Shown here piece by piece: positions 1 to 64,000 of a stretch of 64,000 bases of DNA; position 1 is the stretch's first letter; the number at the start of each line of letters is the position of its first letter. Under the pieces are notes generated by a model. The model was not told the origin of the DNA. It worked only from the letters and a program-made list of their open reading frames with translations, and ran no database searches. Both the position numbers and the translations under genes were made by a program. Location: positions 1-64,000 of IMG/VR virus record IMGVR_UViG_3300018080_000099; one strand, 5' to 3'. This stretch comes from a virus.

Positions 1-1
1 C

Positions 2-433
2 GTAGGACAGTGGGTTAAGGAAAGAAATCCACATTGTTTCTACACTTACGGCTCACATATCGAACCAATACAGAAAATCATCGAAGCTGTCAAGAAGGTA
101 GCCAAGGGTTACAACCTTGACGATTCTACTGCTGATGTCAAGTACGAGGACGGTTCCATCAAAGAAGGAAACCCAGTCGGAAAGATTAAGTGGACAAAGA
201 TGGTTCAGGAAGATGACTTGACATCCGAGGACAAGGCAAACACGAAGATGGATAAGAATGAAGAAGTCTTTGATGTCTACGAAGAGCCACAGGATATTAA
301 AACTGACAAGGCTCACATGTCCGGAACAAGCAAGTCCGACAAGCTTGATAAGAACGAAGGTTCTTATGATGTCAAAGAGGACTTTGCCAAGTTCAAGGCT
401 GAGAAGCTCAATGAGTCTGATAAGGAGGAATAA
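2..433 (+). CDS. hypothetical protein, 5' end outside window (open frame from window start, stop at 431-433)
   Basis: Frame-2 ORF with no stop from nt 2, acidic/Lys-rich C-terminus; ATG of next gene overlaps stop (TAATG). Confidence 0.45.
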   Translation, partial: VGQWVKERNPHCFYTYGSHIEPIQKIIEAVKKVAKGYNLDDSTADVKYEDGSIKEGNPVGKIKWTKMVQEDDLTSEDKANTKMDKNEEVFDVYEEPQDIKTDKAHMSGTSKSDKLDKNEGSYDVKEDFAKFKAEKLNESDKEE

Positions 434-1011
434 TGGGAATTCTCGACAACTTAGATAGATTCATGGTCGAGGACATGGACGTAATGGAAGTCATGAGGCA
501 GCTGAATCCTAAAAAGAAAAAGATGCTTGACGATATTACTAAGAAAAAGATTGCCAATGTCCATAGACCTGAAATGTGGGAAGTTGCCAAGCTCTCTGAT
601 GAGGAAGTTGACTTCCTGAAGAACTTGCAACTCCTGTATTCCGATGTGGAAGAAATCAGCTGGCTCAATAAGATTGTTGATAAGATTAAGCACACCCGAA
701 AAAGAGAACGAGAAATGGAGCCTGCTTTTGCAAGAGAGCCTGCCCTCAATCCTTTTGAAAGCTACAAGGCTTATTTGGAGTCCAAAGAGATTCCACAAAA
801 CATGGTAGCCGATTACGAGAAGCGCGCTAAAGCCGAAAGAGATGCCGGTGGAAGTGTAGAGATTGATGAAAGACTTCCAACCGTTGCTGTAACAATGAGT
901 GATGGTTCGGAATATTTCTTTCAGGAAACAGAAGCTTCAGAACTTTTGGACCAAGTTCCAGATAACATGTCACCAGAGGATTTTATCCTAGCTTATGCAC
1001 AGGGATGGTAA
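433..1011 (+). CDS. hypothetical protein (192 aa)
   Basis: ORF track; start overlaps upstream stop; coding-like composition. Confidence 0.55.
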   Translation: MGILDNLDRFMVEDMDVMEVMRQLNPKKKKMLDDITKKKIANVHRPEMWEVAKLSDEEVDFLKNLQLLYSDVEEISWLNKIVDKIKHTRKREREMEPAFAREPALNPFESYKAYLESKEIPQNMVADYEKRAKAERDAGGSVEIDERLPTVAVTMSDGSEYFFQETEASELLDQVPDNMSPEDFILAYAQGW

Positions 1012-1013
1012 CA

Positions 1014-1184
1014 ATGGGAATACTTGAAAGCATTGGTAAACTTATGGGCGAATCACAGGCATACTTTTGTAATACCTGTGGACAAAGAGCGGAACACGAA
1101 GAAATCGAAGAAAACCCAAGAATGAAGTGTTCCAACTGTGGAGACTCTGACTGGGTTAGCGAAAACGAATACGAAGAAAGATGA
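1014..1184 (+). CDS. small zinc-ribbon protein (56 aa; CxxC...CxxC)
   Basis: ATG 3 nt after upstream stop; MGILESIGK...CNTCG...CSNCG; overlaps next ATG. Confidence 0.4.
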   Translation: MGILESIGKLMGESQAYFCNTCGQRAEHEEIEENPRMKCSNCGDSDWVSENEYEER

Positions 1185-1396
1185 ACTTCAAAGACCATTA
1201 CTTCACTGAAAAGAAGAAGAAAAAGAAAAAGAAGTCATCGGCAACCAGAAGGTTTTCGATGGCTTCTTATTTTAACTCCAAGAAGTACGACAAGGGAGTT
1301 CACGGAACTCTTGACGTCGACCCCGGTGCTAACATAAGTGCCGGTGGAAACGGTGGTGCTGTTGGAGGCAATGGTGGCGGAGGCAACGGAGGATAA
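1181..1396 (+). CDS. small Lys/Gly-rich protein (poly-K then GGNGG repeats)
   Basis: ORF track; low-complexity, uncertain. Confidence 0.3.
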   Translation: MNFKDHYFTEKKKKKKKKSSATRRFSMASYFNSKKYDKGVHGTLDVDPGANISAGGNGGAVGGNGGGGNGG

Positions 1397-1420
1397 ATAC
1401 AGGCAACCAAGGAGGTTGTC

Positions 1421-1708
1421 ATGTATCGTTGTCAGTTCTGCGAATTTGAAACTAATGAACGAAGTTTAATCCACAAACATCATATCATACCTAAAGAGCT
1501 ACAAGGCTCCAACAAAGAAACAAATCGTGTCTATGTATGTGCTAACTGTCATGGACTAATCTACATTCCTGAAAGTCAATCAGGTCCGCATTCTATTCAG
1601 AAAGAAAACTCCATCATCATTAAGGGCTGGTTGTCATCTACCTCAGGCAGAGTTCTCCACTATTCTAACGGAGCTGAGGAAGATTATTTACTTGATAAAA
1701 ACCCTTGA
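1421..1708 (+). CDS. HNH-type endonuclease-like zinc-binding protein (95 aa)
   Basis: CQFC...HKHHIIPKE...N...CANCH motif pattern (HNH: H-H-N-H plus Cys pairs); RBS AAGGAGG upstream. Confidence 0.5.
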   Translation: MYRCQFCEFETNERSLIHKHHIIPKELQGSNKETNRVYVCANCHGLIYIPESQSGPHSIQKENSIIIKGWLSSTSGRVLHYSNGAEEDYLLDKNP

Positions 1709-1733
1709 CATTCCCTTGTGCAGATGTTATATT
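1705..1733 (+). promoter_or_regulatory. sigma70-type promoter TTGACA-17-TATATT (copy 1 of identical 37-bp element)
   Basis: aaaacccttgacattcccttgtgcagatgttatattat; identical copy at 1974-2002. Confidence 0.6.
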
Positions 1734-1761
1734 ATTATTGAACATTTGATAAGGAGAGGAT

Positions 1762-1968
1762 ATGTTGACAAAGAAGAAGATGGAACTTATTGCTGAGAAG
1801 ATTGAGCAACAGTTTGAAGTTGTTCAAGAAAATGCCATAAATGAATTGGTAGAAGATGGTCACCTTCACGCATCCGATGTTGATGGTGAATTGGTTAATT
1901 TTAAAGATATGATGTGTGAGTATCTTCAAGAGTTGATGTGGGAGAGAGTTCAAAAAGAATCTGAATAA
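1762..1968 (+). CDS. hypothetical acidic protein (68 aa)
   Basis: ORF track; RBS AGGAGAGGA; flanked by duplicated promoter. Confidence 0.5.
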   Translation: MLTKKKMELIAEKIEQQFEVVQENAINELVEDGHLHASDVDGELVNFKDMMCEYLQELMWERVQKESE

Positions 1969-1973
1969 AAACC

Positions 1974-2002
1974 TTGACATTCCCTTGTGCAGATGTTATA
2001 TT
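1974..2002 (+). promoter_or_regulatory. sigma70-type promoter TTGACA-17-TATATT (copy 2)
   Basis: identical to 1705-1733 element; precedes ligA RBS GAAAGGAG. Confidence 0.6.
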
Positions 2003-2045
2003 ATGGTATTGGTACTGAATACAGTACCTTTGAAAGGAGCCATAC

Positions 2046-3995
2046 ATGTCGGACAGAGAACCGTCAATGCCTTATGAGGATATGAAGCGCACCCTCATTC
2101 GTGCATGTGATTCGTACTACAACAAGTCTTTCTCTGAGATGTCAGACAAAGACTTCGATGCGCTGAAAGATGAGTTCAGGTATCATTGGCCTGACGACCC
2201 CTTCTTGAAAACCATCGGTGCTCCGCCTCCCGAAGTCTCGGAATGGGAAAAGACGAAGCACGCAATCCCCATGTATTCCTGCAACAAGGTGAACACTCCC
2301 GATGAACTGGAAGAGTGGGCGACTGGCAACGGTGGTGCCGATGCTGAGTTGATGACTTCAGAGAAGCTCGATGGTATCAGCATTGACATTCCGTACATGG
2401 AAGGAAACATCACCCATGCCATTACCCGCGGTGATGGTGAGATTGGCGAGAACATCCTGAGCAATGCCGTGAGGTTTCAGGGTGTCAAGCAGACTCTTCC
2501 CATCAAGTACTCTGGCAGTGTGCGTGGTGAAGTGATGATGAAGAAGTCTGACCTCAAGGCTGTGAATCTCATTTGTGAGGAGCGCGGCATCCATCCTTAC
2601 CAGAATGTAAGGAACGCGGCATCCGGCATCGCCCGAAATCAGGACGGAACATTCTCGGAATATCTGTTCGTGCAGTTCTACTATGCTTCGGGTGACTTCA
2701 AGACCAAGAAAGAGATGTTTGAATTCATTGAGAATACTCTTGGCTTGCCGACATCCCGACACTTCCACGGCAATCTTGAAACGGCTAAGGTTGTTTACAA
2801 TGAGTATGAGCAATCTATCAGAGCCAGTTTGGACCACGAGATTGATGGCTTGGTTGTGGAGTTCGACAATCTTGCCTTGCAAGAACAGCTTGGCATGAAG
2901 AACGAGAATCTTCGTGGACAGATTGCCTTCAAGTTTACAAGTGAGAAAGTCCAAACCAAAGTTGTCGGTGTGGATTGGCAACTTGGAACTCAGGGCAGAC
3001 TCACTCCTGTTCTGCATATGGAAGCAGTTGCTCTCGCGGGAGTCACTGTCAGAAAAGCTTCAGTCCACAATCTGCAAATCTTCTATGAGTTCAATTTCCA
3101 CGAAGGCGATACCATTTTGGTTGAAAGAGCCAACGATGTTATCCCTCAGGTGGTCAAGAATCTCAGCAACCATCCCGGACAGGAGAGAGGACAGAAGCTT
3201 ACTGTTCCGACTGAATGTCCTGTATGTGGTTCGCGCCCTGAGTTCACCGACAAGTTCCTGATGTGTGTCAATCCCGATTGTGCCGGTGGTAAGCTTGGAA
3301 GCCTTATCAAATGGGTGAAGAAGCTCGACCTCAAAGGCATTGGTGGAAGCACATTGGAGAGGCTTTACAATTCTGGGTATGTCCAAACCCCGGCAGACCT
3401 GTACAAGCTCAGGCCCGAAATGATATGCGAGATGGAAGGCTTCGGTCGTAGCTCTGCCAACAAAATCATAGACACTCTGAATGCCAAGAAGGAGCTTACC
3501 CTTGTTGAGTTCATTGGTGGATTGAACATGGTTGGATTTGGCAGGGGAACGGCAAAGAAGTTGATTAAGGGTGGTTATGATACGGTGGACAAGATAATCA
3601 ATGCTGGGATAGCTCAGATAGCTGAGGTAGGTGGTATCGGAGTTGTCACAGCCCAAAGCATACATTCTGGTTTGAAGAAAAAGGCAGACGTTATAGAGCA
3701 GTTGTTTGCCAATGGCATTACAATCAAGGAGGCGGTAAAGATGGGTTCAAAGGGTTCTACTCACCCACTCTCAGGCAAGTCTGTGGTGTTCACGGGCAAG
3801 TTGAGTCTGGTGAGAAAAGAAGCACAAGCAATGGTAGAATCAGTGGGTGGAAGTTGTCCTTCGTCAATCAGTCAGGACACCGACTACCTCGTGATTGCTG
3901 ACCCGACATCAACTTCTTCTAAGGCTCAGAAGGCCCGCAAGTGGGGCATCAATCTGATTGGAGAAGCTGAGTTCTTGGCAATGATGGGCAAGTAA
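2046..3995 (+). CDS. ligA: NAD+-dependent DNA ligase LigA (649 aa)
   Basis: KxDG adenylation motif (EKLDGISI), OB fold, Cys4 Zn finger (CPVCGS...CVNPDC), HhH repeats, C-terminal BRCT (KSVVFTGKL...). Confidence 0.9.
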   Translation: MSDREPSMPYEDMKRTLIRACDSYYNKSFSEMSDKDFDALKDEFRYHWPDDPFLKTIGAPPPEVSEWEKTKHAIPMYSCNKVNTPDELEEWATGNGGADAELMTSEKLDGISIDIPYMEGNITHAITRGDGEIGENILSNAVRFQGVKQTLPIKYSGSVRGEVMMKKSDLKAVNLICEERGIHPYQNVRNAASGIARNQDGTFSEYLFVQFYYASGDFKTKKEMFEFIENTLGLPTSRHFHGNLETAKVVYNEYEQSIRASLDHEIDGLVVEFDNLALQEQLGMKNENLRGQIAFKFTSEKVQTKVVGVDWQLGTQGRLTPVLHMEAVALAGVTVRKASVHNLQIFYEFNFHEGDTILVERANDVIPQVVKNLSNHPGQERGQKLTVPTECPVCGSRPEFTDKFLMCVNPDCAGGKLGSLIKWVKKLDLKGIGGSTLERLYNSGYVQTPADLYKLRPEMICEMEGFGRSSANKIIDTLNAKKELTLVEFIGGLNMVGFGRGTAKKLIKGGYDTVDKIINAGIAQIAEVGGIGVVTAQSIHSGLKKKADVIEQLFANGITIKEAVKMGSKGSTHPLSGKSVVFTGKLSLVRKEAQAMVESVGGSCPSSISQDTDYLVIADPTSTSSKAQKARKWGINLIGEAEFLAMMGK

Positions 3996-4040
3996 GTTCA
4001 GGCTCTCCTTGATATAAATACTTGTATCAAGGAGGGTGTT

Positions 4041-4250
4041 ATGGACTTACATCTCTGGTTACTTATCTACTTATCAGGAGCCGGTGCGACTGCACTGTTC
4101 TTCTGTATTGCTTATTTGTACTACTGGTACAATGAAAGTATCCGCTTTACCTTCAAGGACTTCTTGGGAGTCGTAGCTGGAACAGTATTGTGGCCCGGCT
4201 TCTGGGTCATATGGATTGCAAGCAAGGTAGGAGATTGGTTGACTTCATGA
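4041..4250 (+). CDS. small membrane protein (2 TM)
   Basis: hydrophobic helices; RBS AAGGAGGG. Confidence 0.45.
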   Translation: MDLHLWLLIYLSGAGATALFFCIAYLYYWYNESIRFTFKDFLGVVAGTVLWPGFWVIWIASKVGDWLTS

Positions 4251-4573
4251 TTACTGAAATTCAGAAAGTTGAACAAATCCCTCAAGAGGGATTGGTTGTC
4301 GTGGTGGTGTTAGTCGGCAACCGCGCTCCTTGTGTCAAGTACCTTAACTACTTCCGCCAAGCAATGGGTATCTTGGAAGACCCCAAAAAAAATCCAGCTA
4401 ACGCAAAGTACTTCACCCTTACATGGAACAATGAAGTCAAGACGGCATTGAACCTTCACGGAATGCCAACTACTATTGTATATAAGGACGGCGAAGAAAA
4501 GAAACGCTTCGTTGGACACTTTTGGAGCCAGTTTGAAATAGCTCAGTTCATTGGGGAAGGATTCGCCAAATAG
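4248..4573 (+). CDS. thioredoxin-fold protein (monothiol-like, 108 aa)
   Basis: ATGA overlap with upstream stop; ...VVLVGNRAPCVKY... and cis-Pro-like GMPTTIVYKDGEE pattern typical of thioredoxin fold. Confidence 0.4.
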
Positions 4574-4619
4574 ACATCAAATCTCCTTCGTATAAATATC
4601 AGAAACGAAGGAGGTTTGT

Positions 4620-5009
4620 ATGGAGTTACCTGAAAGTATTAGGCCTGAGTTCTACGAGAAGCATAAGTATCTTTTCGAACTCATGCATGTTGAACGCCCA
4701 CACTATCCTATTCGATGGGGCTACGAGGTTGGTAAAGGATGGATTCCTATTATTGAGAAGTTCATTGAGAAGCTTGACGAAATAGACACTGACAACGTTG
4801 TTCGGATATTTCAGATTAAGGAGAAGTTCGGAACGCTTAGACTATATCTTGAGCACTCTACAAAAGAAGCTGAAAGACTTGTAGATGCCTATGAAACAAT
4901 GGCGAACTTCGTCTGTGAAGAATGCGGAGCGCCCGGCGAATATCGTGGAGGTTTGAGTTGGGTTCAAACACTTTGTGACGATTGCTATGAAAAAGCAAGA
5001 AACAAATGA
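4620..5009 (+). CDS. hypothetical protein with C-terminal CxxC...CxxC
   Basis: ORF track; RBS GAAGGAGG. Confidence 0.5.
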   Translation: MELPESIRPEFYEKHKYLFELMHVERPHYPIRWGYEVGKGWIPIIEKFIEKLDEIDTDNVVRIFQIKEKFGTLRLYLEHSTKEAERLVDAYETMANFVCEECGAPGEYRGGLSWVQTLCDDCYEKARNK

Positions 5010-5373
5010 GTGTAAGCGTTGTGGGAAATGCTGTATCACTGTCGCAATCCCTATTGAGTTCGAGTACGTCGCCGACCCAAGGACAGTAGACAATATCAAG
5101 TGGATGCTGTCACACCCCAATATCAGTCTAGCTAGAGACAATCATGGCAAGTGGGCTGTCATTGTCCACGACAAGTGCATTCACTACAACCACGTTTTTG
5201 CTGAGTGTGCTATCTATGAAGACCGCTTCCAGATATGTATGGAGCATGACCCTAATCGCTGTTTGTCAAGTGGTAAAGCAACAGATGGTGTAGTCTTTGA
5301 CACGCCTGATGAGTTCCTGAACTGGCTTGACAACCCGTGGAGAAAAGATGAATCGGAAGGAAACGAAGAATAG
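4975..5373 (+). CDS. hypothetical Cys-rich protein (CKRCGKCC)
   Basis: ORF track; start uncertain (4975 or 4987). Confidence 0.4.
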   Translation: MTIAMKKQETNECKRCGKCCITVAIPIEFEYVADPRTVDNIKWMLSHPNISLARDNHGKWAVIVHDKCIHYNHVFAECAIYEDRFQICMEHDPNRCLSSGKATDGVVFDTPDEFLNWLDNPWRKDESEGNEE

Positions 5374-5608
5374 ATTTGTTGAGCTAACCAAAGAGTTGCT
5401 TACAATTCAGGAGTCCCTCCCACCTAGTGACTTTCTCAGAAGTCGGATTAAAGTTCTCACGCAAGGTATCGAAAATGAATCCCTTGACTATGAAAAGGGG
5501 ATGACATATATTTTGGTTAATGCAAAGAAAGCCAAGCGCCCACAAAGCATTGCAGTATGGGCTAAGGTAATTAAGGCATTCAAGAGTTACTTTGAAGATA
5601 CCAAATAA
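5348..5608 (+). CDS. hypothetical protein (86 aa)
   Basis: in-frame ATG with RBS GGAGAAAAG inside ORF 5327..5608. Confidence 0.4.
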   Translation: MNRKETKNRFVELTKELLTIQESLPPSDFLRSRIKVLTQGIENESLDYEKGMTYILVNAKKAKRPQSIAVWAKVIKAFKSYFEDTK

Positions 5609-5636
5609 CCCTCTTATCAGTTGAAAGGAGTTCATC

Positions 5637-6161
5637 ATGAACGTCACTGAGAAGCGTGCCACTGTGACTGAATTGGTCCAGCGTGTGACTGCATCCAACA
5701 AGAACTACGCGAAGTACAGCAATCCAAAGGTAGAATGGAATGCTGAACCCGAAGCCCCACAGCAGCCAGAAATTGAGCTGTCGCCCAAGGCAAAGAAGAT
5801 TCAGAAGTTCATCAATAGTAGCGAAAGGCCTTTTGGATGTTACACCAACGATGTCCTGAAACTTATGGCATTTATCACCGATGAGCCCCTTCATAAGGGT
5901 GTTACACCGGAAAGGTCCGCATTGGAAGAGTGGGATGTTGAGGATGTTGGCCCGAAGCTTTTCTCGGCAGTCCTGTTCTGTGACTACGATGATGGTCCTC
6001 AGCATGTCCAAATCATTGTCCAGAAGTCTAGTGGCGAATACTACGACCAAGACGGAGAAGAACTGGGAGAGATGTATCGGTATGCTACTCCTGAGGAAAT
6101 CGCACAGTGCATCAAAAGGATGTCCGCCAGCGACCTCGAACAATTCGACTTCTTGTTCTAA
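5637..6161 (+). CDS. hypothetical protein, paralog family A (VT-SNK-Y-KYS ... YATxEEI ... F(D/E)FLF)
   Basis: shares N- and C-terminal motifs with 6176..6679 and 7087..7569. Confidence 0.55.
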   Translation: MNVTEKRATVTELVQRVTASNKNYAKYSNPKVEWNAEPEAPQQPEIELSPKAKKIQKFINSSERPFGCYTNDVLKLMAFITDEPLHKGVTPERSALEEWDVEDVGPKLFSAVLFCDYDDGPQHVQIIVQKSSGEYYDQDGEELGEMYRYATPEEIAQCIKRMSASDLEQFDFLF

Positions 6162-6175
6162 GAAAGGCGCGTATT

Positions 6176-6679
6176 ATGAACATGACAGAAAAACGCAAAG
6201 CCGTTGCCGACTTTGTTAAGAAGGTAACGCGCTCCAACAAAGAGTACAAGAAGTACAGTAAGGCTCAGCTACAACAGGAAGAGGTTTTCGAAAAACTCTC
6301 TCCCAAGGCTAAGGAAGTCCAGCAGTATCTGAGCGAAGGCGAACCTTTCGGATGTCACAATTCCAAAGTCGCTAAGCTGATTTCAAAGGTCATGGGTGAA
6401 AATATTATTATCTCGAACCCTGATGAGTACGTTGGGTATGATTTTGGAAAACTGGATTATTGGCCCAAGTTGTACTCAGCCATTGTTATTCCATGTCACG
6501 GTGCCGGTTCGATTGTGACAAACTTTACCGTCTACTGGCAGGATGGTGAACTTCACGATGAAGAAGGTGAAGAATGTCTCTCCATGCTTCGGTATGCCAC
6601 GGATGAAGAAATCGACGCCGCCTGTAAAAAACTGACTAACAAAACCATCGAGGAGTGCTTCGACTTCTTGATTGACTGA
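6176..6679 (+). CDS. hypothetical protein, paralog family A
   Basis: MNMTEKRKAVADFVKKVTRSNKEYKKYS...LRYATDEEI...CFDFLID; start chosen at ATG with RBS. Confidence 0.55.
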   Translation: MNMTEKRKAVADFVKKVTRSNKEYKKYSKAQLQQEEVFEKLSPKAKEVQQYLSEGEPFGCHNSKVAKLISKVMGENIIISNPDEYVGYDFGKLDYWPKLYSAIVIPCHGAGSIVTNFTVYWQDGELHDEEGEECLSMLRYATDEEIDAACKKLTNKTIEECFDFLID

Positions 6680-6690
6680 AAGGAACCATA

Positions 6691-7074
6691 ATGAAAAAGT
6701 TTATCGGGATTGCTTTTGTAGCAATCATGCTGCTGTCCGTGGGATGTGCCCGGCTCATGGATGGATTTAAAGCCAAGGGCGGAATCATCACATCCCACTA
6801 CGCACCTTATATTGTAATCAGTCAGTCCGGCGGACTTATCATGGATGTGTACAAGCTTCGTAGAGCAATTGTACAAAGTCCTTCATACTCTGATGGTTGG
6901 TTGTTTGTGACTGATGATGGTACTCCTATCTTTGTCGGAGGCGATGTTAAAACACTCAGACTCAAATCAGCATCCGGCGAACTGTGGGATAAGTACCACG
7001 AATACCACATGGAGTTCGAGTCGATGACGTATCGTGAACTTTATCATCCACAGGGCAACGTGGTTGTGCCGTAG
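6691..7074 (+). CDS. predicted lipoprotein (signal peptide + lipobox LSVGC)
   Basis: MKKFIGIAFVAIMLLSVGC; RBS AAAGGAACC. Confidence 0.5.
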   Translation: MKKFIGIAFVAIMLLSVGCARLMDGFKAKGGIITSHYAPYIVISQSGGLIMDVYKLRRAIVQSPSYSDGWLFVTDDGTPIFVGGDVKTLRLKSASGELWDKYHEYHMEFESMTYRELYHPQGNVVVP

Positions 7075-7086
7075 GAGGGCAAGAAT

Positions 7087-7569
7087 ATGGATAAGGAAAA
7101 AGTCATTGCCTTCGTCACGAAAGCTACGCACTCCAACAAGAACTATGCGGAGTACTCTCTAAAGGACAAACCCCAGCCGGTCGACGAAGTTGGAAAATCA
7201 GTTGAACAGACACGGAGAGGACAAAAGATTCAGAAGATTCTTGACAAGTCGAAATATGAGTACTTCGATGAAATGGTTGAAATCTTTGGAATTCTGTGTG
7301 ATAGTAAGCTCGTCAACACCACGCAGGCCGAGGACGAAGATGATGACGAATTTTATGACATCGACGCAGCAAATCCTAAGAAGTATTCTGCTATCCTCGA
7401 TGATGACAACGATTTGGTAATAATTACCGAAAATAAGCACGGTAGTTACTATGCTGGGGATTGCGAAATTTGTGGCTTTAAAAGATATGCTACAGACGAA
7501 GAAATCCGTCAAATGATTGATAAAAATGATAATGATGAGCTGGATGAATTCGAATTTCTTTTCTATTAA
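7087..7569 (+). CDS. hypothetical protein, paralog family A
   Basis: MDKEKVIAFVTKATHSNKNYAEYS...KRYATDEEI...EFEFLFY. Confidence 0.55.
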   Translation: MDKEKVIAFVTKATHSNKNYAEYSLKDKPQPVDEVGKSVEQTRRGQKIQKILDKSKYEYFDEMVEIFGILCDSKLVNTTQAEDEDDDEFYDIDAANPKKYSAILDDDNDLVIITENKHGSYYAGDCEICGFKRYATDEEIRQMIDKNDNDELDEFEFLFY

Positions 7570-7586
7570 CTACATGGAGGAAGCCT

Positions 7587-8156
7587 ATGAAAATCTTTGT
7601 TGACGTGGACACACAGGGAGACTTCGTCAATCCTGACGGAGCACTTGCAGTGCCAAATGCCGAAACCATCCGGCCCATTCTCGCCAACCTGACAAAGCTG
7701 GCGAAGGACCAAGACATTCCCATCATCAAAACGATGGACGAGCATGATGGTTCGGAACCTGAAATGTCGTGCAATGGTGGCCCTTTCCCTCTCCACTGTA
7801 TGGAAGGTACCGAGGGACAGGCGAGCATCATCGAAACCGGAACCAAGAAGGCAAAGATATTCACCAAGAAGTGTTACAATGTCTTTGACGAGAAGCTTGG
7901 GAATCCGTACATTGCCAACTGGCTCAGGGATAACAAAGTCACGGAAGCATGGGTGTACGGACTTGTCGGTAACATCTGTGTGGAAGCGGCAGTCATGGGC
8001 TTGGTAGGACATGGCATTAAGACTTTCGTCTTTGAGAATGCTGTGGTATGGATGGACTTGGATGAAGGCATCTTCGTGAAGGGGCCTGACAATAAGGAAC
8101 AGTCTGTTGCCAGAATGAGAAAGGCAGGCGCAATCTTCGCACAAGCGAGACTATAA
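7587..8156 (+). CDS. pncA: nicotinamidase / isochorismatase-family hydrolase (PncA-like)
   Basis: VDxQxDF N-terminal motif (KIFVDVDTQGDFV), conserved Lys and catalytic Cys context (GLVGNICVEAAV). Confidence 0.7.
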   Translation: MKIFVDVDTQGDFVNPDGALAVPNAETIRPILANLTKLAKDQDIPIIKTMDEHDGSEPEMSCNGGPFPLHCMEGTEGQASIIETGTKKAKIFTKKCYNVFDEKLGNPYIANWLRDNKVTEAWVYGLVGNICVEAAVMGLVGHGIKTFVFENAVVWMDLDEGIFVKGPDNKEQSVARMRKAGAIFAQARL

Positions 8157-8166
8157 AGGACGAATA

Positions 8167-9006
8167 ATGGAAATCGACGGTAAGGTAGTAGCGGAACGTG
8201 CCCGTGAGATACTGAAGGAGTACGTTAAAGAAAGCGGGATTCGCAGTCTCGTCATTGGAGTTTCAGGTGGAGTGGATTCGGCAGTGTGTTGTGCATTGGC
8301 TTATCCAGTTTGCATAGAGCTTGGCATCCCTCTCTTGGGAATCAGCATCCCGATTGACTCCAATAAGCAGGACGAAATCCAAAGAGCCAAGCTTGTTGGT
8401 GAGTCACTCTGTACTAAGTTCCAAGAGATTGACAAGACGGCAATGTATAAGCTGACTTTGGGCGACATTGCAGACAGAGACAAAACAATCCTTGCCGACA
8501 ACCACGCAGCTAGAGTACGTCGAGGGAACATCAAAGCCCGAATGCGAATGATAGAGCTGTACGACGCGGCTCAAGCCACGGGCGGTATGGTTCTGTCAAC
8601 TGACAACCTGACGGAGTACTTGTTAGGCTTCTGGACTCTCCACGGCGATGTGGGCGACTTCGGAATGATTCAAGAACTGTGGAAGATGGAAGTCTATCAA
8701 CTCGCTACATACCTTGCCAAGGAATCTGAAGCATCTAATCCCGTTGGAACCTCAGCAATGGTGAGATGTGCTCAGGCAACCCCGACTGACGGACTGGGTG
8801 TGAGTGAAAGCGACCTTGAACAACTCGGTGCCGAAAGCTACGAGAAGGTCGACGACATTCTGAACTTCCATACCATCATCGGTTACAGGATGCCTGAAAA
8901 GGAAAATTGTCCTGTCATCCAAAGGCACAAAGCATCACGCTACAAAAGAGACAACCCGTTCAACATTAAGCGTAGTATGCTTTTGGATGAGGAGGACGAT
9001 GAATGA
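8167..9006 (+). CDS. nadE: NH3-dependent NAD+ synthetase NadE
   Basis: PP-loop SGGVDS (GVSGGVDSAV), NAD synthetase signature regions; ATGA overlap with next gene. Confidence 0.8.
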   Translation: MEIDGKVVAERAREILKEYVKESGIRSLVIGVSGGVDSAVCCALAYPVCIELGIPLLGISIPIDSNKQDEIQRAKLVGESLCTKFQEIDKTAMYKLTLGDIADRDKTILADNHAARVRRGNIKARMRMIELYDAAQATGGMVLSTDNLTEYLLGFWTLHGDVGDFGMIQELWKMEVYQLATYLAKESEASNPVGTSAMVRCAQATPTDGLGVSESDLEQLGAESYEKVDDILNFHTIIGYRMPEKENCPVIQRHKASRYKRDNPFNIKRSMLLDEEDDE

Positions 9007-9653
9007 AACTAGGTATCTTCGGTGGAGCATTTGACCCTCCACACAAAGTCCACTGGGGAATTGTCAATCAGCTCTTGGACAATAAGCATCTTGACAAAAT
9101 CATTGTGATGCCATCTTTCCAGAAGATGGGTAAGGACACATGGGCTACTCCTGAGCAACGGTTAGACATGTGCCATAAATGCTTTGCTGAGTTTACTCCT
9201 GAAGTCATTGTCAGTGATTGGGAAATCCGTAACCAAACCGAAGGACATGCTCTCGAAACTTACCGGCACGTCGTGGAAGATGAAAAAGTCAAGGCAATTT
9301 TCAATGCTACCGAGGAACCAGATGTTTACTTCATTATTGGTGGTGACTGTGCTAGAAACATTGAGAAGTGGTGGCACTACGATGAACTCAAGCACGAAAT
9401 GATGTTTTGTGTTTTTGACAGGCCGAATCACACAGTAACCAATATTACTCCCGGCAGAGGATGTATTCACATTCCATACTACAACAGCAAAGTCTATGAT
9501 GATGTTTCATCTTCCAAAGTCCGATACCAGCTTGCTCGTGGTTTGGATTCAAGCTTTGAAGCAAATACTCATCCCGCTGTCCGAAAGTACATTCGGGATA
9601 ACAACCTTTATCGTCAGCCTGAGCTAGGCGAGGCTAAGTACTTAAGAGGATAA
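9003..9653 (+). CDS. nadD: nicotinate/nicotinamide mononucleotide adenylyltransferase (NadD/NMNAT family)
   Basis: cytidylyltransferase (H/T)xGH motif GGAFDPPHKVH; size ~216 aa. Confidence 0.7.
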   Translation: MKLGIFGGAFDPPHKVHWGIVNQLLDNKHLDKIIVMPSFQKMGKDTWATPEQRLDMCHKCFAEFTPEVIVSDWEIRNQTEGHALETYRHVVEDEKVKAIFNATEEPDVYFIIGGDCARNIEKWWHYDELKHEMMFCVFDRPNHTVTNITPGRGCIHIPYYNSKVYDDVSSSKVRYQLARGLDSSFEANTHPAVRKYIRDNNLYRQPELGEAKYLRG

Positions 9654-9657
9654 TACT

Positions 9658-18505: not shown

Positions 18506-18685
18506 ATGACAAGGAACGAAATACCATTCCTTAAAGTTATAGTTAATGAAACAAGTGCTTCAGTCCGGTTAGATGGTGAGGAATTGTTTAATACAACTGG
18601 AACAGCAAACAATGTTGAAACTGCATTGGTATCATACTTAAGTGGAATGTATACCGGATATGTTAAGGGAAAGGAAAGTCAGTGA
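18506..18685 (+). CDS. hypothetical small protein (start uncertain: ORF ATG at 18476 abuts the -10)
   Basis: ORF 18476..18685; first ATG lies 1 nt after TATATT so internal ATG 18506 preferred. Confidence 0.3.
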   Translation: MTRNEIPFLKVIVNETSASVRLDGEELFNTTGTANNVETALVSYLSGMYTGYVKGKESQ

Positions 18686-18864
18686 GAGGAAAAGCAGCTA
18701 AGCAGGCAAGACAAGAAGTCGCGCTTGGAAACCTTCGGAAACACAAAGCTAAGGCAGATAAGAAACTTGCCGGAGCTAAGGACGAGAAAGAGAAGTCCAT
18801 GTGGGAGAAGGAAGTCAAGCGCATTGATGGGGAAATCCAAATCCTCGAAGCAAGGACCAAATGA
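18682..18864 (+). CDS. basic small protein
   Basis: ATGA overlap. Confidence 0.45.
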   Translation: MRGKAAKQARQEVALGNLRKHKAKADKKLAGAKDEKEKSMWEKEVKRIDGEIQILEARTK

Positions 18865-19130
18865 TAGATGGGGTACCTAATCCTAGACATGAGCGAAAGA
18901 AGCGAGTTGACACAATACGGCATATAAATATAATGCACGTTTGCTGTTGTTGTGGCAGGGAGCTTGATACGCACTGGGATATGGCAGACAAACTTGACGG
19001 CCGATGGATGGCACTGGAAGTTGACTTCAGTGAAATCTTCGGCTCGTTTGTAGCAGACCCCAAACGCATACTTTGTAACTGGTGCTTCGGCACTGGCGAG
19101 TGGAAGAAGAAAGGGATAAAGCTACGATGA
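18861..19130 (+). CDS. zinc-finger small protein (CCCCGREL...CNWCFGTGEW)
   Basis: ATGA overlap; Cys clusters. Confidence 0.5.
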   Translation: MIDGVPNPRHERKKRVDTIRHINIMHVCCCCGRELDTHWDMADKLDGRWMALEVDFSEIFGSFVADPKRILCNWCFGTGEWKKKGIKLR

Positions 19131-19381
19131 AACGATACGATGAACCTTCCTACATGCGCGCCGACCCTTATCCTATTCAATCCACAAGGCTCAGTGAAAC
19201 CCTGAAGGACAGGAAAATACGTGCCGAAAGAGAAAGCCGGGAGAATCTTGAAGCTCACCGGGAACTGATAAACTATGCCGAAGAGGTAAAAGCTAAGTTC
19301 AGAGAAGAACGTGGCAAAGCACCGAAGGCAAATGCTACAGTCGATTGGAAGAAACCTTTCATTCCGACTATTGAGGAATAA
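19127..19381 (+). CDS. hypothetical protein
   Basis: ATGA overlap with upstream stop (ORF 19082..19381 trimmed). Confidence 0.45.
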   Translation: MKRYDEPSYMRADPYPIQSTRLSETLKDRKIRAERESRENLEAHRELINYAEEVKAKFREERGKAPKANATVDWKKPFIPTIEE

Positions 19382-20013
19382 TGGAATTCAATACTTACAC
19401 AGACTTGTTCTTCAAAGAGGGACGCTTTGAAGCTCATGAACAGTGGATGAAGGACAACCTTATCTTTGAAGCTGTGATGGGCTCTCAAGCATATGGACTA
19501 GCTACGCCAGAATCCGATGTTGACGTTGTGGCTCTGGTGATGAACAAGGAAGAGCATCTGTGGCCTCAGAGGTATGGGTATGTGGTGGGTTTCGACACCA
19601 TCCCCAACTTCGAGTCCAAAGAGATAAAGGGCAAAGAGAAACGTATCTACTTGCCCGATGGAAGGGACGTTGAAGGCGAGTGGAACAGCTTAGTCAGATT
19701 CTTCTATCTGGCTGGGTTGAAAGGCTCACCGAATCTGATTGAGATTCTTTTCGTCAGGCGTCCGATGATTAAGTTCGGCCACAAGATTGCATGGAACCTG
19801 ATTGACAATAAGCACAAGTTCCTCTCCATGAGGACGTTCCATGCCTTCAAGGGCTATGCTTTCCAGCAAGTTGCTCGTATTAGAAGAGCTGTTGAACGAA
19901 ATGAACAAAATTATCGTCAAGCAGAAAGACTTGAGAAATCTTTGAATTTGGATAGAAGTTATCATATTGACGAAATAAAAGAAGAAATGGAAAAACGTGG
20001 ATTAAAAATATAA
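19381..20013 (+). CDS. predicted nucleotidyltransferase (Pol-beta superfamily)
   Basis: GS-x9-DxD motif: VMGSQAYGLATPESDVDVV; 3' end AT-rich. Confidence 0.45.
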   Translation: MEFNTYTDLFFKEGRFEAHEQWMKDNLIFEAVMGSQAYGLATPESDVDVVALVMNKEEHLWPQRYGYVVGFDTIPNFESKEIKGKEKRIYLPDGRDVEGEWNSLVRFFYLAGLKGSPNLIEILFVRRPMIKFGHKIAWNLIDNKHKFLSMRTFHAFKGYAFQQVARIRRAVERNEQNYRQAERLEKSLNLDRSYHIDEIKEEMEKRGLKI

Positions 20014-20112
20014 ATACTCATAGGATGATTTGGGACAGAGGGTAGCTCCCTTTTCCAACCACGAAGGATTACCAAACATCTCTAACTAATAACCTTACGT
20101 GGGAGGTATCTT

Positions 20113-20766
20113 ATGAGTATTCATATTATCTACAAGACTTATTGTATTCCAACACAAAAGTATTATGTTGGACAACATAAACAAGAAACACAAGAGTTTG
20201 ATGGATATTTAGGTTCTGGTTTAAAAATTAAAAGAGCAATTAAGAAGTATGGAAAAGAGAACTTTTTTCGTGAAACTCTTGAAGTTTGTTCAGAAGATGT
20301 TGTTGACGAAAGAGAAATATTTTGGATTGATAAATTAAGTGCAACAGATATTGGTTATAATATAGATGTTGGTGGTTCTGGTGGTAATAACATTGTTTGG
20401 ACTGAAGAAAAAAGAAAAGAACATTCTTTGATACGCAAAGGAAAATTTTTAGGAGAAGACAATTCTAACTTCGGTAATAAGTGGACAGATAAACAAAAGC
20501 AACTTATTAGTCGGTTGAATAAGGGTAGAAAGCAATCCCAAGAGACGATTGATAAAAGAGTTACTAAGAATAAAGGAAAGAAGAGAAGTCAAAAGTTTGT
20601 TATAGAAAACATTGAGCGAATGAAAAAACTAAAAGAAAATAATCCAGACATATTTAGTTCTGGTAAAGATACTGTTTGGATGAACAATGGAAAAGTTACT
20701 AAAAGAGTAAGAATAAAAGAAGTCGAACAATTTGAAATGAAAGGTTTTATAAAAGGAAGATTATGA
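20113..20766 (+). CDS. GIY-YIG homing endonuclease (I-TevI-like catalytic domain + C-terminal DNA-binding repeats)
   Basis: IYKTYCIPTQKYYVGQ...YLGSG...R...E..W..L...GYNI; gene is AT-rich relative to surroundings. Confidence 0.75.
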   Translation: MSIHIIYKTYCIPTQKYYVGQHKQETQEFDGYLGSGLKIKRAIKKYGKENFFRETLEVCSEDVVDEREIFWIDKLSATDIGYNIDVGGSGGNNIVWTEEKRKEHSLIRKGKFLGEDNSNFGNKWTDKQKQLISRLNKGRKQSQETIDKRVTKNKGKKRSQKFVIENIERMKKLKENNPDIFSSGKDTVWMNNGKVTKRVRIKEVEQFEMKGFIKGRL

Positions 20767-21251
20767 AAAAGTTGAAAGATTTGACAAATGAAGAATTAGA
20801 AAGATACTACAACCATAAGTCATATGATACTAAAATGGCTTATCATCCATTGAGATTGCTTGACCAGTTGAACCAACTCCTTGACGAAGGCACCATTGAC
20901 CTGATGAACAACAATCAGGAATGTAAAGCCATGCGTAAGGGCGAGTGGGGAGACTGGAAGAAGTTCGAAAGAGTCATGGGCGAAAGACTTGAAGCAATTG
21001 AGAAGAAAGCTCTGACTCAGAATGCCATCTCTCCAAAGCCACGGCTAGGTGAGCTGAAGCAATTGCTTGCCGATAGCATTGAGGAATGGTACGGCTCTGA
21101 AGCTGGGATGCAGAAACAAGCTACAGAATATGTTTCTGTGAACCAGCTGTGGGAGAAGTTTGAAGCTCTTGAACGCAAGATGGATGTCAAACTTATCCAG
21201 CAAACTTGGGACCGTCTTGACAGAATCGAATCCCTACTAAAGGAGATGTGA
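20763..21251 (+). CDS. hypothetical protein
   Basis: ATGA overlap. Confidence 0.5.
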   Translation: MKKLKDLTNEELERYYNHKSYDTKMAYHPLRLLDQLNQLLDEGTIDLMNNNQECKAMRKGEWGDWKKFERVMGERLEAIEKKALTQNAISPKPRLGELKQLLADSIEEWYGSEAGMQKQATEYVSVNQLWEKFEALERKMDVKLIQQTWDRLDRIESLLKEM

Positions 21252-21252
21252 G

Positions 21253-21555
21253 ATGCCTGAAGGTAGTCTATCGTTTAAGGATGGTAGTAAGATTTCGCAC
21301 ACCGAGACCAACCCTCAGAAGTGCCCTATCGCTTACGTCGAAGGGTACTGTAACATAGGGAGTCAGTCATTGAACGGGATGTACAACATCTGGTTTAAGC
21401 CATGTCTCTTTGATGAAAAGATGATATGTCGCTGTGTGGATGACCCTGAGGCTTGCATTGACCAGATACGCCAGAAGATTGGCGACCCTGTTACAGTGCG
21501 CCGAATGAAGAACCATGAGAAGAAAATGGGCTTACATAGAAGGGAGGCAGAATGA
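21253..21555 (+). CDS. hypothetical Cys-containing protein
   Basis: ORF track. Confidence 0.5.
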   Translation: MPEGSLSFKDGSKISHTETNPQKCPIAYVEGYCNIGSQSLNGMYNIWFKPCLFDEKMICRCVDDPEACIDQIRQKIGDPVTVRRMKNHEKKMGLHRREAE

Positions 21556-21848
21556 GTAAGGTTTCAAAGAAAAGAGCCGCCGAGAAGCGCAGGCAACAAA
21601 AGTTCGCCAAAAAACAGGCGAAGAAAGCTCTTTACGAATCATACGCGAATCAGGGTGTCAACAAGAAGTCTAAGCGATTTCAGAAAAAGGGAAAGAAGAA
21701 GTTGGTGTCCGGCATTGACCATCCACTTGGGCCTTGTGGAAATCCCGGATGTATCAAGTGCTTTGGCATTAACTTCGAACCATTCCTGAGAAAGGGCATT
21801 CCTTTCCGGATGCCTCAATGGATGTACCTCAGGTGGAAAGCTGCCTGA
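21552..21848 (+). CDS. basic protein (Lys/Arg-rich N-terminus, C-terminal Cys pair)
   Basis: ATGA overlap. Confidence 0.45.
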   Translation: MSKVSKKRAAEKRRQQKFAKKQAKKALYESYANQGVNKKSKRFQKKGKKKLVSGIDHPLGPCGNPGCIKCFGINFEPFLRKGIPFRMPQWMYLRWKAA

Positions 21849-21882
21849 AGCTTATCGAATAAGTTTTTACCACAATAGCTTA

Positions 21883-21912
21883 TTGACATCCAATCCTCCA
21901 ACGTATTATATT
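21883..21912 (+). promoter_or_regulatory. sigma70-type promoter
   Basis: tattgacatccaatcctccaacgtattatatt. Confidence 0.45.
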
Positions 21913-21953
21913 ATTGGGGAAACCTAATATGAGATTCGTTGGAGGATTTTTTA

Positions 21954-23461
21954 TGTCGATTAATGTCCCATCAACGGGAGACAGCTTACATCCTAATAGT
22001 GCTGAAAAGACTTTGGTAGGACAGGTTATCGCCGACCTTGGTGGGGCTCTGTTTGCTACCGAATCAATTGATAAAGTCTTTGACTTCGCCGCTAAGGGAT
22101 TCCCGAATAGCAAGTTCTATCAGAAGCTCATTAAGATTGCTAGAGGAACTGCGCCTGTTATCATCACAGGACACAAGATTTATTCCTCAGCTAAGCGGTT
22201 CCAAGAAATGCAGAAGCTGAAGTATGCAAGGCAGAAAAAGTCTTTCCGCCTTCTTCAGCTGATGGAGCAACAGGACGCGGACGAATACGACCTTGATTAC
22301 TACGAGTTCAATGTAGGCAAGGAAGTAATCAAATGGTTCCTCTCTCGTCCAAAGACTGATAAGTTCAAGATAGTTGACTTCTACGACTCCGAGTTCGAGT
22401 CCACTACAATCAAGTCTCTCGACCAAGGTGAATACTACATTTACATTGAATACGACAAACACAAGTTCATGTGCGACTTGGACCTAACAGTCATCAATGA
22501 AAACGTCCTTGTTTCATCTTGTATCATTCACACGACTGCAAGGTGGAAAAAAGTAAACGAACTGAAGTCCATTGTGTTCGGGGAGTTTATCAATAGCTTT
22601 GATACTGATAACAATGTTATCATTCATGAATCCCGTGGGCTTAGCAGTCGTCCAAGAATGGACATTGGGTATGAGGTTTCCCAGTTCAATGTCAAAGCAT
22701 TCAAAAGTGAGATTGAGAAGGCTATCAATAAGCTGAAGAAACGGGGCTACATTATAGTAGGCCCGCCGGGAGTCGGGAAGTCCACGGTTGTTGTGAAGAT
22801 GGAATCGGAACTTGTGAAGGTTCCTATCATCTACATTTCGTCAAGTGGTTCGGCCTTCCGTGAGGATGTTGCTAACACATTCAAGTTCCTGAGGTCCATC
22901 AGTCCATGCGTAGCTGTGTTTGAAGATTTGGATTCGTATGAACTGACAAATAAGCAGGACAGAATCTTTGGTGAGTTCATTGAGCAAATGGATTCCTTGA
23001 AGCATCAGGAGTGTGTTATTATCATTGCGACTGTCAATGAGCCTGAGAACATCCACGGTTCACTTATCAATCGTCGTGGAAGGTTCGATAAGATTTTCTT
23101 TGTAGACTTCCCGAAGTCCGAGAAGGAAATCATGTGTGTCATGAAGAACAAGTATGCGAAGGAGATTAAGAAAGAGTTCCCCTTCAAAAAGCTGGACGAT
23201 AAATTCATTGAAAGCATCATTAAAAACCGACTGAGTCATGCTGACATCTGTGAGCTTATTGACCACCTTATCATCAATGACATTGAGATAACTGAGGAAA
23301 CGCTGTGGGATAGTTTGAGGGTATTGCTTGAGACACAGCAGGCAATTGCCAAGTGTGAAGCATACGATGATGGCCCCTCCAATGATGAAGAGGAAGATTG
23401 GACGGATGCTGTTGGTTGTGCTCAAAGTACTCTACAAGCAATCAGAAAGGTGAGAGGATAA
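21954..23461 (+). CDS. AAA+ ATPase
   Basis: Walker A GPPGVGKST, Walker B CVAVFEDLD; start 21954 (RBS GGAGGA) or 21930. Confidence 0.6.
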
Positions 23462-23462
23462 C

Positions 23463-23765
23463 ATGTGGATTTTCGGAATGTACTTGACGGGTTTGATATT
23501 GCACATTGTCATTGCCATTTGGATGTGGGGAGCTAAGCTCAGGAACCCGGATGACAAGGATTTGCAGGACTCCGAAGTTGAAACTATCCTAGTCATTGGA
23601 ATCTTTTGGCCCTTTGTCTACGGACTTGTTTTGCTGGGGCTTATTGTTTCATTTGCGACTGTGAGTTTGAAGTATTGCGTGATAAACTTTGGAAGGTCCA
23701 AAGAACAGCATACATCCTTTAAGGACGTTGCTCACGATTCAATGATAGGAGATATAATAAAGTAA
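23463..23765 (+). CDS. membrane protein (3 TM)
   Basis: hydrophobic helices. Confidence 0.45.
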   Translation: MWIFGMYLTGLILHIVIAIWMWGAKLRNPDDKDLQDSEVETILVIGIFWPFVYGLVLLGLIVSFATVSLKYCVINFGRSKEQHTSFKDVAHDSMIGDIIK

Positions 23766-24259
23766 TGGCACTCATCATCACGGCACCCAAAGAAGTCTAC
23801 TCAATTGAGAACACCAAGAACACGAAGCTGTTTTTGGCAGGAGGGGTTACGAATTGTCCTGACTGGCAGACGGCGGTTTGTAAGGAGCTACGTGGAGTTG
23901 ATGGACTGACAATCTACAACCCACGGCGCAAGACATTCAAGGACACTCCACAAGAGGCAGAGAAACAGATAGTGTGGGAATACAACCACCTTGCGGATGC
24001 CGACATTCTTGCGTTCTGGTTCTCTCATGGTTCTCTGAATCCCATTACTCTCTATGAGTTGGGAAGGTGGGGAAACTCAGCTAAGAAACAATTAATCATC
24101 GGGATTGACCCGAAGTACCAACGCAGGCAGGATGTCATTGTACAGACGATACTTGCAAGGGATGACTTCAATGCGGAGTCTGATTTCTCTGATGAGCTGT
24201 CTGCTTTTTGTAAACAAGTGTGCGTTACAGTACGCAACCGAATGTGGTGGAGCATATAA
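23765..24259 (+). CDS. nucleoside 2-deoxyribosyltransferase-like (Rcl/DNPH1 / PF05014-like) protein
   Basis: KLFLAGG...PDW......IYNP...W...L..ADILAFWFSHGSLNPITLYELGRW pattern typical of this fold. Confidence 0.4.
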   Translation: MALIITAPKEVYSIENTKNTKLFLAGGVTNCPDWQTAVCKELRGVDGLTIYNPRRKTFKDTPQEAEKQIVWEYNHLADADILAFWFSHGSLNPITLYELGRWGNSAKKQLIIGIDPKYQRRQDVIVQTILARDDFNAESDFSDELSAFCKQVCVTVRNRMWWSI

Positions 24260-24268
24260 GGAGGAGTC

Positions 24269-24475
24269 ATGAGAGTAGGACAAGAAGTATTCATTGTTGG
24301 TGGAACCGATGACGACTACGAAGGACACATCTACAAGTCCGAAGAAGAAATCATGAAGGCTTTGAGTATTGAGAATGTCATGGAACTCGACCACATCATG
24401 AAGGTTCAAATCGTTAGCTTCCACAAGATTGTAACGAGGACTCCAGTCCTTGAGGAGATAGAGGAAGATGGGTGA
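24269..24475 (+). CDS. hypothetical small protein
   Basis: RBS AAGGAGGAG. Confidence 0.4.
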   Translation: MRVGQEVFIVGGTDDDYEGHIYKSEEEIMKALSIENVMELDHIMKVQIVSFHKIVTRTPVLEEIEEDG

Positions 24476-25139
24476 AACACATCCGAGCTACGGCCAAATA
24501 GGATTCAGTAGAACATCCTCCAGTGGCAACCGAAGGCTTTACGGAACTTCCATAAACCATCGGAACACAATCCGGCTGGAGATTAAGGAGTCCGAAGTCA
24601 GACGCGACCTCAATCGGTATTGGTACTTTGCTCCTAAGACCATCATTGAAGTCGAGATGTCACAGAACCAGTTTGCTGAATTGGTTAGCTCATTCAACAT
24701 GGGCGACGGCGTCCCTTGTACAATCACAAGAAGGGACGGGGAACTGGTTGACCCTCCGCCATGTGAGAATGTTCGTGATGTGCTGGAGAATGAGTTCCAA
24801 GATGACATCGACAGAAACTTGGCAAGAACCATCGAGCTTATTGAAAAGGCCGAGGAAATGCTGAGTCAGAAGAAAGCAATCACCAAGGCTCAGATGCATG
24901 ACCTTGAGGAAATACTATTCCACCTGAAACAGGACCTTCAGTCCAATCTGAAGTTCGTTATGCAGAGCTTCAACAAACAGGTGAATAAATCCGTAACCGA
25001 GGCTAAGGGAGAGATTGAAGCCTTTGTAGAAACGAAGGTGCGCTCATATGGCATTGAGCATTTGAAGAAGGATGCTCAGGTTTCCCTGCCCGATGAAATG
25101 ACTAAGGAGTTACCAGATGGACAAGACAATCACCTTTGA
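24468..25139 (+). CDS. hypothetical protein
   Basis: ORF track. Confidence 0.5.
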   Translation: MGETHPSYGQIGFSRTSSSGNRRLYGTSINHRNTIRLEIKESEVRRDLNRYWYFAPKTIIEVEMSQNQFAELVSSFNMGDGVPCTITRRDGELVDPPPCENVRDVLENEFQDDIDRNLARTIELIEKAEEMLSQKKAITKAQMHDLEEILFHLKQDLQSNLKFVMQSFNKQVNKSVTEAKGEIEAFVETKVRSYGIEHLKKDAQVSLPDEMTKELPDGQDNHL

Positions 25140-25557
25140 ATTGGATATGACTGACAATGAGCACGCATTTTTCTATGATGACTTAATTTCATTTAAAGGT
25201 GTGAGTAAGGTTGCTCTTGGTTGTCAGGGTGACTTCCGTGAAGAGTTTGATGAATTCCCGTCTACTTCTACTGGTATGGGTGGAACCTTAAGTTATAGAG
25301 TTACAGCAGACGAAGAAGTCATTAAAACATTTGAGGAAAAGCTTAAAGAAGGTTATAAAATAGTTTATAAGGAAATATGTTATAATATAGGGGCGAGATT
25401 AAAATCAAAAAATATGTTCCCGCCAACTCAAAGAAGAGTTCAATTTTCATATTCTGGTAAAAATGCTAAAAAGATTTGTGAGTGGATGTATGAAGGTTCA
25501 AATAAAGAAATAAGAATGGAAAGAAAGTATAAAAAGTTTAAGGAGTATTTTAAATGA
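25117..25557 (+). CDS. hypothetical protein (AT-rich gene)
   Basis: RBS AAGGAG; low GC 3' half. Confidence 0.45.
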   Translation: MDKTITFELDMTDNEHAFFYDDLISFKGVSKVALGCQGDFREEFDEFPSTSTGMGGTLSYRVTADEEVIKTFEEKLKEGYKIVYKEICYNIGARLKSKNMFPPTQRRVQFSYSGKNAKKICEWMYEGSNKEIRMERKYKKFKEYFK

Positions 25558-26330
25558 AAAAGCAATCATCACTTGGAACAAGATGTAAAACTTATGAAAA
25601 AGCAACAGAGATTTATTTGACAAGAAGGACTCCTGTCATTATTCGTCTTGACGGTGTTGCTTTTCACACATTGACAAAAGGTATGAACCGTCCGTTCGAT
25701 GATGATTTGATTGAATGTATGACTAAAACAACTCAATCCCTTGTCAAAAATATTGAGGGTTGTGAGTTCGGTTATACGCAATCAGATGAAATAACTTTGC
25801 TATTAACAGATTATAAAAAGTTAGAAACTCAGGCTTGGTTTGATTATCGTAAAAGCAAAATAGAAAGCGTGGCGGCTTCAATGGCAACGGCATATTTCAA
25901 TCACGAGTTTATGGCTAAGTTCCCTGAAAGGTATGATAGGAAGCCAGCATTCTTTGATGCTCGCGCTTTTAATGTTCCAAGAGAAGATGTTGTAAACGTG
26001 GTTATCTGGCGCCAACAAGACTGTACTCGTAACTCGATTCAGATGGTTGGACAAGCCAACTTCTCACACAAACAACTCCACGGTAAGTCCTGTGATGCAA
26101 TTCAGGAAATGCTTTGGCAGGAACACAACATCAACTGGAATGATACTGAGACTCACAAGAAGCGTGGCACATGTGTTTACAAAACTACTCGCTTCGTTCC
26201 ATTGAGTCAGGGCCTGTCTGCTGTAGGAATGTCACAAAGAACTGAATACACGATTGACAGGGAGATTCCTATATTCACTCAGGACAGAGAGTTTGTTCAG
26301 CAATGGGTGGACGTTGAGGAGGATGAGTAA
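25554..26330 (+). CDS. tRNA-His guanylyltransferase (Thg1)-like 3'-5' nucleotidyltransferase
   Basis: VIIRLDGVAFHTLTKGMNRPFDDDL, GYTQSDEITLL, VIWRQQDCTRNS: colinear with Thg1 motifs (RxDG..FH, QSDE, WRQ.DC). Confidence 0.7.
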   Translation: MKKQSSLGTRCKTYEKATEIYLTRRTPVIIRLDGVAFHTLTKGMNRPFDDDLIECMTKTTQSLVKNIEGCEFGYTQSDEITLLLTDYKKLETQAWFDYRKSKIESVAASMATAYFNHEFMAKFPERYDRKPAFFDARAFNVPREDVVNVVIWRQQDCTRNSIQMVGQANFSHKQLHGKSCDAIQEMLWQEHNINWNDTETHKKRGTCVYKTTRFVPLSQGLSAVGMSQRTEYTIDREIPIFTQDREFVQQWVDVEEDE

Positions 26331-26332
26331 GC

Positions 26333-26599
26333 ATGTTTAGAGATATTGAAGCTTGGGAAGCTTGGATGGAAAGCTATAGAGAACAAGAAAGAATAAGATG
26401 TCCTCATTGTAACTTTGATGCTTCTTTTGATGGGAATGGTTTTGAAATGTGTGAAGCTGGAGTAAAAGTTTCTTACAGTGGTTATCCCGATGAAGAAGAC
26501 CAAATCATTGAATGCCCGAGTTGTGAGAAACCTTTTAAGATTCGGGAGCATGTTAGAAGGACATATGACACCTGTAAAATAGATGAGGAATTCGAATGA
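26333..26599 (+). CDS. zinc-ribbon protein (CPHC...CPSC)
   Basis: ORF track. Confidence 0.5.
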   Translation: MFRDIEAWEAWMESYREQERIRCPHCNFDASFDGNGFEMCEAGVKVSYSGYPDEEDQIIECPSCEKPFKIREHVRRTYDTCKIDEEFE

Positions 26600-26730
26600 C
26601 ACACATTGGTAGAGGACTTGCCAGCCTAGCAGTCTGTGGATTAGCTGCGTGGAGTATGCATGTCTCAGGCGGTTCAACAGGAGTCGGCTGGGGAATCTTT
26701 GGACTCTTTATCATTTGGGCTAACGTCTAA
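26596..26730 (+). CDS. small membrane peptide (44 aa)
   Basis: ATGA overlap; hydrophobic; below ORF-track cut-off. Confidence 0.3.
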   Translation: MTHIGRGLASLAVCGLAAWSMHVSGGSTGVGWGIFGLFIIWANV

Positions 26731-26741
26731 AGGAGTTATTA

Positions 26742-27028
26742 TGCAATGCCATTTCAAAGGGATTGGTCCGCCTGTTCGAGCTAAGCCGGGACTTCGTCAG
26801 CTTGCCAGAGAATTAGCAGACTACGACCATGATATTGAGGAACTAAAAGAAGGTCGAAACGAAATCATGGAGCGTATCAAGGCAATCTGCAACCACCCGG
26901 ATACTGAAAAGAAATCGCACAGTATTCCCGGTTCTTACTTAGACAGGTCTCAGTACCACGAGCAAATCGTGTGTAGTATCTGTGGTAAGGTGTTGGACGA
27001 AAAAGTCTCATACGGGAGCTTCGGATGA
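26742..27028 (+). CDS. hypothetical protein with C-terminal CxxC
   Basis: ATG with RBS AAGGAG inside ORF 26660..27028. Confidence 0.45.
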
Positions 27029-27384
27029 ACAATCACATTGACAAAGGCTACGTCACTTTCTACAATGGAATCATTTGCATCCATGACTACCAGTACTATT
27101 CGTATATGTGGCATGAGGACATCACCATTAAGACTGACGGAGATGGAATCACAGTCACGGCAACCCAAAGACAGATGGTTGACAACGAAGATATTAGAAG
27201 CTACAAAGACTACCCCGAGTCGTTTGAGGAAGTCCCTTACAAGGTGCCATACAAACTGTTTGGCTTCATTCCAATGCTCAGGTGGGCTAAGAGTCGTTGG
27301 TTGCTGAAAGCACGCAAGAAACAGACATGGCACTCAAAGACTTGGGAATTCGAGGAGAGGTTAAATGTCACTACCGATACCTGA
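27025..27384 (+). CDS. hypothetical protein
   Basis: ATGA overlap. Confidence 0.5.
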   Translation: MNNHIDKGYVTFYNGIICIHDYQYYSYMWHEDITIKTDGDGITVTATQRQMVDNEDIRSYKDYPESFEEVPYKVPYKLFGFIPMLRWAKSRWLLKARKKQTWHSKTWEFEERLNVTTDT

Positions 27385-27535
27385 AGAATATGATGCCACA
27401 TGGGTAATCGTGCTAAAGATAGTGATTACTGTTGTAACACTTGTCATTGTGGCTGTTACGTCCATCGGTGAAGGTTTCAAGATACTTCAACGCCGAAAGC
27501 GGAGAGGGCCCTCAATGGGCTTCAATAAGGAATAG
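27365..27535 (+). CDS. small membrane peptide (56 aa)
   Basis: single TM helix then basic tail; below cut-off. Confidence 0.3.
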   Translation: MSLPIPEEYDATWVIVLKIVITVVTLVIVAVTSIGEGFKILQRRKRRGPSMGFNKE

Positions 27536-27537
27536 AC

Positions 27538-28017
27538 ATGGGAATAGGTCCATTTAGTCATTGGTTGAGCGAAAGCTCTGCACCATCCAAACCGATTGGT
27601 GCTCCGTCATCCGGCCCAATTAGGCCGGGTAAGGTAACTCAGCTGGGCCATGCTGACTTTCACCCATACGTCACTCCAACCGATTATAAGGAGATAGTTG
27701 CGAGGATTGAGAAGGTAGAGAAGATTAATGAGCGGAACCCAAGAGCCGACAGGTACCATATTGAAAAGTCCCTGCAAGTCGGTACTGCACTCATCTTATA
27801 CATATCATATCCTAACTGTACGAACTATGAAGGCAGGAAGGTTCTTGTCTATAAGGATATGACGCTTGACAGATTGATGGTGCTTAACCACCAGCTTATC
27901 GACCCTCATTTCTCTGACAGCCCAAAGTTCATCTCTCCCATTGCTAGGTTCGTGCCAACCGACGAAGGAGTCAGGTTAGCAATTGAATTAGCAGAGCTTC
28001 TGTCAAGAGACTATTGA
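27538..28017 (+). CDS. hypothetical protein
   Basis: ORF track. Confidence 0.5.
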   Translation: MGIGPFSHWLSESSAPSKPIGAPSSGPIRPGKVTQLGHADFHPYVTPTDYKEIVARIEKVEKINERNPRADRYHIEKSLQVGTALILYISYPNCTNYEGRKVLVYKDMTLDRLMVLNHQLIDPHFSDSPKFISPIARFVPTDEGVRLAIELAELLSRDY

Positions 28018-28043
28018 CATCCCCGTTTGGAAAATGTTATTAT
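28014..28043 (+). promoter_or_regulatory. sigma70-type promoter
   Basis: tattgacatccccgtttggaaaatgttattat. Confidence 0.4.
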
Positions 28044-28107
28044 AAATAATATGGAATACTATTCAGGTTAGTATTCAGGTAAAATTATACACGGGAGCAG
28101 TTAGGAA

Positions 28108-28314
28108 ATGAGTAAGACTTTCCGAGATTACTACGAGAAGGAAAACTGGGGAAAGGGACAACGCGGCAAAAGTCACAAACAGAAAAGAAAGACAGCAAAA
28201 GAATATCTAAGGCAGATGGAAGAAGAGGATGACTACAACCTTGGATATGGCGACAACGGATATGAAGACCCATACTGGGATGATATAGATAGTAAGTTCA
28301 GCGAACTTGATTAG
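28108..28314 (+). CDS. small acidic/basic protein
   Basis: RBS AGGAAATG region; ORF track. Confidence 0.45.
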   Translation: MSKTFRDYYEKENWGKGQRGKSHKQKRKTAKEYLRQMEEEDDYNLGYGDNGYEDPYWDDIDSKFSELD

Positions 28315-28343
28315 ATTTTGAATACAGTTTATCGGAGGTTGAA

Positions 28344-29678
28344 ATGGCTACTTCACTTGAAGGAGTGGAAGCAGTACTTGAAGGCGTATTAGAACTGAGT
28401 ATTTCCCGATGGGATAAAATACTTACAGTTACTCCAATAGAACAGGCACTTATGGCTGTGGGAATCCACGGCATAGGTAAGTCCGAGTTCTTTACCAAAT
28501 GGCATGAAGACCACGGCTTTGCCGTCATCACCTTGTTCTTAGGACAGATGGCAGACGCCGGTGATGTCATTGGCCTACCTGACAGAACCGAAGTAGAATT
28601 CCGATACAAGGGACAAGTCCTCAAGCAGAAGATAACTGAGTTCTGTCCTCCCAAGTGGTGGCCCAGAGATGAAGATGTCAAACTTCTTCTATTCTTAGAC
28701 GAGTTCAACCGTGGGAAGCAGGAAGTCTATCAATGCATACAAGACATGACGTTGAACAGAAAACTCAACGGATTGGAACTCCCTGCCCAAACACGCATCA
28801 TTGCAGCTCAGAATCCCCTTGACGATAAGTACGGCTACCAAGTCACCGAGATTGACCCAGCTCTGTGGGACCGATTCAATGTCTATGGCTTCTCGCCTGA
28901 AGCAAAAGAATGGATTCACTGGGCGATGGACAATAAGGTTCACAGACATATCATTGGCTTCCTCACTAAGAATACAGTAGAGCTTGACCCGCCTGCAAAC
29001 GGCAAGATGGGTGTGGTATATCCTTCAAGACGCTCATGGGTACGGCTCAGCAACATCCTGAAAAACCATCCACAGATTCTTGGAGAAGATGAGCTTATCC
29101 TTCTTCGGGAACTGGCGGAAGGTATCGTTGGTTCAGCCGCAACATCTAAGCTTTTCACATTCCTCAAAGAGAACTTCAAGGGACTCAATCCCGGTAGAGT
29201 TGTCACGAACTGGAATGAAGAAGTAGAAGAAATCGTCAAGCAGATGGACAACCAATCCAAGCTTGCATTCAATGCTGAGTTGGCAATCCACCTTGAAGAA
29301 AACGAGAAAGACTACTTCGACATTGCAGGAGCTAAGCAGAAAGAGAAGTACGCATACAATATATACCAGTATCTCAAAACGGTGCCGAGGGAAATCATGG
29401 CTGACTTCTACGATTACGTTGGTGATGCTACTACCGAGCGCAAGAAGGGTTGGCCATCGAAACTGCTTGATTGTAACATTCAGGGATTGGTACATGACTT
29501 CATTGACGTTTATCATGGCGATGATAGCAAGATGAGTGCAGAGCCAACTATAAATCCTGAGGAGCATTTCAGCGAACCGGGCATTGATTTGGAAAAGGAC
29601 GATTCTCCTTTCCCTCCGTCTGATAACCCAGACCCGTTCGACGACCCTGATATTCAGGGGCTCCTTGGGGATTCATAA
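28344..29678 (+). CDS. AAA_5-family ATPase (MoxR/CobS-like)
   Basis: Walker A GIHGIGKS, Walker B LLFLDEFNR, sensor IIAAQNP. Confidence 0.65.
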   Translation: MATSLEGVEAVLEGVLELSISRWDKILTVTPIEQALMAVGIHGIGKSEFFTKWHEDHGFAVITLFLGQMADAGDVIGLPDRTEVEFRYKGQVLKQKITEFCPPKWWPRDEDVKLLLFLDEFNRGKQEVYQCIQDMTLNRKLNGLELPAQTRIIAAQNPLDDKYGYQVTEIDPALWDRFNVYGFSPEAKEWIHWAMDNKVHRHIIGFLTKNTVELDPPANGKMGVVYPSRRSWVRLSNILKNHPQILGEDELILLRELAEGIVGSAATSKLFTFLKENFKGLNPGRVVTNWNEEVEEIVKQMDNQSKLAFNAELAIHLEENEKDYFDIAGAKQKEKYAYNIYQYLKTVPREIMADFYDYVGDATTERKKGWPSKLLDCNIQGLVHDFIDVYHGDDSKMSAEPTINPEEHFSEPGIDLEKDDSPFPPSDNPDPFDDPDIQGLLGDS

Positions 29679-30976
29679 TGGCTGACTTTGCGGAAGCTCA
29701 AAACAAAATCAACAAAGTTATCTGGGGGCTGTGGCAATCCGATGGAGTAATGTTCGGTGCTCTCAGTATGCTTGACAAGATTCCAGACCCACGACAGGAC
29801 ACGATGGGTTTGGATTTGTCAAGCAGAACGCCTACACTAAGATACAATCCTAACTTTGTCAACAAGATTTCTCAGGAAAGACTTGAGCTTGTCCTTGTCA
29901 TTGAAGGCTTCCGAACTCTCCTGAGACATGCCACAACAAGACTGAAAGACCCCGCACAAATCTCTGCGCTGTCATCTTCGCTTGCCATTAACCAGTTGAT
30001 GAACGATGACTTAGAGAAGTTACTTCAAGGTATTGATGAAGTGACTCCTGCCCCTGAGCGGTTTGGACTTGAATCAAACCAAGCTTTTGAGGAGTATTAT
30101 CGTGGGCTGATGGACAAGCTGGCTAAGACAAATGCCATGATAGCTCAAATCTGGGGCTCAATGAATCAGGAAGAAAAGCAGGAGATGATGCAGAATGCCT
30201 TTGACAAATATCAGCAAATGATGGATGAGCGAGACCAAAATGCTGACGAGGACGGTTATCAGCAGTACGATGATGAAGGCAAAGCTCTAAAGGACTACAT
30301 GGACCCGAATGGCACAGGTAATGATGGATGGTCTAAGAATGACTTGTTTGATGCTTCTGTCAAGAACTTTGTCAACAAGATGAAGCGCAGAACAGACCAA
30401 TGGGGAAAATACACAGGAAAGGCAAAGGCAACCATTTCAGCTGCATTGGAACCAAAGATTTCTGCTAAGGACATTCTGAGAAAGTTCTCATGTTCAGTCT
30501 TGACAGGTAAGACAGAAACTTCCCGAATGAAAGTAAACCGGCGTTGGGATATTGAAAGGCCGGGTTATCGTAGAATCTATAAGCCCAAAGTCATCTTTGC
30601 CATTGACAGTTCAGGTTCAATGGATGATGAGGACTTGGCATATGGGTTTGCTGTTGTCAATCGGACGCTTTTCTATGCTGAGATTATCTTTGTGGAGTTC
30701 GATACTGAGATAAAGATAATTGAAAAGAGCTTCAAAAAGGCAAAGAAAGAGTTTGCAGTTCATGGCAGGGGAGGCACCGACTTTGAGCAGATTATGAATT
30801 TATCTGATGAGTTGGACGTAGACGGAACTATTGTGTATACAGATGGATGTGCGGGACCTCCTCACCAGCCGAGGGGCAAGGTGTTGTGGCTCTTACATGC
30901 AAAAGGTGCTAAGCCGCCAGTTGGCTGGGGAATGCGTGCTCACCTTGACAGATTTGAGGATGGACGGATATGGTAA
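29678..30976 (+). CDS. von Willebrand factor A (VWA) domain protein (CobT-like partner of AAA ATPase)
   Basis: MIDAS DxSxS (VIFAIDSSGSMDDE), TDG motif (VYTDGCAG); ATGA-type adjacency to ATPase. Confidence 0.65.
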   Translation: MADFAEAQNKINKVIWGLWQSDGVMFGALSMLDKIPDPRQDTMGLDLSSRTPTLRYNPNFVNKISQERLELVLVIEGFRTLLRHATTRLKDPAQISALSSSLAINQLMNDDLEKLLQGIDEVTPAPERFGLESNQAFEEYYRGLMDKLAKTNAMIAQIWGSMNQEEKQEMMQNAFDKYQQMMDERDQNADEDGYQQYDDEGKALKDYMDPNGTGNDGWSKNDLFDASVKNFVNKMKRRTDQWGKYTGKAKATISAALEPKISAKDILRKFSCSVLTGKTETSRMKVNRRWDIERPGYRRIYKPKVIFAIDSSGSMDDEDLAYGFAVVNRTLFYAEIIFVEFDTEIKIIEKSFKKAKKEFAVHGRGGTDFEQIMNLSDELDVDGTIVYTDGCAGPPHQPRGKVLWLLHAKGAKPPVGWGMRAHLDRFEDGRIW

Positions 30977-31170
30977 AGAAATTTAAGGACTTGCCTATCG
31001 GGTACATCTTTGAAGCATATGGGGATGAAATCTCCAACTACGACTATCCGAAGGATTGTATCTTCGTCAAGACTGAAGAAGGCGTTGCCACAGAAATTGA
31101 CGATAATGGTAAACTTGGACAGCATAACCTTGTTGAAGATTCGTATGAAGTCTGGGTGAATACGGGATAA
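30970..31170 (+). CDS. hypothetical small protein
   Basis: ORF track. Confidence 0.4.
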   Translation: MVKKFKDLPIGYIFEAYGDEISNYDYPKDCIFVKTEEGVATEIDDNGKLGQHNLVEDSYEVWVNTG

Positions 31171-31221
31171 ATACTTATTGAGGAGTTACAATGGTGTAAC
31201 CATCAATCTTAGGAGGGAGCT

Positions 31222-31497
31222 ATGGATAAGAGACATGCTTATCTGTTTGTTAAGTTCCTTGAAACTGAGATGAAAAAGATTGATGAGGACAAGTTCTTTG
31301 AAGGGCTTCGTATCAGTGCCGACCCCGGCCAATCTTTCATTGTGGACTGGATTAATCGCAATGCTAAGAATTGGCGTGAGGAGTGGGAGTCATCCTGTTG
31401 CCAGCACTGTGTGTTCTGGAAAGTTTGTGGGCATCGAGTCCTTCAGAAGTGTAAAGAATTCAAATTAGACCCAAAGGAGCAAGACAACGATGGCTAA
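31222..31497 (+). CDS. hypothetical Cys-containing protein
   Basis: RBS GGAGGGAG. Confidence 0.45.
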   Translation: MDKRHAYLFVKFLETEMKKIDEDKFFEGLRISADPGQSFIVDWINRNAKNWREEWESSCCQHCVFWKVCGHRVLQKCKEFKLDPKEQDNDG

Positions 31498-32368
31498 GAA
31501 AATACTGGTATTAAGCGGCGGCGGCGTTAAAGGATGTATTCAAATACAGGTACTCAAGAAGTTAGAAGAAGAATTGGGACCTCTACATGAACACTACGAC
31601 TTGATTTGTGGAAGCTCAGTCGGTGCCATTAATGCCGGTATCATTGCTTCAGGTAAAGTCACCATGAAACATCTCGTTGACATTTATCCTGACATGCTCG
31701 AAAGAACCTTTGAGAAAAGAGGAATTCGTATTCCTCGTTACGATAGAAAGAAATTCATCAAAATCTGGGCTGACCTTGTTGGTATGATGAAGATGAAAGA
31801 AAGCAAAACAAAGCTTCAAATTACTTCACTCAATCTCTGCGACAAACGAAATCACTTCTTTAAGTCATGGACTAAAGATGGTGAGCAGTATCTTGTCAGC
31901 GAGATTGTCAAATCCTTTGCGGCTCCGTTCTACTTCGGTACCTTGAAGGATGCAAAGAACAAATGCGTATGGATGGACGGCGGTATGGGAATCGCTAACA
32001 TTCCGATTCTCTATGCGCTTGTTGAGTCCGATATGCTTTGGCCAACCGAGGATAAGGTAGACTACGACATCATTGGCTGTGGGTTTGTCAACAACGACAT
32101 TCCTTATCGCAAGGCTAAAAGGTACAGAGTCTTTAGACAACTCGGACAATACTTCAATTTGGATGATGGTGGGCTTGCCCGCGAACAGGTTCGTCAGGAA
32201 CAAATTGGTATGATTACTCAGCTTGCCAAAGTCAACGCGGCTCTTGACTTCAGGTACTGGGACATTCAGATTCCAAAGAAGATGGACGGACTGGACAAGA
32301 TTAAGTATATCCCTTACTATTATGATTATGGCAAAGAGATGGCTAAGAAGCCTTTACTTATAAGTTAG
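31490..32368 (+). CDS. patatin-like phospholipase
   Basis: oxyanion GGGVKG, nucleophile elbow GSSVG, catalytic DGG (WMDGGMG). Confidence 0.7.
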   Translation: MAKKILVLSGGGVKGCIQIQVLKKLEEELGPLHEHYDLICGSSVGAINAGIIASGKVTMKHLVDIYPDMLERTFEKRGIRIPRYDRKKFIKIWADLVGMMKMKESKTKLQITSLNLCDKRNHFFKSWTKDGEQYLVSEIVKSFAAPFYFGTLKDAKNKCVWMDGGMGIANIPILYALVESDMLWPTEDKVDYDIIGCGFVNNDIPYRKAKRYRVFRQLGQYFNLDDGGLAREQVRQEQIGMITQLAKVNAALDFRYWDIQIPKKMDGLDKIKYIPYYYDYGKEMAKKPLLIS

Positions 32369-32384
32369 CACAACTCATTCCCTA

Positions 32385-32413
32385 TTGACAAGAAACCTGA
32401 CATAATTTATTTT
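32385..32413 (+). promoter_or_regulatory. sigma70-type promoter (weaker -10 TATTTT)
   Basis: tattgacaagaaacctgacataatttatttt. Confidence 0.35.
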
Positions 32414-32436
32414 TATGTGATAGGTTAGGAGAGTTC

Positions 32437-32820
32437 ATGATAGAGATTCCACGGCGGAAAAAGAATGAGAAACTTGTGCAGAAGCCTTGCCAGTTCCCCG
32501 GTTGTGATAAAGAATTCATGGGAACTGGCAAGTCAAAGTACTGCCACGAACATCGTGCGCGCAAGTATCGAAAGATTATAGATGCCGACAAAGAGATTCG
32601 TAAAAAAGCTGAAGAGGATGCTAAGAATCCAAACCAGCGCATCGAACACAACTACACCCAGACACATGTAATCCTTATGGATTGCAAATTGGAAGGCTGT
32701 GGCCAGACGTTTGAAATAAAGATTCTGCCTCACACTTACGTTTATCCGAAGTATTGTCCGGAGCACAGGAATGAGTTCAAAAGAAAAAACTTCCTACGCC
32801 AACAAGAACGTCAAATGTAA
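32437..32820 (+). CDS. zinc-finger protein (CQFPGC...CHEH; CKLEGC...CPEH)
   Basis: RBS TAGGAGAG. Confidence 0.5.
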   Translation: MIEIPRRKKNEKLVQKPCQFPGCDKEFMGTGKSKYCHEHRARKYRKIIDADKEIRKKAEEDAKNPNQRIEHNYTQTHVILMDCKLEGCGQTFEIKILPHTYVYPKYCPEHRNEFKRKNFLRQQERQM

Positions 32821-33118
32821 GTTGAAGCAGTGTCTGAATAATGAGAAGGGAACATGTCATTTGAGCTTCCCGTTTGCCAAACGACTCACGGCAAACTCAA
32901 TACACTGTGTATTCTACGATGATGACTTTGAGAAAAGCTGGGAAGAATACAAAGCTCAGGGAGGGACGCAAGGTGCCTTGAGGCGAATGAGGGGCCGAAG
33001 GTCTACTAAAGAACTCAAGGAAATCAAGAAGGCAAAAAGAAAGCTACGTTCCGACAAAGGACAACCAAGACAAAGCAAAAAGAAAAAAGGTGAAACTACA
33101 CTAGGAGAATTGATGTGA
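32771..33118 (+). CDS. basic protein (Lys/Arg-rich C-terminus)
   Basis: ORF track; start uncertain. Confidence 0.35.
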   Translation: MSSKEKTSYANKNVKCKLKQCLNNEKGTCHLSFPFAKRLTANSIHCVFYDDDFEKSWEEYKAQGGTQGALRRMRGRRSTKELKEIKKAKRKLRSDKGQPRQSKKKKGETTLGELM

Positions 33119-33279
33119 TAAGTCAACTGTGGAAAGAATCACTAGCAATTGGTTTCGGTATCGCGCTGGCAATCTTTAGTGTGTACTGTTTCTGCTGGTG
33201 GGCTGTCATAAAGATTCAAAAGGCTTGGGAGCATCACAAGAATCCGTGGAAAGACTTGGAGGACTGCTTAAGCAAATAG
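33115..33279 (+). CDS. small membrane peptide (GTG start, 54 aa)
   Basis: RBS AGGAGAA + GTG overlapping upstream stop; one TM helix. Confidence 0.3.
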   Translation: MISQLWKESLAIGFGIALAIFSVYCFCWWAVIKIQKAWEHHKNPWKDLEDCLSK

Positions 33280-33287
33280 GAGGGCGT

Positions 33288-33611
33288 ATGTACTTTGTCA
33301 GGACATATAAGAGTGGTGGAGAGGACTGGGACCCCAGACAAAAGATATGGGCTGAGTTCCATTGTGCTTTGTGTGATGAGGATTCCGACATTGATGTAAC
33401 CAGAGTCATGGACACTTTCCAGTTCGACAGAGAACGCAAGTGCCCTCACTGCGGTTGCCTTGATGCCGATGATAGAGAGAAGAACCTGAAGGCTCAGCTT
33501 GAAAAGCTCACACATGACAAGAGCAAAATTGAAGTTGAAATTGAAAAGATTGAGAGGGAACTAAATGACTGCACAACAAACCAAAAGACTTCGTGCGAAT
33601 CTGAGAGATAA
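33288..33611 (+). CDS. zinc-ribbon/coiled-coil protein
   Basis: ATG with RBS AGGAGGG inside ORF 33198..33611; CALCDED...CPHCGC. Confidence 0.45.
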   Translation: MYFVRTYKSGGEDWDPRQKIWAEFHCALCDEDSDIDVTRVMDTFQFDRERKCPHCGCLDADDREKNLKAQLEKLTHDKSKIEVEIEKIERELNDCTTNQKTSCESER

Positions 33612-34020
33612 GTTTGACGCTAAGTCTCACGAAAGACTTGTCATTAAGAAATACTTTATCCCAAGTCGTTACAAGACTAGAAACCTTCAAACTATTTTTA
33701 AAGACATTGATGACCCTGATGACTTCTTGTTTCATATGACTAATCTTGTAAAGGAAGCTAAGAAGCTTGGTGCTACAATTCTTTTGAGGAAGCGTGGAAG
33801 TCTTGGTGGATGGCAAACTGATATTGCTGATAACGGGATGTGCTTTGTTAAAACGCGTATGGAAAATGACGAAGAGTTTGAATCACGCATGGACATTGAG
33901 CGCGAGTCCTTTGTACAAAGAGAAGAACGTAAAATTCGTGAGAAGCAACGAGACTTTGACAGAGGTAACGCACTTTCCAAACTGACACTAAAGGAAAGGA
34001 AACTACTTGGAGTTCGTTGA
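33565..34020 (+). CDS. hypothetical protein
   Basis: ORF track. Confidence 0.45.
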   Translation: MTAQQTKRLRANLRDKFDAKSHERLVIKKYFIPSRYKTRNLQTIFKDIDDPDDFLFHMTNLVKEAKKLGATILLRKRGSLGGWQTDIADNGMCFVKTRMENDEEFESRMDIERESFVQREERKIREKQRDFDRGNALSKLTLKERKLLGVR

Positions 34021-34373
34021 TGAAGCTGATAATTAATCGCGGAGTTAGCCAGAAAGACATCTACCAAGTTTCATTCGGTCCTGACTATGACATTTTGATT
34101 TTTGATTATAGCTTCCCGATGAATGTAGTCGATACGAAGGTCATGAAGGACATCGACTACATCGTTACCAACTCTCCCGATTTGGTATTCTGTGTCACTC
34201 ACATCAAACACCCGGTGCTTCGCAAGGAGTACCACACACCGAATGAGCAACCATTCTTTGGACGTTGCGATTCGGTCTACAAAAGTCAGCTAAGAAATTA
34301 TTTTGCCATCCGTCTAAGACATCGACGCCAGCCCGTAGAAGTAATTGACTTCGGTCAGAGACTTTTCCATTGA
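34017..34373 (+). CDS. hypothetical protein
   Basis: ATGA overlap. Confidence 0.45.
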   Translation: MMKLIINRGVSQKDIYQVSFGPDYDILIFDYSFPMNVVDTKVMKDIDYIVTNSPDLVFCVTHIKHPVLRKEYHTPNEQPFFGRCDSVYKSQLRNYFAIRLRHRRQPVEVIDFGQRLFH

Positions 34374-34429
34374 CTCTATATTATTAATATGTTATTTTTC
34401 TAATGTAAAACCCTTTAGAAAGTTCGGAC

Positions 34430-34648
34430 ATGAGGAATAAGTTACTGCCGTGGTGGTACGGCATCATAGGAATAATTTTGGGTATTGGCACATTGGTACT
34501 GAGCATCTGTAGCTTCGTGCATTTGGCAGGATGGTGCTCAGAGTCATGTAGCTTCAACGCCGCCGTATGGTTGTGGCCTCTTTATGTTGGCACTTTCATA
34601 TCTAACTTGCTATTGATGATATTTGCGACGGACTGGGGCGGATGGTGA
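34430..34648 (+). CDS. small membrane protein (2 TM)
   Basis: hydrophobic helices. Confidence 0.45.
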   Translation: MRNKLLPWWYGIIGIILGIGTLVLSICSFVHLAGWCSESCSFNAAVWLWPLYVGTFISNLLLMIFATDWGGW

Positions 34649-35130
34649 AAACGCTTAAGAAAGTTATCAGTGGGGGCCAAAGGGGAGCCGACCAAGGGGG
34701 CCTAGCCGCAGCTCATGACATGGGGCTTGAGACCGGTGGCTGGGCTCCTTTGGGATGGATTACCCTCAATGGTGCAATGCCCTCATTGGAAACACTCGGG
34801 CTTCACCAACACAACTCTCCGAAGTATCCTCCACGGACTTATGCAAATGTCAAGGACTCTGACGGTACAATCCGGTTGGCGTATGACTTCAATTCATCCG
34901 GTGAGAGATGTACCTTCAAGGCTATCAGCTATTATGAGAAGCCATATTTCGATGTAGACTTGAATGATACTCCATTCGTCTTTGATGTGACGGACTGGAT
35001 TGACAAACACGAAATCGTTGTACTTAACGTAGCAGGAAACGCAGGAGCTACCAAAGCTCAAGGTTCAAAGATATTCTCCGAAGTACGGGACTATCTTAAC
35101 TGTATCTTCCGTGCTTATAAAGGAGAATAA
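34642..35130 (+). CDS. SLOG-fold protein of the putative MoCo-carrier / YpsA-like family (PF12694-like)
   Basis: ISGGQRGADQGGLAAAHDMGLETGGWAP and RTYANVKDSDGTIRLAY match GGQTGVD..A...A...G...GGW.P ... RT..NV.DSDAT motifs. Confidence 0.5.
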   Translation: MVKTLKKVISGGQRGADQGGLAAAHDMGLETGGWAPLGWITLNGAMPSLETLGLHQHNSPKYPPRTYANVKDSDGTIRLAYDFNSSGERCTFKAISYYEKPYFDVDLNDTPFVFDVTDWIDKHEIVVLNVAGNAGATKAQGSKIFSEVRDYLNCIFRAYKGE

Positions 35131-35309
35131 TGCCAAAGTACAAAATAGAAGTTACGGCTGAAGTTACCTCGTCACATGAATTACTTGTCGAGGCTGATAA
35201 CGAAGAAGAAGCACGCGAGTATGCTTACTATAACTATTCTGAAGTAGAGGGAACCGACTTCAGTAATAACATTGAAATAAATTCATGTGAGGAGATTACA
35301 GATGGCTGA
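35130..35309 (+). CDS. small acidic protein (59 aa)
   Basis: RBS AAAGGAGAATA; ATG overlaps upstream stop. Confidence 0.3.
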   Translation: MPKYKIEVTAEVTSSHELLVEADNEEEAREYAYYNYSEVEGTDFSNNIEINSCEEITDG

Positions 35310-35613
35310 AGAAGAAAAGAAGGAAATGACTCAAGAAGAACAAATGGCTGAGATGCAGAAGCAGGCTGAGCAGTACAAGAAGGAGTGGGAAGCCTTCATA
35401 AAGAAGCTTGAGGCATCGCCCGATGAGCCATGTACAAACAGTGATTTGCTGTTCTTCATCCAAGCTATCATGTCAGACATGCAAGGGATGGCTCAGTTGG
35501 TAGGACAGAACTCCCACAACCTTCAAGCTGTAATGGGAATCATCCGCCAGATTAGCGGAGCCGGTGGAGCACCGATTGGTAAGAAAACTCAGGGAGGAAT
35601 TATCCTGCCATGA
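35302..35613 (+). CDS. hypothetical protein
   Basis: ATG with RBS GAGGAG inside ORF 35287..35613. Confidence 0.45.
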   Translation: MAEEEKKEMTQEEQMAEMQKQAEQYKKEWEAFIKKLEASPDEPCTNSDLLFFIQAIMSDMQGMAQLVGQNSHNLQAVMGIIRQISGAGGAPIGKKTQGGIILP

Positions 35614-36434
35614 TGGATGTTAAAAAAGCATTAGAACTGGATGACATTTACGTTCTCAAACAAGAGGCTCAGGAACGAATGAATCTCATTCAGAATATGG
35701 TGGGAAGCCTTTACCCTTCAATTCTTTGGGAAGAAGTGACATCTATCAATTATAGAATAAAGAGGTTGGAAATGGACTACAAATTCAGTCTTGACTTTTG
35801 GGAACCAGACCACTACAAGAACTTCGAGAAGATTAAAAAGGACTTGGTGTGGCCTGACAAGCCCAAGTTCCTTGAAGTAGGAACATACGAAGGCAGAACA
35901 GCAACATGGTTGCTTGACAACATGCCGAACATTCACCTTACCATGTTGGACCCCGATGTGCCTGAGAACTTCCATCACAACATGAAGGAACACTTGACAT
36001 CTGGTAGAGCTACGTGGATAAAGCAATATTCATTCGTAGAGCTTCCTGCCATGATGACAACGGGAGTAAGGTTCGACCTTATCTATCTTGACGGCGACCA
36101 CAACGCACCGGGCTTGCTTGAAGATGCTACAATGGCATGGAGACTGCTGAACAAGAACGGCATCCTTCTCTTTGACGATTACCTCATGGAAATCAGGGAC
36201 CCGTGGTTCTATATCATGCACAAAGAGTTCGATACTTACAAACCGTTCGGGTTGACCTTCCACCATCCAAAAGAAGCAATCGACGCCTTCCTTACAATAT
36301 ATAAGGGGCAGTACGAAGTTTACATTGACAATTACCAAATAGGACTTCGCAAGATATGTGAGATAGGTGGGAAGAACTTAGACCACGGTGACGAAGAACT
36401 CCAGACGCTTGCACTCCAACAGGAGAGCAAATGA
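35610..36434 (+). CDS. class I SAM-dependent methyltransferase (O-MTase family 3 / Methyltransf_24-like)
   Basis: LEVGTYEGRTATWLL (motif I), IYLDGDH...W.LL..GILLFDDY. Confidence 0.55.
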   Translation: MMDVKKALELDDIYVLKQEAQERMNLIQNMVGSLYPSILWEEVTSINYRIKRLEMDYKFSLDFWEPDHYKNFEKIKKDLVWPDKPKFLEVGTYEGRTATWLLDNMPNIHLTMLDPDVPENFHHNMKEHLTSGRATWIKQYSFVELPAMMTTGVRFDLIYLDGDHNAPGLLEDATMAWRLLNKNGILLFDDYLMEIRDPWFYIMHKEFDTYKPFGLTFHHPKEAIDAFLTIYKGQYEVYIDNYQIGLRKICEIGGKNLDHGDEELQTLALQQESK

Positions 36435-36646
36435 AATCGTGTATGAGAAATCTGAAGCCCGATACCAAATGGGCCAAGAAGATTCTCCAAACTTATATAG
36501 ATGGCGAAGCGTGTCATGCTGACATTGATTATCATGATACCACTGCTGAAGAAGTCGCCCATATGGTTCGGGCTGGGTTCCGAGTAAGCTTAAGCTACAA
36601 CGGAATGTTATGGATGTACCGAGTCAGCTGGAACAAGGAGGAATAA
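36431..36646 (+). CDS. hypothetical small protein
   Basis: ATGA overlap. Confidence 0.4.
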   Translation: MKSCMRNLKPDTKWAKKILQTYIDGEACHADIDYHDTTAEEVAHMVRAGFRVSLSYNGMLWMYRVSWNKEE

Positions 36647-37042
36647 ATGGACAAATTACAGGAGCTGTTAGATAAACAAACAGGTCTGATTGAGGAATCA
36701 GAGGAGCTAAAAACCAAGGGGCAAAGGCTTGGCGGCGAACTTGACATTGTGAACAATCAGATTGCGGAACTGAAGAAGACCCGTGATGCTGATGCATACA
36801 AGTTCGTCCTCACACACATGCCCGACATTTTAGAGAAGATAGCTCCAAAGCATAAAATTCCCCCAGACAGAGATGTGAGTCTCGCAGTAAGTGGTGATTC
36901 GAATGTGAAGGCAAAAGTGCCTTGGACAGATGATAAGGATTGTTCGGACGCAAATCCGTTTAATGTGTCGGTATGCCCTCGGTGTGCTCTGCTTCACTTC
37001 AAGTCAATCCTTGATAGAAACCTAGCGGACTACTTCGCTTAA
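36647..37042 (+). CDS. coiled-coil protein with C-terminal CxxC
   Basis: RBS AAGGAGG. Confidence 0.5.
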   Translation: MDKLQELLDKQTGLIEESEELKTKGQRLGGELDIVNNQIAELKKTRDADAYKFVLTHMPDILEKIAPKHKIPPDRDVSLAVSGDSNVKAKVPWTDDKDCSDANPFNVSVCPRCALLHFKSILDRNLADYFA

Positions 37043-37088
37043 GTAAGGAGGGGCTGAATGTTTAATCGAGTTAAGTACGGGGAGGCAG

Positions 37089-37739
37089 ATGGCGAAAGCA
37101 AGGAATAATATCGTAGTAGAGGTCGACTCTCCGATAGAAGAAACTTGCGCTGCCATGATGCTGATAAAGAAGTTAGGACAAAAGAATGAGTTGCCGTTTG
37201 ACTTGTCAATTGCCTATGACTTTGATTATGACGGTGAGGGCGTGTACTATCCGACTACAAGGCGACAACGTAATCGGATATTCATAAACCCTTTCAGGTG
37301 TCGGAAACAGGAAGAGACCATACGCAACAACGGGGAAGAACCGTTCTGTCCCGGCTATACCGCGGACCTAACGCTGTTCGGGGTGACTCTTCATGAGTTC
37401 AGCCATTTCCTTACTTGGAGAATCTTTCCAAGAATGATGGATGACTTCAAGAGGACTTTCCCAAGGCAACGACTATATCTGAATGATTACTGCAATAACG
37501 AGTATTACGATGAGCTTGCAGAAATTCTTACGCTCTACATTACCAACCCATTCCTTCTGAAGCTTATATCGAAGGAGCATTGGGAATTCTGTCGGAGCTA
37601 TTTCAAATCCCCTGTCGCATGTACTAAGCAGAAGTTCGAGCATATCTATCAAGGCTATCCGATACATGTGAAGGAACACTTGCGAGAGAAGTGGGGAATC
37701 ATCTATAACATTTGTACTGAGGAGTTTGAGAGAATATGA
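37089..37739 (+). CDS. putative zinc metallopeptidase-like protein (HExxH: LHEFSHFLTW), paralog of 39902..40537
   Basis: HExxH motif and shared ~215-aa architecture with VHEYCHFLQW protein. Confidence 0.45.
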   Translation: MAKARNNIVVEVDSPIEETCAAMMLIKKLGQKNELPFDLSIAYDFDYDGEGVYYPTTRRQRNRIFINPFRCRKQEETIRNNGEEPFCPGYTADLTLFGVTLHEFSHFLTWRIFPRMMDDFKRTFPRQRLYLNDYCNNEYYDELAEILTLYITNPFLLKLISKEHWEFCRSYFKSPVACTKQKFEHIYQGYPIHVKEHLREKWGIIYNICTEEFERI

Positions 37740-37981
37740 ACGACATGAACGGTGTAGTATACGACCAAAACGGAAAAAAGGTAGAGGAACCGGACTGGGA
37801 CTTGGAAATCAAAATACGTGTCAACACCAAGACGAGTGCGACTTCATATCACTTCCTTGACAGAGATGGAAACCATATAGCTAACGAGAACAATCAGGTG
37901 CCACCAAACATCGTCCACCAAGCTGTACTCGTTATGAATAGCTTGATTGGATATATCCTTCGTGGGATGAGGCCGGGATAA
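37736..37981 (+). CDS. hypothetical small protein
   Basis: ATGA overlap. Confidence 0.4.
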   Translation: MNDMNGVVYDQNGKKVEEPDWDLEIKIRVNTKTSATSYHFLDRDGNHIANENNQVPPNIVHQAVLVMNSLIGYILRGMRPG

Positions 37982-38370
37982 TGGAAATCGAAGAGTTCTT
38001 CGAGAAGAAAGAGTTGGATGAATCCCCAATGGCGGATTGCGTCATCCCTCGGATGCCGTGGCACGAGGTAACTATCACCCCAGAATCGCCTCTATTCAAG
38101 TTGATGCAAGGGGTTCTTGAAAAGGTAGAAGTCGGGCAGGAATCCATAACTGTTCAAACCATAAATAAAGACAGGTCGGACAAAGTAGGTGTGCTTGTCA
38201 AAGATACCTACAAGTTCGTCTTTGAGTGGCAGAGTGACAATCAGCACTCTGTCCAAGTCTTTAAGAAGGGAGAGGACAGTTATGCAACAGCAGAAGGGGT
38301 TCGACAGGCTGACAGGTCAATTCGACGAGAGGAAAATCCCGTCAGTAGTACCGGGCGAGTGCGAGCCTGA
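37981..38370 (+). CDS. hypothetical protein
   Basis: ORF track; 3' end overlaps next gene. Confidence 0.4.
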   Translation: MEIEEFFEKKELDESPMADCVIPRMPWHEVTITPESPLFKLMQGVLEKVEVGQESITVQTINKDRSDKVGVLVKDTYKFVFEWQSDNQHSVQVFKKGEDSYATAEGVRQADRSIRREENPVSSTGRVRA

Positions 38371-38578
38371 CTACAGCCATGTCAAGAAATGTGAGAAGTG
38401 TGGAAGCTTAAACATTTCATTTGACAGCAATACTTACTTACACATCTGTCGTGAATGCCAGCATAAATCAGCTACAGCCAACAAGATTGATTTTCAGAAA
38501 CTAGCTCAGAAGATGCAGGCAGATGAAGCCAAGCAAATTGAAGAAGGTTTGAAGCGGGGCGAGACATATGGATTCTAA
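38282..38578 (+). CDS. zinc-ribbon protein (CEKCGS...CRECQH)
   Basis: ATG with RBS AAGGGAGAGG inside ORF 38189..38578. Confidence 0.4.
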   Translation: MQQQKGFDRLTGQFDERKIPSVVPGECEPDYSHVKKCEKCGSLNISFDSNTYLHICRECQHKSATANKIDFQKLAQKMQADEAKQIEEGLKRGETYGF

Positions 38579-38852
38579 CTTACCGACCGTCACTCCACGA
38601 CGTCGTTGGTTTTCTACTGCAATACTTTACCAAACAAGCGCAGGCAATCAACACCCAGCCTACGTGGTACAAATTGTTGATGAGTCATACAAAGAGATTT
38701 ATAAGGAAACCTTGACGGTTGTTGAGTATGCAATGTTCGAGCAACTCATAAAAGATAACAAGTATGCGTTGCTTTACAAAAACCACCCCAAGCTATCTAA
38801 GGCAGCTTTCGCTAAAATTGATTGGGTCGGTGACTTCGAGTACAGTCAGTAA
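38568..38852 (+). CDS. hypothetical protein
   Basis: ORF track. Confidence 0.4.
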   Translation: MDSNLPTVTPRRRWFSTAILYQTSAGNQHPAYVVQIVDESYKEIYKETLTVVEYAMFEQLIKDNKYALLYKNHPKLSKAAFAKIDWVGDFEYSQ

Positions 38853-38965
38853 TGCTGACTTATTGGTTGACACCCGTACGGCGGCATGTTATTTTAAAGA
38901 TAGAGAGGAACACCCGTTTAGATTTCATTTTTCCTTTTACACCTTTTCAGGAGAGGAGTGCATTA

Positions 38966-39843
38966 TGACGGAAGAGCAGAAAGTTCCGGAGCAGGAAAAC
39001 ACGACTACCGCTCTGGCAATCCCCATTGCTGACTTTCGTCATCCGCTCATGAGGGAAGTAGTGGACAAAGATTATGTCCAGAGAGCCCAGCATGAGTTGG
39101 AAATTGACGAAAGACTGGGGCTGAAGAATCAGGCCGAAAAGACGGCGAAGGAGTTGATGGCAAACGACATTGACGAGCTTACCAATTCCCGCGACTTCTA
39201 CGAAGTGGACAAGCAAGCCATTGGCAAGCTGTTCGGTCTGAAGGATTTGAAAGCCCGCTGTGTGGGCCACAACATCAGTGAGTCGGTGACAAACACTTGC
39301 AAAGCTCTGGTTTTGCCTCTTTGCATCAGCGCACTGGCAGTTGGGCTTATCGTAGGCGGAATCAAGACAGCGATGGTTGCGGCGGCGGCTAACAGTATCT
39401 GGTGGGGTATGGGTGCCACAGGTATTTTTATCGGCGCTATCGGTGCAATCATCGGAGCAGGCTGGGCCTTCTTTAACAAGGTGGACTTCCGGTACACTTT
39501 CATTGATGTCAACCTTGACATCCAGAAGCTGGAAGAAACAGACATCAGAATCCCTTACGGTGCAAAGCTCAAGACAGATGAAGCAAGGGAAACTGGTATC
39601 TTCGACGGCTTCGCAATCATTACGCCGAAGTTCACACAGCAGAAGAGGGAACTGACTTCTCAGCAGATGCGTGACGCAATCCGTGAAAGGTTTGCACCCA
39701 AGTTCAGTTTCGACCCGGCGATTGTCGGAATCACCCGTGACAACCGGATGTTCATGGTTGTGTACTGGGACATCGAAAATGACAGGGAGAAAGTCATCAC
39801 CGACATAGAGAAGTTCAAGAAGTTTAAACTGAAGAATCACTAA
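38966..39843 (+). CDS. membrane protein (Gly/Ala-rich TM helices)
   Basis: ATG with RBS AGGAGAGGAG inside ORF 38764..39843. Confidence 0.5.
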
Positions 39844-39856
39844 GTAGCACAAAAAG

Positions 39857-39891
39857 GGCGGAGTGGTCTGAAGAGTACTCCGCCCTTTTTC
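39857..39891 (+). terminator. rho-independent terminator
   Basis: GGGCGGAGU...ACUCCGCCC + U5. Confidence 0.7.
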
Positions 39892-39901
39892 ATGGAGCAC
39901 T

Positions 39902-40537
39902 ATGACAGAAAACGATTACCGATTCATTGGACACGCTGTTACTAGATGTACTTCCAAGCGTATCACCGTGACATTCTCACGGAAGTCACAGGTCGAAGCT
40001 CTCGACCCCGGCAAAGTCCCCTTCAAATGTGCAGGGTACTTTGATGAAGATAAGAAGTTGCGAGAACTTGCGGTAGGGTGTGCCAAGGCGCAGAGAGATT
40101 GGTTCCCTATCTTTGTCCACGAATATTGTCACTTCCTACAGTGGGTCGAAAAGAATCCACTGTACTTCGCAGTGATTGATGATAAAGAGATGGGCGACGC
40201 TCTTTGGAACTTTATCAACCGTAAAGAGCTTAAGACTCCAAAGAGCCTCGTAGTTGAATCCGCACGAGCATGGCAAGCATTGGAACTAGATTGTGAGAAG
40301 AAGGCTGTTGAACTGATAGAAGAGTTCGACCTGTCGATTGATGTGGCGGACTACATTCAAAGCGCTAACATCTACATCCTGTTCTATTCCATACTTCCCA
40401 AGACGGGAGATTGGTACACCACACCACCGTATGAAATAGACAAGATAGTTTCGACAATGCCAGAACATTTCCTCGATGACTATATCAGAATGCCCGATGG
40501 GTTTGAAGAGTTGATTATGGCAAACTGTTATGGTTAA
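39902..40537 (+). CDS. putative zinc metallopeptidase-like protein (HExxH: VHEYCHFLQW), paralog of 37089..37739
   Basis: HExxH motif; last gene of + arm. Confidence 0.45.
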   Translation: MTENDYRFIGHAVTRCTSKRITVTFSRKSQVEALDPGKVPFKCAGYFDEDKKLRELAVGCAKAQRDWFPIFVHEYCHFLQWVEKNPLYFAVIDDKEMGDALWNFINRKELKTPKSLVVESARAWQALELDCEKKAVELIEEFDLSIDVADYIQSANIYILFYSILPKTGDWYTTPPYEIDKIVSTMPEHFLDDYIRMPDGFEELIMANCYG

Positions 40538-40564
40538 TCTGGAAGGGTGAAAAGGGGGGAATTG

Positions 40565-40590
40565 GGGAGCTATGCACGGCTCCCCTTTTC
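40565..40590. terminator. bidirectional terminator between convergent + and - arms
   Basis: GGGGAGCUAUGCACGGCUCCCC flanked by A-run (left) and U-run (right). Confidence 0.6.
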
Positions 40591-40872
40591 TTCGTCCTGC
40601 AGTTCAGTAATCTCAGTAGCATCTATCGCATACTGAGCTATGCGAGCAACCTCCGGATGATGTCTGTCCTTCAAACGAAGGATGGTTTCCTTCCGGTCCC
40701 GAAGAACTTTGACGGCTAACTCAAGCTCCTCATCCTTATTAAAGATGATGCGCTTCTTGAAGTTGGTGCGGTTCTTGTTGACAAGCAGCTGGATGACTCC
40801 ACCATTCATTCCATGAAAGAGTAAGCGCCATCCTAACTTGCCACGCTCTGAGGCTTTTGGTATCTCACTCAT
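40570..40872 (-). CDS. hypothetical protein (last gene of - operon)
   Basis: ORF track. Confidence 0.45.
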   Translation of the reverse strand: MSEIPKASERGKLGWRLLFHGMNGGVIQLLVNKNRTNFKKRIIFNKDEELELAVKVLRDRKETILRLKDRHHPEVARIAQYAIDATEITELQDEEKGSRA

Positions 40873-41198
40873 AGTGTGATGTGACTCCTGTCAACAAGTT
40901 CAAAGCCCAGAGGGTTTGAATCCTTCCGCTGAATGATTTCATTGGCGGCATACCGAATAGACAGCTTCTTGTGCTTCAGAAAGAGTATCGCCTTCTTCTT
41001 TCCGAGGTCATTGTCCTTGTTGCGGAACATTTCCTTCATGTCCTCGAACAAATCAATGTTCTTTCGCACAACTTCTGTCCATCCACCGAACTTATCTGCC
41101 GTTTCCTCCTCCTGATATGCAATCTCAAAGGCATTGGCATAGATACGGTAGATAGTCGGCTTACCTTTTGGTCCCATCTCCATGTGAACTCCTTTCAT
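40869..41198 (-). CDS. small protein, family B (…ILFLKHKK…IRYAANEII)
   Basis: shares LL(Y/F)(R/L)KH...CY/IRY motif with 41161, 41434, 41680 ORFs. Confidence 0.45.
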   Translation of the reverse strand: MKGVHMEMGPKGKPTIYRIYANAFEIAYQEEETADKFGGWTEVVRKNIDLFEDMKEMFRNKDNDLGKKKAILFLKHKKLSIRYAANEIIQRKDSNPLGFELVDRSHITL

Positions 41199-41427
41199 TC
41201 ATGATGGTGTAACATAAGTCCTTAACAATCTTGCTTTCGTGTTTCCGATACAGCAATGATGTGGCTCTATCGCCTTGAAACAACTTCTTGAACACGTCAA
41301 CCTCTTGTGCTGACACCCAGACTTCCTGATGAGCTTCATCCATTGTCCAGATTTCAGCTAGCAGGCAGTTACCATACCACCGGCTTTCATCCATTTTACA
41401 GAAGTACTTTCCAAGCTTCGCTACCAC
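41161..41427 (-). CDS. small protein, family B (…TSLLYRKHESKIVKDLCYTI)
   Basis: paralog motif. Confidence 0.45.
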   Translation of the reverse strand: MVAKLGKYFCKMDESRWYGNCLLAEIWTMDEAHQEVWVSAQEVDVFKKLFQGDRATSLLYRKHESKIVKDLCYTIMNERSSHGDGTKR

Positions 41428-41433
41428 AACAGT

Positions 41434-41664
41434 CTACTTTCCATCAAGGATTCTGTAACACAGCTCCTTGATTACATTGTGCTTGTGCTTTCTATACAGT
41501 AAGGCAGTTGTCTTATCACCTTTCAGCAACATCTCAACAGCCATAACATCTTCATTGTCAATCGGGAACTCAGCAGGCAAACTCATTGCTGACGACCACC
41601 GTTCAATGCCGGTGTAGTCATCCTTCTTGACAATCCGATAGTATGGAATACCTTGTTCACTCAT
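41434..41664 (-). CDS. small protein, family B (…TALLYRKHKHNVIKELCYRI)
   Basis: paralog motif. Confidence 0.5.
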   Translation of the reverse strand: MSEQGIPYYRIVKKDDYTGIERWSSAMSLPAEFPIDNEDVMAVEMLLKGDKTTALLYRKHKHNVIKELCYRILDGK

Positions 41665-41679
41665 AATAAAAATACATCA

Positions 41680-42084
41680 TCACAAAGGAAAAATCAATCC
41701 ATTAAGGTTAGGGAGCTTCTCTAAGTCAGTACGTTCTCCGTGTGTCACCATGAAGTCCTCTTTGTCAATCACTTTATAGCAGGCCCAGCGAAGTGGTTTA
41801 ATGTCACTCCTTCTATATAGTAAGGCTGTTTTGGGATTCCGATTGACAATGACATCAACGGCATCCGAGTACAACTTCCGAGAGTGTACATTGAACCTGA
41901 GGAGTGAGCCTTCGTAAATCCAGTCCTCTTCTTCGCGGAGGTCTGGATATTGGAGCATTGTCAGCCGATAGACAACGATTAACTCTTCCTTCTCAACGTA
42001 GTCAAAAGAATACGTTTCCACACATTCCTTGTATCTAAAGGCTGGTGACATATGCTTTTGTGACCTTCTATGATTAGTTGACAT
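41680..42084 (-). CDS. small protein, family B (…TALLYRRSDIKPLRWACYKVI)
   Basis: paralog motif; start may be internal (42051). Confidence 0.45.
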   Translation of the reverse strand: MSTNHRRSQKHMSPAFRYKECVETYSFDYVEKEELIVVYRLTMLQYPDLREEEDWIYEGSLLRFNVHSRKLYSDAVDVIVNRNPKTALLYRRSDIKPLRWACYKVIDKEDFMVTHGERTDLEKLPNLNGLIFPL

Positions 42085-42461
42085 AAAGATGTAACAAGCC
42101 TTTGGGTAGACTTGTCCCTAGCTTCGGTAAGCATTTCCATAGCTGTATCGGAATGTTCATCATCCCCACGAATCAGACGCTTACAAAGGATGAAGTGCGG
42201 GTCGCCCTTCTCCAAGTTCCATATGTGGTTGGCATCCTCATCATGGAACATGTAAATGTCTTTAAGTATATCACTTCCTGTGAAGAGCATCAGCTCTTCT
42301 CCGAAGTCAACAAACACGAATCTTAGTCCATACTTGCCGTTTTTGACTTCGAACTTCCGATAGTAGTACCGCCTGAATTCCTTTTCTTTGAATTTTTGGT
42401 CTCTGGTGAATCCCCTAGCAAGCTTATCAACTGCTTTCAGAGTCAACGGGTAATGCATCAA
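41979..42461 (-). CDS. hypothetical protein (160 aa)
   Basis: ORF track. Confidence 0.45.
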   Translation of the reverse strand: MMHYPLTLKAVDKLARGFTRDQKFKEKEFRRYYYRKFEVKNGKYGLRFVFVDFGEELMLFTGSDILKDIYMFHDEDANHIWNLEKGDPHFILCKRLIRGDDEHSDTAMEMLTEARDKSTQRLVTSLCQLIIEGHKSICHQPLDTRNVWKRILLTTLRRKS

Positions 42462-42471
42462 ACCTCCTCAG

Positions 42472-42762
42472 TTAAGCCATACCGCCACTAATCGCAACCC
42501 GACACGCACCACCGACCACGTAGTACAACAGGTTGGACGGCATATCTATATCCGTAACCTTCTTCATTAGCTTCTTGACTTCTCTCACATCCTCAGGCAT
42601 AATCATGATGGGTATTCGCTTTCCATCCACGATTGGTGTGTACAGCGCATTCTCTCTGTGGTATGTGAAAATAATCTTGTGCCTTCCGAACTTAAGCTTC
42701 ACAATCTCTTTCATAATCAGTAATATGTCGTGCCATCCATTCAAGCGTTTCCATCGAAACAT
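42472..42762 (-). CDS. hypothetical protein (start uncertain; ORF extends to 42837)
   Basis: ORF track 42472..42837 overlaps neighbour; internal Met MFRW chosen. Confidence 0.35.
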   Translation of the reverse strand: MFRWKRLNGWHDILLIMKEIVKLKFGRHKIIFTYHRENALYTPIVDGKRIPIMIMPEDVREVKKLMKKVTDIDMPSNLLYYVVGGACRVAISGGMA

Positions 42763-42979
42763 AGGAGTCAGCACTTCTTTGGAACTCAGCCCGAAGCTTC
42801 CTCGCATGTGCATCAGTGAGAAGATTGATAGCATCATTTAAGTTTTCCTCGGTTTGGTCCACAGTCCATCTTTGCCAAGTTCCGTTGTTGAAGATAGTAA
42901 GTATCTCCCAGATTGGCTTTGGCTGAGCCATATCTAATTTGTGGATGGTAGCTTTCTGAATGTACCAAATGTAGTTCAT
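42692..42979 (-). CDS. small protein, divergent family C member
   Basis: ORF track; W-rich. Confidence 0.4.
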   Translation of the reverse strand: MNYIWYIQKATIHKLDMAQPKPIWEILTIFNNGTWQRWTVDQTEENLNDAINLLTDAHARKLRAEFQRSADSYVSMETLEWMARHITDYERDCEA

Positions 42980-43236
42980 CCTTCCGAATCGTCCTCAAGC
43001 TTCCAAATACTCACCATGAGCAAATCCATTTGGTCTTCGTCTGAAAGCTTGTCCAAGTTGAATGTCTTATCGCTATTTATCTTTCGAGCAAATAAGACAT
43101 CCGTAAGTATCTCAACGAGATACGGCATCATTGGAAGGCTGACTTCGGATATGGGGAATTGTTTCAGCTTGAATTCGTCCATGAGCACGAATTCGTAACT
43201 CTGCCATGCAGTCCTGCGAAACGTCCACCTGAGCAT
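42976..43236 (-). CDS. small protein, family C (MLRW…)
   Basis: N-terminal M-x-R-W motif. Confidence 0.5.
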   Translation of the reverse strand: MLRWTFRRTAWQSYEFVLMDEFKLKQFPISEVSLPMMPYLVEILTDVLFARKINSDKTFNLDKLSDEDQMDLLMVSIWKLEDDSEG

Positions 43237-43274
43237 ACCATCTACCTATATTATACATTATTGACTGCCGAAAG

Positions 43275-43676
43275 TCAATTCTTGAACTGTTCAATGATAT
43301 TATCAACCCTGTCCTCTGACGAAGTCGACTCTTCATCTTCCTCGATGAGGGACTCAGCAACTTCTTCCACAATCGTCTTAGGCTCAGGAAGGATGGGCTC
43401 TATGGTGTAAACGCTGTCGCCCGAGCCAGCATAATTTAAGGCCTTGACAGCTTCTTCCAATTGGTCCATCGACGACCATATCCAGCCCTTCCAATAATCT
43501 GAAGTAATATGAATGAGGCTTGGATTGTCCTTAGGGTCATTGGATTGTCTGGCTCCTTTGATGCTATCAAAAGGCATCATTATCCATCTTTCCTGCTGTC
43601 CTTCAACGTGGTTGTTGGGATGCACAAACTCCCTAAACCTTATGAACTTCATTGTGGGTTTCATGTAGTTCATCAT
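43275..43676 (-). CDS. hypothetical acidic protein (133 aa)
   Basis: ORF track. Confidence 0.5.
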   Translation of the reverse strand: MMNYMKPTMKFIRFREFVHPNNHVEGQQERWIMMPFDSIKGARQSNDPKDNPSLIHITSDYWKGWIWSSMDQLEEAVKALNYAGSGDSVYTIEPILPEPKTIVEEVAESLIEEDEESTSSEDRVDNIIEQFKN

Positions 43677-43704
43677 TCCTCCTAGTCTTTGAACTGTTCA
43701 GGCA

Positions 43705-44040
43705 TCATCCCTCCCCGAACTTCTTGACAACATCCCCGACAGCATCAACGACTTGGTCGACTACCTGTCCTACTGTCGGCGTCGCAGGCTCTACTCTGTC
43801 ATCCTCATTAAGGACTTGAGGTTCTGGTTCTGGCTCAGCTTTCTGAGGCATCTTGTCAATACAATCCTGACAAATATGAAAGTCATCCTCATCATCCCAG
43901 CCACAATCAATAATGGCTAGAATTGCTTTAGTTACTCCATCGAATTGAATACGCTTACAATCCCCGAAGTTCACGTATTCTCTACCACATACATTACAAA
44001 TAACCTTCCTATCAACACTCATCTTCATATCCTCCTTCAT
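43705..44040 (-). CDS. zinc-finger protein (CNVCG…C…CQDC) with acidic PEPEPEP tail
   Basis: ORF track. Confidence 0.5.
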   Translation of the reverse strand: MKEDMKMSVDRKVICNVCGREYVNFGDCKRIQFDGVTKAILAIIDCGWDDEDDFHICQDCIDKMPQKAEPEPEPQVLNEDDRVEPATPTVGQVVDQVVDAVGDVVKKFGEG

Positions 44041-44245
44041 AGCTTAGTGAGCTCCAGACAAACTCGCCTAAGTCACTCAACGAATATTTCCAATGCTCAT
44101 AAGCTACCATTGCATCTGTCAATAGTTCAAGGACTTTATTATCATCCCGACAAATTGTATATGTTTGCTTATAGCAGCCTACCTCTTCTACTTCAACAGT
44201 CCATACATTTGTTCCTGTATGATGCTGTGCTTTCCATCTAATCAT
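44012..44245 (-). CDS. small protein, family C (MIRWKAQHH…)
   Basis: internal Met matching family N-terminus chosen over ORF-track start 44287. Confidence 0.4.
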   Translation of the reverse strand: MIRWKAQHHTGTNVWTVEVEEVGCYKQTYTICRDDNKVLELLTDAMVAYEHWKYSLSDLGEFVWSSLSYEGGYEDEC

Positions 44246-44495
44246 TCGGTCCCTCAAAGTCGTCTTGCATACGACTCCATACTTCATCTATAACTTCGTA
44301 GCTTATCCATCCCTTTTCTGGGTTGTCAAAGATGGACTTCAAAGCCCACGCATCCGACATCAACAAATGTAGTATGATGGCTTCTTTTTCTGTCAGTAGG
44401 AATCCAGCACCCTTTCTATCCAGTATCAAAGTCCACATCGGGGCCTGATTACTCTCCTGCCCCATTTGCATTTTGCTAAGCTCCCACTGTACCAT
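44238..44495 (-). CDS. small protein, family C (MVQWELSK…)
   Basis: family motif. Confidence 0.45.
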   Translation of the reverse strand: MVQWELSKMQMGQESNQAPMWTLILDRKGAGFLLTEKEAIILHLLMSDAWALKSIFDNPEKGWISYEVIDEVWSRMQDDFEGPND

Positions 44496-44784
44496 CCCAG
44501 TACCATTCCATTTTCTCTATCATTTCGAGCTTGCGTATCATCACAGTCCACAACAATCTTCGTATATCAGTTGTGTCTATTATGTCTACCTCGCTATACA
44601 TCTTGTGGTAGTCGGTGATGCCCGCTATGACCTCTTCTACCGATACCTCGTTGGTGTTAAATCCAACCTTGAACTTCCCATCCAGATACAATCCCCATTC
44701 CCAAGTCATATTGATTGAAAAAGGATTGCTACTGATAATTGTTTCCTGAACCTTTGCTTGACGCTTTATTTCCCACCTAATCAT
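44476..44784 (-). CDS. small protein, family C (MIRWEIKRQ…)
   Basis: family motif. Confidence 0.45.
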   Translation of the reverse strand: MIRWEIKRQAKVQETIISSNPFSINMTWEWGLYLDGKFKVGFNTNEVSVEEVIAGITDYHKMYSEVDIIDTTDIRRLLWTVMIRKLEMIEKMEWYWDGTVGA

Positions 44785-45034
44785 CCTTACCCTCTATGTA
44801 ACCGACAAATTCATCCCAGTCCTTAAACTTTTGCTGCATAAGGACTTCTAATCGCTCAAGATGCCTCTTAGACTCCATCATGTCGGTCATACAGGATAAA
44901 ACAAGCCTCATGTCCACTTCTGTAAGGACATTCTTCTCATTAGGCTTGTTCACTGTCCATTTAACCAAAATATATGGTTCCTTCCCTAAAGTCAATAAGT
45001 CTCTGAAGTTAAGAAGCTTAAGTATCGCTCTCAC
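44777..45034 (-). CDS. small protein, family C (…LVKWTVNKP…WDEFVGYIEGKDD)
   Basis: family motif with N-extension. Confidence 0.45.
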   Translation of the reverse strand: MRAILKLLNFRDLLTLGKEPYILVKWTVNKPNEKNVLTEVDMRLVLSCMTDMMESKRHLERLEVLMQQKFKDWDEFVGYIEGKDD

Positions 45035-45251
45035 TATCTATATAGTCCAAATACTCCTCAAAGGTGAAAATCCCGCCTATTTTGTAGTAAGCCCAATTTG
45101 ACGCTCGCCAATAAAGCTCACCCTGACGATTCTTAGCCGGAAGGAGCATCATGCCACCTTTGAACATTTCCTTAGCTTCAAGGACATCCGTAAATGTCCA
45201 AACGGCTATCTGAGCCTTCTTGCCGCGCTTACTGCGTTTCCACTTAAGCAT
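45018..45251 (-). CDS. small protein, family C (MLKWKRSK…FEEYLDYIDSESD)
   Basis: family motif. Confidence 0.5.
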   Translation of the reverse strand: MLKWKRSKRGKKAQIAVWTFTDVLEAKEMFKGGMMLLPAKNRQGELYWRASNWAYYKIGGIFTFEEYLDYIDSESDT

Positions 45252-45471
45252 TGAACTTCTTATCTTTCTCTATGTCGTTAAGGTACTGATTCCACTTCCT
45301 TTTCGTTTTAGCCAATCCCCACTCAGGTAACATCCGCCAGACAATCTCCTTAGCCCTCATTAAGTCACACATGGCATCACGGACTTCCTCAGGCTTTAAA
45401 GGAATAGGCTTTTTGGAATCTTCGCTTATCCGATAGGTGGTGCTTGCCTTGTCAATGTACCAGAAAGTCAT
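45244..45471 (-). CDS. small protein, family C variant (MTFWYIDK…WNQYLNDIEKD)
   Basis: family motif. Confidence 0.45.
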   Translation of the reverse strand: MTFWYIDKASTTYRISEDSKKPIPLKPEEVRDAMCDLMRAKEIVWRMLPEWGLAKTKRKWNQYLNDIEKDKKFNA

Positions 45472-45689
45472 AAGCCATCCTCAACCATGTCCAAGAACTC
45501 TTCCCATATGTAAAATGGCCTAGTACGCCAGCACGGACCAATAGGAGGATTTGGGTACCAGTACCTTATGTATACTGGCCCATTAGTCTCCATAGCTTCC
45601 TTGACTTTTAGTACATCCGTACAGTGTTCCAACTGTGCGTCATCTTTCAGATGATAATAAATCCGTTTCTTAATACTCCATTTCCACAT
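45468..45689 (-). CDS. small protein, family C (MWKWSIKK…WEEFLDMVEDGL)
   Basis: family motif. Confidence 0.5.
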   Translation of the reverse strand: MWKWSIKKRIYYHLKDDAQLEHCTDVLKVKEAMETNGPVYIRYWYPNPPIGPCWRTRPFYIWEEFLDMVEDGL

Positions 45690-45910
45690 TAGTCATCCTC
45701 CACCCAGTCCAACCACTCATGAAAGGAATAGAACTTCTTCCATATCTTTCCTGTCCTTAAAAAGTCACTACCATCAAAGATAATGTAGAAGCCCATCTTC
45801 TCTATGTCAAGCTCTATCTCCTTCTTCATTTCCAATATGTCAATGTACTTCGCAGGCAAGACCACAAGCCTACCAATCTCTACCTTTTTATCCTGATGCC
45901 ATATCCACAT
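45689..45910 (-). CDS. small protein, family C (MWIWHQDKK…FHEWLDWVEDD)
   Basis: family motif. Confidence 0.5.
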   Translation of the reverse strand: MWIWHQDKKVEIGRLVVLPAKYIDILEMKKEIELDIEKMGFYIIFDGSDFLRTGKIWKKFYSFHEWLDWVEDD

Positions 45911-45913
45911 GAT

Positions 45914-46105
45914 TTATCCGAACTTAATGGTGTACGGCTCCCTGTCCTCATCTGATTCTACCTTGTCAAGCCACTCTTCCCATGCAGTATCAAAGTCCTC
46001 ATTCTGTACTACACTATACGCACGAATGAGCTTCTTAACTTCAAGCAAATCAATCCAATACCTGATTCTATGTCTGAATGTTTTATCCTGAATCCATCGC
46101 ATCAT
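45914..46105 (-). CDS. small protein, family C (MMRWIQDK…WEEWLDKVESDED)
   Basis: start reassigned to MMRW (ATGA overlap with upstream membrane ORF stop) instead of ORF-track 46141. Confidence 0.45.
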   Translation of the reverse strand: MMRWIQDKTFRHRIRYWIDLLEVKKLIRAYSVVQNEDFDTAWEEWLDKVESDEDREPYTIKFG

Positions 46106-46278
46106 AACATGCTTCCATATCTCCAGCTGTTCAATAAGCACGCTACAAAGAATAAGGAGATGTAACCAAAGACAACCAAGGCTATTAACCCTAAGGCTAT
46201 CAATCCCTTAACCAATAACCAGACTCCAGCAACTCCCGAAGCCAACCATATTCCCCAGACTATAAGCCAAAATGTCAT
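46102..46278 (-). CDS. small membrane protein (58 aa, 2 TM: MTFWLIVWGIWLASGVAGVWLLVKGLIALGLIALVVFGYISLFFVACLL…)
   Basis: not in ORF track (<60 aa); fills gap between paralogs with ATGA overlaps at both ends. Confidence 0.35.
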   Translation of the reverse strand: MTFWLIVWGIWLASGVAGVWLLVKGLIALGLIALVVFGYISLFFVACLLNSWRYGSML

Positions 46279-46484
46279 TCTCCGAACTCCAATAGGTATA
46301 AGTACACTTCTAGTCCGACATACCCGAGACCACTAACATACATCATTTCCTTACCATCCCTCGTACTCCTACATTTGGGAGCCGAGCTGTTAAGAAACTC
46401 TATGGCTTTCAGCACATCCGTCCTGCGCTCTACCCTGACTCTATCCATCCCATCATCAGTCTTACGAACTGTCCACCTAATCAT
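46275..46484 (-). CDS. small protein, family C (MIRWTVRK…)
   Basis: family motif. Confidence 0.45.
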   Translation of the reverse strand: MIRWTVRKTDDGMDRVRVERRTDVLKAIEFLNSSAPKCRSTRDGKEMMYVSGLGYVGLEVYLYLLEFGE

Positions 46485-46704
46485 TGTGTTCCTTTATCCA
46501 AATGTCAAGCTGTTCCCAATTGTCAACCTCTTCTAAGAAGTCAAGATACTCCTCAAAGGTACAACGCATGGTTATATGATTCAGTCCACGCATACCAAGC
46601 TGTACTTTCAGGCCGTTCTCTATATGCTTCTTCATCTCAAGCACATCCATGCATCGGCCCCAGTACACTTCATCCTTCGGTATGCCAGTCCACTTCCACA
46701 TCAT
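46477..46704 (-). CDS. small protein, family C (MMWKWTGIPK…FEEYLDFLEEVDN)
   Basis: family motif. Confidence 0.5.
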   Translation of the reverse strand: MMWKWTGIPKDEVYWGRCMDVLEMKKHIENGLKVQLGMRGLNHITMRCTFEEYLDFLEEVDNWEQLDIWIKEHND

Positions 46705-46904
46705 TCATCCTGACTTTCTATCCAGTCAAGGAAATCATCAAACGTATGAAACGTTAAGCCAATGTATTCTCCGACCCAAAATCCACTGAATTCACGATTG
46801 GATAGAATCCTCTCAGCCTCATGCTTACATTCCCACAAGTCAAGCCGATACTTAAGAGCATTATCAGCACCAGCACTCTTTTTATGTACAGTCCACTTCC
46901 ACAT
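46701..46904 (-). CDS. small protein, family C (MWKWTVHKK…FDDFLDWIESQDE)
   Basis: family motif. Confidence 0.5.
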   Translation of the reverse strand: MWKWTVHKKSAGADNALKYRLDLWECKHEAERILSNREFSGFWVGEYIGLTFHTFDDFLDWIESQDE

Positions 46905-46906
46905 AA

Positions 46907-47128
46907 TTAATCCTGATTTTCTATAAAGTCAAGGTAGTCATTAAACCTTTTACTAAGAGGCAAATCCGTCCTTGATTGGAATGTCATCCAGTGTTGCCCG
47001 AATCGCCTCCATACCTTAACTGGACGTCCAGACATTATTGCTTTCTTCATCTCCAATACATCAGTACATTGCTCTAGGGTAGCATAGTTCTCAACCCCTG
47101 CTGTCGTAATCACTTGCCACTTCCACAT
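46907..47128 (-). CDS. small protein, family C (MWKWQVITT…FNDYLDFIENQD)
   Basis: family motif. Confidence 0.5.
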   Translation of the reverse strand: MWKWQVITTAGVENYATLEQCTDVLEMKKAIMSGRPVKVWRRFGQHWMTFQSRTDLPLSKRFNDYLDFIENQD

Positions 47129-47334
47129 TACTTATCCATACCTTCTATCCACGTTAAAAAGACATCCCACTGCTTATCATTGAGATTGCTTATCTCCCTG
47201 ACTTTAAGTAAATCCCCACCAGCTCGAAACAACCAATCATTCACATCCCAACCGCGCTCCTTATTTACTCCCACGGTATTCCATATGATTGCCTCTAAAC
47301 TGTTGGCATCCTTATACTTAAACCATTTCCACAT
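47128..47334 (-). CDS. small protein, family C (MWKWFKYKD…WDVFLTWIEGMDK)
   Basis: family motif. Confidence 0.5.
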   Translation of the reverse strand: MWKWFKYKDANSLEAIIWNTVGVNKERGWDVNDWLFRAGGDLLKVREISNLNDKQWDVFLTWIEGMDK

Positions 47335-47353
47335 AATTCATCCACACATGTAC

Positions 47354-47551
47354 TTAAAACTTAATGCCAAAGTCATCAGCAGTTTCTATAAAGTCAAGGT
47401 ATTGGTCGAATGTCCAATCCAAGGTTTCAATCACGCTAGCAGTATCAGCTCCCAGCCTAATAGCATTCCCGGCCTCAATCCATTCCTTCATCTTCAGGAC
47501 ATCCGTACAGACATCCTTCGACTCAGCACTCAATCCTTTCCAAATCCACAT
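47354..47551 (-). CDS. small protein, family C (MWIWKGLS…FDQYLDFIETADD)
   Basis: family motif. Confidence 0.5.
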   Translation of the reverse strand: MWIWKGLSAESKDVCTDVLKMKEWIEAGNAIRLGADTASVIETLDWTFDQYLDFIETADDFGIKF

Positions 47552-47553
47552 AA

Positions 47554-47781
47554 TTACTCCTCATCCGGGTCAAAGGTTTCTATATAGTCAAGGAAAGCTT
47601 CCCAAGTATAAAAAGTCTTTCCCCTTATGTCACTAAACCAAAAGCACTTAAACAAATCATACTGCCCATCATCATCTGCTAAGGCAAAATAAACCACATC
47701 CCTTAACTTTAATAAGTCCGTCCGTATCCAAATGTTATTAGCAACATTAGAACTTTCCTTGTTAACTACCCATTGCCACAT
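47554..47781 (-). CDS. small protein, family C (MWQWVVNK…WEAFLDYIETFD)
   Basis: family motif. Confidence 0.5.
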   Translation of the reverse strand: MWQWVVNKESSNVANNIWIRTDLLKLRDVVYFALADDDGQYDLFKCFWFSDIRGKTFYTWEAFLDYIETFDPDEE

Positions 47782-47987
47782 TAACTTATCCTTATCTGTA
47801 CTATATTAGTGTTAGCAAAATCAATAGAATCCTCTAACCAATTCAAATAAAACTCAAACGAACGAAACGTTGCCCTTCCATTACTATAACAAAATGTTAC
47901 CTCACCATACTCCTCAATAAAAGACTTCATCTTAAGCACATCTAAATAAAGCTCTAAATCAACCTTATTCGTTCTCCATGTATGCAT
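47781..47987 (-). CDS. small protein, family C (MHTWRTNK…FEFYLNWLEDS)
   Basis: ATG start chosen (ORF track used upstream TTG at 48014). Confidence 0.45.
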   Translation of the reverse strand: MHTWRTNKVDLELYLDVLKMKSFIEEYGEVTFCYSNGRATFRSFEFYLNWLEDSIDFANTNIVQIRIS

Positions 47988-47989
47988 AT

Positions 47990-48118
47990 CTATCCCTCCA
48001 ACCAATTTAACCAATGCTCAAACGAATTAAAATAAGGCTCATACTTAGGATTCCGCGTCACCATATCCTTATCAAATAACTCCTTGACTTCTAAAACATC
48101 ACCATGACTAAGCATCAT
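47990..48118 (-). pseudogene. possible truncated/degenerate family C paralog (…MMLSHGDVLEVKELF…YFNSFEHWLNWLEG) lacking normal N-terminus
   Basis: C-terminal family motif in frame; upstream in-frame TGA removes MWKW-type start; only 42 codons from first ATG. Confidence 0.25.
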
Positions 48119-48201
48119 ATACACAACAGCATTGTTATGTCCGGTTCCGTCTATGTTTAGCTCCGCTGCATATTTTCATTCCCATTTTGCGCCGCCTATA
48201 A

Positions 48202-49065
48202 TTAAATGTTTTTGCGCAAAGCGGGGCGTTTTAGCGCATGGATGCGCTCTTCAGCTATCCGGCAGTATTTTTCTTCCTTCTCAATTCCTATGTAGTTCCG
48301 TCCAGTATTGATACAAGCGATTGCAGTTGTGCCAGAGCCGATGCAATTGTCAAGAACAGTGTTGCAGGTGGTTGAGTATGTTTCTATTAAATATTCTATC
48401 AATGGCAGCGGTTTTTGCGTAGGGTGAAAGTTTACATCGGTGCCTTTTTTGTATACTTTGTTTTTTGCAGTGTTTATTGTAACGGAAAATGGAACTATAG
48501 AAAACGGGTTGCGCGTACCATCGTCAGGCAGTCTCGTCTTCCGCATAGGAGAGTAAACATTATTTCCGGCAATCTCAAATTTATCAAAAGTCTTTCTCTT
48601 TGTCAAAAAAGCGTTATCATCCACCACTACTTTTCTTGGATTAAAAACTTTTATGGGGTTTTTCGAAAACACTGCTATGTTCTCGTGTATTTTCATGTGC
48701 TTGTTTCCAAATCCATTACCAGCCCTGTTTTTAAGCCAAACCAATTCTTCGCGAAACCAATCTACCTTTGATGTCACTAAGCTGGAGAAAAACGGTTGCG
48801 AGCCAAATAGAACAATTGGCCCATCAGTCAGCCTTTCGTATTGTTCCCACAGCGAAGCGAAAGAAATAACGGTGTCCCACTTGCAAGCGGTTTTTCCATA
48901 CGGCAAATCGCACAGAATCATGTCCACGCTTTTATCCGGTATCAACGGCATTATTTCAAGACAATCCCCGCAGATTATTGTATTTGTTTTCGGCACAGGA
49001 CGTGCCGCCTTATCCGCGCCTATAACTTCAGAGTTTTTCATATTTCTCCTAACGTTCTCACGCAC
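48202..49065 (-). CDS. DNA N6-adenine/N4-cytosine methyltransferase (beta-class, PF01555-like)
   Basis: motif IV-like SVDMILCDLPYG near N-terminus, motif I DNCIGSGTTAIAC...NYIGIE near C-terminus; first gene of - operon. Confidence 0.65.
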   Translation of the reverse strand: MRENVRRNMKNSEVIGADKAARPVPKTNTIICGDCLEIMPLIPDKSVDMILCDLPYGKTACKWDTVISFASLWEQYERLTDGPIVLFGSQPFFSSLVTSKVDWFREELVWLKNRAGNGFGNKHMKIHENIAVFSKNPIKVFNPRKVVVDDNAFLTKRKTFDKFEIAGNNVYSPMRKTRLPDDGTRNPFSIVPFSVTINTAKNKVYKKGTDVNFHPTQKPLPLIEYLIETYSTTCNTVLDNCIGSGTTAIACINTGRNYIGIEKEEKYCRIAEERIHALKRPALRKNI

Positions 49066-49391
49066 TCGCCTGCTGTTTGTGCTTACAAAGATGATGTTTA
49101 AAGGTATATGAACACGCCATTTCTAAGCATCGCATACCACTCTTTGCACAAATGGCAGGCTGCGTGTGTTGTGCGATGTGCGGTTAGCTTTCCTCTTGTC
49201 CTGCCGCCGCCTCTTCGTCAGTTAATTCTCGATACTCCAGTTTTACATTAATCTCACCGTGAATATCCAAATCATCCCAAAGGTGCTCCATCACCTCACA
49301 AGCATATTCAAGTGCCGTATTTTCCCAGTTTTTACCATCTCGCTCTGAAAATATGCACGTATGAACTGTTTTTGTGTGGAGTTACAATCAT

Positions 49392-49427
49392 TCCTTTCAT
49401 ATTTTTCCCTCCTTTCATATTTTTCCC
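49392..49427. repeat. tandem direct repeat 2 x 18 bp (CCTTTCATATTTTTCCCT)
   Basis: exact duplication read directly. Confidence 0.8.
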
Positions 49428-49539
49428 TTCTTTCGGCGGCCTATAAATTCAGAATTTGCCATATTGCACCTAACGGTTTGGCGCATTACGAAGTGCCCTC
49501 GATACAGTCGCAATCGTAGCACCCATGCTTATCATGTGC

Positions 49540-50200
49540 CTGACACTCCTGCCCTGTTCCTAACGTTTCTGTTTCCATATCCATATCTCCTTTCCGAATC
49601 CATATTCTACATCCGAATCCTGATTCCATATCCACGAATGAGTTATCCACACGTTATCCACACTAAGTGATTGACACTTAAGAAACTTATCCACGCTTAC
49701 CCACAACTACCCACTCTATTAAAAATACCCCCGGTAGCCTCTCCCGCGACAGAGAAAAGTCTCCAAAACTGACTCCAAAAGACTCCAAGACTGACTTTAT
49801 ATAACAGTTTTCAGGGACGCTTTTATAAAACTACTTAGTCACTTCTTCCCTTTACAAATAATAATACTAACTTTCCGAGTCTGCTTTCAGTATCCACATC
49901 CACTTTCCGAATCCGAATGCTTAATCCTAACTCTTTATCCGAGTAAGTCTTTCAGACTTAGTCCATATCCATATTCCGAATCCTGATTTAGTTTCTGGAC
50001 TCCTTATCCGAGTCCTGATTCCGAGTAAGTCTTTCAGACTTAGTCCACATCTGCTTTCCGAATCCATATCCTGATTCTGAATCCATATCTGCTTTCCACA
50101 TCCGAACAAGTCCTTCGTGGGACTTAATCCATTTTCCGAATCTGGATTCTATATCCTTATCTGCCATTAGTTTTCCGCTTGGTTGACTAAAGGGAATGAT
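49540..50200. other. putative replication-origin-like non-coding region: 3 DnaA boxes (49643-49651, 49654-49662 TTATCCACA; 49687-49695 TTATCCACG), 12-bp palindromes GAATC(N2)GATTC (49614, 49978, 50010, 50138; GATTCTGAATC 50073), 28-bp direct repeat TCCGAGTAAGTCTTTCAGACTTAGTCCA x2 (49938-49965, 50021-50048)
   Basis: sequence motifs read directly; located between divergent transcription arms. Confidence 0.5.
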
Positions 50201-50371
50201 GTTCAGGTATCTTGCGATTACATAAGTTCCTGCCAGAGCCATCTCAGCTTTTTGTTTGACTTGTAGTAGACTGAACTGTAAGTATATGGTATTGCCGAGT
50301 ATACCTACAAGTAGTATGATTACTACTATCCGGAACATGTGTTCTTTACAAAAGCTAATAAGCTTTTTCAT
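49988..50371 (-). CDS. possible small membrane protein (N-terminal TM helix); ORF runs into repeat region, extent uncertain
   Basis: ORF track; RBS AAGGAAGG; upstream TTGACA-18-TATCAT. Confidence 0.3.
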   Translation of the reverse strand: MKKLISFCKEHMFRIVVIILLVGILGNTIYLQFSLLQVKQKAEMALAGTYVIARYLNIIPFSQPSGKLMADKDIESRFGKWIKSHEGLVRMWKADMDSESGYGFGKQMWTKSERLTRNQDSDKESRN

Positions 50372-50567
50372 ATAGCCTTCCTTACTTAAGGGAATTAGAT
50401 GTTCTACATTATGATACTATATGGGAGAGTGTCTTGTCAATAAAGCTACCTTATATCAATGTAGCATAAGTTTTTTAAGGAAACCTCGGGGTCTGGTGGT
50501 TGACATATCAGAATACCGTAAGTTGGCATGGTATTTGAAGTGAGCAATAATCGTGCCAAGGGATTCA

Positions 50568-50644
50568 TTTAATCGGTTAAACTAGAGACCAAGCTCCCCT
50601 TTGGTTCCCCGTGAGTCTCTTTCGTGACCCAAAGATGTTTCAGT
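50568..50644 (-). ncRNA. candidate small non-coding transcript from consensus - strand promoter (50651-50680), contains GGGGAACC / TTTAACCGATTAAA element
   Basis: promoter TTGACA-18-TATATT on - strand with no downstream ORF/ATG; conserved segment shared with 51064-51170 locus. Confidence 0.25.
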
Positions 50645-50733
50645 ACTAATAATATACAACATGGCAATGGGTTTGTCAATAGGAAAGTTGAACTTTCTGG
50701 TTAACCGCTTAACTAGATTTTTAAAAATAGAGC

Positions 50734-50762
50734 TTGACAATTCAGTACCGGGAATGTATATT
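50734..50762 (+). promoter_or_regulatory. consensus promoter TTGACA-17-TATATT + conserved leader CTGTACACTCAACAAAGGAGATGG
   Basis: gcttgacaattcagtaccgggaatgtatattat. Confidence 0.6.
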
Positions 50763-50791
50763 ATCTGTACACTCAACAAAGGAGATGGAGA

Positions 50792-51073
50792 ATGGGAAGC
50801 TTCAAAGAGGAATGGACCGAGGCGATGGAATGGTGGCAGGGACTGGGCGAGATGCCTAACATGTTTTATGGTGGCATGTTTGATGTAACTGCCAAGGTAC
50901 GTGAGATTGCTTCACGGCGACTCCAGTTGAGGCTGGCGGGCACTGGAGAGGGTATTGGTACATCGGATGTCAACCATGAGGTATTCAGCATTTACCGGGA
51001 GTACAAGGCTTCTGAGGCACCAAGTGTCCTTAGCTTTCTTGTTAGCATAAATGCGGAGTTAGAGGGGATTTAG
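50792..51073 (+). CDS. hypothetical protein (93 aa)
   Basis: ORF track; RBS AAAGGAGATGGAG. Confidence 0.55.
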   Translation: MGSFKEEWTEAMEWWQGLGEMPNMFYGGMFDVTAKVREIASRRLQLRLAGTGEGIGTSDVNHEVFSIYREYKASEAPSVLSFLVSINAELEGI

Positions 51074-51086
51074 CATCCCCTTTTTT
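51064..51086. terminator. rho-independent terminator (GGGGAUUUAGCAUCCCC + U6)
   Basis: stem-loop + T-run. Confidence 0.65.
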
Positions 51087-51170
51087 AAGTGTTTATTTAA
51101 CCGCTTAAATTGGAGGCCAGGTGGGGCCTTGGCTCCCCGGGGTCCCGTTCGGTTCCCAAGATGTTTCAGT
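51087..51170 (-). ncRNA. candidate small non-coding transcript from - strand promoter (51177-51205); contains GGGAACCGAACGGGACC and ATTTAACCGCTTAAAT
   Basis: consensus - strand promoter, no ORF, ends at bidirectional terminator. Confidence 0.25.
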
Positions 51171-51261
51171 ACATATAATATACATTACTGAACAGGTTTT
51201 GTCAAGCTCTTTTTTAATTTATTTTTACTTAATCGCTTAAATAAAAAAGTGTTAATTGCTA

Positions 51262-51290
51262 TTGACTTTTAAGTGAGCGTGATGTATATT
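51262..51290 (+). promoter_or_regulatory. consensus promoter TTGACT-17-TATATT driving leaderless mRNA
   Basis: tattgacttttaagtgagcgtgatgtatatt; ATG 7 nt after -10. Confidence 0.55.
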
Positions 51291-51296
51291 ATTGTC

Positions 51297-51458
51297 ATGG
51301 AAAAGAAAAGGTTTGAATTCGTAGACAGAACCGAAGCCAAGAGCGGCGAGGAAGCCAAGGCCAAGTATCCGTGGGCGACTACATGGGGCAAGGCTGTTGG
51401 TGGCTGGATGGTGTTCGAGAGCCAAGCCGACTTGGAGGAATGGAGGAGGAGCGGATGA
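51297..51458 (+). CDS. small protein (53 aa), probable leaderless start
   Basis: ATG 51297 lies ~7 nt downstream of -10; ORF track 51273 start is inside the promoter. Confidence 0.45.
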   Translation: MEKKRFEFVDRTEAKSGEEAKAKYPWATTWGKAVGGWMVFESQADLEEWRRSG

Positions 51459-51823
51459 GGTACAAGGATATGAAGGAGCGGTTCGGAGCCCATGCTCTGG
51501 CGGATGTAGACGTGAATCCGATGCGTGTTGTGGAGCATCAGCATTTCTCGAGTCCGTCAAGCCATGACTACCGGGGCGACGCCATTGATGAGTGTGTCCG
51601 GGAGAAGCTGGATTTTGCGTCCACCTGTAACGTGGTGTTTGAGATGGCGAAGCGGTATGTCAAGGTGAGCTGTCCGAAGTGCCGTCGCAACATGGAGAAC
51701 CGCGGCGGAGGCGGCAGTGGTACTGCAATCACCATTGATTACCACTGCAAGCATTGTGACATAGCCTTTGAGCTGTCGATGCAGTCGGATGGTATGTTCG
51801 TGTCGTTCCCTGAGAATGAATAA
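51455..51823 (+). CDS. zinc-finger protein (CPKC…CKHC)
   Basis: ATGA overlap, RBS GGAGGAG inside ORF 51371..51823. Confidence 0.5.
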   Translation: MRYKDMKERFGAHALADVDVNPMRVVEHQHFSSPSSHDYRGDAIDECVREKLDFASTCNVVFEMAKRYVKVSCPKCRRNMENRGGGGSGTAITIDYHCKHCDIAFELSMQSDGMFVSFPENE

Positions 51824-51901
51824 TGGGATGGAGCCGTTAAAACAACGGCTCTTTCCTTTAGTCTGAGCTTAACCGCTTAAATAAAAAAGCGCAAAAAGAC
51901 C

Positions 51902-51930
51902 TTGACATTTCAGTGCGGGTGATGTATATT
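51902..51930 (+). promoter_or_regulatory. consensus promoter + conserved leader
   Basis: ccttgacatttcagtgcgggtgatgtatattattggggtacttaacaaaaggagatgg; TTAACCGCTTAAAT 25 bp upstream. Confidence 0.6.
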
Positions 51931-51960
51931 ATTGGGGTACTTAACAAAAGGAGATGGTAC

Positions 51961-52395
51961 ATGAACATCACCCTCAAGAGTCTGAAGGTGTGCGAGTGGA
52001 ATTCAGAAGAAACCACTTGTTTCACAGCCACGATGTATGTGGACGGACAGAGAGTGTGCAAGGTTTCGAACGAAGGGCATGGTGGACCGAACATGTACAT
52101 GCCCGTGTACAATGAGTCTTTGTTGAAGAAGGCTCAGGATTTTGTTGGTGCGATTCCTTGCAAGGGATATTCTTTCAACCATGATTTGGATACGTGGTTG
52201 GGAGATGTCATGGAGAAGATGGAAGAGGAGAAGCAACTCAAGAGGTGGTGTCGCACCAAGATTGTTGCGAGAACCAAAGATGGCAAGAAGGGTTCTTATC
52301 TGGTGTGGAAGGGACAGTTCACACCGCAGGCGAAGGAAATCCTGCTCAAGAAGAATCCTGACATAGTGGAATTTGTCAACGAGAGATTCCTCTAA
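51961..52395 (+). CDS. hypothetical protein (144 aa)
   Basis: ATG after RBS AAAGGAGATGG inside ORF 51913..52395. Confidence 0.55.
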   Translation: MNITLKSLKVCEWNSEETTCFTATMYVDGQRVCKVSNEGHGGPNMYMPVYNESLLKKAQDFVGAIPCKGYSFNHDLDTWLGDVMEKMEEEKQLKRWCRTKIVARTKDGKKGSYLVWKGQFTPQAKEILLKKNPDIVEFVNERFL

Positions 52396-52513
52396 GACAT
52401 TATCCCTCGGCGGTTATAGTCGAGTTCATGGGTGCTGGGGAGTGCCCTTCGAACTATGGCTGCTCCGCCGGGGGATTCTTTTACGCTCTGTTTAAAATAC
52501 AGCTGGAATATTT

Positions 52514-52545
52514 GGGGCAAAGAGAAAGGGAGCCCGGAGGCTCCC
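52514..52545 (-). terminator. terminator for - strand 3-gene operon (GGGAGCCUCCGGGCUCCC + U-rich)
   Basis: stem-loop with U-rich tail on - strand. Confidence 0.55.
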
Positions 52546-52562
52546 ACCCTGCTCAAGGGTAA

Positions 52563-52814
52563 TTAGTCTAGTGGTTCGAGGTTGATGTCGTTTTGTCCCA
52601 TGACACCGTGAGCCAATTTGAATTCGAAGCTCAGGGCATGGAGATATTCGAGGATGCCGTCTTGCATGGCGGTAAGGCAGTCGACGGCATTTTGACAGCC
52701 GGGCTTACGCTCTTCTGTCTGTGCCAGTTCGTGGTACTTTTTGAACGCCTCAGCAGACTCGATGATGATAGTCGCTTTGTTGTTCAGTGTGTGTTGGATT
52801 TCGTCCTGCTTCAT
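52563..52814 (-). CDS. hypothetical protein (83 aa)
   Basis: internal ATG with RBS AAGGAGG inside ORF 52563..52850. Confidence 0.5.
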   Translation of the reverse strand: MKQDEIQHTLNNKATIIIESAEAFKKYHELAQTEERKPGCQNAVDCLTAMQDGILEYLHALSFEFKLAHGVMGQNDINLEPLD

Positions 52815-52831
52815 GAAGCCTCCTTGACAAC

Positions 52832-53035
52832 TTAGAACCAGCTGTCGCACACAAGGCAGTGGGATTGATTGTCAACCCTGAATGCCTTAATGTTGAATCG
52901 TACGTTGTCCCAGAAGCCCGGCTCGTCCTTTTTGTGGCAGTCCACAAGTTCGTGGGCTCCGCAGTGAGGACAAATCAGACAGCCGCAGGGCGTATCTGAT
53001 TCAACGACAACGATTTTGACTTGAGGTTCCGGCAT
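52832..53035 (-). CDS. zinc-ribbon protein (CGCLICPHCG…C…CLVC)
   Basis: ORF track. Confidence 0.5.
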   Translation of the reverse strand: MPEPQVKIVVVESDTPCGCLICPHCGAHELVDCHKKDEPGFWDNVRFNIKAFRVDNQSHCLVCDSWF

Positions 53036-53107
53036 GTCATCTCCTTGTGATATGGTAAAAGTTCCCCTGTAATATACAACAGGGGAACTTAAATGTCAAG
53101 CGATTTC

Positions 53108-53503
53108 TTACAGATTGTTCAGGGCATTCGTTACAGCTGGCACAACCGTCTTCCAGAATTCGTCGGCAACAATCAGGGCGCAGTGGTAATCGGGAGCCAA
53201 GTCCTCTTCTGTCAAGAGGTCGGGAACCATCCGTGATTCGATACCGCATTCGATGATTCGTTTCATGATTGCCTTTGCTGATTCCACGGCAACTTCGCAT
53301 TCGGCATCGAACGGAACATTCAGGGTTCCGCCACGGTTGATGTCATCATGCCACATCTGCTTGTTGGTTTCGTAATGCTGATTGACAAAATCGGAAAAGG
53401 ACAACTGCTCTTCCATCTCGTCGTTCCATGCATTGTGGGCTTCGTGGAGGTTGTTCATACCGAACTCGTCCATCCAGTCCACCATGTTTGGGAAGTCTGA
53501 CAT
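53108..53503 (-). CDS. hypothetical acidic protein (131 aa)
   Basis: RBS AACAAGGAGATGG downstream of - strand consensus promoter. Confidence 0.55.
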   Translation of the reverse strand: MSDFPNMVDWMDEFGMNNLHEAHNAWNDEMEEQLSFSDFVNQHYETNKQMWHDDINRGGTLNVPFDAECEVAVESAKAIMKRIIECGIESRMVPDLLTEEDLAPDYHCALIVADEFWKTVVPAVTNALNNL

Positions 53504-53530
53504 ACCATCTCCTTGTTAAGGTACACACAT

Positions 53531-53559
53531 AATATACATCATGTGCGCTGAAAAGTCAA
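53531..53559 (-). promoter_or_regulatory. consensus promoter on - strand (TTGACT-17-TATATT)
   Basis: revcomp ccttgacttttcagcgcacatgatgtatattatgtgtgtaccttaacaaggagatgg. Confidence 0.55.
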
Positions 53560-53716
53560 GGATTATTTTACGATTGTAGAAACCGTTTGTCTTTGTTGAA
53601 CTTCAGATGGTTGGCTTCGGCTTCTGTCAGCCCGATGAATTCATTTGAGCTGAAAGAGATTTCGTCTGGGTAATACGAGAACAGCAAACACATCCCCCAA
53701 AAAAACTAAAATATCG

Positions 53717-53745
53717 CTTGACAAATCAGTCTCCTTGTTGTATAT
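53717..53745 (+). promoter_or_regulatory. consensus promoter
   Basis: cgcttgacaaatcagtctccttgttgtatatt. Confidence 0.55.
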
Positions 53746-53773
53746 TACTGTCAAAAGAAAGGAGACATGAAAA

Positions 53774-53968
53774 ATGTCAGCCATTATTTCGTTTGCAACA
53801 ACTTCCATTCTGGGTGTGATACTCGCCATTGTGGTTGGTATCATAGCTCTATTGGTGTTGTTCGGACTCGCCAAGTTCGCATGGGCTTTGATGTCCGACT
53901 TCGCCGGATTGATTGTTGCTTTTATCATCGTTGGCATAATTCTTGCTGTGACGGTATTCATTATATGA
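53774..53968 (+). CDS. small membrane protein (64 aa, 2-3 TM)
   Basis: ORF track; RBS AAAGGAGAC. Confidence 0.45.
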   Translation: MSAIISFATTSILGVILAIVVGIIALLVLFGLAKFAWALMSDFAGLIVAFIIVGIILAVTVFII

Positions 53969-54363
53969 GTGGCGACACATTCAAGATTGATGGCAACGTA
54001 GTTGTCTGTACATCCGCGTCGGGCAGTGTATATCAGCTGACTGAGAACTCCTGCACATGCAAGGGGTTCTCATTCCGGCGCAACTGTAGGCACCTGAAAC
54101 AAGCCACAGAGTCCGGTATCTTCAAACGATTGAAGAAAGGGTTCTCTGCTTTGCACTCACCTTATAAGGGTAGCTTCAGACGTTCCCCTTATATTATGAA
54201 GGAGAGAATCAAGGCTGTTCGTGCATACCTTGAGAAGAACGGGTTTAATAACCCATCTGGCAATATGTTACACGAAGTCGAGAAGATTGTAACACCTGAG
54301 ACTCAGCCCGGCACGGTTCTTGCTTTAGCAAAAAAAATCGAGAAAAGTGAAAAAAAGGGTTGA
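53965..54363 (+). CDS. SWIM zinc-finger protein (CTCKGFSFRRNCRH)
   Basis: ATGA overlap; CxCxnCxH motif; ORF 53767..54363 N-terminal part is out-of-frame readthrough of membrane gene. Confidence 0.45.
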   Translation: MSGDTFKIDGNVVVCTSASGSVYQLTENSCTCKGFSFRRNCRHLKQATESGIFKRLKKGFSALHSPYKGSFRRSPYIMKERIKAVRAYLEKNGFNNPSGNMLHEVEKIVTPETQPGTVLALAKKIEKSEKKG

Positions 54364-54388
54364 CAACGAGACTGAAATGAAGTATATT
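54360..54388 (+). promoter_or_regulatory. consensus promoter
   Basis: gttgacaacgagactgaaatgaagtatatt. Confidence 0.5.
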
Positions 54389-54450
54389 ATTACCATGAGA
54401 TTAAGAAACACCGATACAAACCCTTTTCACCTAACAGAAAGGAGCCACTC

Positions 54451-54624
54451 ATGAAGGCTCACAAAGTTGGCGCAATCAAGTACCGTTCACGTTCAGCCGC
54501 CGCGGTGGCGCTGGCAAAGCGGACGAACCTCAGCAACACCGAGATTGCCAAGAAGGTTGGCATGACTCCTCAGACGGTGTGTGCGGCTCTTCGCCGGGAG
54601 ATGCTCAAGGGTTACAACGACTAA
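54451..54624 (+). CDS. small HTH protein, family D (K.H..RSRS.AA…TEIAKKVGMTPQTV)
   Basis: RBS AAAGGAGCC; paralog of 54814, 57892 N-termini. Confidence 0.45.
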   Translation: MKAHKVGAIKYRSRSAAAVALAKRTNLSNTEIAKKVGMTPQTVCAALRREMLKGYND

Positions 54625-54745
54625 TCCATCTCCTCTCCTGAAAAGATGGGTGTCCGGAAACGGGCACCTGTCTTTTTATTTCCCCCGTAATGTCTTGTCA
54701 GATAAGAGTCTATCCTGTCCGACATGAAAAAATAGCATTTAGGGG

Positions 54746-54774
54746 TTGACAAACTACTTTTTTTGATGTATACT
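54746..54774 (+). promoter_or_regulatory. sigma70-type promoter TTGACA-17-TATACT
   Basis: ggttgacaaactactttttttgatgtatact. Confidence 0.5.
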
Positions 54775-54813
54775 ATAAGGGTAGTTTGTTTAACTTTTCG
54801 AAAGGAGCCTCTT

Positions 54814-54981
54814 ATGAAGTCTTTCGACTACAGAGGCAAGAAGCACCGCAGCCGTTCACAGGCGGCGATGCAGATGCTCAAGCGGACGAAGCGCAGCCAG
54901 AGCGAAATCGCGCGCATCGTGGGCATCACTCCCCAGACTGTGAACGCAACCAAACGTATCCATAACCTCCGGGTAGCATAG
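54814..54981 (+). CDS. small HTH protein, family D (…RSRSQAA…SEIARIVGITPQTV)
   Basis: RBS AAAGGAGCC; inside ORF 54763..54981. Confidence 0.5.
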   Translation: MKSFDYRGKKHRSRSQAAMQMLKRTKRSQSEIARIVGITPQTVNATKRIHNLRVA

Positions 54982-54988
54982 GAGGTAA

Positions 54989-55016
54989 GGGCCGGCTTGG
55001 TGCCCGGCCCTTTTTT
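54989..55016. terminator. terminator (GGGCCGGCUUGGUGCCCGGCCC + U6)
   Basis: stem-loop + T-run. Confidence 0.65.
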
Positions 55017-55077
55017 ACGCCCACCAGTTTAACCGCTTAAATAAAAGACCGAGCTGTCCGTTCACTGGCCTAACCAC
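55017..55077 (-). ncRNA. candidate small non-coding transcript from - strand promoter (55084-55112); contains GTGAACGGACAGCTCGGTC + TTTAAGCGGTTAAA
   Basis: consensus promoter without ORF; conserved element family. Confidence 0.25.
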
Positions 55078-55130
55078 ACTTATAATATACTAAAAAGGAG
55101 CTGACTTGTCAACCCCTTTTTAGCATTTTT

Positions 55131-55367
55131 TTATACAGACTGGATTTCAAACGAGCCGGGTCCGTTGCCCTCGTCATCCCTCAGAAGCCATAGCACTTTT
55201 TTGTTTTCGCTCCTGTCCTTCAGGATGATACCATAGTGCTGTTCTTCTGTCGGGTCTGAGGTTGCATCATACGTGAAGCCGCATACTATGAAACCACGTA
55301 GAGGCTTCAGTTTGTTGATGTAGAACCGGGTTTGTTTGGATGGCTTTACCTCTTCCTCATTTGACAT
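55131..55367 (-). CDS. hypothetical protein (78 aa)
   Basis: RBS AAAGGAGGAG; - strand consensus promoter 55395-55423. Confidence 0.5.
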   Translation of the reverse strand: MSNEEEVKPSKQTRFYINKLKPLRGFIVCGFTYDATSDPTEEQHYGIILKDRSENKKVLWLLRDDEGNGPGSFEIQSV

Positions 55368-55394
55368 GCTCCTCCTTTAAGGTTTGTTGATACC

Positions 55395-55423
55395 AATATA
55401 ACTCATTCGAGAGGACTTGTCAA
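55395..55423 (-). promoter_or_regulatory. consensus promoter on - strand, back-to-back with + promoter 55448-55476
   Basis: revcomp gcttgacaagtcctctcgaatgagttatatt. Confidence 0.55.
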
Positions 55424-55447
55424 GCACAAATTATTTTTATTTTCCTA

Positions 55448-55476
55448 TTGACACTTGAGCTGAAATGAATTATATT
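55448..55476 (+). promoter_or_regulatory. consensus promoter
   Basis: tattgacacttgagctgaaatgaattatatt. Confidence 0.55.
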
Positions 55477-55499
55477 TAAGGTATCAAAGGAGATGAGGA

Positions 55500-56174
55500 A
55501 TGAACAAGTCCCAACAAGTCAGAGAATGGTTTGATACCGGCGTCATCGACATGAGCCCTGATAAGAAGTTGTGGGCTGCTACCAAGCTCGGCATGACGAT
55601 ACAGACGGTTCACGCAGCTCTGGTGAGACACACCAAGACGAACAACCCCACACAGCCAACAGTCCCCTCCCACACCGACTATGACATTAAGAATGTCATC
55701 AAAGGTAAGGTTGAGGATTGCCTTCAGATGGCAAGACAGGCAGGCTACCGTACCCCTTCAATTATAGATGTCAGATGGGACTTGAGGGGCAAAACCGCAG
55801 GGCAAGCATGTCACAGATTCACGGGTTCATACATCAGAGTCAACATGGTTCTAGCTCGGGAGAATCGGGAACACTACATTGCACAGACGGTTCCCCACGA
55901 GGTAGCACACATCATCGACCACTACCACAACGGTAGAAGCAGTGGACATGGACGCCCTTGGAAGCGAATCATGGAGCTTGCCTTCAGACGGCCGGCTGAC
56001 AGATGCCACTCTTACGACACCACCAACGCACGGGTTCGGACGTTGAGAAGATACCAATATGTATGTGACTGTGCCACCCCACACAACATCACGAGCATCA
56101 AACACAGAAGAATCCAGCTCGAAGGTGCCCGGTATATATGTAAGAGGTGCAGGGGAGTCCTGAGACTCCCCTGA
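55500..56174 (+). CDS. HTH + SprT-like zinc metallopeptidase domain protein
   Basis: N-terminal KLGMTIQTVHAAL (HTH, family D-like); HEVAHIIDH HExxH; C-terminal Cys pairs (YVCDC…CKRC) as in SprT family. Confidence 0.55.
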   Translation: MNKSQQVREWFDTGVIDMSPDKKLWAATKLGMTIQTVHAALVRHTKTNNPTQPTVPSHTDYDIKNVIKGKVEDCLQMARQAGYRTPSIIDVRWDLRGKTAGQACHRFTGSYIRVNMVLARENREHYIAQTVPHEVAHIIDHYHNGRSSGHGRPWKRIMELAFRRPADRCHSYDTTNARVRTLRRYQYVCDCATPHNITSIKHRRIQLEGARYICKRCRGVLRLP

Positions 56175-56192
56175 AAAAAGATAAAAAAGAGC

Positions 56193-56221
56193 TTGACAAC
56201 TCAGCGACAATGATGTATATT
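56193..56221 (+). promoter_or_regulatory. consensus promoter
   Basis: gcttgacaactcagcgacaatgatgtatatt. Confidence 0.55.
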
Positions 56222-56246
56222 ATTTGACATGAAAGGAGAAGAACCA

Positions 56247-56531
56247 ATGTCAAACGCCCTCACCACCCAACTCAGGCAGAGCGGAGCCGCCGTTGCGGTT
56301 CACCCTGACACCGACCGTTACAAGAATCGGTTCGATGTTCGCTCAGGAAGTTCCAACCGTGTCTACCGTATCAGCTACGACGCTGCCCCCGGTGCCGGTT
56401 ACTGGGTATGTTCATGCCCCGGCTGTATCAGGCATGGCGACTGCAAGCACCTTCGGGCTGTCGGACTGCAGGGACGGAAGTACGGACGAGTGTCACTCGA
56501 AGCCTCCATCAAGAGAGCACTCAATGGCTAA
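56247..56531 (+). CDS. SWIM zinc-finger protein (CSCPGCIRHGDCKH)
   Basis: RBS GAAAGGAGAAG; CxCxnCxH. Confidence 0.5.
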   Translation: MSNALTTQLRQSGAAVAVHPDTDRYKNRFDVRSGSSNRVYRISYDAAPGAGYWVCSCPGCIRHGDCKHLRAVGLQGRKYGRVSLEASIKRALNG

Positions 56532-56838
56532 GAAGCGCCAGTCGGTATTCGACCCCGACTATGCTCCCTACGGGACCTACAAAGGTCCCAAGGGGAGCCC
56601 TGACGAATGGAAGCAAGCCTTCCGTGAGATGTTTGGTTCGGTGGAGGAAGCTCAGGAAGCTCTGGGTAAGGACCACCCGCTTAACATCCTCGGATTGAAT
56701 CTTGGAGCTACGATAGAGCAAATCAAGGCGGCGTTCCGCAAGATGGCTCTGAAGTTCCATCCTGACAAAAACAAAGACCCGGAAGCTCCTTCGATGTTCC
56801 GGAAAATCTGTGCGGCATACAAAGTGCTCATGGGCTGA
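56527..56838 (+). CDS. J-domain (DnaJ-like) protein
   Basis: HPD tripeptide in KMALKFHPDKNKDPEA…KICAAYKVL; helix II/III pattern of J domain. Confidence 0.65.
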   Translation, partial: AKKRQSVFDPDYAPYGTYKGPKGSPDEWKQAFREMFGSVEEAQEALGKDHPLNILGLNLGATIEQIKAAFRKMALKFHPDKNKDPEAPSMFRKICAAYKVLMG

Positions 56839-56847
56839 AAAAAGTCC

Positions 56848-56876
56848 TTGACAAATCAGGTCGCGTGTTGTATATT
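56848..56876 (+). promoter_or_regulatory. consensus promoter
   Basis: ccttgacaaatcaggtcgcgtgttgtatatt. Confidence 0.55.
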
Positions 56877-56922
56877 AAGGGTGTTGAAGGAGGCACCCTT
56901 AACCACTCAAAGGAGTAGAGAG

Positions 56923-57285
56923 ATGCCACTCACGTACACGAAGGTCAACCGGCGGGAGGAAGTCAGCCGGGAGGAAGTCGAGCTGAAGCCATACGACCAC
57001 TGGGGAATGTTCACCAGTGCTGGCAACCGGAGACTCCGGACGCTGGCTCAGCAGCTGCTTGACAAGATGGAAAAGGAGACTGACCACCTTGCCCGCCAGC
57101 AGCTCATCGTCTGGTACCTGAAGAAGATTAACAAGGTATCCAGCTTCGAGACGTACAGCGAAGCCAGCGACACGGCAGTCCGCGAATACATCTGGGACTT
57201 CATAGTCAAGGTGTGTGGCTGTGTGGACATCAGTACCGGCACGGCTGACGACCTGTGGGAAAAGTACTACAGGCCGGAGTACTAG
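56923..57285 (+). CDS. hypothetical protein (120 aa)
   Basis: RBS CAAAGGAG; inside ORF 56848..57285. Confidence 0.5.
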   Translation: MPLTYTKVNRREEVSREEVELKPYDHWGMFTSAGNRRLRTLAQQLLDKMEKETDHLARQQLIVWYLKKINKVSSFETYSEASDTAVREYIWDFIVKVCGCVDISTGTADDLWEKYYRPEY

Positions 57286-57344
57286 GAAGTGACAGAAGTC
57301 AGGTAAGTCCGACTGAGCTAGAAAGAGAAAGTCGGACTTCCCTC

Positions 57345-57373
57345 TTGACATCCAACCTCAAAGGAGTTATATT
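57345..57373 (+). promoter_or_regulatory. consensus promoter (leaderless mRNA; AAGGAG lies in spacer)
   Basis: cttgacatccaacctcaaaggagttatatt; ATG 7 nt downstream. Confidence 0.5.
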
Positions 57374-57379
57374 TTAGAC

Positions 57380-57892
57380 ATGGAACAAAAGTACATCTCA
57401 CTTGCGAATGATATGTTGACGTTTGCCAAGACATTGTTAGAACGTGATGGCGGACTTCAGCCTGTCGTGTTCATTCTCAAGGAGGGCTTTGCACCAGCTG
57501 TCGAGCAACTTGAGATTGTTGATGAAGCTCAGAAGGAGCAGATGTTTGTAGCTCTCGGATGTGCAGCGGCAAAATCCGACATCGACGCTTTACTCTTTAT
57601 CAATGAGGGGTGGCTCCGCCGGGTGGATGCCAGCCAGCTCGACAAGGATGACTTTCAATATGAGAGTCCATCCATGTACCCGGAGTCAATGAGGGAAGAA
57701 TGTATCGTAGCTACCTTGATTGACTTTAAGGAATCAAAGGGCTATTCCTCATTCACTATCTTTACAAGGGAGAATGGGTTTAAGTTCAAGGATTCGGACG
57801 GGTTTGATGAAGCCAAAGGAATGACAACGGAAGTTACGTTGAATGCATATAACCAAGCATCCGCTTTACTATCTCAACAGAAGGAGGACTAA
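57380..57892 (+). CDS. hypothetical protein (170 aa)
   Basis: ORF track. Confidence 0.5.
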   Translation: MEQKYISLANDMLTFAKTLLERDGGLQPVVFILKEGFAPAVEQLEIVDEAQKEQMFVALGCAAAKSDIDALLFINEGWLRRVDASQLDKDDFQYESPSMYPESMREECIVATLIDFKESKGYSSFTIFTRENGFKFKDSDGFDEAKGMTTEVTLNAYNQASALLSQQKED

Positions 57893-58398
57893 TGTCCAAG
57901 CAGTCGTTCACCCATGAAGGAACTGAGTATGGCTCACGTTCCGAAGCCGCACGGGCTCTGCTTTCGCAGACCAACCCGGAGACCAAAAAGCCGTACACCT
58001 GTTCGGAAGTCGCCAAGATTGTCGGGATGACTCCGCAGACCGTGTACACCCAGACGGACGAGGGCAAAGCGAAAGTCGCTGCTCGTCGTGCCAAGTACCG
58101 CGCCATCAACCTCGCCAAGACCGGCAAGTACACGCAGGCAATGATTTGCGACCGTACGAAGCTCGAAGCCGGTGTCATGCGGAAGCTCCTGACAGAAGCC
58201 AACATCACCTGTCCGACCGCCAAGGAACTCGCTCAGTCTCAGAAGGAAGCGGAAGAGGCGAAGGCGAAGGAAGCCGAAGCAAAGAAGGCTGAAAAGGCGA
58301 AGGCAAAGGAAGAAGTAGCTCCCGCCGCGGCAGAAAAGAACACCAGCAAGGGCAAGGGGAACTCCCGGAAGGCAAAGTCCAAAGCTGACAAAAAGTAA
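57892..58398 (+). CDS. HTH protein, family D N-terminus + histone H1-like KAKEAEAKK tail
   Basis: YGSRSEAARALL…SEVAKIVGMTPQTVY; C-terminal Lys/Ala/Glu repeats. Confidence 0.5.
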   Translation: MSKQSFTHEGTEYGSRSEAARALLSQTNPETKKPYTCSEVAKIVGMTPQTVYTQTDEGKAKVAARRAKYRAINLAKTGKYTQAMICDRTKLEAGVMRKLLTEANITCPTAKELAQSQKEAEEAKAKEAEAKKAEKAKAKEEVAPAAAEKNTSKGKGNSRKAKSKADKK

Positions 58399-58433
58399 GC
58401 CAACTCCCTGACTGAGTGGCAGGGTGGAAGGGA

Positions 58434-58471
58434 CCGCCGCAACCTCTGATTCAAGTTGCGGCGGTTTTTTT
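58434..58471 (+). terminator. rho-independent terminator (CCGCCGCAAC…GUUGCGGCGG + U7)
   Basis: stem-loop + T-run. Confidence 0.7.
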
Positions 58472-58480
58472 ATTTTTCCC

Positions 58481-58509
58481 TTGACATTCCAGCTGGAATG
58501 AATTATATT
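58481..58509 (+). promoter_or_regulatory. consensus promoter upstream of ORF-less conserved element
   Basis: cccttgacattccagctggaatgaattatatt. Confidence 0.5.
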
Positions 58510-58515
58510 TTAAAT

Positions 58516-58566
58516 AACCTCAGGGGTGGGAACGGCGACCGAGCACTCCAGTTTAAGCGCTTAACC
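58516..58566 (+). ncRNA. candidate small non-coding transcript: AAUAACCUCAGGGGUGGGAACGGCGACCGAGCACUCCAGUUUAAGCGCUUAAC
   Basis: promoter with no ATG/ORF; same conserved element as - strand loci at 60057-60151, 63212-63272, 61665-61724. Confidence 0.3.
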
Positions 58567-58584
58567 AAATACCTGAAAAAGAGC

Positions 58585-58613
58585 TTGACATCTCAGCTCG
58601 AATGAATTATATT
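58585..58613 (+). promoter_or_regulatory. consensus promoter + conserved leader
   Basis: gcttgacatctcagctcgaatgaattatattatctgtacattcaaaggagatg. Confidence 0.6.
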
Positions 58614-58637
58614 ATCTGTACATTCAAAGGAGATGAC

Positions 58638-59045
58638 ATGGCAATCACAAAGGATTTTCTCGGAGCAGGCAAGGCAATCTTCACGGTTGCGAATCCTCAC
58701 GGGAAACACTATACCTTCAAGATTCGTAAGAAGAAGGATATGCCCTACTTCGTTTCCCTGCTCACTGGTCCCGACAACTATGCTAACTATACCTACCTTG
58801 GTATATACATCCCTGCACATGCCGAAGTGCGGCTGAGCACCAAGAGCCGGTACAATGCAGAGTCCCTGCCTGTCAAGGTGGTTCGATGGGCTATTAAGAT
58901 GATACACGAGGGCAAAGAGTTGCCTGAGGGATATAGCATCCGGCACGAGGGCAAATGTGCTCGGTGTGGGCGGCGACTCACTGACCCGGTATCAATCGAA
59001 CGTGGTTTCGGTCCTGAGTGCTGGAGACGTTCTGTCAATAGCTAG
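58638..59045 (+). CDS. hypothetical protein with C-terminal CxRCGRRLTDPVSIERGFGPEC zinc motif
   Basis: RBS CAAAGGAGATG; inside ORF 58602..59045. Confidence 0.5.
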   Translation: MAITKDFLGAGKAIFTVANPHGKHYTFKIRKKKDMPYFVSLLTGPDNYANYTYLGIYIPAHAEVRLSTKSRYNAESLPVKVVRWAIKMIHEGKELPEGYSIRHEGKCARCGRRLTDPVSIERGFGPECWRRSVNS

Positions 59046-59064
59046 AAAAAAGTGAAAATAACTA

Positions 59065-59093
59065 TTGACAAACCAGCTGGAATGGTGTATATT
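59065..59093 (+). promoter_or_regulatory. consensus promoter
   Basis: tattgacaaaccagctggaatggtgtatatt. Confidence 0.55.
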
Positions 59094-59146
59094 ATTACCA
59101 TGATTGAAAGATGTTCAACCTTACCACTCAAAGAAAGGGGCCTCGT

Positions 59147-60013
59147 ATGATGGCTTCAAAGCTGAAAGTCTCGAATGCCAAGAGCATCGAGGAAGTTCTT
59201 GAGTCCACCGGGATGAACTGGGATGCGGAGTCGCACCCTCTCGTTACCGGCGGCGGACTGGATGTGCCGAACTTCAAGGCGATGGTGCGGAGTGACAATT
59301 CACATGTCCTCGGCGTTGTCGGTTCGAAGTATCAGCCTGTCCAGAATTCACTCGCCTTCGGTTTCATGGACACCCTTGTTCAGAAGCACGATGCCGAATA
59401 CGAGAATGTCTACAGCCTGAAGGGCGGCGCGTATGTGATTGTTCAGGCTCGCATCCATCACGACTTCGAAGCCCGGCGCGGTGACAGGATTGCTTCCTAC
59501 ATCACCATGCTGAATTCCTTCGATGGCACTACCTCTTTCAAGGTGTACTTCACCCCTATCCGCCTGTTCTGCACCAATCAGCTCGGTGCCTCATGGCGGA
59601 AGAAGGCACAGTCCATCACGGTTCGCCACTCGGTGAATGCGAAAGAGAATGCCGAAGAGGGTTTCCGGGTTCTCTGCTCGGCTCAGGAATACTTCGAACA
59701 GTTTCAGGAGAAGGCACGCGTGCTTGCTCAGAAGGCAGTCGACCAGAAGATGGTTGACAAATTCCTGAAGGAAGTTCTCGGTGAAGCCGAATCAACCCAG
59801 AAGAAGAACCAGCATGAGAAGGTGACGGAACTGTTCCAGCACGGCAAGGGCAACAAGGGCGAAACGATGTGGGACTTGTACAATGGCGTGACGGAGTATG
59901 TCGACCACCACGGCACGAAGGACGACGACAAGCGCCTTGCCTCGGCTCTCATGGGACACGGGCTCAACCTGAAGGACAAGGCTTGGAATGCGGCTCTTGC
60001 CCTGACAAACTAG
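59147..60013 (+). CDS. DUF932-like (TIGR03299 phage/plasmid-like) protein
   Basis: VSNAKSIEEVLESTGMNWD…AMVRSDNSHVLGVVGSKYQPVQN…MLNSFDGTTSFKVYFTPIRLFCTNQL resembles DUF932 conserved core; RBS AAAGAAAGGGG. Confidence 0.45.
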   Translation: MMASKLKVSNAKSIEEVLESTGMNWDAESHPLVTGGGLDVPNFKAMVRSDNSHVLGVVGSKYQPVQNSLAFGFMDTLVQKHDAEYENVYSLKGGAYVIVQARIHHDFEARRGDRIASYITMLNSFDGTTSFKVYFTPIRLFCTNQLGASWRKKAQSITVRHSVNAKENAEEGFRVLCSAQEYFEQFQEKARVLAQKAVDQKMVDKFLKEVLGEAESTQKKNQHEKVTELFQHGKGNKGETMWDLYNGVTEYVDHHGTKDDDKRLASALMGHGLNLKDKAWNAALALTN

Positions 60014-60056
60014 AACTCCTGACAAAGGGGAGGGGCAACCCTCCCCTCCACTTAAC

Positions 60057-60090
60057 AAAAGAGAACCGGGAATTCCCAGTTCTCTTTTTT
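60057..60090. terminator. bidirectional terminator (GAGAACCGGGAAUUCCCAGUUCUC flanked by A4/U6)
   Basis: stem-loop with T-run on both strands; second hairpin GGGGAGGGGCAACCCUCCCCUCC at 60027-60049. Confidence 0.65.
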
Positions 60091-60151
60091 GTCAGCCCCA
60101 GTTTAACCGCTTAAATTTTCGTGCTACCTCGCCGTTCCCACCCCTAAGGTT
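60091..60151 (-). ncRNA. candidate small non-coding transcript from - strand promoter (60158-60186): AAUAACCUUAGGGGUGGGAACGGCGAGGUAGCACGAAAAUUUAAGCGGUUAAACUGGGG then terminator
   Basis: consensus promoter, no ORF, ends at bidirectional terminator. Confidence 0.3.
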
Positions 60152-60211
60152 ATTTAAAATATAATACATGGCGAAGCAAAAGTCAATAGGAAAAATAAAT
60201 AAAATTAGCTA

Positions 60212-60240
60212 TTGACAATGGAGCTGAAATGTATTATATT
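60212..60240 (+). promoter_or_regulatory. consensus promoter (leaderless), divergent from - promoter 60158-60186
   Basis: ctattgacaatggagctgaaatgtattatatt. Confidence 0.55.
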
Positions 60241-60246
60241 ATTACC

Positions 60247-60459
60247 ATGATGATAAAATCAAAATACACAGGCAAAATGATAAAGGGTTCAGTCTCATTC
60301 TGGTATGGCTCACGGCTCATTGGAGAGGCAGTCGTATACGATGGTGAGGGAGTCCCTGAGGCATTCGAGAGAGAACGTAGGTACTGCGAGTATTTCAACA
60401 GGGAGGCACTGCCTTACCTGTTCCGGTACACCAATGCAATCAAACACGGATGGGAATAA
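60247..60459 (+). CDS. small protein (70 aa), probable leaderless start
   Basis: ATG 7 nt after -10; ORF track start 60229 lies in promoter. Confidence 0.45.
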   Translation: MMIKSKYTGKMIKGSVSFWYGSRLIGEAVVYDGEGVPEAFERERRYCEYFNREALPYLFRYTNAIKHGWE

Positions 60460-60570
60460 TGGCACGTAAAGGCAACGGAAACAAACCAGCTACAAAGGAA
60501 TGGGCTAAGCATCTTCGCAAGGCAGGCAAGCGGGATGCCAACAAGCGGCAGAGAAAAGCCAACAAAAGCC

Positions 60571-60599
60571 TTGACAATTAGTCCTGAATGTTGTATATT
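60571..60599 (+). promoter_or_regulatory. consensus promoter
   Basis: ccttgacaattagtcctgaatgttgtatatt. Confidence 0.55.
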
Positions 60600-60621
60600 A
60601 CCTGTAACAACAGGAGATGAT

Positions 60622-60798
60622 ATGAACCAGAACATAACTCAAGCCAAAGCCCAGCGGCTCCAAGACATCGCCAGTGCGAAGGCTTCGCACGAGCGGCAGG
60701 CACGCAGGGAGCAGCGGCGTATCAACCACGAGGATGTCAAGTTCCTTCAGGCGGCATTGGAGGCACCGGACGTCGAAACCTTTCTGAGGATAGTATGA
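60622..60798 (+). CDS. small protein (58 aa)
   Basis: RBS CAGGAGATG; inside ORF 60535..60798. Confidence 0.4.
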   Translation: MNQNITQAKAQRLQDIASAKASHERQARREQRRINHEDVKFLQAALEAPDVETFLRIV

Positions 60799-61067
60799 AC
60801 ATCAAATCAATCGAGTACCGCACTGTCGAAGTTCCCGAAGTGACGAAAGTCAAGTTCAGGAAGTTCCCGGAAGGCGACGTCATCGCCCTGTTCCCTGAGG
60901 AGGAAGCAGACCTGCGAGGCAACTGCATGTCCTACATGTGCATAGGACAGCACGGAGCAGCCAGCCCTGAGTTGATTGAGGAATTGACTCCTGCAACTCC
61001 AGCAGAATACAAGGCAATCAAAGAGGAACTGGAGCGCATCGGTTATCACCTTAGCGTGGAGCAATAA
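60795..61067 (+). CDS. hypothetical protein (90 aa)
   Basis: ATGA overlap. Confidence 0.5.
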   Translation: MNIKSIEYRTVEVPEVTKVKFRKFPEGDVIALFPEEEADLRGNCMSYMCIGQHGAASPELIEELTPATPAEYKAIKEELERIGYHLSVEQ

Positions 61068-61318
61068 TGACTTACGGAAAGATACTTGAAATCGAGGACT
61101 ACCTCGAACTGGACTGCAGGCTGTTCGTTAACGGTATCAGCGGGAAGCCAGCTCACAGCGACTCCTACATGACTGTACTGGAATACTCCCGGCTAGGTGA
61201 AGTCGACAAGTCAAGGTTCAGCCAGCAGGAGTGGCTGGAAGCCTGCGAGCACTGGCTATCCAATGTCAACTGCGGGCCGGCCCTGAAACTCTTTGCCAAG
61301 TGGTTCAAAAGAAAATAA
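61067..61318 (+). CDS. hypothetical protein (83 aa)
   Basis: TAATG overlap. Confidence 0.5.
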   Translation: MTYGKILEIEDYLELDCRLFVNGISGKPAHSDSYMTVLEYSRLGEVDKSRFSQQEWLEACEHWLSNVNCGPALKLFAKWFKRK

Positions 61319-61326
61319 AATAAGCC

Positions 61327-61355
61327 TTGACAACTCAGCCAGAATAAGGTATATT
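61327..61355 (+). promoter_or_regulatory. consensus promoter (leaderless)
   Basis: ccttgacaactcagccagaataaggtatatt. Confidence 0.55.
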
Positions 61356-61361
61356 ATTGGT

Positions 61362-61496
61362 ATGAAACAAGTAACCTTCAAAGAAATCAACGGGAGAAAG
61401 GTTCCCAAGTTCCGGGGCGGCAGGGTAACGGTTCGCTTCCGGGATAAGACAAAGTACTCCCGTAAACTCAAACACAAAGGAGTGCAGGATGGATAA
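61362..61496 (+). CDS. small basic protein (44 aa), leaderless
   Basis: ATG 7 nt after -10; in frame with ORF 61293..61496. Confidence 0.35.
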   Translation: MKQVTFKEINGRKVPKFRGGRVTVRFRDKTKYSRKLKHKGVQDG

Positions 61497-61650
61497 CCTG
61501 TTTGACGTTGACATGACAGAACTGAAGGACAACTCCCTTGCCGAAATCTTTCAATCAGACGGCGAGGACGGCAGCTGGGACGAGGACGGACGCTGGGATG
61601 ATGATGACTGGCTGGAACAGCAGGCGGCACTTTCCGCTGGGGACTATTAG
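61489..61650 (+). CDS. small acidic protein (53 aa; DGEDGSWDEDGRWDDDDW)
   Basis: ATG overlapping upstream stop; below cut-off. Confidence 0.35.
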   Translation: MDNLFDVDMTELKDNSLAEIFQSDGEDGSWDEDGRWDDDDWLEQQAALSAGDY

Positions 61651-61664
61651 TCCCCAGTTTTTTT
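61639..61664. terminator. terminator (GGGGACUAUUAGUCCCC + U7)
   Basis: stem-loop + T-run. Confidence 0.65.
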
Positions 61665-61724
61665 ACCCCTCAGTTTAAGCGCTTAAATAAATGACCGAGC
61701 TTGCCGTTCCCACCTCCCTCGGTT
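61665..61724 (-). ncRNA. candidate small non-coding transcript from - strand promoter (61731-61759): …UAACCGAGGGAGGUGGGAACGGCAAGCUCGGUCAUUUAUUUAAGCGCUUAAACUG
   Basis: consensus promoter, no ORF, conserved element. Confidence 0.3.
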
Positions 61725-61783
61725 AATTTAAATATACTTCATTTCAGCTCAAATGTCAATAGTTATTTTCATTTATTTTTCGC

Positions 61784-61812
61784 TTGACTTTTGAGCTGAA
61801 ATGTATTATATT
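61784..61812 (+). promoter_or_regulatory. consensus promoter + conserved leader
   Basis: cgcttgacttttgagctgaaatgtattatatttaagtacattcaacaaaaggagat. Confidence 0.55.
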
Positions 61813-61839
61813 TAAGTACATTCAACAAAAGGAGATAAC

Positions 61840-62091
61840 ATGGCGACTAAAAAATACAAGTGGTATGCTGCTGTTCGTTTTAAGCTGAGCAACCGTATAG
61901 GTTCACCCACTGCTATTTTTGTATGGGATAAGTTTAAAAACAAATGGATACACACATGTATGGCTACTCCTAAACCTCTTGCCTATACAACTGCTCGTCG
62001 TAAATGTATTGAAAGGAAGAAACTTGATAAACAGGTAAAAGGCTGGATTGTTATTCGCGAGGATGAATATGCAAGAAACGGGTTTAATTAA
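61840..62091 (+). CDS. hypothetical protein (83 aa)
   Basis: ORF track. Confidence 0.5.
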   Translation: MATKKYKWYAAVRFKLSNRIGSPTAIFVWDKFKNKWIHTCMATPKPLAYTTARRKCIERKKLDKQVKGWIVIREDEYARNGFN

Positions 62092-62099
62092 AAAAGCCC

Positions 62100-62128
62100 T
62101 TGACTTTTCAGTTCAAATGATGTATATT
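62100..62128 (+). promoter_or_regulatory. consensus promoter
   Basis: cccttgacttttcagttcaaatgatgtatatt. Confidence 0.55.
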
Positions 62129-62152
62129 ATTGGTATCAGAAAAGGAGGCAAG

Positions 62153-62737
62153 ATGGAATACAAAGGCTACACCATTGACATTGAGCAGGACTACTCTGCT
62201 GAGGACCCCCGCGACTGGGACAATCTCGGTACAATGATATGCTTCCACAAGCGCTATCAGTTGGGCGACAAGGGGCATGGAGTTGATACTAGCGATTATT
62301 CAGGCTGGGCTGAGATGGAAGCAGAACTTCGCAAAGAATATGCCGTTGTCCTTCCCCTGTACCTTTACGACCACAGCGGCATAACCATGAAGGTAACTCC
62401 CTTCTTTTGCCCTTGGGATTCCGGGCAAGTCGGCTATATCGTGGTAAGTCGCGAGACTATCCTGAAAGAGTATGGCGGCAGTCGCTTGACAAGTCAGAAA
62501 CTTGAGAAGGCGAAGTCGGTGCTCATTGGGGAAGTCGAGACTTACGACATGTACCTCTGCGGCGAAGTCTACAGTTACATGGTACCGGGACTGGCAGAGG
62601 AGGATGATAACTACGACTACATGTGCAGTGGCTACTACGGGCATGAGGAAGCAGTCAAGGCGGCAAAGGAAGTTATCGACTCATACATAGCCGCAAAGGA
62701 AAAGAACTGCGGCGTACAGCAGGAATTGGCTGTATGA
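62153..62737 (+). CDS. hypothetical protein (194 aa)
   Basis: RBS AAAAGGAGGCAAG; inside ORF 62048..62737. Confidence 0.55.
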   Translation: MEYKGYTIDIEQDYSAEDPRDWDNLGTMICFHKRYQLGDKGHGVDTSDYSGWAEMEAELRKEYAVVLPLYLYDHSGITMKVTPFFCPWDSGQVGYIVVSRETILKEYGGSRLTSQKLEKAKSVLIGEVETYDMYLCGEVYSYMVPGLAEEDDNYDYMCSGYYGHEEAVKAAKEVIDSYIAAKEKNCGVQQELAV

Positions 62738-62877
62738 AATTCTATTTCAAGTCCGAAGCCAGCCTTATTGGCGTAGCCCAGTTTGTTGAAGCGGATAGCA
62801 AGTCGGAAGCCGCTGAACACTTGGCTGACGTATACGGAATCACAAAGCAGGAAGCCACCGAACTATTGGAGGATTGA
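62734..62877 (+). CDS. small protein (47 aa)
   Basis: ATGA overlap; below cut-off. Confidence 0.35.
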   Translation: MKFYFKSEASLIGVAQFVEADSKSEAAEHLADVYGITKQEATELLED

Positions 62878-62943
62878 CAAATGATTGACGCTATCGGAAC
62901 TCTAACGGCTTTTGCACTCCTGTACTTTATTTTCAAATAAGCC

Positions 62944-62972
62944 TTGACAAGTCAGCTCCAATGATGTATATT
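62944..62972 (+). promoter_or_regulatory. consensus promoter + conserved leader
   Basis: gccttgacaagtcagctccaatgatgtatattattggcgtacttaacaaaggagccgagatgg. Confidence 0.6.
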
Positions 62973-62999
62973 ATTGGCGTACTTAACAAAGGAGCCGAG

Positions 63000-63182
63000 A
63001 TGGACCAAGAGATTCGCCAGCAGTTCCAGACCCTTGCCTGCCGACTTTCCCCTGAGAACCTTCACTGCGACGGGGAGATAAGCCACGCACAGGCGATGAA
63101 AAAGTACCGTGCCATCATGCGCGAATGGCGCCAGCTGGAAAAGAAGGTCGGACGCAAGGTTGACGAGTCCGAAGTCTGGTAA
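63000..63182 (+). CDS. small protein (60 aa)
   Basis: inside ORF 62961..63182; RBS AAAGGAGCC. Confidence 0.5.
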   Translation: MDQEIRQQFQTLACRLSPENLHCDGEISHAQAMKKYRAIMREWRQLEKKVGRKVDESEVW

Positions 63183-63188
63183 GTTCAA

Positions 63189-63211
63189 GGGGAGGCAACT
63201 CCCCTTTTTTT
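63189..63211. terminator. terminator (GGGGAGGCAACUCCCC + U7)
   Basis: stem-loop + T-run. Confidence 0.7.
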
Positions 63212-63272
63212 AAGCCCCCCAGTTTAACCGCTTAAATTTCTTTGCTACCTGTCCGTTCCCACCCGTGAGGTT
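63212..63272 (-). ncRNA. candidate small non-coding transcript from - strand promoter (63279-63307): AAUAACCUCACGGGUGGGAACGGACAGGUAGCAAAGAAAUUUAAGCGGUUAAACUGGGGGG
   Basis: consensus promoter, no ORF, conserved element. Confidence 0.3.
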
Positions 63273-63332
63273 ATTAAAAATATACTACATGCCGGCCGAA
63301 ATGTCAAGCTCTAATTTATTTTTATTTTCCTA

Positions 63333-63361
63333 TTGACAATTCAGCCAGCATGTATTATATT
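63333..63361 (+). promoter_or_regulatory. consensus promoter + conserved leader
   Basis: ctattgacaattcagccagcatgtattatattattggtacattcaacgaggagatacgatgg. Confidence 0.55.
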
Positions 63362-63387
63362 ATTGGTACATTCAACGAGGAGATACG

Positions 63388-63630
63388 ATGGACACTGCAA
63401 CCGAAGTCAAGAACGTATATGTGCCGATAGACAATCCTACCGATGACAGCGGCAAGCGCTGGCTGATATTCAGGTACGGCGAGGAAGATAAGAACCCGTG
63501 GCAGTGGCCCAAGGTCATGACGTTCGGCGGCAGGCTGTACAAGTGGATGTCATGGAACTCCGATACCTACCGGGTGAACTATAAGGAGATAAGCGAGACG
63601 GAAGTCGCTACAGTATACCGGCGAAAATAA
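63388..63630 (+). CDS. hypothetical protein (80 aa)
   Basis: ORF track. Confidence 0.5.
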   Translation: MDTATEVKNVYVPIDNPTDDSGKRWLIFRYGEEDKNPWQWPKVMTFGGRLYKWMSWNSDTYRVNYKEISETEVATVYRRK

Positions 63631-63643
63631 GTTCACTTTTCCC

Positions 63644-63672
63644 TTGACAACTCAGCTCGAATGATGTATATT
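63644..63672 (+). promoter_or_regulatory. consensus promoter + conserved leader
   Basis: cccttgacaactcagctcgaatgatgtatattatctgtacattcaacaaaggagatgcaagatg. Confidence 0.6.
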
Positions 63673-63701
63673 ATCTGTACATTCAACAAAGGAGATGCAA
63701 G

Positions 63702-63899
63702 ATGATGGGAGCAAGCTACAATACCAAGAAGGAACTTAAGGCGGCAGTCGGACAGCCTCTCAAGTATGTCGAGACTTCCATGTTCGGTCCTGAGTACAAA
63801 GCCAACGGTAACTTCTGCGTCGTCGGTCCTTCACCCTACCAGCGCAAGTGGTATGCCGAAGTCACCATGAAGGACGGCAAGATTGCCAAGGTAAAGTAA
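63702..63899 (+). CDS. hypothetical protein (65 aa)
   Basis: ORF track. Confidence 0.5.
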   Translation: MMGASYNTKKELKAAVGQPLKYVETSMFGPEYKANGNFCVVGPSPYQRKWYAEVTMKDGKIAKVK

Positions 63900-63917
63900 A
63901 TCCAAGTCCACATAAAA

Positions 63918-63946
63918 AGTCTGGGAAAACCTCCCAGACTTTTTTA
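63918..63946 (+). terminator. rho-independent terminator (AGUCUGGGAAAACCUCCCAGACU + U6)
   Basis: stem-loop + T-run. Confidence 0.65.
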
Positions 63947-64000
63947 CGTCCACGTCCTGAAAAAGTATCCACATCCATATAAAAAGTCTGGAGTCCAGCT

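What the first reader, a model, noticed from the sequence alone, without database searches (positions are those of the whole stretch)
50568..63307. Recurring ORF-less promoter cassettes predicting a family of small non-coding RNAs (GGTGGGAACGG core + TTTAAGCGCTTAAA palindrome)
Seven loci share the same architecture. One is on the + strand (58516-58566) and six are on the - strand (50568-50644, 51087-51170, 55017-55077, 60091-60151, 61665-61724, 63212-63272). Each has a perfect-consensus promoter (TTGACA-17-TATATT) followed not by an RBS or ATG but by about 50-90 nt of related sequence: (A)AUAACCUNAGGGGUGGGAACGGCGA… or GGGAACCGAACGG variants. Each ends with the palindrome UUUAAGCG(C/G)UUAAACUGGGG and then the bidirectional terminator of the neighbouring gene. 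Most are arranged back-to-back with a + strand promoter that drives a small protein gene. This conserved, repeated, promoter-driven element with no coding capacity looks like a family of phage sRNAs. It could also be a transcribed protein-binding or decoy element.
Basis: seen in the sequence. Interest (0 to 1): 0.7.

Follow-up and report, generated by a model that had tools for sequence, protein, structure and literature searches.

The report
Jumbo-phage non-coding promoter–RNA–palindrome cassettes
An uncultured ~260-kb phage carries at least eight copies of a conserved unit with no gene in it: a strong promoter, a short folded RNA and a strictly conserved DNA palindrome. This appears to be an undescribed non-coding RNA family joined to a protein-binding "boundary" site, and its function has not been tested.

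Summary
Seven consensus promoters in 50.5-63.3 kb, plus an eighth just past the window end, are followed by no credible ORF. Each is followed by 43-70 nt of related sequence ending in TTAAnCGnTTAA.

The cassettes are not a local oddity. About 45 distinct homologous cassettes occur in more than 20 metagenomic contigs from related large phages (GC 32-46%). None was found in bacterial genomes, GenBank phages or Rfam.

They fall into subtypes:
- Short subtype (c3-c7): a small, variable hairpin lies just before an invariant GAACGG, which sits exactly 17 nt from the palindrome.
- Long subtype (c1, c2, c8): two hairpins with clear compensatory changes and strand-specific G·U pairs.

This indicates selection on the transcribed RNA.

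The palindrome is not an RNA feature. It is a DNA site: 105 exact copies against 0.5 expected. It also occurs without any cassette, in untranscribed spacers, at -62 and -72 of gene promoters, after terminators and in arrays.

The cassettes mostly point against the direction of the genes and have no terminator of their own.

Best reading: these are early, abundant, short structured non-coding RNAs, probably protein-binding, bounded and regulated by an operator-like palindrome that a phage helix-turn-helix protein probably binds. The sRNA interpretation is partly supported. Function remains inferred.

The parts
50651..50679 (-). c1 promoter, TTGACA-N17-TATATT
50581..50644 (-). c1 leader RNA, long subtype: ACUGAAACAUCU, then hairpin 1, then the GGGGAAC..UGGUCUCU hairpin 2
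50569..50580 (.). Palindrome TTAATCGGTTAA, centred about +69.5 from the c1 start
50701..50712 (.). Stand-alone palindrome in the untranscribed spacer, centred -62.5 from both divergent promoters (50679- and 50734+)
51177..51205 (-). c2 promoter
51109..51170 (-). c2 leader RNA, long subtype
51097..51108 (.). Palindrome downstream of c2, centred +67.5. It is followed by the terminator of the convergent gene 50792-51073 (hairpin and T-run 51062-51086).
51229..51240 (.). Stand-alone palindrome between divergent promoters, centred -62.5 from the + promoter at 51262
51869..51880 (.). Stand-alone palindrome between the terminator at 51830-51852 and the promoter at 51902, centred -62.5
55084..55112 (-). 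c3 promoter
55041..55077 (-). c3 leader RNA, short subtype: hairpin UGGU-UAG-GCCA, then GU, then GAACGG (55058-55063)
55029..55040 (.). Palindrome centred +42.5 from the c3 start. It faces the terminator (54989-55016) of the helix-turn-helix operon.
58481..58509 (+). c4 promoter, the only + strand copy
58516..58552 (+). c4 leader RNA, short subtype, with GAACGG at 58530-58535
58553..58564 (.). Palindrome centred +42.5 from c4 and -61.5 from the tandem promoter 58585-58613, which drives the DUF6011 gene. The arrangement is conserved in L067.
60158..60186 (-). c5 promoter (TTGACT), back-to-back with the + promoter at 60212
60115..60151 (-). c5 leader RNA, short subtype: hairpin ACCU-UAG-GGGU, then GG, then GAACGG (60132-60137)
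60103..60114 (.). Palindrome centred +42.5 from c5. It is followed by the DUF932 gene terminators (60030-60052 and 60060-60091).
61731..61759 (-). c6 promoter, back-to-back with the + promoter at 61784
61687..61724 (-). c6 leader RNA, short subtype, with GAACGG at 61704-61709
61675..61686 (.). Palindrome centred +43.5 from c6, next to the + strand terminator 61636-61658
63279..63307 (-). c7 promoter, back-to-back with the + promoter at 63333
63236..63272 (-). c7 leader RNA, short subtype, with GAACGG at 63253-63258
63224..63235 (.). Palindrome centred +42.5 from c7, next to the + strand terminator 63187-63206
54451..54624 (+). 57-aa helix-turn-helix protein, a candidate palindrome binder. It is the best-conserved early protein across the related phages (55-67% identity). 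Paralogues lie at 54814-54981, at 57892-58398 and in the N-terminus of 55500-56174.
   Evidence: candidate only; binding is inferred

Best explanation
These are composite regulatory cassettes of the early region of an uncultured jumbo phage.

Proposed components:
- A host-type (sigma-70-like) early promoter transcribes a short non-coding RNA. The conserved part is about 45 nt in the short subtype and about 70 nt in the long subtype.
- The conserved module of that RNA is a small hairpin of variable sequence, followed immediately by G-GAAC(GG). In the long subtype a second, G·U-rich hairpin follows.
- Transcription then meets a strictly conserved DNA palindrome, RTTTAAnCGnTTAAAY.

Proposed roles:
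- The palindrome is a separate DNA-level site bound by a dimeric phage protein. The conserved small Cro/Xre-like helix-turn-helix proteins encoded next to the cassettes are the candidates.
- The palindrome marks transcription-unit boundaries. It sits at -62/-72 of gene promoters (the geometry of a class-I activator site), just after terminators, and at +42 to +69 of the gene-less promoters. At those downstream positions it most likely limits or regulates the short transcript as a roadblock.
- The RNA itself most likely works as an abundant early protein-binding element, acting as a decoy, sponge or recruitment site through the hairpin-GGAAC motif. Base-pairing regulation is less likely.

Shown here: the cassettes exist; they are conserved and multi-copy; the transcribed strand's structure is under selection; the palindrome is independent of the RNA, strictly conserved and positionally biased; the cassettes point against the direction of the genes; and they lack both ORFs and terminators of their own.

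Inferred: that they are transcribed, what defines the RNA 3' end, which protein binds the palindrome, and that the RNA binds a protein.
For: Reality and excess over chance:
- establish the promoters, palindromes and core motif.
- An eighth copy lies just beyond the window.

Conservation:
- A metagenome scan keyed only on promoter plus palindrome returned 67 loci. About 35 of them carry the same internal motifs.
- These loci share proteins with the window at 35-67% identity: HTH, SprT-HTH, DUF6011.
- The 50 or so chance hits of a looser IMG/VR scan carry none of the motifs.

RNA-level selection:
- Long subtype, helix 1: all 5 pairs show compensatory changes and 92.7% of cells are paired.
- Long subtype, helix 2: three consecutive G·U pairs, which would be mismatches on the other strand.
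- Long subtype overall: covariation 0.52 against 0.26 in shuffles (0 of 500) and 0.07-0.23 in slid controls.
- Short subtype: a hairpin of at least 4 bp ends 0-4 nt before GAACGG in 21 of 33 copies, against 5.8±2.0 in shuffles (0 of 1000). The stems differ, for example ACCU/GGGU, UGGU/GCCA, UGGG/CCCA, CUGGA/UUCAG and CAGA/UCUG.

Motif constraints:
- GAACGG is invariant and lies exactly 17 nt from TTAA in all 33 short-type copies.
- Every GAACGG-palindrome module has its own promoter, 24 of 24.

The palindrome as a DNA site:
- There are 105 exact sites against 0.5 expected. One-mismatch sites number 11 against 9.8 expected.
- Copies occur in untranscribed spacers between divergent promoters (50701, 51229, and 64750 beyond the window).
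- At least 17 sites are centred between -59.5 and -64.5 of promoters, and 5 between -70.5 and -72.5.
- Arrays occur with 14-31 bp spacing.

Candidate binder: the HTH profile weakly matches HipB/Xre-type dimeric operator binders (E=0.003; Pfam and PHROG HTH hits).

Orientation and ends:
- Cassettes run antisense to the direction of the genes in L042 (3 of 3), L061 (3 of 3), L076 (5 of 6) and the window region (5 of the 6 short-type copies; 7 of all 8 copies).
- They have no terminator of their own.

Not a known family: nothing in Rfam, no tRNA, nothing in GenBank phages, and only chance hits in 185,579 bacterial and archaeal genomes.
Against: - No expression data exist. Transcription and RNA ends are inferred from sequence.
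- For the short subtype, which is 5 of the 7 window copies, RNAalifold finds no consensus helix apart from the A/U palindrome. A column-pair scan finds only an invariant 3-bp CGG/UCG. Folding z-scores are weak, with a mean of -0.64.
- The rigid 17-nt spacing between GAACGG and the palindrome, and the invariance of both, would also fit a purely DNA-level bipartite protein site.
- The palindrome within cassettes is oriented: position 5 is G in 78% of copies while the symmetric position 8 is C in only 40% (p≈0.002). A simple symmetric operator does not predict this.
- The near-total absence of degenerate copies is stricter than is usual for operators. It might point to an enzyme recognition site instead, for example for nicking or recombination.
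- The helix-turn-helix assignment rests on co-occurrence and generic HTH similarity only.
- No RNA-binding partner has been identified.
Confidence: 0.5

Rival explanations
1. Classical trans-acting, base-pairing small RNAs. Each cassette would be a free-standing sRNA gene whose conserved single-stranded segment is a seed that pairs with host or phage mRNAs. The segment would be GAACGG and its flanks in the short subtype, and ACUGAAAYAUCU in the long subtype.
For: - Each cassette has its own strong promoter, no ORF and a structured RNA with covariation.
- The long subtype has an invariant 12-nt 5' segment, and GAACGG is invariant in the short subtype.
- An A/U-rich stretch followed by a hairpin lies downstream in 5 of 7 window copies, which resembles the layout of Hfq-type sRNAs.
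- Multi-copy paralogues with a conserved core and variable remainder are typical of sRNA families.
Against: - The cassettes have no canonical terminator with a U-tail on their own strand. Many family members have no downstream hairpin at all.
- About a third are leaders in tandem with a gene promoter.
- The window contains no complementary targets above chance for the long-type 5' segment: 12 hits against 8.6 expected, and the two exact ones are the elements themselves.
- A 6-nt invariant is short for a seed.
- The fixed 17-nt distance to a DNA palindrome has no role in this model.
Confidence: 0.15
2. The act of convergent transcription is the function, acting as antisense control, transcriptional interference or an insulator. 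In this model strong promoters fire against the direction of the genes at operon ends. They would block read-through into the next unit. They would also make RNA complementary to the 3' ends and terminator hairpins of neighbouring early mRNAs, notably the helix-turn-helix operon, and so tune their stability. The 5' hairpins would merely stabilise the transcript.
For: - Most cassettes point against the local coding direction.
- About half face the 3' end of a convergent gene, directly behind its terminator.
- The cassette strand lacks an efficient terminator, so read-through into antisense is expected.
- A cassette faces the helix-turn-helix operon in the window (c3), L053, L065 and L042/L049/L063. 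This holds even though the cassette subtype differs between them.
Against: - It does not explain the invariant GAACGG, its exact spacing to the palindrome, or the conservation of several distinct RNA folds.
- A third of cassettes point the same way as the next gene, in tandem.
- Tandem arrays of three cassettes exist in L060 and of two in L052.
Confidence: 0.15
3. A cis-acting leader that reprogrammes RNA polymerase, comparable to lambda nut/N, HK022 put or Q-type systems. The nascent hairpin-GGAAC RNA, possibly together with the protein bound at the palindrome, would load a factor onto the elongating polymerase or alter it directly. That would change termination downstream.
For: - The element lies immediately promoter-proximal and always has its own promoter.
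- It has one or two hairpins followed by a conserved single-stranded motif.
- Terminator hairpins lie downstream.
- The rigid spacing between the RNA motif and a DNA site suits a complex assembled during transcription.
- Small, very basic ORFs are nearby, for example 60459-60581.
- The resemblance to nut and put rests on general knowledge of those systems.
Against: - In most cases what lies beyond the terminator is the antisense strand of other genes, not a unit to be switched on.
- No N, Q or NusG-paralogue homologue was detected among the proteins scanned.
- In the tandem cases there is no terminator between the cassette and the gene.
Confidence: 0.08
4. A purely DNA-level module with no function for the RNA. 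It would be a repeated promoter-operator-terminator cassette, like the PeSL cassettes of T4-type phages, that spreads and shuffles small early genes by recombination. Alternatively it would be a promoter/sigma sink or a bipartite protein-binding site.
For: - The cassettes lie in a region of many tiny genes of unknown function, each with its own near-identical consensus promoter.
- PeSLs are likewise near-perfect sigma-70 promoters joined to stem-loops, concentrated in hyperplastic regions (PMC2839356, PMC4122927).
- GAACGG and the palindrome are invariant and rigidly spaced.
- The consensus RNA fold is weak in the short subtype.
Against: - Compensatory changes in hairpins, and G·U pairs that work only on the transcribed strand, show selection on RNA.
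- PeSL promoters drive ORFs, whereas these do not.
- The elements stay recognisable across phages whose proteins are only 35-65% identical. This argues for function rather than recent spread.
Confidence: 0.07
5. RNA decoys against a host defence, for example RNA anti-CRISPRs (solitary repeat units) that imitate a hairpin-plus-handle CRISPR repeat, or mimics of another defence RNA.
For: - They would be strongly expressed early, are multi-copy, and consist of a hairpin directly followed by a conserved 8-nt-like tail (G-N-GAACGG).
- Phage-encoded RNA anti-CRISPRs exist as promoter-driven solitary repeats (PMC10651486).
- Some repeat families end in ...GAAAC or ...GAAC (from memory, not tested).
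Against: - Hairpin stems differ between copies within one genome, whereas a mimic should match one host repeat.
- The conserved part is only 6-8 nt.
- The best resemblance I noticed, to the type I-F repeat, is on the non-transcribed strand. That comparison is from memory.
- No host or CRISPR repeat is available for comparison.
Confidence: 0.04

Closest known systems
PeSL (promoter-early stem-loop) cassettes of T4-type phages (PMC2839356, PMC4122927)
   Same: Both are repeated composite motifs of a near-perfect sigma-70 promoter next to a terminator-like stem-loop. Both are concentrated in a region of small, poorly conserved early genes.
   Different: PeSL promoters drive the next ORF. PeSLs have no conserved transcribed non-coding segment and no separate palindromic site. 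Here the promoter is gene-less, mostly points against the direction of the genes, and is followed by a conserved RNA and a palindrome.
Global-regulator operator networks of IncP plasmids: KorA OA (GTTTAGCTAAAC, seven sites) and KorB OB (TTTAGCGGCTAAA) (PMC2665229, PMC11790492)
   Same: Both are short A/T-armed palindromes with a G/C core. Both are present in many near-perfect copies on one replicon and sit at varied but preferred positions relative to promoters. In the plasmid case they are bound by small dimeric helix-turn-helix or ParB-type proteins that control many transcription units.
   Different: - The sequence differs (TTAAnCGnTTAA).
- No KorA, KorB or ParB homologue was detected; the HTH profile's best PDB match is HipB at E=0.003.
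- The preferred -62/-72 position looks like an activator site rather than a repressor site.
- There is no linked non-coding RNA in the plasmid system.
- This is an analogy, not a membership claim.
Lambdoid PR'-6S RNA-tR' units and nut/put leader RNAs (general knowledge)
   Same: Both involve a constitutive strong promoter followed by a short non-coding transcript and a terminator, and promoter-proximal RNA hairpins that act with protein partners.
   Different: The phage here has many copies per genome. The copies mostly face the wrong way to control downstream genes. No N or Q homologue was found, and the sequences are unrelated.
Phage and bacterial sRNA gene families with paralogous copies
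   Same: Both have their own promoter, no ORF, a conserved short motif with variable hairpins, and an intergenic position convergent with a neighbour.
   Different: These cassettes have no U-tailed terminator of their own and are rigidly coupled to a DNA palindrome. A third of copies are leaders of gene promoters. No Rfam family matches.
RNA anti-CRISPRs / solitary repeat units (PMC10651486)
   Same: Both are promoter-driven, non-coding, hairpin-containing phage RNAs expressed early.
   Different: No similarity to a known repeat was established. Hairpin sequences vary among copies, and the palindrome has no counterpart.

Membership tests
Any Rfam 15 RNA family | Covariance-model match at or near the gathering score | tested here: not met
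   There were 0 hits at gathering threshold over the window. At E≤5 over 50.4-64 kb there were only 4 weak hits, all far below their gathering scores, and none models the cassette. Related loci gave only tRNAs and spurious hits.
tRNA / tmRNA | ARAGORN-detectable cloverleaf | tested here: not met
   One search found 0 genes in the window.
Trans-acting (Hfq-type) sRNA gene | Own promoter and no coding capacity | tested here: met
Trans-acting (Hfq-type) sRNA gene | Own Rho-independent terminator with a 3' U-tail | tested here: not met
   Downstream hairpins are preceded by A-runs and followed by 0-3 U on the cassette strand. Many copies have no hairpin within 90 nt. No - strand terminator is called at the cassettes.
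Trans-acting (Hfq-type) sRNA gene | Conserved accessible seed with complementary targets | tested here: inconclusive
   Invariant segments exist. No excess of complementary sites was found in the window. The host is unknown, so host targets cannot be tested.
Structured RNA (generic) | Base pairs maintained by compensatory changes, above controls | tested here: met
   Long subtype. Short subtype, 5' hairpin only. Short-subtype core: not met.
PeSL cassette (T4-type) | Near-consensus sigma-70 promoter adjacent to a stem-loop, repeated in a hyperplastic region | tested here: met
   Definition taken from PMC4122927.
PeSL cassette (T4-type) | The promoter drives the adjacent ORF, and cassettes flank insertion/deletion breakpoints between close relatives | tested here: not met
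   The promoters are gene-less. Breakpoint association could not be tested because no closely related genome pair is available.
Dimeric-regulator operator / class-I-type activator site | Two-fold symmetric site, over-represented, at preferred helical-phase positions upstream of promoters | tested here: met
   There are 105 exact sites against 0.5 expected. At least 17 sites are centred at about -62 and 5 at about -72. Copies occur in untranscribed spacers and in arrays.
Dimeric-regulator operator / class-I-type activator site | A cognate DNA-binding protein binds the site | not testable with these tools
   Conserved helix-turn-helix paralogues co-occur with the sites. No binding data exist.
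nut/put/Q-type antitermination leader | Promoter-proximal RNA or DNA element upstream of terminators that gate co-oriented genes, plus an N or Q factor (not needed for put) | tested here: not met
   A promoter-proximal hairpin is present. However, the downstream units are mostly antisense, and no N or Q homologue appears in the scans.
RNA anti-CRISPR (solitary repeat unit) | Close sequence and structure match to a CRISPR repeat of the host | not testable with these tools
   The host is unknown and no repeat library is available. Variable hairpin stems among copies argue against it.
Type I toxin-antitoxin antisense RNA | Convergent small hydrophobic toxin ORF overlapping the RNA | tested here: not met
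   The convergent genes are helix-turn-helix, DUF932, acidic or other non-hydrophobic proteins.

The most novel reading that the evidence does not exclude
The cassette may be a bipartite control point that works during transcription. The nascent hairpin-GGAAC RNA and the DNA palindrome exactly 17 nt further on would be read together by a phage protein. A dimer parked on the palindrome would capture the RNA emerging from a stalled polymerase. This would create a new kind of protein-dependent terminator, insulator or loading site that partitions the early region of jumbo phages into units. Equally novel would be RNAs released there that act as high-copy decoys for a host defence or RNA-binding protein.
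Probability: 0.15. Interest if true: 0.85.

Novelty: new variant of a known kind. Interest (0 to 1): 0.62.

Why it matters
Non-coding RNAs and transcription-unit architecture of jumbo phages are known only for a few cultured Pseudomonas phages. Here sequence alone defines three things:
- a multi-copy RNA family that is under structural selection and absent from Rfam;
- an exceptionally strict palindromic site that organises the early region;
- a candidate regulator family.

All three are conserved across a clade of uncultured ~150-265-kb phages from sediments and other environments.

If the RNAs are decoys or polymerase-control elements, they would be a new early takeover or regulatory strategy. 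If the palindrome-protein pair is a boundary element, it would be a compact, portable insulator/activator part. The predictions can be tested directly with synthetic DNA, even though the phage is uncultured.

Tried and rejected
1. Known RNA families were searched with Rfam at gathering and at permissive thresholds, on the window and on related loci, and with ARAGORN. Nothing matched.
2. Small peptides were considered. Reading frames from GTG in the core differ between copies and lack Shine-Dalgarno sequences. The ORF lists show only artefactual or antisense ORFs. Rejected.
3. A single consensus fold for all seven copies was sought. Single-sequence folds disagree and z-scores are weak. RNAalifold on 28 short copies gives only the A/U palindrome. 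This was replaced by subtype-specific analysis.
4. The palindrome as an RNA hairpin was considered and rejected as the main role. Copies lie in untranscribed DNA and in arrays, and single-arm variants show no compensation.
5. Relatives were sought through the DUF932 neighbour gene. Homologues at 51-66% identity lie on unrelated low-GC phage contigs without palindromes. This was a dead end.
6. IMG/VR scans with strict core patterns gave 0 hits. A relaxed core pattern found one related 253.7-kb contig.
7. Bacterial and archaeal genomes gave 4 isolated chance matches. A host-derived element or prophage origin is therefore not supported.
8. GenBank phages gave no DNA or helix-turn-helix protein match.
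9. In-window targets complementary to the long-type 5' segment were not in excess.
10. A CsrC-like hit in L076 lies inside a helix-turn-helix ORF and is spurious.
12. Type I toxin-antitoxin systems, riboswitches (including NAD+ classes, given the phage's NAD genes), integron attC-like sites, R-loop replication origins and CRISPR-repeat mimicry were considered. All were set aside for lack of defining features, and the last three are only weakly excluded.

Full report
**1. What is in the window**

Reading 50.4-64 kb and scanning for TTGACA-N16-18-TATAAT-like sites shows an early-type region. It is packed with small genes, almost every one behind its own near-identical consensus promoter. The scan finds 48 promoter-like sites against 14.5±3.8 in shuffles, and 25 of them match 11 of 12 positions.

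Seven of these promoters have no Shine-Dalgarno sequence or start codon behind them and no credible ORF. Their coordinates are (-)50679, (-)51205, (-)55112, (+)58481, (-)60186, (-)61759 and (-)63307, given as the start of the -35 box.

Each is followed by 43-70 nt and then the palindrome TTAAnCGnTTAA. The palindrome occurs 10 times in the window against 0.26 expected, and all copies lie within 50.5-63.3 kb. The 11-mer GGTGGGAACGG is exact in four copies.

The source is a 263.8-kb metagenomic contig. Its extension past the window holds an eighth cassette at about 64.68 kb and two more palindromes. The contig looks like a jumbo phage:
- It has an NAD-dependent ligase, an HNH endonuclease, ATPases and DUF932.
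- A 998-aa protein is 44% identical to proteins of published huge-phage genomes.

**2. The copies are not all one type**

Alignment separates two subtypes.

- Short subtype (c3-c7). The leader is about 43 nt and the palindrome is centred at +42.5 or +43.5.
- Long subtype (c1, c2, c8). It starts with GUACUGAAACAUCU, and the palindrome is centred at +65.5 to +69.5.

The hairpins downstream of c2, c3, c5, c6 and c7 are the terminators of the convergent + strand genes. On the cassette strand they are preceded by an A-run and followed by only 0-3 U. c4 and c8 instead run into a second promoter that drives a gene. 'Ends in a bidirectional terminator' is therefore only partly right.

**3. Relatives**

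Several routes led nowhere:
- Searching through the neighbouring DUF932 gene reached unrelated phages.
- Strict DNA patterns found nothing in IMG/VR.

One metagenome scan asked only for a consensus promoter followed 42-71 nt later by the palindrome. It returned 67 loci. About 35 of them contain the same internal motifs, although these were not part of the query.

Evidence that these loci are real relatives:
- Their GC content ranges from 32 to 46%.
- They encode homologues of the window's helix-turn-helix proteins (55-67% identity), the SprT-HTH protein, the DUF6011 protein and others.
- The arrangement 'cassette, tandem promoter, DUF6011 gene' is conserved in L067.
- Several contigs carry many copies. 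L076 has at least 6 in 13 kb, L061 and L042 have 3 each, L060 has three in tandem about 106 bp apart, and L052 has two.

Negative results for other collections:
- A relaxed core pattern found only four isolated chance matches in 185,579 bacterial and archaeal genomes, and one related 253.7-kb contig in IMG/VR.
- The roughly 50 chance hits of a looser IMG/VR scan contain neither the core nor extra palindromes, so they serve as a negative control.
- GenBank phages have nothing similar.
- Rfam has no match.

**4. RNA or DNA?**

*Long subtype.* In an unfitted MAFFT alignment of 11 distinct copies, RNAalifold predicts two helices.
- In helix 1 all five pairs show compensatory changes (GC, AU, UA and CG types), and 92.7% of cells are paired.
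- Helix 2 (GGGG-A-ACYA...UGGU-CUUC) uses three consecutive G·U pairs. These would be C·A mismatches on the other strand.
- It also shows an A-U to G-C exchange in the window's own c2.
- The covariation score is 0.52, against 0.26±0.04 in shuffles (0 of 500 reach it) and 0.07-0.23 in slid controls.

This is good evidence for selection on the transcribed RNA.

*Short subtype.* The picture is mixed.
- The 3' 45 columns of 28 copies align without a single gap.
- GAACGG is invariant and lies exactly 17 nt before TTAA, in 33 of 33 copies when later ones are included.
- RNAalifold finds no helix there except the A/U palindrome.
- A scan of all column pairs finds only an invariant 3-bp CGG/UCG.
- Folding z-scores average -0.64.
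- Immediately upstream, however, a small hairpin of at least 4 bp ends 0-4 nt before GAACGG in 21 of 33 copies, against 5.8±2.0 in shuffles (0 of 1000). Its stems differ between copies: ACCU/GGGU in c4, c5 and c7; UGGU/GCCA in c3; and UGGG/CCCA, UGGC/GCCA, CUGGA/UUCAG and CAGA/UCUG elsewhere.

The long subtype has the same layout, with hairpin 1 followed by (C)GGGGAAC. The common module is therefore 'variable hairpin followed by G-GAAC'. Every GAACGG-palindrome module has its own promoter, 24 of 24.

*Further RNA types.* A third type ('...GAGUCnGUYCGGCCCACC') and a fourth (an 85-nt 'AGGGUGGC...' RNA) occur in relatives. Both have the same promoter and end in the same palindrome.

**5. The palindrome is a DNA element in its own right**

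In 156 kb of related sequence there are 105 exact TTAAnCGnTTAA sites against 0.5 expected. One-mismatch variants are no more frequent than chance, 11 against 9.8. That is an unusually strict site.

Where it occurs:
- Without any cassette, in the untranscribed spacers between divergent promoters. Window 50701 is centred -62.5 from both promoters. The others are 51229 and, beyond the window, 64750.
- Between a terminator and the next promoter (51869).
- In arrays with 14-31 bp spacing (L026, L035, L056, L061).
- Flanking promoter-less hairpin modules (L067).

Relative to promoters it is strongly peaked. At least 17 sites are centred between -59.5 and -64.5, and 5 between -70.5 and -72.5, which is one helical turn further out. 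This is the geometry of class-I activator sites (general knowledge of CRP-type activation).

Its flanks extend the symmetry to RTTTAAnCGnTTAAAY. Within cassettes it is nevertheless oriented: position 5 is G in 78% of copies, while the symmetric position 8 is C in only 40% (p≈0.002, on sequences that are not independent).

Candidate binders are the small helix-turn-helix paralogues at 54451, 54814 and 57892 and the N-terminus of the protein at 55500.
- They are the best-conserved early proteins in the clade.
- They hit generic HTH families.
- As a profile they weakly match HipB/Xre-type dimeric operator binders (E=0.003).
- A cassette faces the 3' end of the helix-turn-helix operon in the window (c3), L053, L065 and L042/L049/L063, even though the cassette subtype differs.

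Binding itself is inference.

**6. Orientation and ends**

Cassettes mostly point against the local coding direction:
- L042, 3 of 3;
- L061, 3 of 3;
- L076, 5 of 6;
- the window region, 5 of the 6 short-type copies, or 7 of all 8 copies.

About half face a convergent gene's terminator. About a third are followed 18-31 nt after the palindrome by another promoter and a gene. None has a convincing terminator of its own.

**7. Interpretation**

The data fit a composite cassette best. An early promoter makes a short structured non-coding RNA whose hairpin-GGAAC module is the conserved, probably protein-recognised, part. A DNA palindrome bound by a phage dimer marks unit boundaries. It is activator-like at -62/-72 and roadblock-like at +42 to +69, so it both limits the short RNA and serves the neighbouring promoter. 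I give this about 0.5.

Rivals, with my estimates:
- a classical base-pairing sRNA, 0.15;
- convergent transcription as the function itself (antisense control or insulator), 0.15;
- a nut/put/Q-like leader that controls the polymerase, 0.08;
- a purely DNA-level PeSL-like module, 0.07;
- a defence decoy such as an RNA anti-CRISPR, 0.04.

The rigid 17-nt spacing, the invariance of both motifs and the orientation bias of the palindrome are not fully explained by any of these. They motivate the more novel reading, in which a protein reads the nascent RNA and the DNA site together.

**8. Comparison with known systems**

- At the DNA level the closest analogues are the PeSL promoter-stem-loop cassettes of T4-type phages (PMC2839356, PMC4122927). 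PeSL promoters drive ORFs and have neither a conserved RNA nor a palindrome.
- For the palindrome network the closest analogues are the KorA (GTTTAGCTAAAC, seven sites) and KorB (TTTAGCGGCTAAA) operators of IncP plasmids (PMC2665229, PMC11790492). These are similar in style and copy number, but no homologous protein was detected.
- At the RNA level the cassettes resemble paralogous sRNA families and lambdoid PR'/nut/put leaders in layout. They fail defining features of each, as set out in the membership table.

I therefore rate this a new variant of known kinds: a phage non-coding RNA family combined with an operator network, rather than a member of any described family.

**9. Verdict**

The sRNA interpretation is partly supported: an RNA under selection, yes; a free-standing base-pairing sRNA with the palindrome as part of its fold, no. 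Function is inferred, and there are no expression or binding data. Interest is 0.62.

Noticed in passing
window 54389-54453, 59094-59150, 60241-; beyond the window about 64822: A second family of leaders starts 'ATTACCATGA...' right after the -10 box, so an ATG lies about 7 nt from the predicted start with no Shine-Dalgarno sequence. At 54395 and 59100 this opens short ORFs of 19 and 16 aa whose stop codon (TGA) overlaps the ATG of the main gene (the HTH gene and DUF932). These look like leaderless upstream ORFs translationally coupled to the main gene.
   Followed up: no
window 54451-54624, 54814-54981, 57892-58398, 55500-55640: Four paralogous helix-turn-helix domains share the motif 'RSRS.AA..L.RT..S..EIA..VGMTPQTV'. 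One is fused to a SprT-like metalloprotease. Another carries a Lys/Ala/Glu-rich, histone-like tail. The 57-aa form is the best-conserved early protein across related phages.
   Followed up: partly
window 50763-50790, 51931-51960, 58614-58638, 61813-61839, 62973-63000, 63362-63388, 63673-63701: Gene-driving promoters share a nearly identical 5' UTR ('ATTGGTACATTCAACAAAGGAGAT') as well as conserved spacer bases ('CAGCTnnAATGATGTATATT'). The whole promoter-UTR unit, not just the hexamers, is therefore repeated.
   Followed up: no
L060 855-1160, L061 3930-3640 (-), L035 2650-2340 (-), L067 10967-11070, L084 5733-5964, L107 860-700 (-) and 8140-8236: A promoter-driven structured RNA of about 85 nt is conserved in related phages ('AGGGUGGC[variable hairpin]GCCAUCAGAAGAGGCCAUGGGCAAGGGUAGCCCGCCAGGUCGGA'). 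In three phages it is followed by 3 promoter-less modules, each ending in the same palindrome, and then by cassette arrays. It has no Rfam match and is absent from this window.
   Followed up: partly
L035 about 2240-2190 (-), L060 1505-1560, L061 3490-3440 (-), L026 1270-1600; window-end extension about 64560-64575: Arrays of TTGACAA/TTGTCAA boxes (sequences like the -35 box) occur without matching -10 boxes, spaced about 13-40 bp apart, often right after cassette arrays. They may be a second protein-binding repeat, or decoys for sigma region 4.
   Followed up: no
window 1705-1733 and 1974-2002: Two promoters 269 bp apart have an identical 29-nt sequence (TTGACATTCCCTTGTGCAGATGTTATATT). This is a local duplication of a promoter unit upstream of the NAD-dependent ligase gene.
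   Followed up: no
window 2046-3995, 15511-16683; L004 14459-15019 and 19202-20179 (beyond the window): The phage has an NAD+-related gene set: an NAD-dependent DNA ligase, a nicotinamide phosphoribosyltransferase-like protein, a PnuC-type NMN transporter and an AAA_28 (NadR-like) protein. A distant relative by the DUF932 gene (L008) carries NAD synthase, a nucleotidyltransferase and a NUDIX protein.
   Followed up: no
window about 40000 and about 50000: Cumulative GC skew and coding strand switch at about 40 kb and back at about 50 kb. The two long-type cassettes (c1, c2) sit exactly at the 50-kb divergence point between leftward and rightward genes.
   Followed up: no
L067 7137-7218 and 7904-8069: In a related phage, two palindromes flank a strong 58-nt hairpin with no promoter, between a terminator and the next promoter. 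Two tRNA genes lie about 700 nt further on in the same early region.
   Followed up: no

Follow-up and report, generated by a model that had tools for sequence, protein, structure and literature searches.

Short palindromes repeated beside strong promoters are known from the KorA/KorB regulon of the IncP plasmid RK2, with its operators OA and OB, the latter reading TTTAGCSGCTAAA. The PeSL (promoter-early stem-loop) cassettes of T4-type phages are terminator-plus-early-promoter modules found in hyperplastic regions (PMC2839356, PMC4122927), while the RK2 sites lie at several set distances from strong promoters and serve element-encoded regulators with local and distant action (PMC11790492). Here, we analyse a 64,000-nt stretch (the window) of IMGVR_UViG_3300018080_000099, a large uncultivated phage with a contig of ~264 kb, in which, as in its relatives, the predicted boundaries of early-gene units are marked by a palindrome of 12-14 bp that is strictly conserved. 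Searches of Rfam, of phage and viral-contig collections and of the literature gave no match to the motif or to the cassette that carries it.

The core TTAA-N-CG-N-TTAA occurs in the window in 10 perfect copies (0.2 expected), all within 50.5-63.3 kb, and cores with one mismatch number zero over its whole length. When the 14-mer is searched with up to two mismatches, nine copies are found (0.20 expected; 0 of 100 shuffles reach nine), every one at 50568-63236 and none in 1-50 kb, and the copy at 50701, degenerate as a 14-mer, is perfect in its 12-bp core (TTAACCGCTTAA). The first-pass annotation had thus rightly seen the motif as repeated and as absent from 0-50 kb, and an exact/near-exact search places its coordinates correctly to within 1 base; its count of 11 has to be revised to 10 inside the window, with two further copies just beyond the end (at ~64577 and 64749, i.e. 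11190 and 11362 of locus L001). The consensus, TTTAAGC/GCTTAAA, is a true dyad with a central CG, whose invariant arms show neither variation nor covariation, the only free positions being the two that flank the CG. Spacings between motifs peak at 24-26, 70 and 105-108 bp, as paired, phased sites.

Scanning metagenomes revealed the cassette in ~40 contigs of related phages; it borders groups of small variable ORFs, and the genes that flank it differ between the many phages that share it. Over 223 kb of these loci, perfect cores number 127 where 0.5 are expected, whereas one-mismatch cores, at only 11, do not exceed the 13.9 expected. The motif is unchanged across phage lineages of 33% to 47% GC, which probably infect different hosts; the contig at 33% GC was reached by a search for homologues of the HTH proteins described below, and there a perfect motif follows a terminator and precedes a promoter by 42 bp. 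A genome scan for the host gave a single match, a mis-binned contig.

Table 1. Features of the motif-bearing part of the window.
Feature	Position	Strand	Remarks
Motif TTTAATCGGTTAAA	50568..50581		Distal end of long non-coding unit 1
Motif core TTAACCGCTTAA	50701..50712		Untranscribed spacer; 33 bp to -35 boxes of divergent P(-)50679 and P(+)50734
Motif	51096..51109		Distal end of long unit 2; adjoins terminator of convergent + gene
Motif	51228..51241		Between divergent P(-)51205 (35 bp) and P(+)51262 (33 bp)
Motif	51868..51881		After + terminator 51830-51852; 33 bp before -35 box of P(+)51902
Motif	55028..55041		End of short unit from P(-)55112
Motif	58552..58565		End of + short unit (P58481); 33 bp before -35 box of P(+)58585
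Motif	60102..60115		End of short unit from P(-)60186
Motif, perfect palindrome TTTAAGCGCTTAAA	61674..61687		End of short unit from P(-)61759
Motif	63223..63236		End of short unit from P(-)63307
Long unit 1	50563..50679	-	Consensus promoter, 5' ACUGAAACAUCU, two hairpins, motif
Long unit 1, covariance-model match	50563-50650	-	80.6 bits
Long unit 2	51091..51205	-	Promoter; covariance-model match 51091-51176, 83.4 bits
Short unit	55028..55112	-	Promoter, body with GAACGG 55058-55063, 16 nt, motif
Short unit	58481..58565	+	GAACGG 58530-58535; tandem with P(+)58585
Short unit	60102..60186	-	GAACGG 60132-60137; back to back with P(+)60212
Short unit	61674..61759	-	GAACGG 61704-61709; back to back with P(+)61784
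Short unit	63223..63307	-	GAACGG 63253-63258; back to back with P(+)63333
Early promoter, motif ~62 bp upstream of predicted start	50734..50762	+	Same layout: 51262-51290, 51902-51930, 58585-58613
Operon promoter	60212..60240	+	Back to back with backward unit; -35 exactly 110 nt from motif
Operon promoters	61784-61812 and 63333-63361	+	Same layout as 60212..60240
Terminator of + operon	54989..55016	+	Hairpin and T-run, just before motif
Similar terminators	51064-51086, 51830-51852, 60060-60091, 61636-61658, 63187-63206		
HTH protein, 57 aa, candidate binder	54451..54624	+	Sequence comparison, weak Pfam HTH match, AlphaFold model
HTH paralogue, 55 aa	54814..54981	+	Motif 51 nt after stop codon
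HTH paralogue, 168 aa	57892..58398	+	Lys/Ala-rich C-terminal tail; directly upstream of unit 58481
SprT-like metalloprotease	55500..56174	+	N-terminal segment resembles HTH family (KLGMTIQTV)

The motif region holds ~30 near-identical TTGACA-N17-TATATT promoters on both strands (Table 1; three of the terminators listed come from the same analysis as the promoters, the others were read off the sequence). Those next to the motif are of host type, and the early region is most likely transcribed by the host RNA polymerase. Four of the ten copies lie 33-34 bp upstream of a -35 box, which puts the motif centre ~62 bp upstream of the predicted transcription start; one of these four also ends a non-coding unit, and two (50701 and 51228) are midway between divergent promoters, in DNA that would be transcribed from neither. 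Over all cases, the distance from motif to next -35 box peaks at 32-34 bp (22/42). The four consensus promoters that the first-pass annotation had placed just downstream of motifs are real (10-11 of 12 matches), but its picture of a motif upstream of promoters covers only these four copies, the unit ends described next having been overlooked.

At each of seven copies, a short non-coding unit driven by a promoter comes to its end; six of these units are on the minus strand, against the genes. These units form two classes, a short one with an invariant GAACGG and a long one with two hairpins. In the short class, GAACGG and motif are separated by exactly 16 nt, with no indels in 36 of 36 distinct units, and each of the 52 units with GAACGG plus motif has, 67-94 nt upstream, a promoter that matches at 11 or more of 12 positions. 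On the RNA strand, the bodies of this class are rich in G (38%, with 24% C), which the long class is not, and they show no conserved RNA structure, sense and antisense folding equally (z = -0.78 and -0.80). The long class is, on comparative evidence, a structured RNA: compensatory changes affect five of five helix-1 pairs, 90.9% of cells are paired (74.8% in shuffles), and G-U pairs, which are abundant in helix 2, are strand-specific. Here the motif sits 3-6 nt after hairpin 2; given this position, and that after GAACGG, it is almost certainly transcribed in both classes. The hairpins found downstream of backward units are the terminators of convergent operons, A-rich before the stem and followed by at least four T in only 7 of 35 cases; the backward units would therefore need some other stop.

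A candidate binder is encoded in the same region. ORFs 54451, 54814 and 57892 are paralogues with an invariant SRS...VG.TPQTV, and the SprT-like ORF 55500 has a similar segment at its N-terminus, so the HTH-like segment noticed at first pass as shared is real. Their Pfam HTH matches are all under the curated cut-offs; an AlphaFold model (pLDDT 88) predicts a beta-hairpin plus a three-helix HTH, and all its PDB neighbours, at weak E-values of ~0.2, are DNA-binding domains of the HTH type. Among the early-region ORFs scanned, no further DNA-binding domain was detected. The family is the commonest and most widespread in motif-bearing loci (25 ORFs, 16 loci), has no match over control loci totalling 219 kb, among them relatives with DUF932 but without the motif, and keeps the QTV of its recognition helix across the phage clade. 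A motif lies within 150 nt past the stop codon of 7/23 HTH genes, compared with 8.9% of background ORFs.

Our preferred reading, to which we give a probability of about 0.4, is that the motif is a DNA operator for this HTH family and punctuates the early operons; we infer binder, binding and outcome from sequence. The palindrome, T-TTAA-(G)-CG-(N)-TTAA-A, would be a double-stranded DNA site for a dimeric sequence-specific protein, the likeliest binder being the small HTH family with the invariant ...QTV helix that is encoded three to four times in the early region. Each early operon ends in a predicted terminator, which the site follows; behind this comes a short non-coding unit whose consensus promoter points backwards and is back to back with that of the next operon. 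Elsewhere, the site lies ~62 bp upstream of predicted early transcription starts. The bound protein may be a global early regulator and insulator, which would (i) halt backward units short of the preceding operon, which they would otherwise enter in antisense, a protein-made stop being proposed because most such units have no U-tract terminator of their own, and (ii) modulate the promoters flanked by the site. A dimeric regulator, as suggested at first pass for the early promoters, fits the dyad with invariant arms, the fixed position relative to promoters and the clade-wide co-occurrence with HTH genes, but that proposal did not foresee seven copies inside transcription units, and the co-occurrence may reflect mere common descent of one phage clade. 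Four points count against an operator: (i) in promoter-driven units, the motif centre is asymmetric relative to transcription (G at position 5 in 77/115, C at position 8 in only 40/115), which a symmetric dimer does not predict, (ii) where it follows GAACGG or hairpin 2, the motif is almost certainly transcribed, (iii) the all-or-none conservation is stricter than that of most operators and (iv) a roadblock ~50-75 nt from the start would cut the long-class RNA within its structure.

The same asymmetry speaks for a role as RNA, which we regard as rather unlikely, in which the motif is a small protein-bound hairpin (five A-U pairs, loop GCGN) near the 3' end of phage small RNAs, serving either as a nut-like element, with GAACGG box, 16-nt spacer and hairpin loading a factor onto RNA polymerase, or as a signal that marks off RNA modules or directs their processing. 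Such a role would explain why the motif is fixed after GAACGG, in units that are promoter-driven without exception, or after two hairpins with compensatory helix-1 and G-U helix-2 pairs, and in other loci (for instance L061) the motif separates several distinct conserved modules in one transcription direction. Against this, the stem never covaries and its energy is negligible (-0.9 kcal/mol), the short class folds alike on both strands, perfect copies stand at the exact midpoint of untranscribed spacers between divergent promoters, the centre takes either orientation when the motif sits at its fixed 33 bp from a -35 box, and antitermination from backward units would yield antisense early-gene transcripts. 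Very improbable in our view is that the backward units are replication-priming transcripts of R-loop origins, for which T4 oriF and ColE1 are precedents, with the A/T-rich palindrome as an unwinding or initiator-binding element. G-rich short-class bodies, strong promoters and A/T-rich flanks would suit priming, but at least 12 copies crowd into 16 kb while the other 50 kb has none, G-richness is not shared by the long class, no link to an initiator or primase was seen, and the phasing to -35 boxes would be left unexplained.

The binder could instead belong to the host, a LacI/CcpA-like or Rex-like regulator tying early phage transcription to host physiology, which we consider improbable. A LacI/CcpA-like factor is a candidate because the core AA-N-CG-N-TT has the layout of the cre box (TGWAANCGNTNWCA), whose pattern it fits at 12 of 14 positions, and chance matches in the metagenome scan (TTAACCGGTTAA) sit directly upstream of LacI-family genes (L016, L071, L072). 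The clostridial Rex box (TTGTTAANNNNTTAACAA) has a TTAA-N4-TTAA frame in common with the motif (PMC9600882). Yet the outer TG/CA of cre and the TTG/CAA of Rex are missing, 82% of sites being flanked by T and A, Rex boxes are not marked by the invariant central CG, and the motif does not change over phage lineages that probably differ in host. There may also be no dedicated binder, if the motif is just the most conserved part of a mobile PeSL-like promoter-terminator cassette, spread and homogenised by recombination and providing a crossover point at which small early genes are shuffled, as the recurrence of terminator and early promoters around small variable ORFs in relatives would allow. This too seems a poor bet, since homogenisation would keep the whole cassette rather than a 10-position core: the bodies are strongly diverged, whereas the core is found intact 127 times in related loci, with no decayed copies, survives at 33% GC, and occurs alone at 50701, 51228 and 51868.

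Compared with known systems, the motif resembles LacI/GalR-type operators such as the CcpA cre box in being a 14-bp dyad with an invariant central CG and free flanking bases, but it has no outer TG/CA, the candidate binder is much smaller and of a different fold, and the early region showed no LacI-family protein. Lambda nut (boxA-spacer-boxB) and HK022 put RNAs likewise lie just downstream of early promoters and combine a conserved linear box, across a spacer of fixed length, with one small hairpin, or with two as in the long class; here, in contrast, the hairpin is all A-U and thermodynamically negligible, GAACGG is unlike boxA, most units oppose the genes, and copies also occur in untranscribed DNA. 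PeSL cassettes are, like this one, composite modules repeated between small variable early genes, but have no invariant palindrome, backward-firing promoter or conserved transcribed body, their proposed role is recombination rather than protein binding, and hosts and promoter types differ. As for RK2, it is a plasmid and the element here a phage with most sites ending short non-coding transcription units, KorB is a CTP-dependent clamp of the ParB family, ~360 aa long, while the candidate binders here, HTH proteins of 55-170 aa, lack a ParB domain, and domain scans revealed no apparent homology of these to KorA/KorB; what the two share is a dozen near-perfect short palindromes on a mobile element, arranged around a battery of strong promoters at several set distances.

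The palindrome is conserved in an all-or-none manner. Its 14-mer form, TTTAA(G/C)CGCTTAAA, has five exact copies in the window and nine with at most two mismatches (against 0.20 expected from dinucleotide shuffles), every one in the same orientation on the plus strand. A tenth site is poor as a 14-mer but perfect in the 12-bp core, TTAA-N-CG-N-TTAA, which brings the window to ten perfect cores and not a single one-mismatch core. These ten, together with two copies past the window end on L001 (the contig that continues the window), are perfect at 10 fixed positions. The first-pass annotation had described near-perfect repeats clustered in this region and none in the first 50 kb, and its observation is confirmed as a whole, a mismatch-tolerant search of the window having found no copy before 50 kb; only the 11 copies of its title are one too many, because the window holds just 10 perfect cores and the other two lie outside it. 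In the loci of the family on related metagenome contigs (223 kb), there are 127 perfect cores versus 0.5 expected (some are owed to the search pattern itself, at least 50 being independent of it) and 11 one-mismatch cores versus 13.9 expected, and it is this combination that makes the conservation all-or-none. The consensus, TTTAAGC-GCTTAAA, is a dyad with arms that are invariant in 126 distinct sites, like the symmetric half-sites of an operator. In the same loci, the central CG is invariant and position 8 free, G stands at position 5 in 83% of sites, and the core is preceded by T (-1) and followed by A (+1) in 82% each. Literature searches returned no relevant match to the motif or to the non-coding units that bear it, and Rfam none. 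The motif was also considered as an intrinsic terminator, which is rejected since its stem is wholly A-U and is not followed by a T-run.

The region in which the motif occurs is densely packed with promoters. From 50.4 kb to about 66 kb, some 30 almost identical promoters of the form TTGACA-N17-TATATT(AT) are found on both strands (51 promoter-like sites in a promoter scan versus 17.5 expected, 26 of which match 11/12 positions). The promoters that the first-pass annotation had named are real, and so are its helix-turn-helix (HTH)-like ORFs. There is often one promoter per small gene, several promoters form divergent back-to-back pairs with -35 boxes 25 bp apart, and the other 50 kb of the window has only seven promoters of this type. 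For four of the ten motif copies, the -35 box of a plus-strand promoter follows 33-34 bp downstream, and two window copies are midway between divergent promoters. Across the family loci, spacings between the motif and the next -35 box peak sharply at 32-34 bp (22 of 42 cases), a fixed position such as an operator would have.

The other face of the motif is downstream of promoters. Seven promoters, six of them on the minus strand, each face a copy 42-69 nt downstream, so that seven of the ten copies lie within short promoter-driven units, which are without a plausible ORF. The initial reading of the motif as an HTH operator of the early promoters is supported in part, by the dyad, by the promoter spacing (four of ten copies) and by the co-occurrence with HTH proteins, but is incomplete, since it overlooked these units, in which seven of the copies lie. 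The units fall into two classes: short ones, with an invariant GAACGG exactly 16 nt before TTTAA, and long ones, with a body that opens with ACUGAAACAUCU and has two hairpins.

Coordinates of the motif copies, promoters, units and genes discussed in the text (window positions unless a contig is named)
Feature	Position	Strand	Remark
Promoter battery	50400-64000, on to about 66000 in L001	both	extended consensus TTGACAAnTCAGCnnnAATGatGTATATTAT
14-mer copies	50568-63236	+	span
Motif copy	50701		tenth copy; 33 bp to each of its divergent promoters
Motif copy	51228		33 bp and 35 bp to its two flanking promoters
Motif copy	51868		upstream of + promoter
Motif copy	58552		upstream of + promoter; doubles as end of the 58481 unit
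Motif copy	L001 11190		about window 64577
Motif copy	L001 11362		about window 64749
Long-class promoters	50679, 51205	-	
Long-class promoter	L001 11297		outside window
Short-class promoters	55112, 60186, 61759, 63307	-	
Short-class promoter	58481	+	
Copies of long-class 5' 12-mer	50633-50644, 51159-51170	-	
Promoter P(-)50440	50440	-	head of leftward block
Leftward gene block	40000-50400		
HTH ORFs	54451, 54814		start positions
Longer HTH paralogue	57892-58398		
Vault-protein-like gene	10224-13220		998 aa
NAD-dependent ligase	2046-3995		
NAPRTase	15511-16683		
NMN transporter	L001 14773-15333		just beyond window
Anti-defence-type gene set	55500-60013		
Tandem short units	L060 1155-1500		three units
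Motif clusters	L061 10718-10823, 3505-3806		2-5 copies

How these units sit among their neighbours is stereotyped. The short units that point backward are placed back to back with the promoter of the next operon and adjoin the terminator of the preceding plus-strand operon, and in three back-to-back cases the distance from motif to -35 box is exactly 110 nt. Hairpins 3' of the units are mostly terminators of the convergent operon: downstream hairpins average 4.4-4.7 A over the 8 nt that precede the stem and 2.0-2.7 T behind it, with four T or more in just 7 of 35, which argues that most backward units have no canonical terminator of their own. Since the motif is placed exactly between such a unit and its neighbour's terminator, a protein bound to it might serve as a roadblock, or insulator, for the backward unit. 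On four related contigs (L076, L061, L038 and L066) units likewise occur at operon borders, mostly oriented against their flanking genes and with the next promoter at their back; over all loci crude gene calls give a mixed picture, with the next gene in the same direction for 36 units and convergent for 30. A mini-ORF within the units was rejected, as no Shine-Dalgarno sequence or start codon is in register, the 5' parts vary by indels of lengths not divisible by three and stops in two frames lie in the motif.

Other arrangements are seen on related contigs and at the edge of the early region. On L060, three short units follow one another in direct tandem (periods of 105 and 108 bp), each with its own consensus promoter, with no terminator between them and the motif 33 bp before every promoter. 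On L061, motif copies are clustered at spacings of 24-25 and about 70 bp (similar clusters are found on L024, L058, L063, L077 and L085), and between the clustered copies lies a third conserved module, about 58 nt long (AAAUCCAUCGUAA...GGAUUACUAGGGCC...UUACCCUGUCUUC), which lacks its own promoter and is represented by few and closely similar sequences. In the window, GC skew and ORF direction flip to a leftward gene block, and since both long-class units and P(-)50440, a minus-strand promoter, stand at its head, leftward and rightward early transcription diverge at 50.4-51.3 kb.

The two classes differ in what can be said of their RNA. The short class shows no conserved secondary structure: its 36 distinct sequences align without any indel from GAACGG to the motif, RNAalifold predicts the motif hairpin alone (-0.94 kcal/mol, with no compensatory change), a column-pair scan finds no stacked covariation and the fold compares with shuffles alike in both orientations (mean z of -0.78 sense and -0.80 antisense). 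The long class looks like a genuine structured RNA, albeit from only 12 sequences, found with a covariance model to which the alignment is fitted. Each of the five pairs in helix 1 varies on both sides; overall, 90.9% of cells are paired (74.8% in shuffles) and the covariation score is 0.551 versus 0.252 in shuffles (0/500 reach 0.551, and slid controls stay at or below 0.22), while the many G-U pairs of helix 2 would be A-C mismatches on the opposite strand. No Rfam covariance model reaches its gathering score in the window (at E up to 5, 50.3-64 kb gives chance-level matches only), and a tRNA search with ARAGORN returned nothing.

A possible tie to ribosomal RNA was weighed as well. The 12-mer with which the long class opens, ACUGAAACAUCU, recurs exactly at positions 191-202 of E. 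coli 23S rRNA, which form the universally conserved loop of helix 11, and some short-class bodies (on L022, L061 and L077) match 23S 247-264 (GGCGAGCGAACGGGGAGG) at 14/14 to 17/18 positions. As a property of the family, 23S mimicry is rejected, because flank identity to 23S is only about 39% over the 36 short units and whole-unit local alignments are mostly no better than shuffles (one unit, L022m383, scores 31 versus a shuffle maximum of 26). With so low a family-wide identity, the likeness may be due to chance or composition, and mimicry is kept as a low-probability lead only. When base-pairing targets of the 12-mer were sought within the window, the units themselves alone matched. On L018 and L050, some short-class bodies open with GUACUGAAGAUGUUUAG, which holds AGAUGUUU, the exact complement of AAACAUCU in the 5' segment of the long class, and the two classes could accordingly pair.

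The most plausible binders of the motif are small HTH proteins encoded in the same region. The three window ORFs of this family have in common the invariant pattern S-R-S...A...V-G-x-T-P-Q-T-V. Matches of the HTH ORFs (55-168 aa) to Pfam HTH models are all under the curated cut-offs (the one to HTH_ParB is weak, E 0.053), and those to PHROGs are weak and to families annotated as DNA-binding. The AlphaFold model of a 57-aa member (pLDDT 87.9) is a beta-hairpin followed by three helices and its best PDB neighbours are HTH domains (Lrp, MarR, operator-bound DeoR, sigma region 4) with E-values of about 0.2-1, as expected of a 57-residue protein; sequence searches of solved structures give no significant relative (matches to TAL effectors are repeat-like noise). 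An HMM derived from the three paralogues detects the family in 16 or more loci with the motif, which makes it the most widespread protein family there, followed by a SprT-like protein, and detects no member in 219 kb of control loci (among them motif-free low-GC DUF932 relatives). Throughout the clade, the recognition helix keeps its QTV. The family is rare (177 clusters at E<=0.001 among 1.8 billion representatives, part of them repeat-protein noise), and in a reciprocal search from its homologues one of three short contigs was motif-positive: L086 (1.8 kb, 33% GC) bears a perfect TTAATCGCTTAA, preceded by a terminator and followed at 42 bp by a promoter, beside a SprT-like gene. The motif occurs within 150 nt past the stop codon for 7 of 23 HTH genes versus 8.9% of background ORFs, the effective sample being smaller because several cases are orthologous. 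No other recognisable DNA-binding domain was found among the early ORFs scanned. Judging from the co-occurrence across loci and the modelled HTH fold, with Pfam matches below cut-off, this family is a candidate for the cognate binder of the motif. The longer paralogues (in the window and on L077, L068, L085 and L018) have a Lys/Ala/Pro-rich, histone-H1-like C-terminal tail, which suggests sequence-specific nucleation plus non-specific coating of DNA.

Our preferred reading, to which we give a probability of about 0.4, is that the motif is a DNA operator for a dimeric phage protein, probably of this HTH family, that punctuates the early region: it would lie some 62 bp in front of promoters and at the distal end of the backward non-coding units. 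That the motif is recognised as double-stranded DNA is what the evidence points to, since there is no covariation between its arms, its folding energy is negligible and perfect copies occur even in untranscribed spacers, symmetrically placed. The main rival, rather less likely, is a function at the RNA level, in which the motif would be part of a new family of phage small RNAs (either as box, spacer and hairpin in the manner of nut sites or as a signal for processing between modules). It draws on the centres of the units, which are asymmetric to the direction of transcription (position 5 is G in 67%, versus 35% C at position 8), on the fixed spacing of the motif to transcribed elements and on the clusters of L061 (3500-3900 and 10700-10900), which suggest this reading because there the motif separates different conserved bodies in one direction of transcription. 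Somewhat less likely still, the palindrome would be the common handle of phage early small RNAs that form an undescribed family in many copies, with three or more types of body, are fired backwards from the borders of operons and carry a protein-binding or processing site on the transcript; such RNAs might provide switchable antisense transcription that shuts off early genes, or act as decoys copying universally conserved segments of 23S rRNA domain I (ACUGAAACAUCU, and 247-264 at 17/18).

Three further explanations rank lower than these. A host regulator of the LacI/CcpA or Rex type might bind the motif, the outer bases of which are T/T and A/A and not the TG...CA of cre sites. The units could be recombination cassettes like the PeSLs of T4-type phages, with no binder at all, and terminator stem-loops by early promoters are indeed repeated between small variable ORFs. 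They could also prime replication through R-loops.

The proteins of the window are found on a metagenomic contig of about 264 kb. Gene content (NAD-dependent ligase, a major-vault-protein-like protein, NAPRTase, AAA ATPases, DUF932, a SprT-like protein, DUF6011, an Ea47-like protein and a DnaJ domain) suggests a very large phage. No close relative was found in phage and plasmid collections or IMG/VR, megablast of 50-64 kb against the phage collection and pattern scans of viral contigs gave no match, and tblastn matches of DUF932 in phages and plasmids are all at or below about 32% identity. A DUF932 homologue at 63% identity lies on a contig that bears the module twice (gene, terminator, motif, backward promoter, forward promoter). 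A scan of metagenomes with promoter-N38..68-TTAASCGNTTAA yielded 67 loci versus about 2 by chance, about 40 of them clearly in the family, among which L076 and L061 are loci with 3-7 units in 11-13 kb and L060 has tandem arrays (period 105-108 bp). Scans of genome contigs for a host gave five chance matches and one true family member, L085 (CAYGYP010000023.1, 12.6 kb), which is binned in a 'Candidatus Bathyarchaeia' MAG, has 14 bacterial consensus promoters, three motifs and the HTH and SprT-like genes of the phage clade, and is probably a mis-binned phage contig.

Some of the genes are worth a mention in their own right. The vault-protein-like product combines a major-vault-protein shoulder and repeat domains with an SPFH/Band-7 domain (PF11978, E 3.9e-24), and vault-type domains are unusual for a phage-like genome. 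NAD salvage and synthesis form a theme, with the ligase, the NAPRTase and an NMN transporter, and with genes for NAD synthase, a nucleotidyltransferase and NUDIX proteins in the low-GC relative L006. Genes typical of anti-defence or plasmid leading regions are grouped in the early region: a SprT/ArdC-like metalloprotease with an N-terminal HTH-like segment, DUF932, DUF6011, Ea47-like and DnaJ-domain proteins and a SWIM-like zinc-finger ORF.

If the operator reading is true, uncultivated large phages of one clade (found in lakes, leachates and anoxic sediments) would have a compact, highly stereotyped control of the region for host takeover, made of (i) one invariant operator, (ii) one small HTH family and (iii) backward non-coding units at every operon border. 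The DNA signature (promoter, then GAACGG-N16-TTTAAGCGNTTAAA) would recover early regions of the clade from metagenomes, and the units would add two or three RNA or leader families that Rfam is without. The arrangement would offer a case in which insulation by a protein between closely packed strong promoters can be tested, and the consensus promoters with an orthogonal operator-HTH pair are possible parts for synthetic biology.

Global operators of phages and plasmids and regulatory cassettes of early regions are known kinds of element; what is apparently undescribed are the non-coding units joined to them, in a cassette that is conserved across the clade. LacI/cre operators have the same layout of a central CG with free flanks, but the motif lacks their outer TG/CA. 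The lambda nut sites are similar in layout and in their location downstream of early promoters, from which the motif departs by a hairpin of -0.9 kcal/mol without covariation, unlike boxB, and by GAACGG, which is unlike boxA. The PeSL cassettes of T4-type phages (PMC2839356; PMC4122927) are alike in anatomy, as promoter-terminator cassettes; beyond these parts, the phage cassette described here has a backward promoter, an invariant palindrome and transcribed bodies that are conserved. Closest in logic is the KorA/KorB network of plasmid RK2, in which many near-perfect palindromes at set distances from a battery of promoters are bound by regulators that the element itself encodes (PMC11790492). 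Since a Pfam scan of 30 window ORFs gave no ParB domain and the candidate binders are very small HTH proteins, the motif system is not a member of that family, but it has in common with ParB/KorB-type sites the many near-perfect palindromic copies on one replicon.
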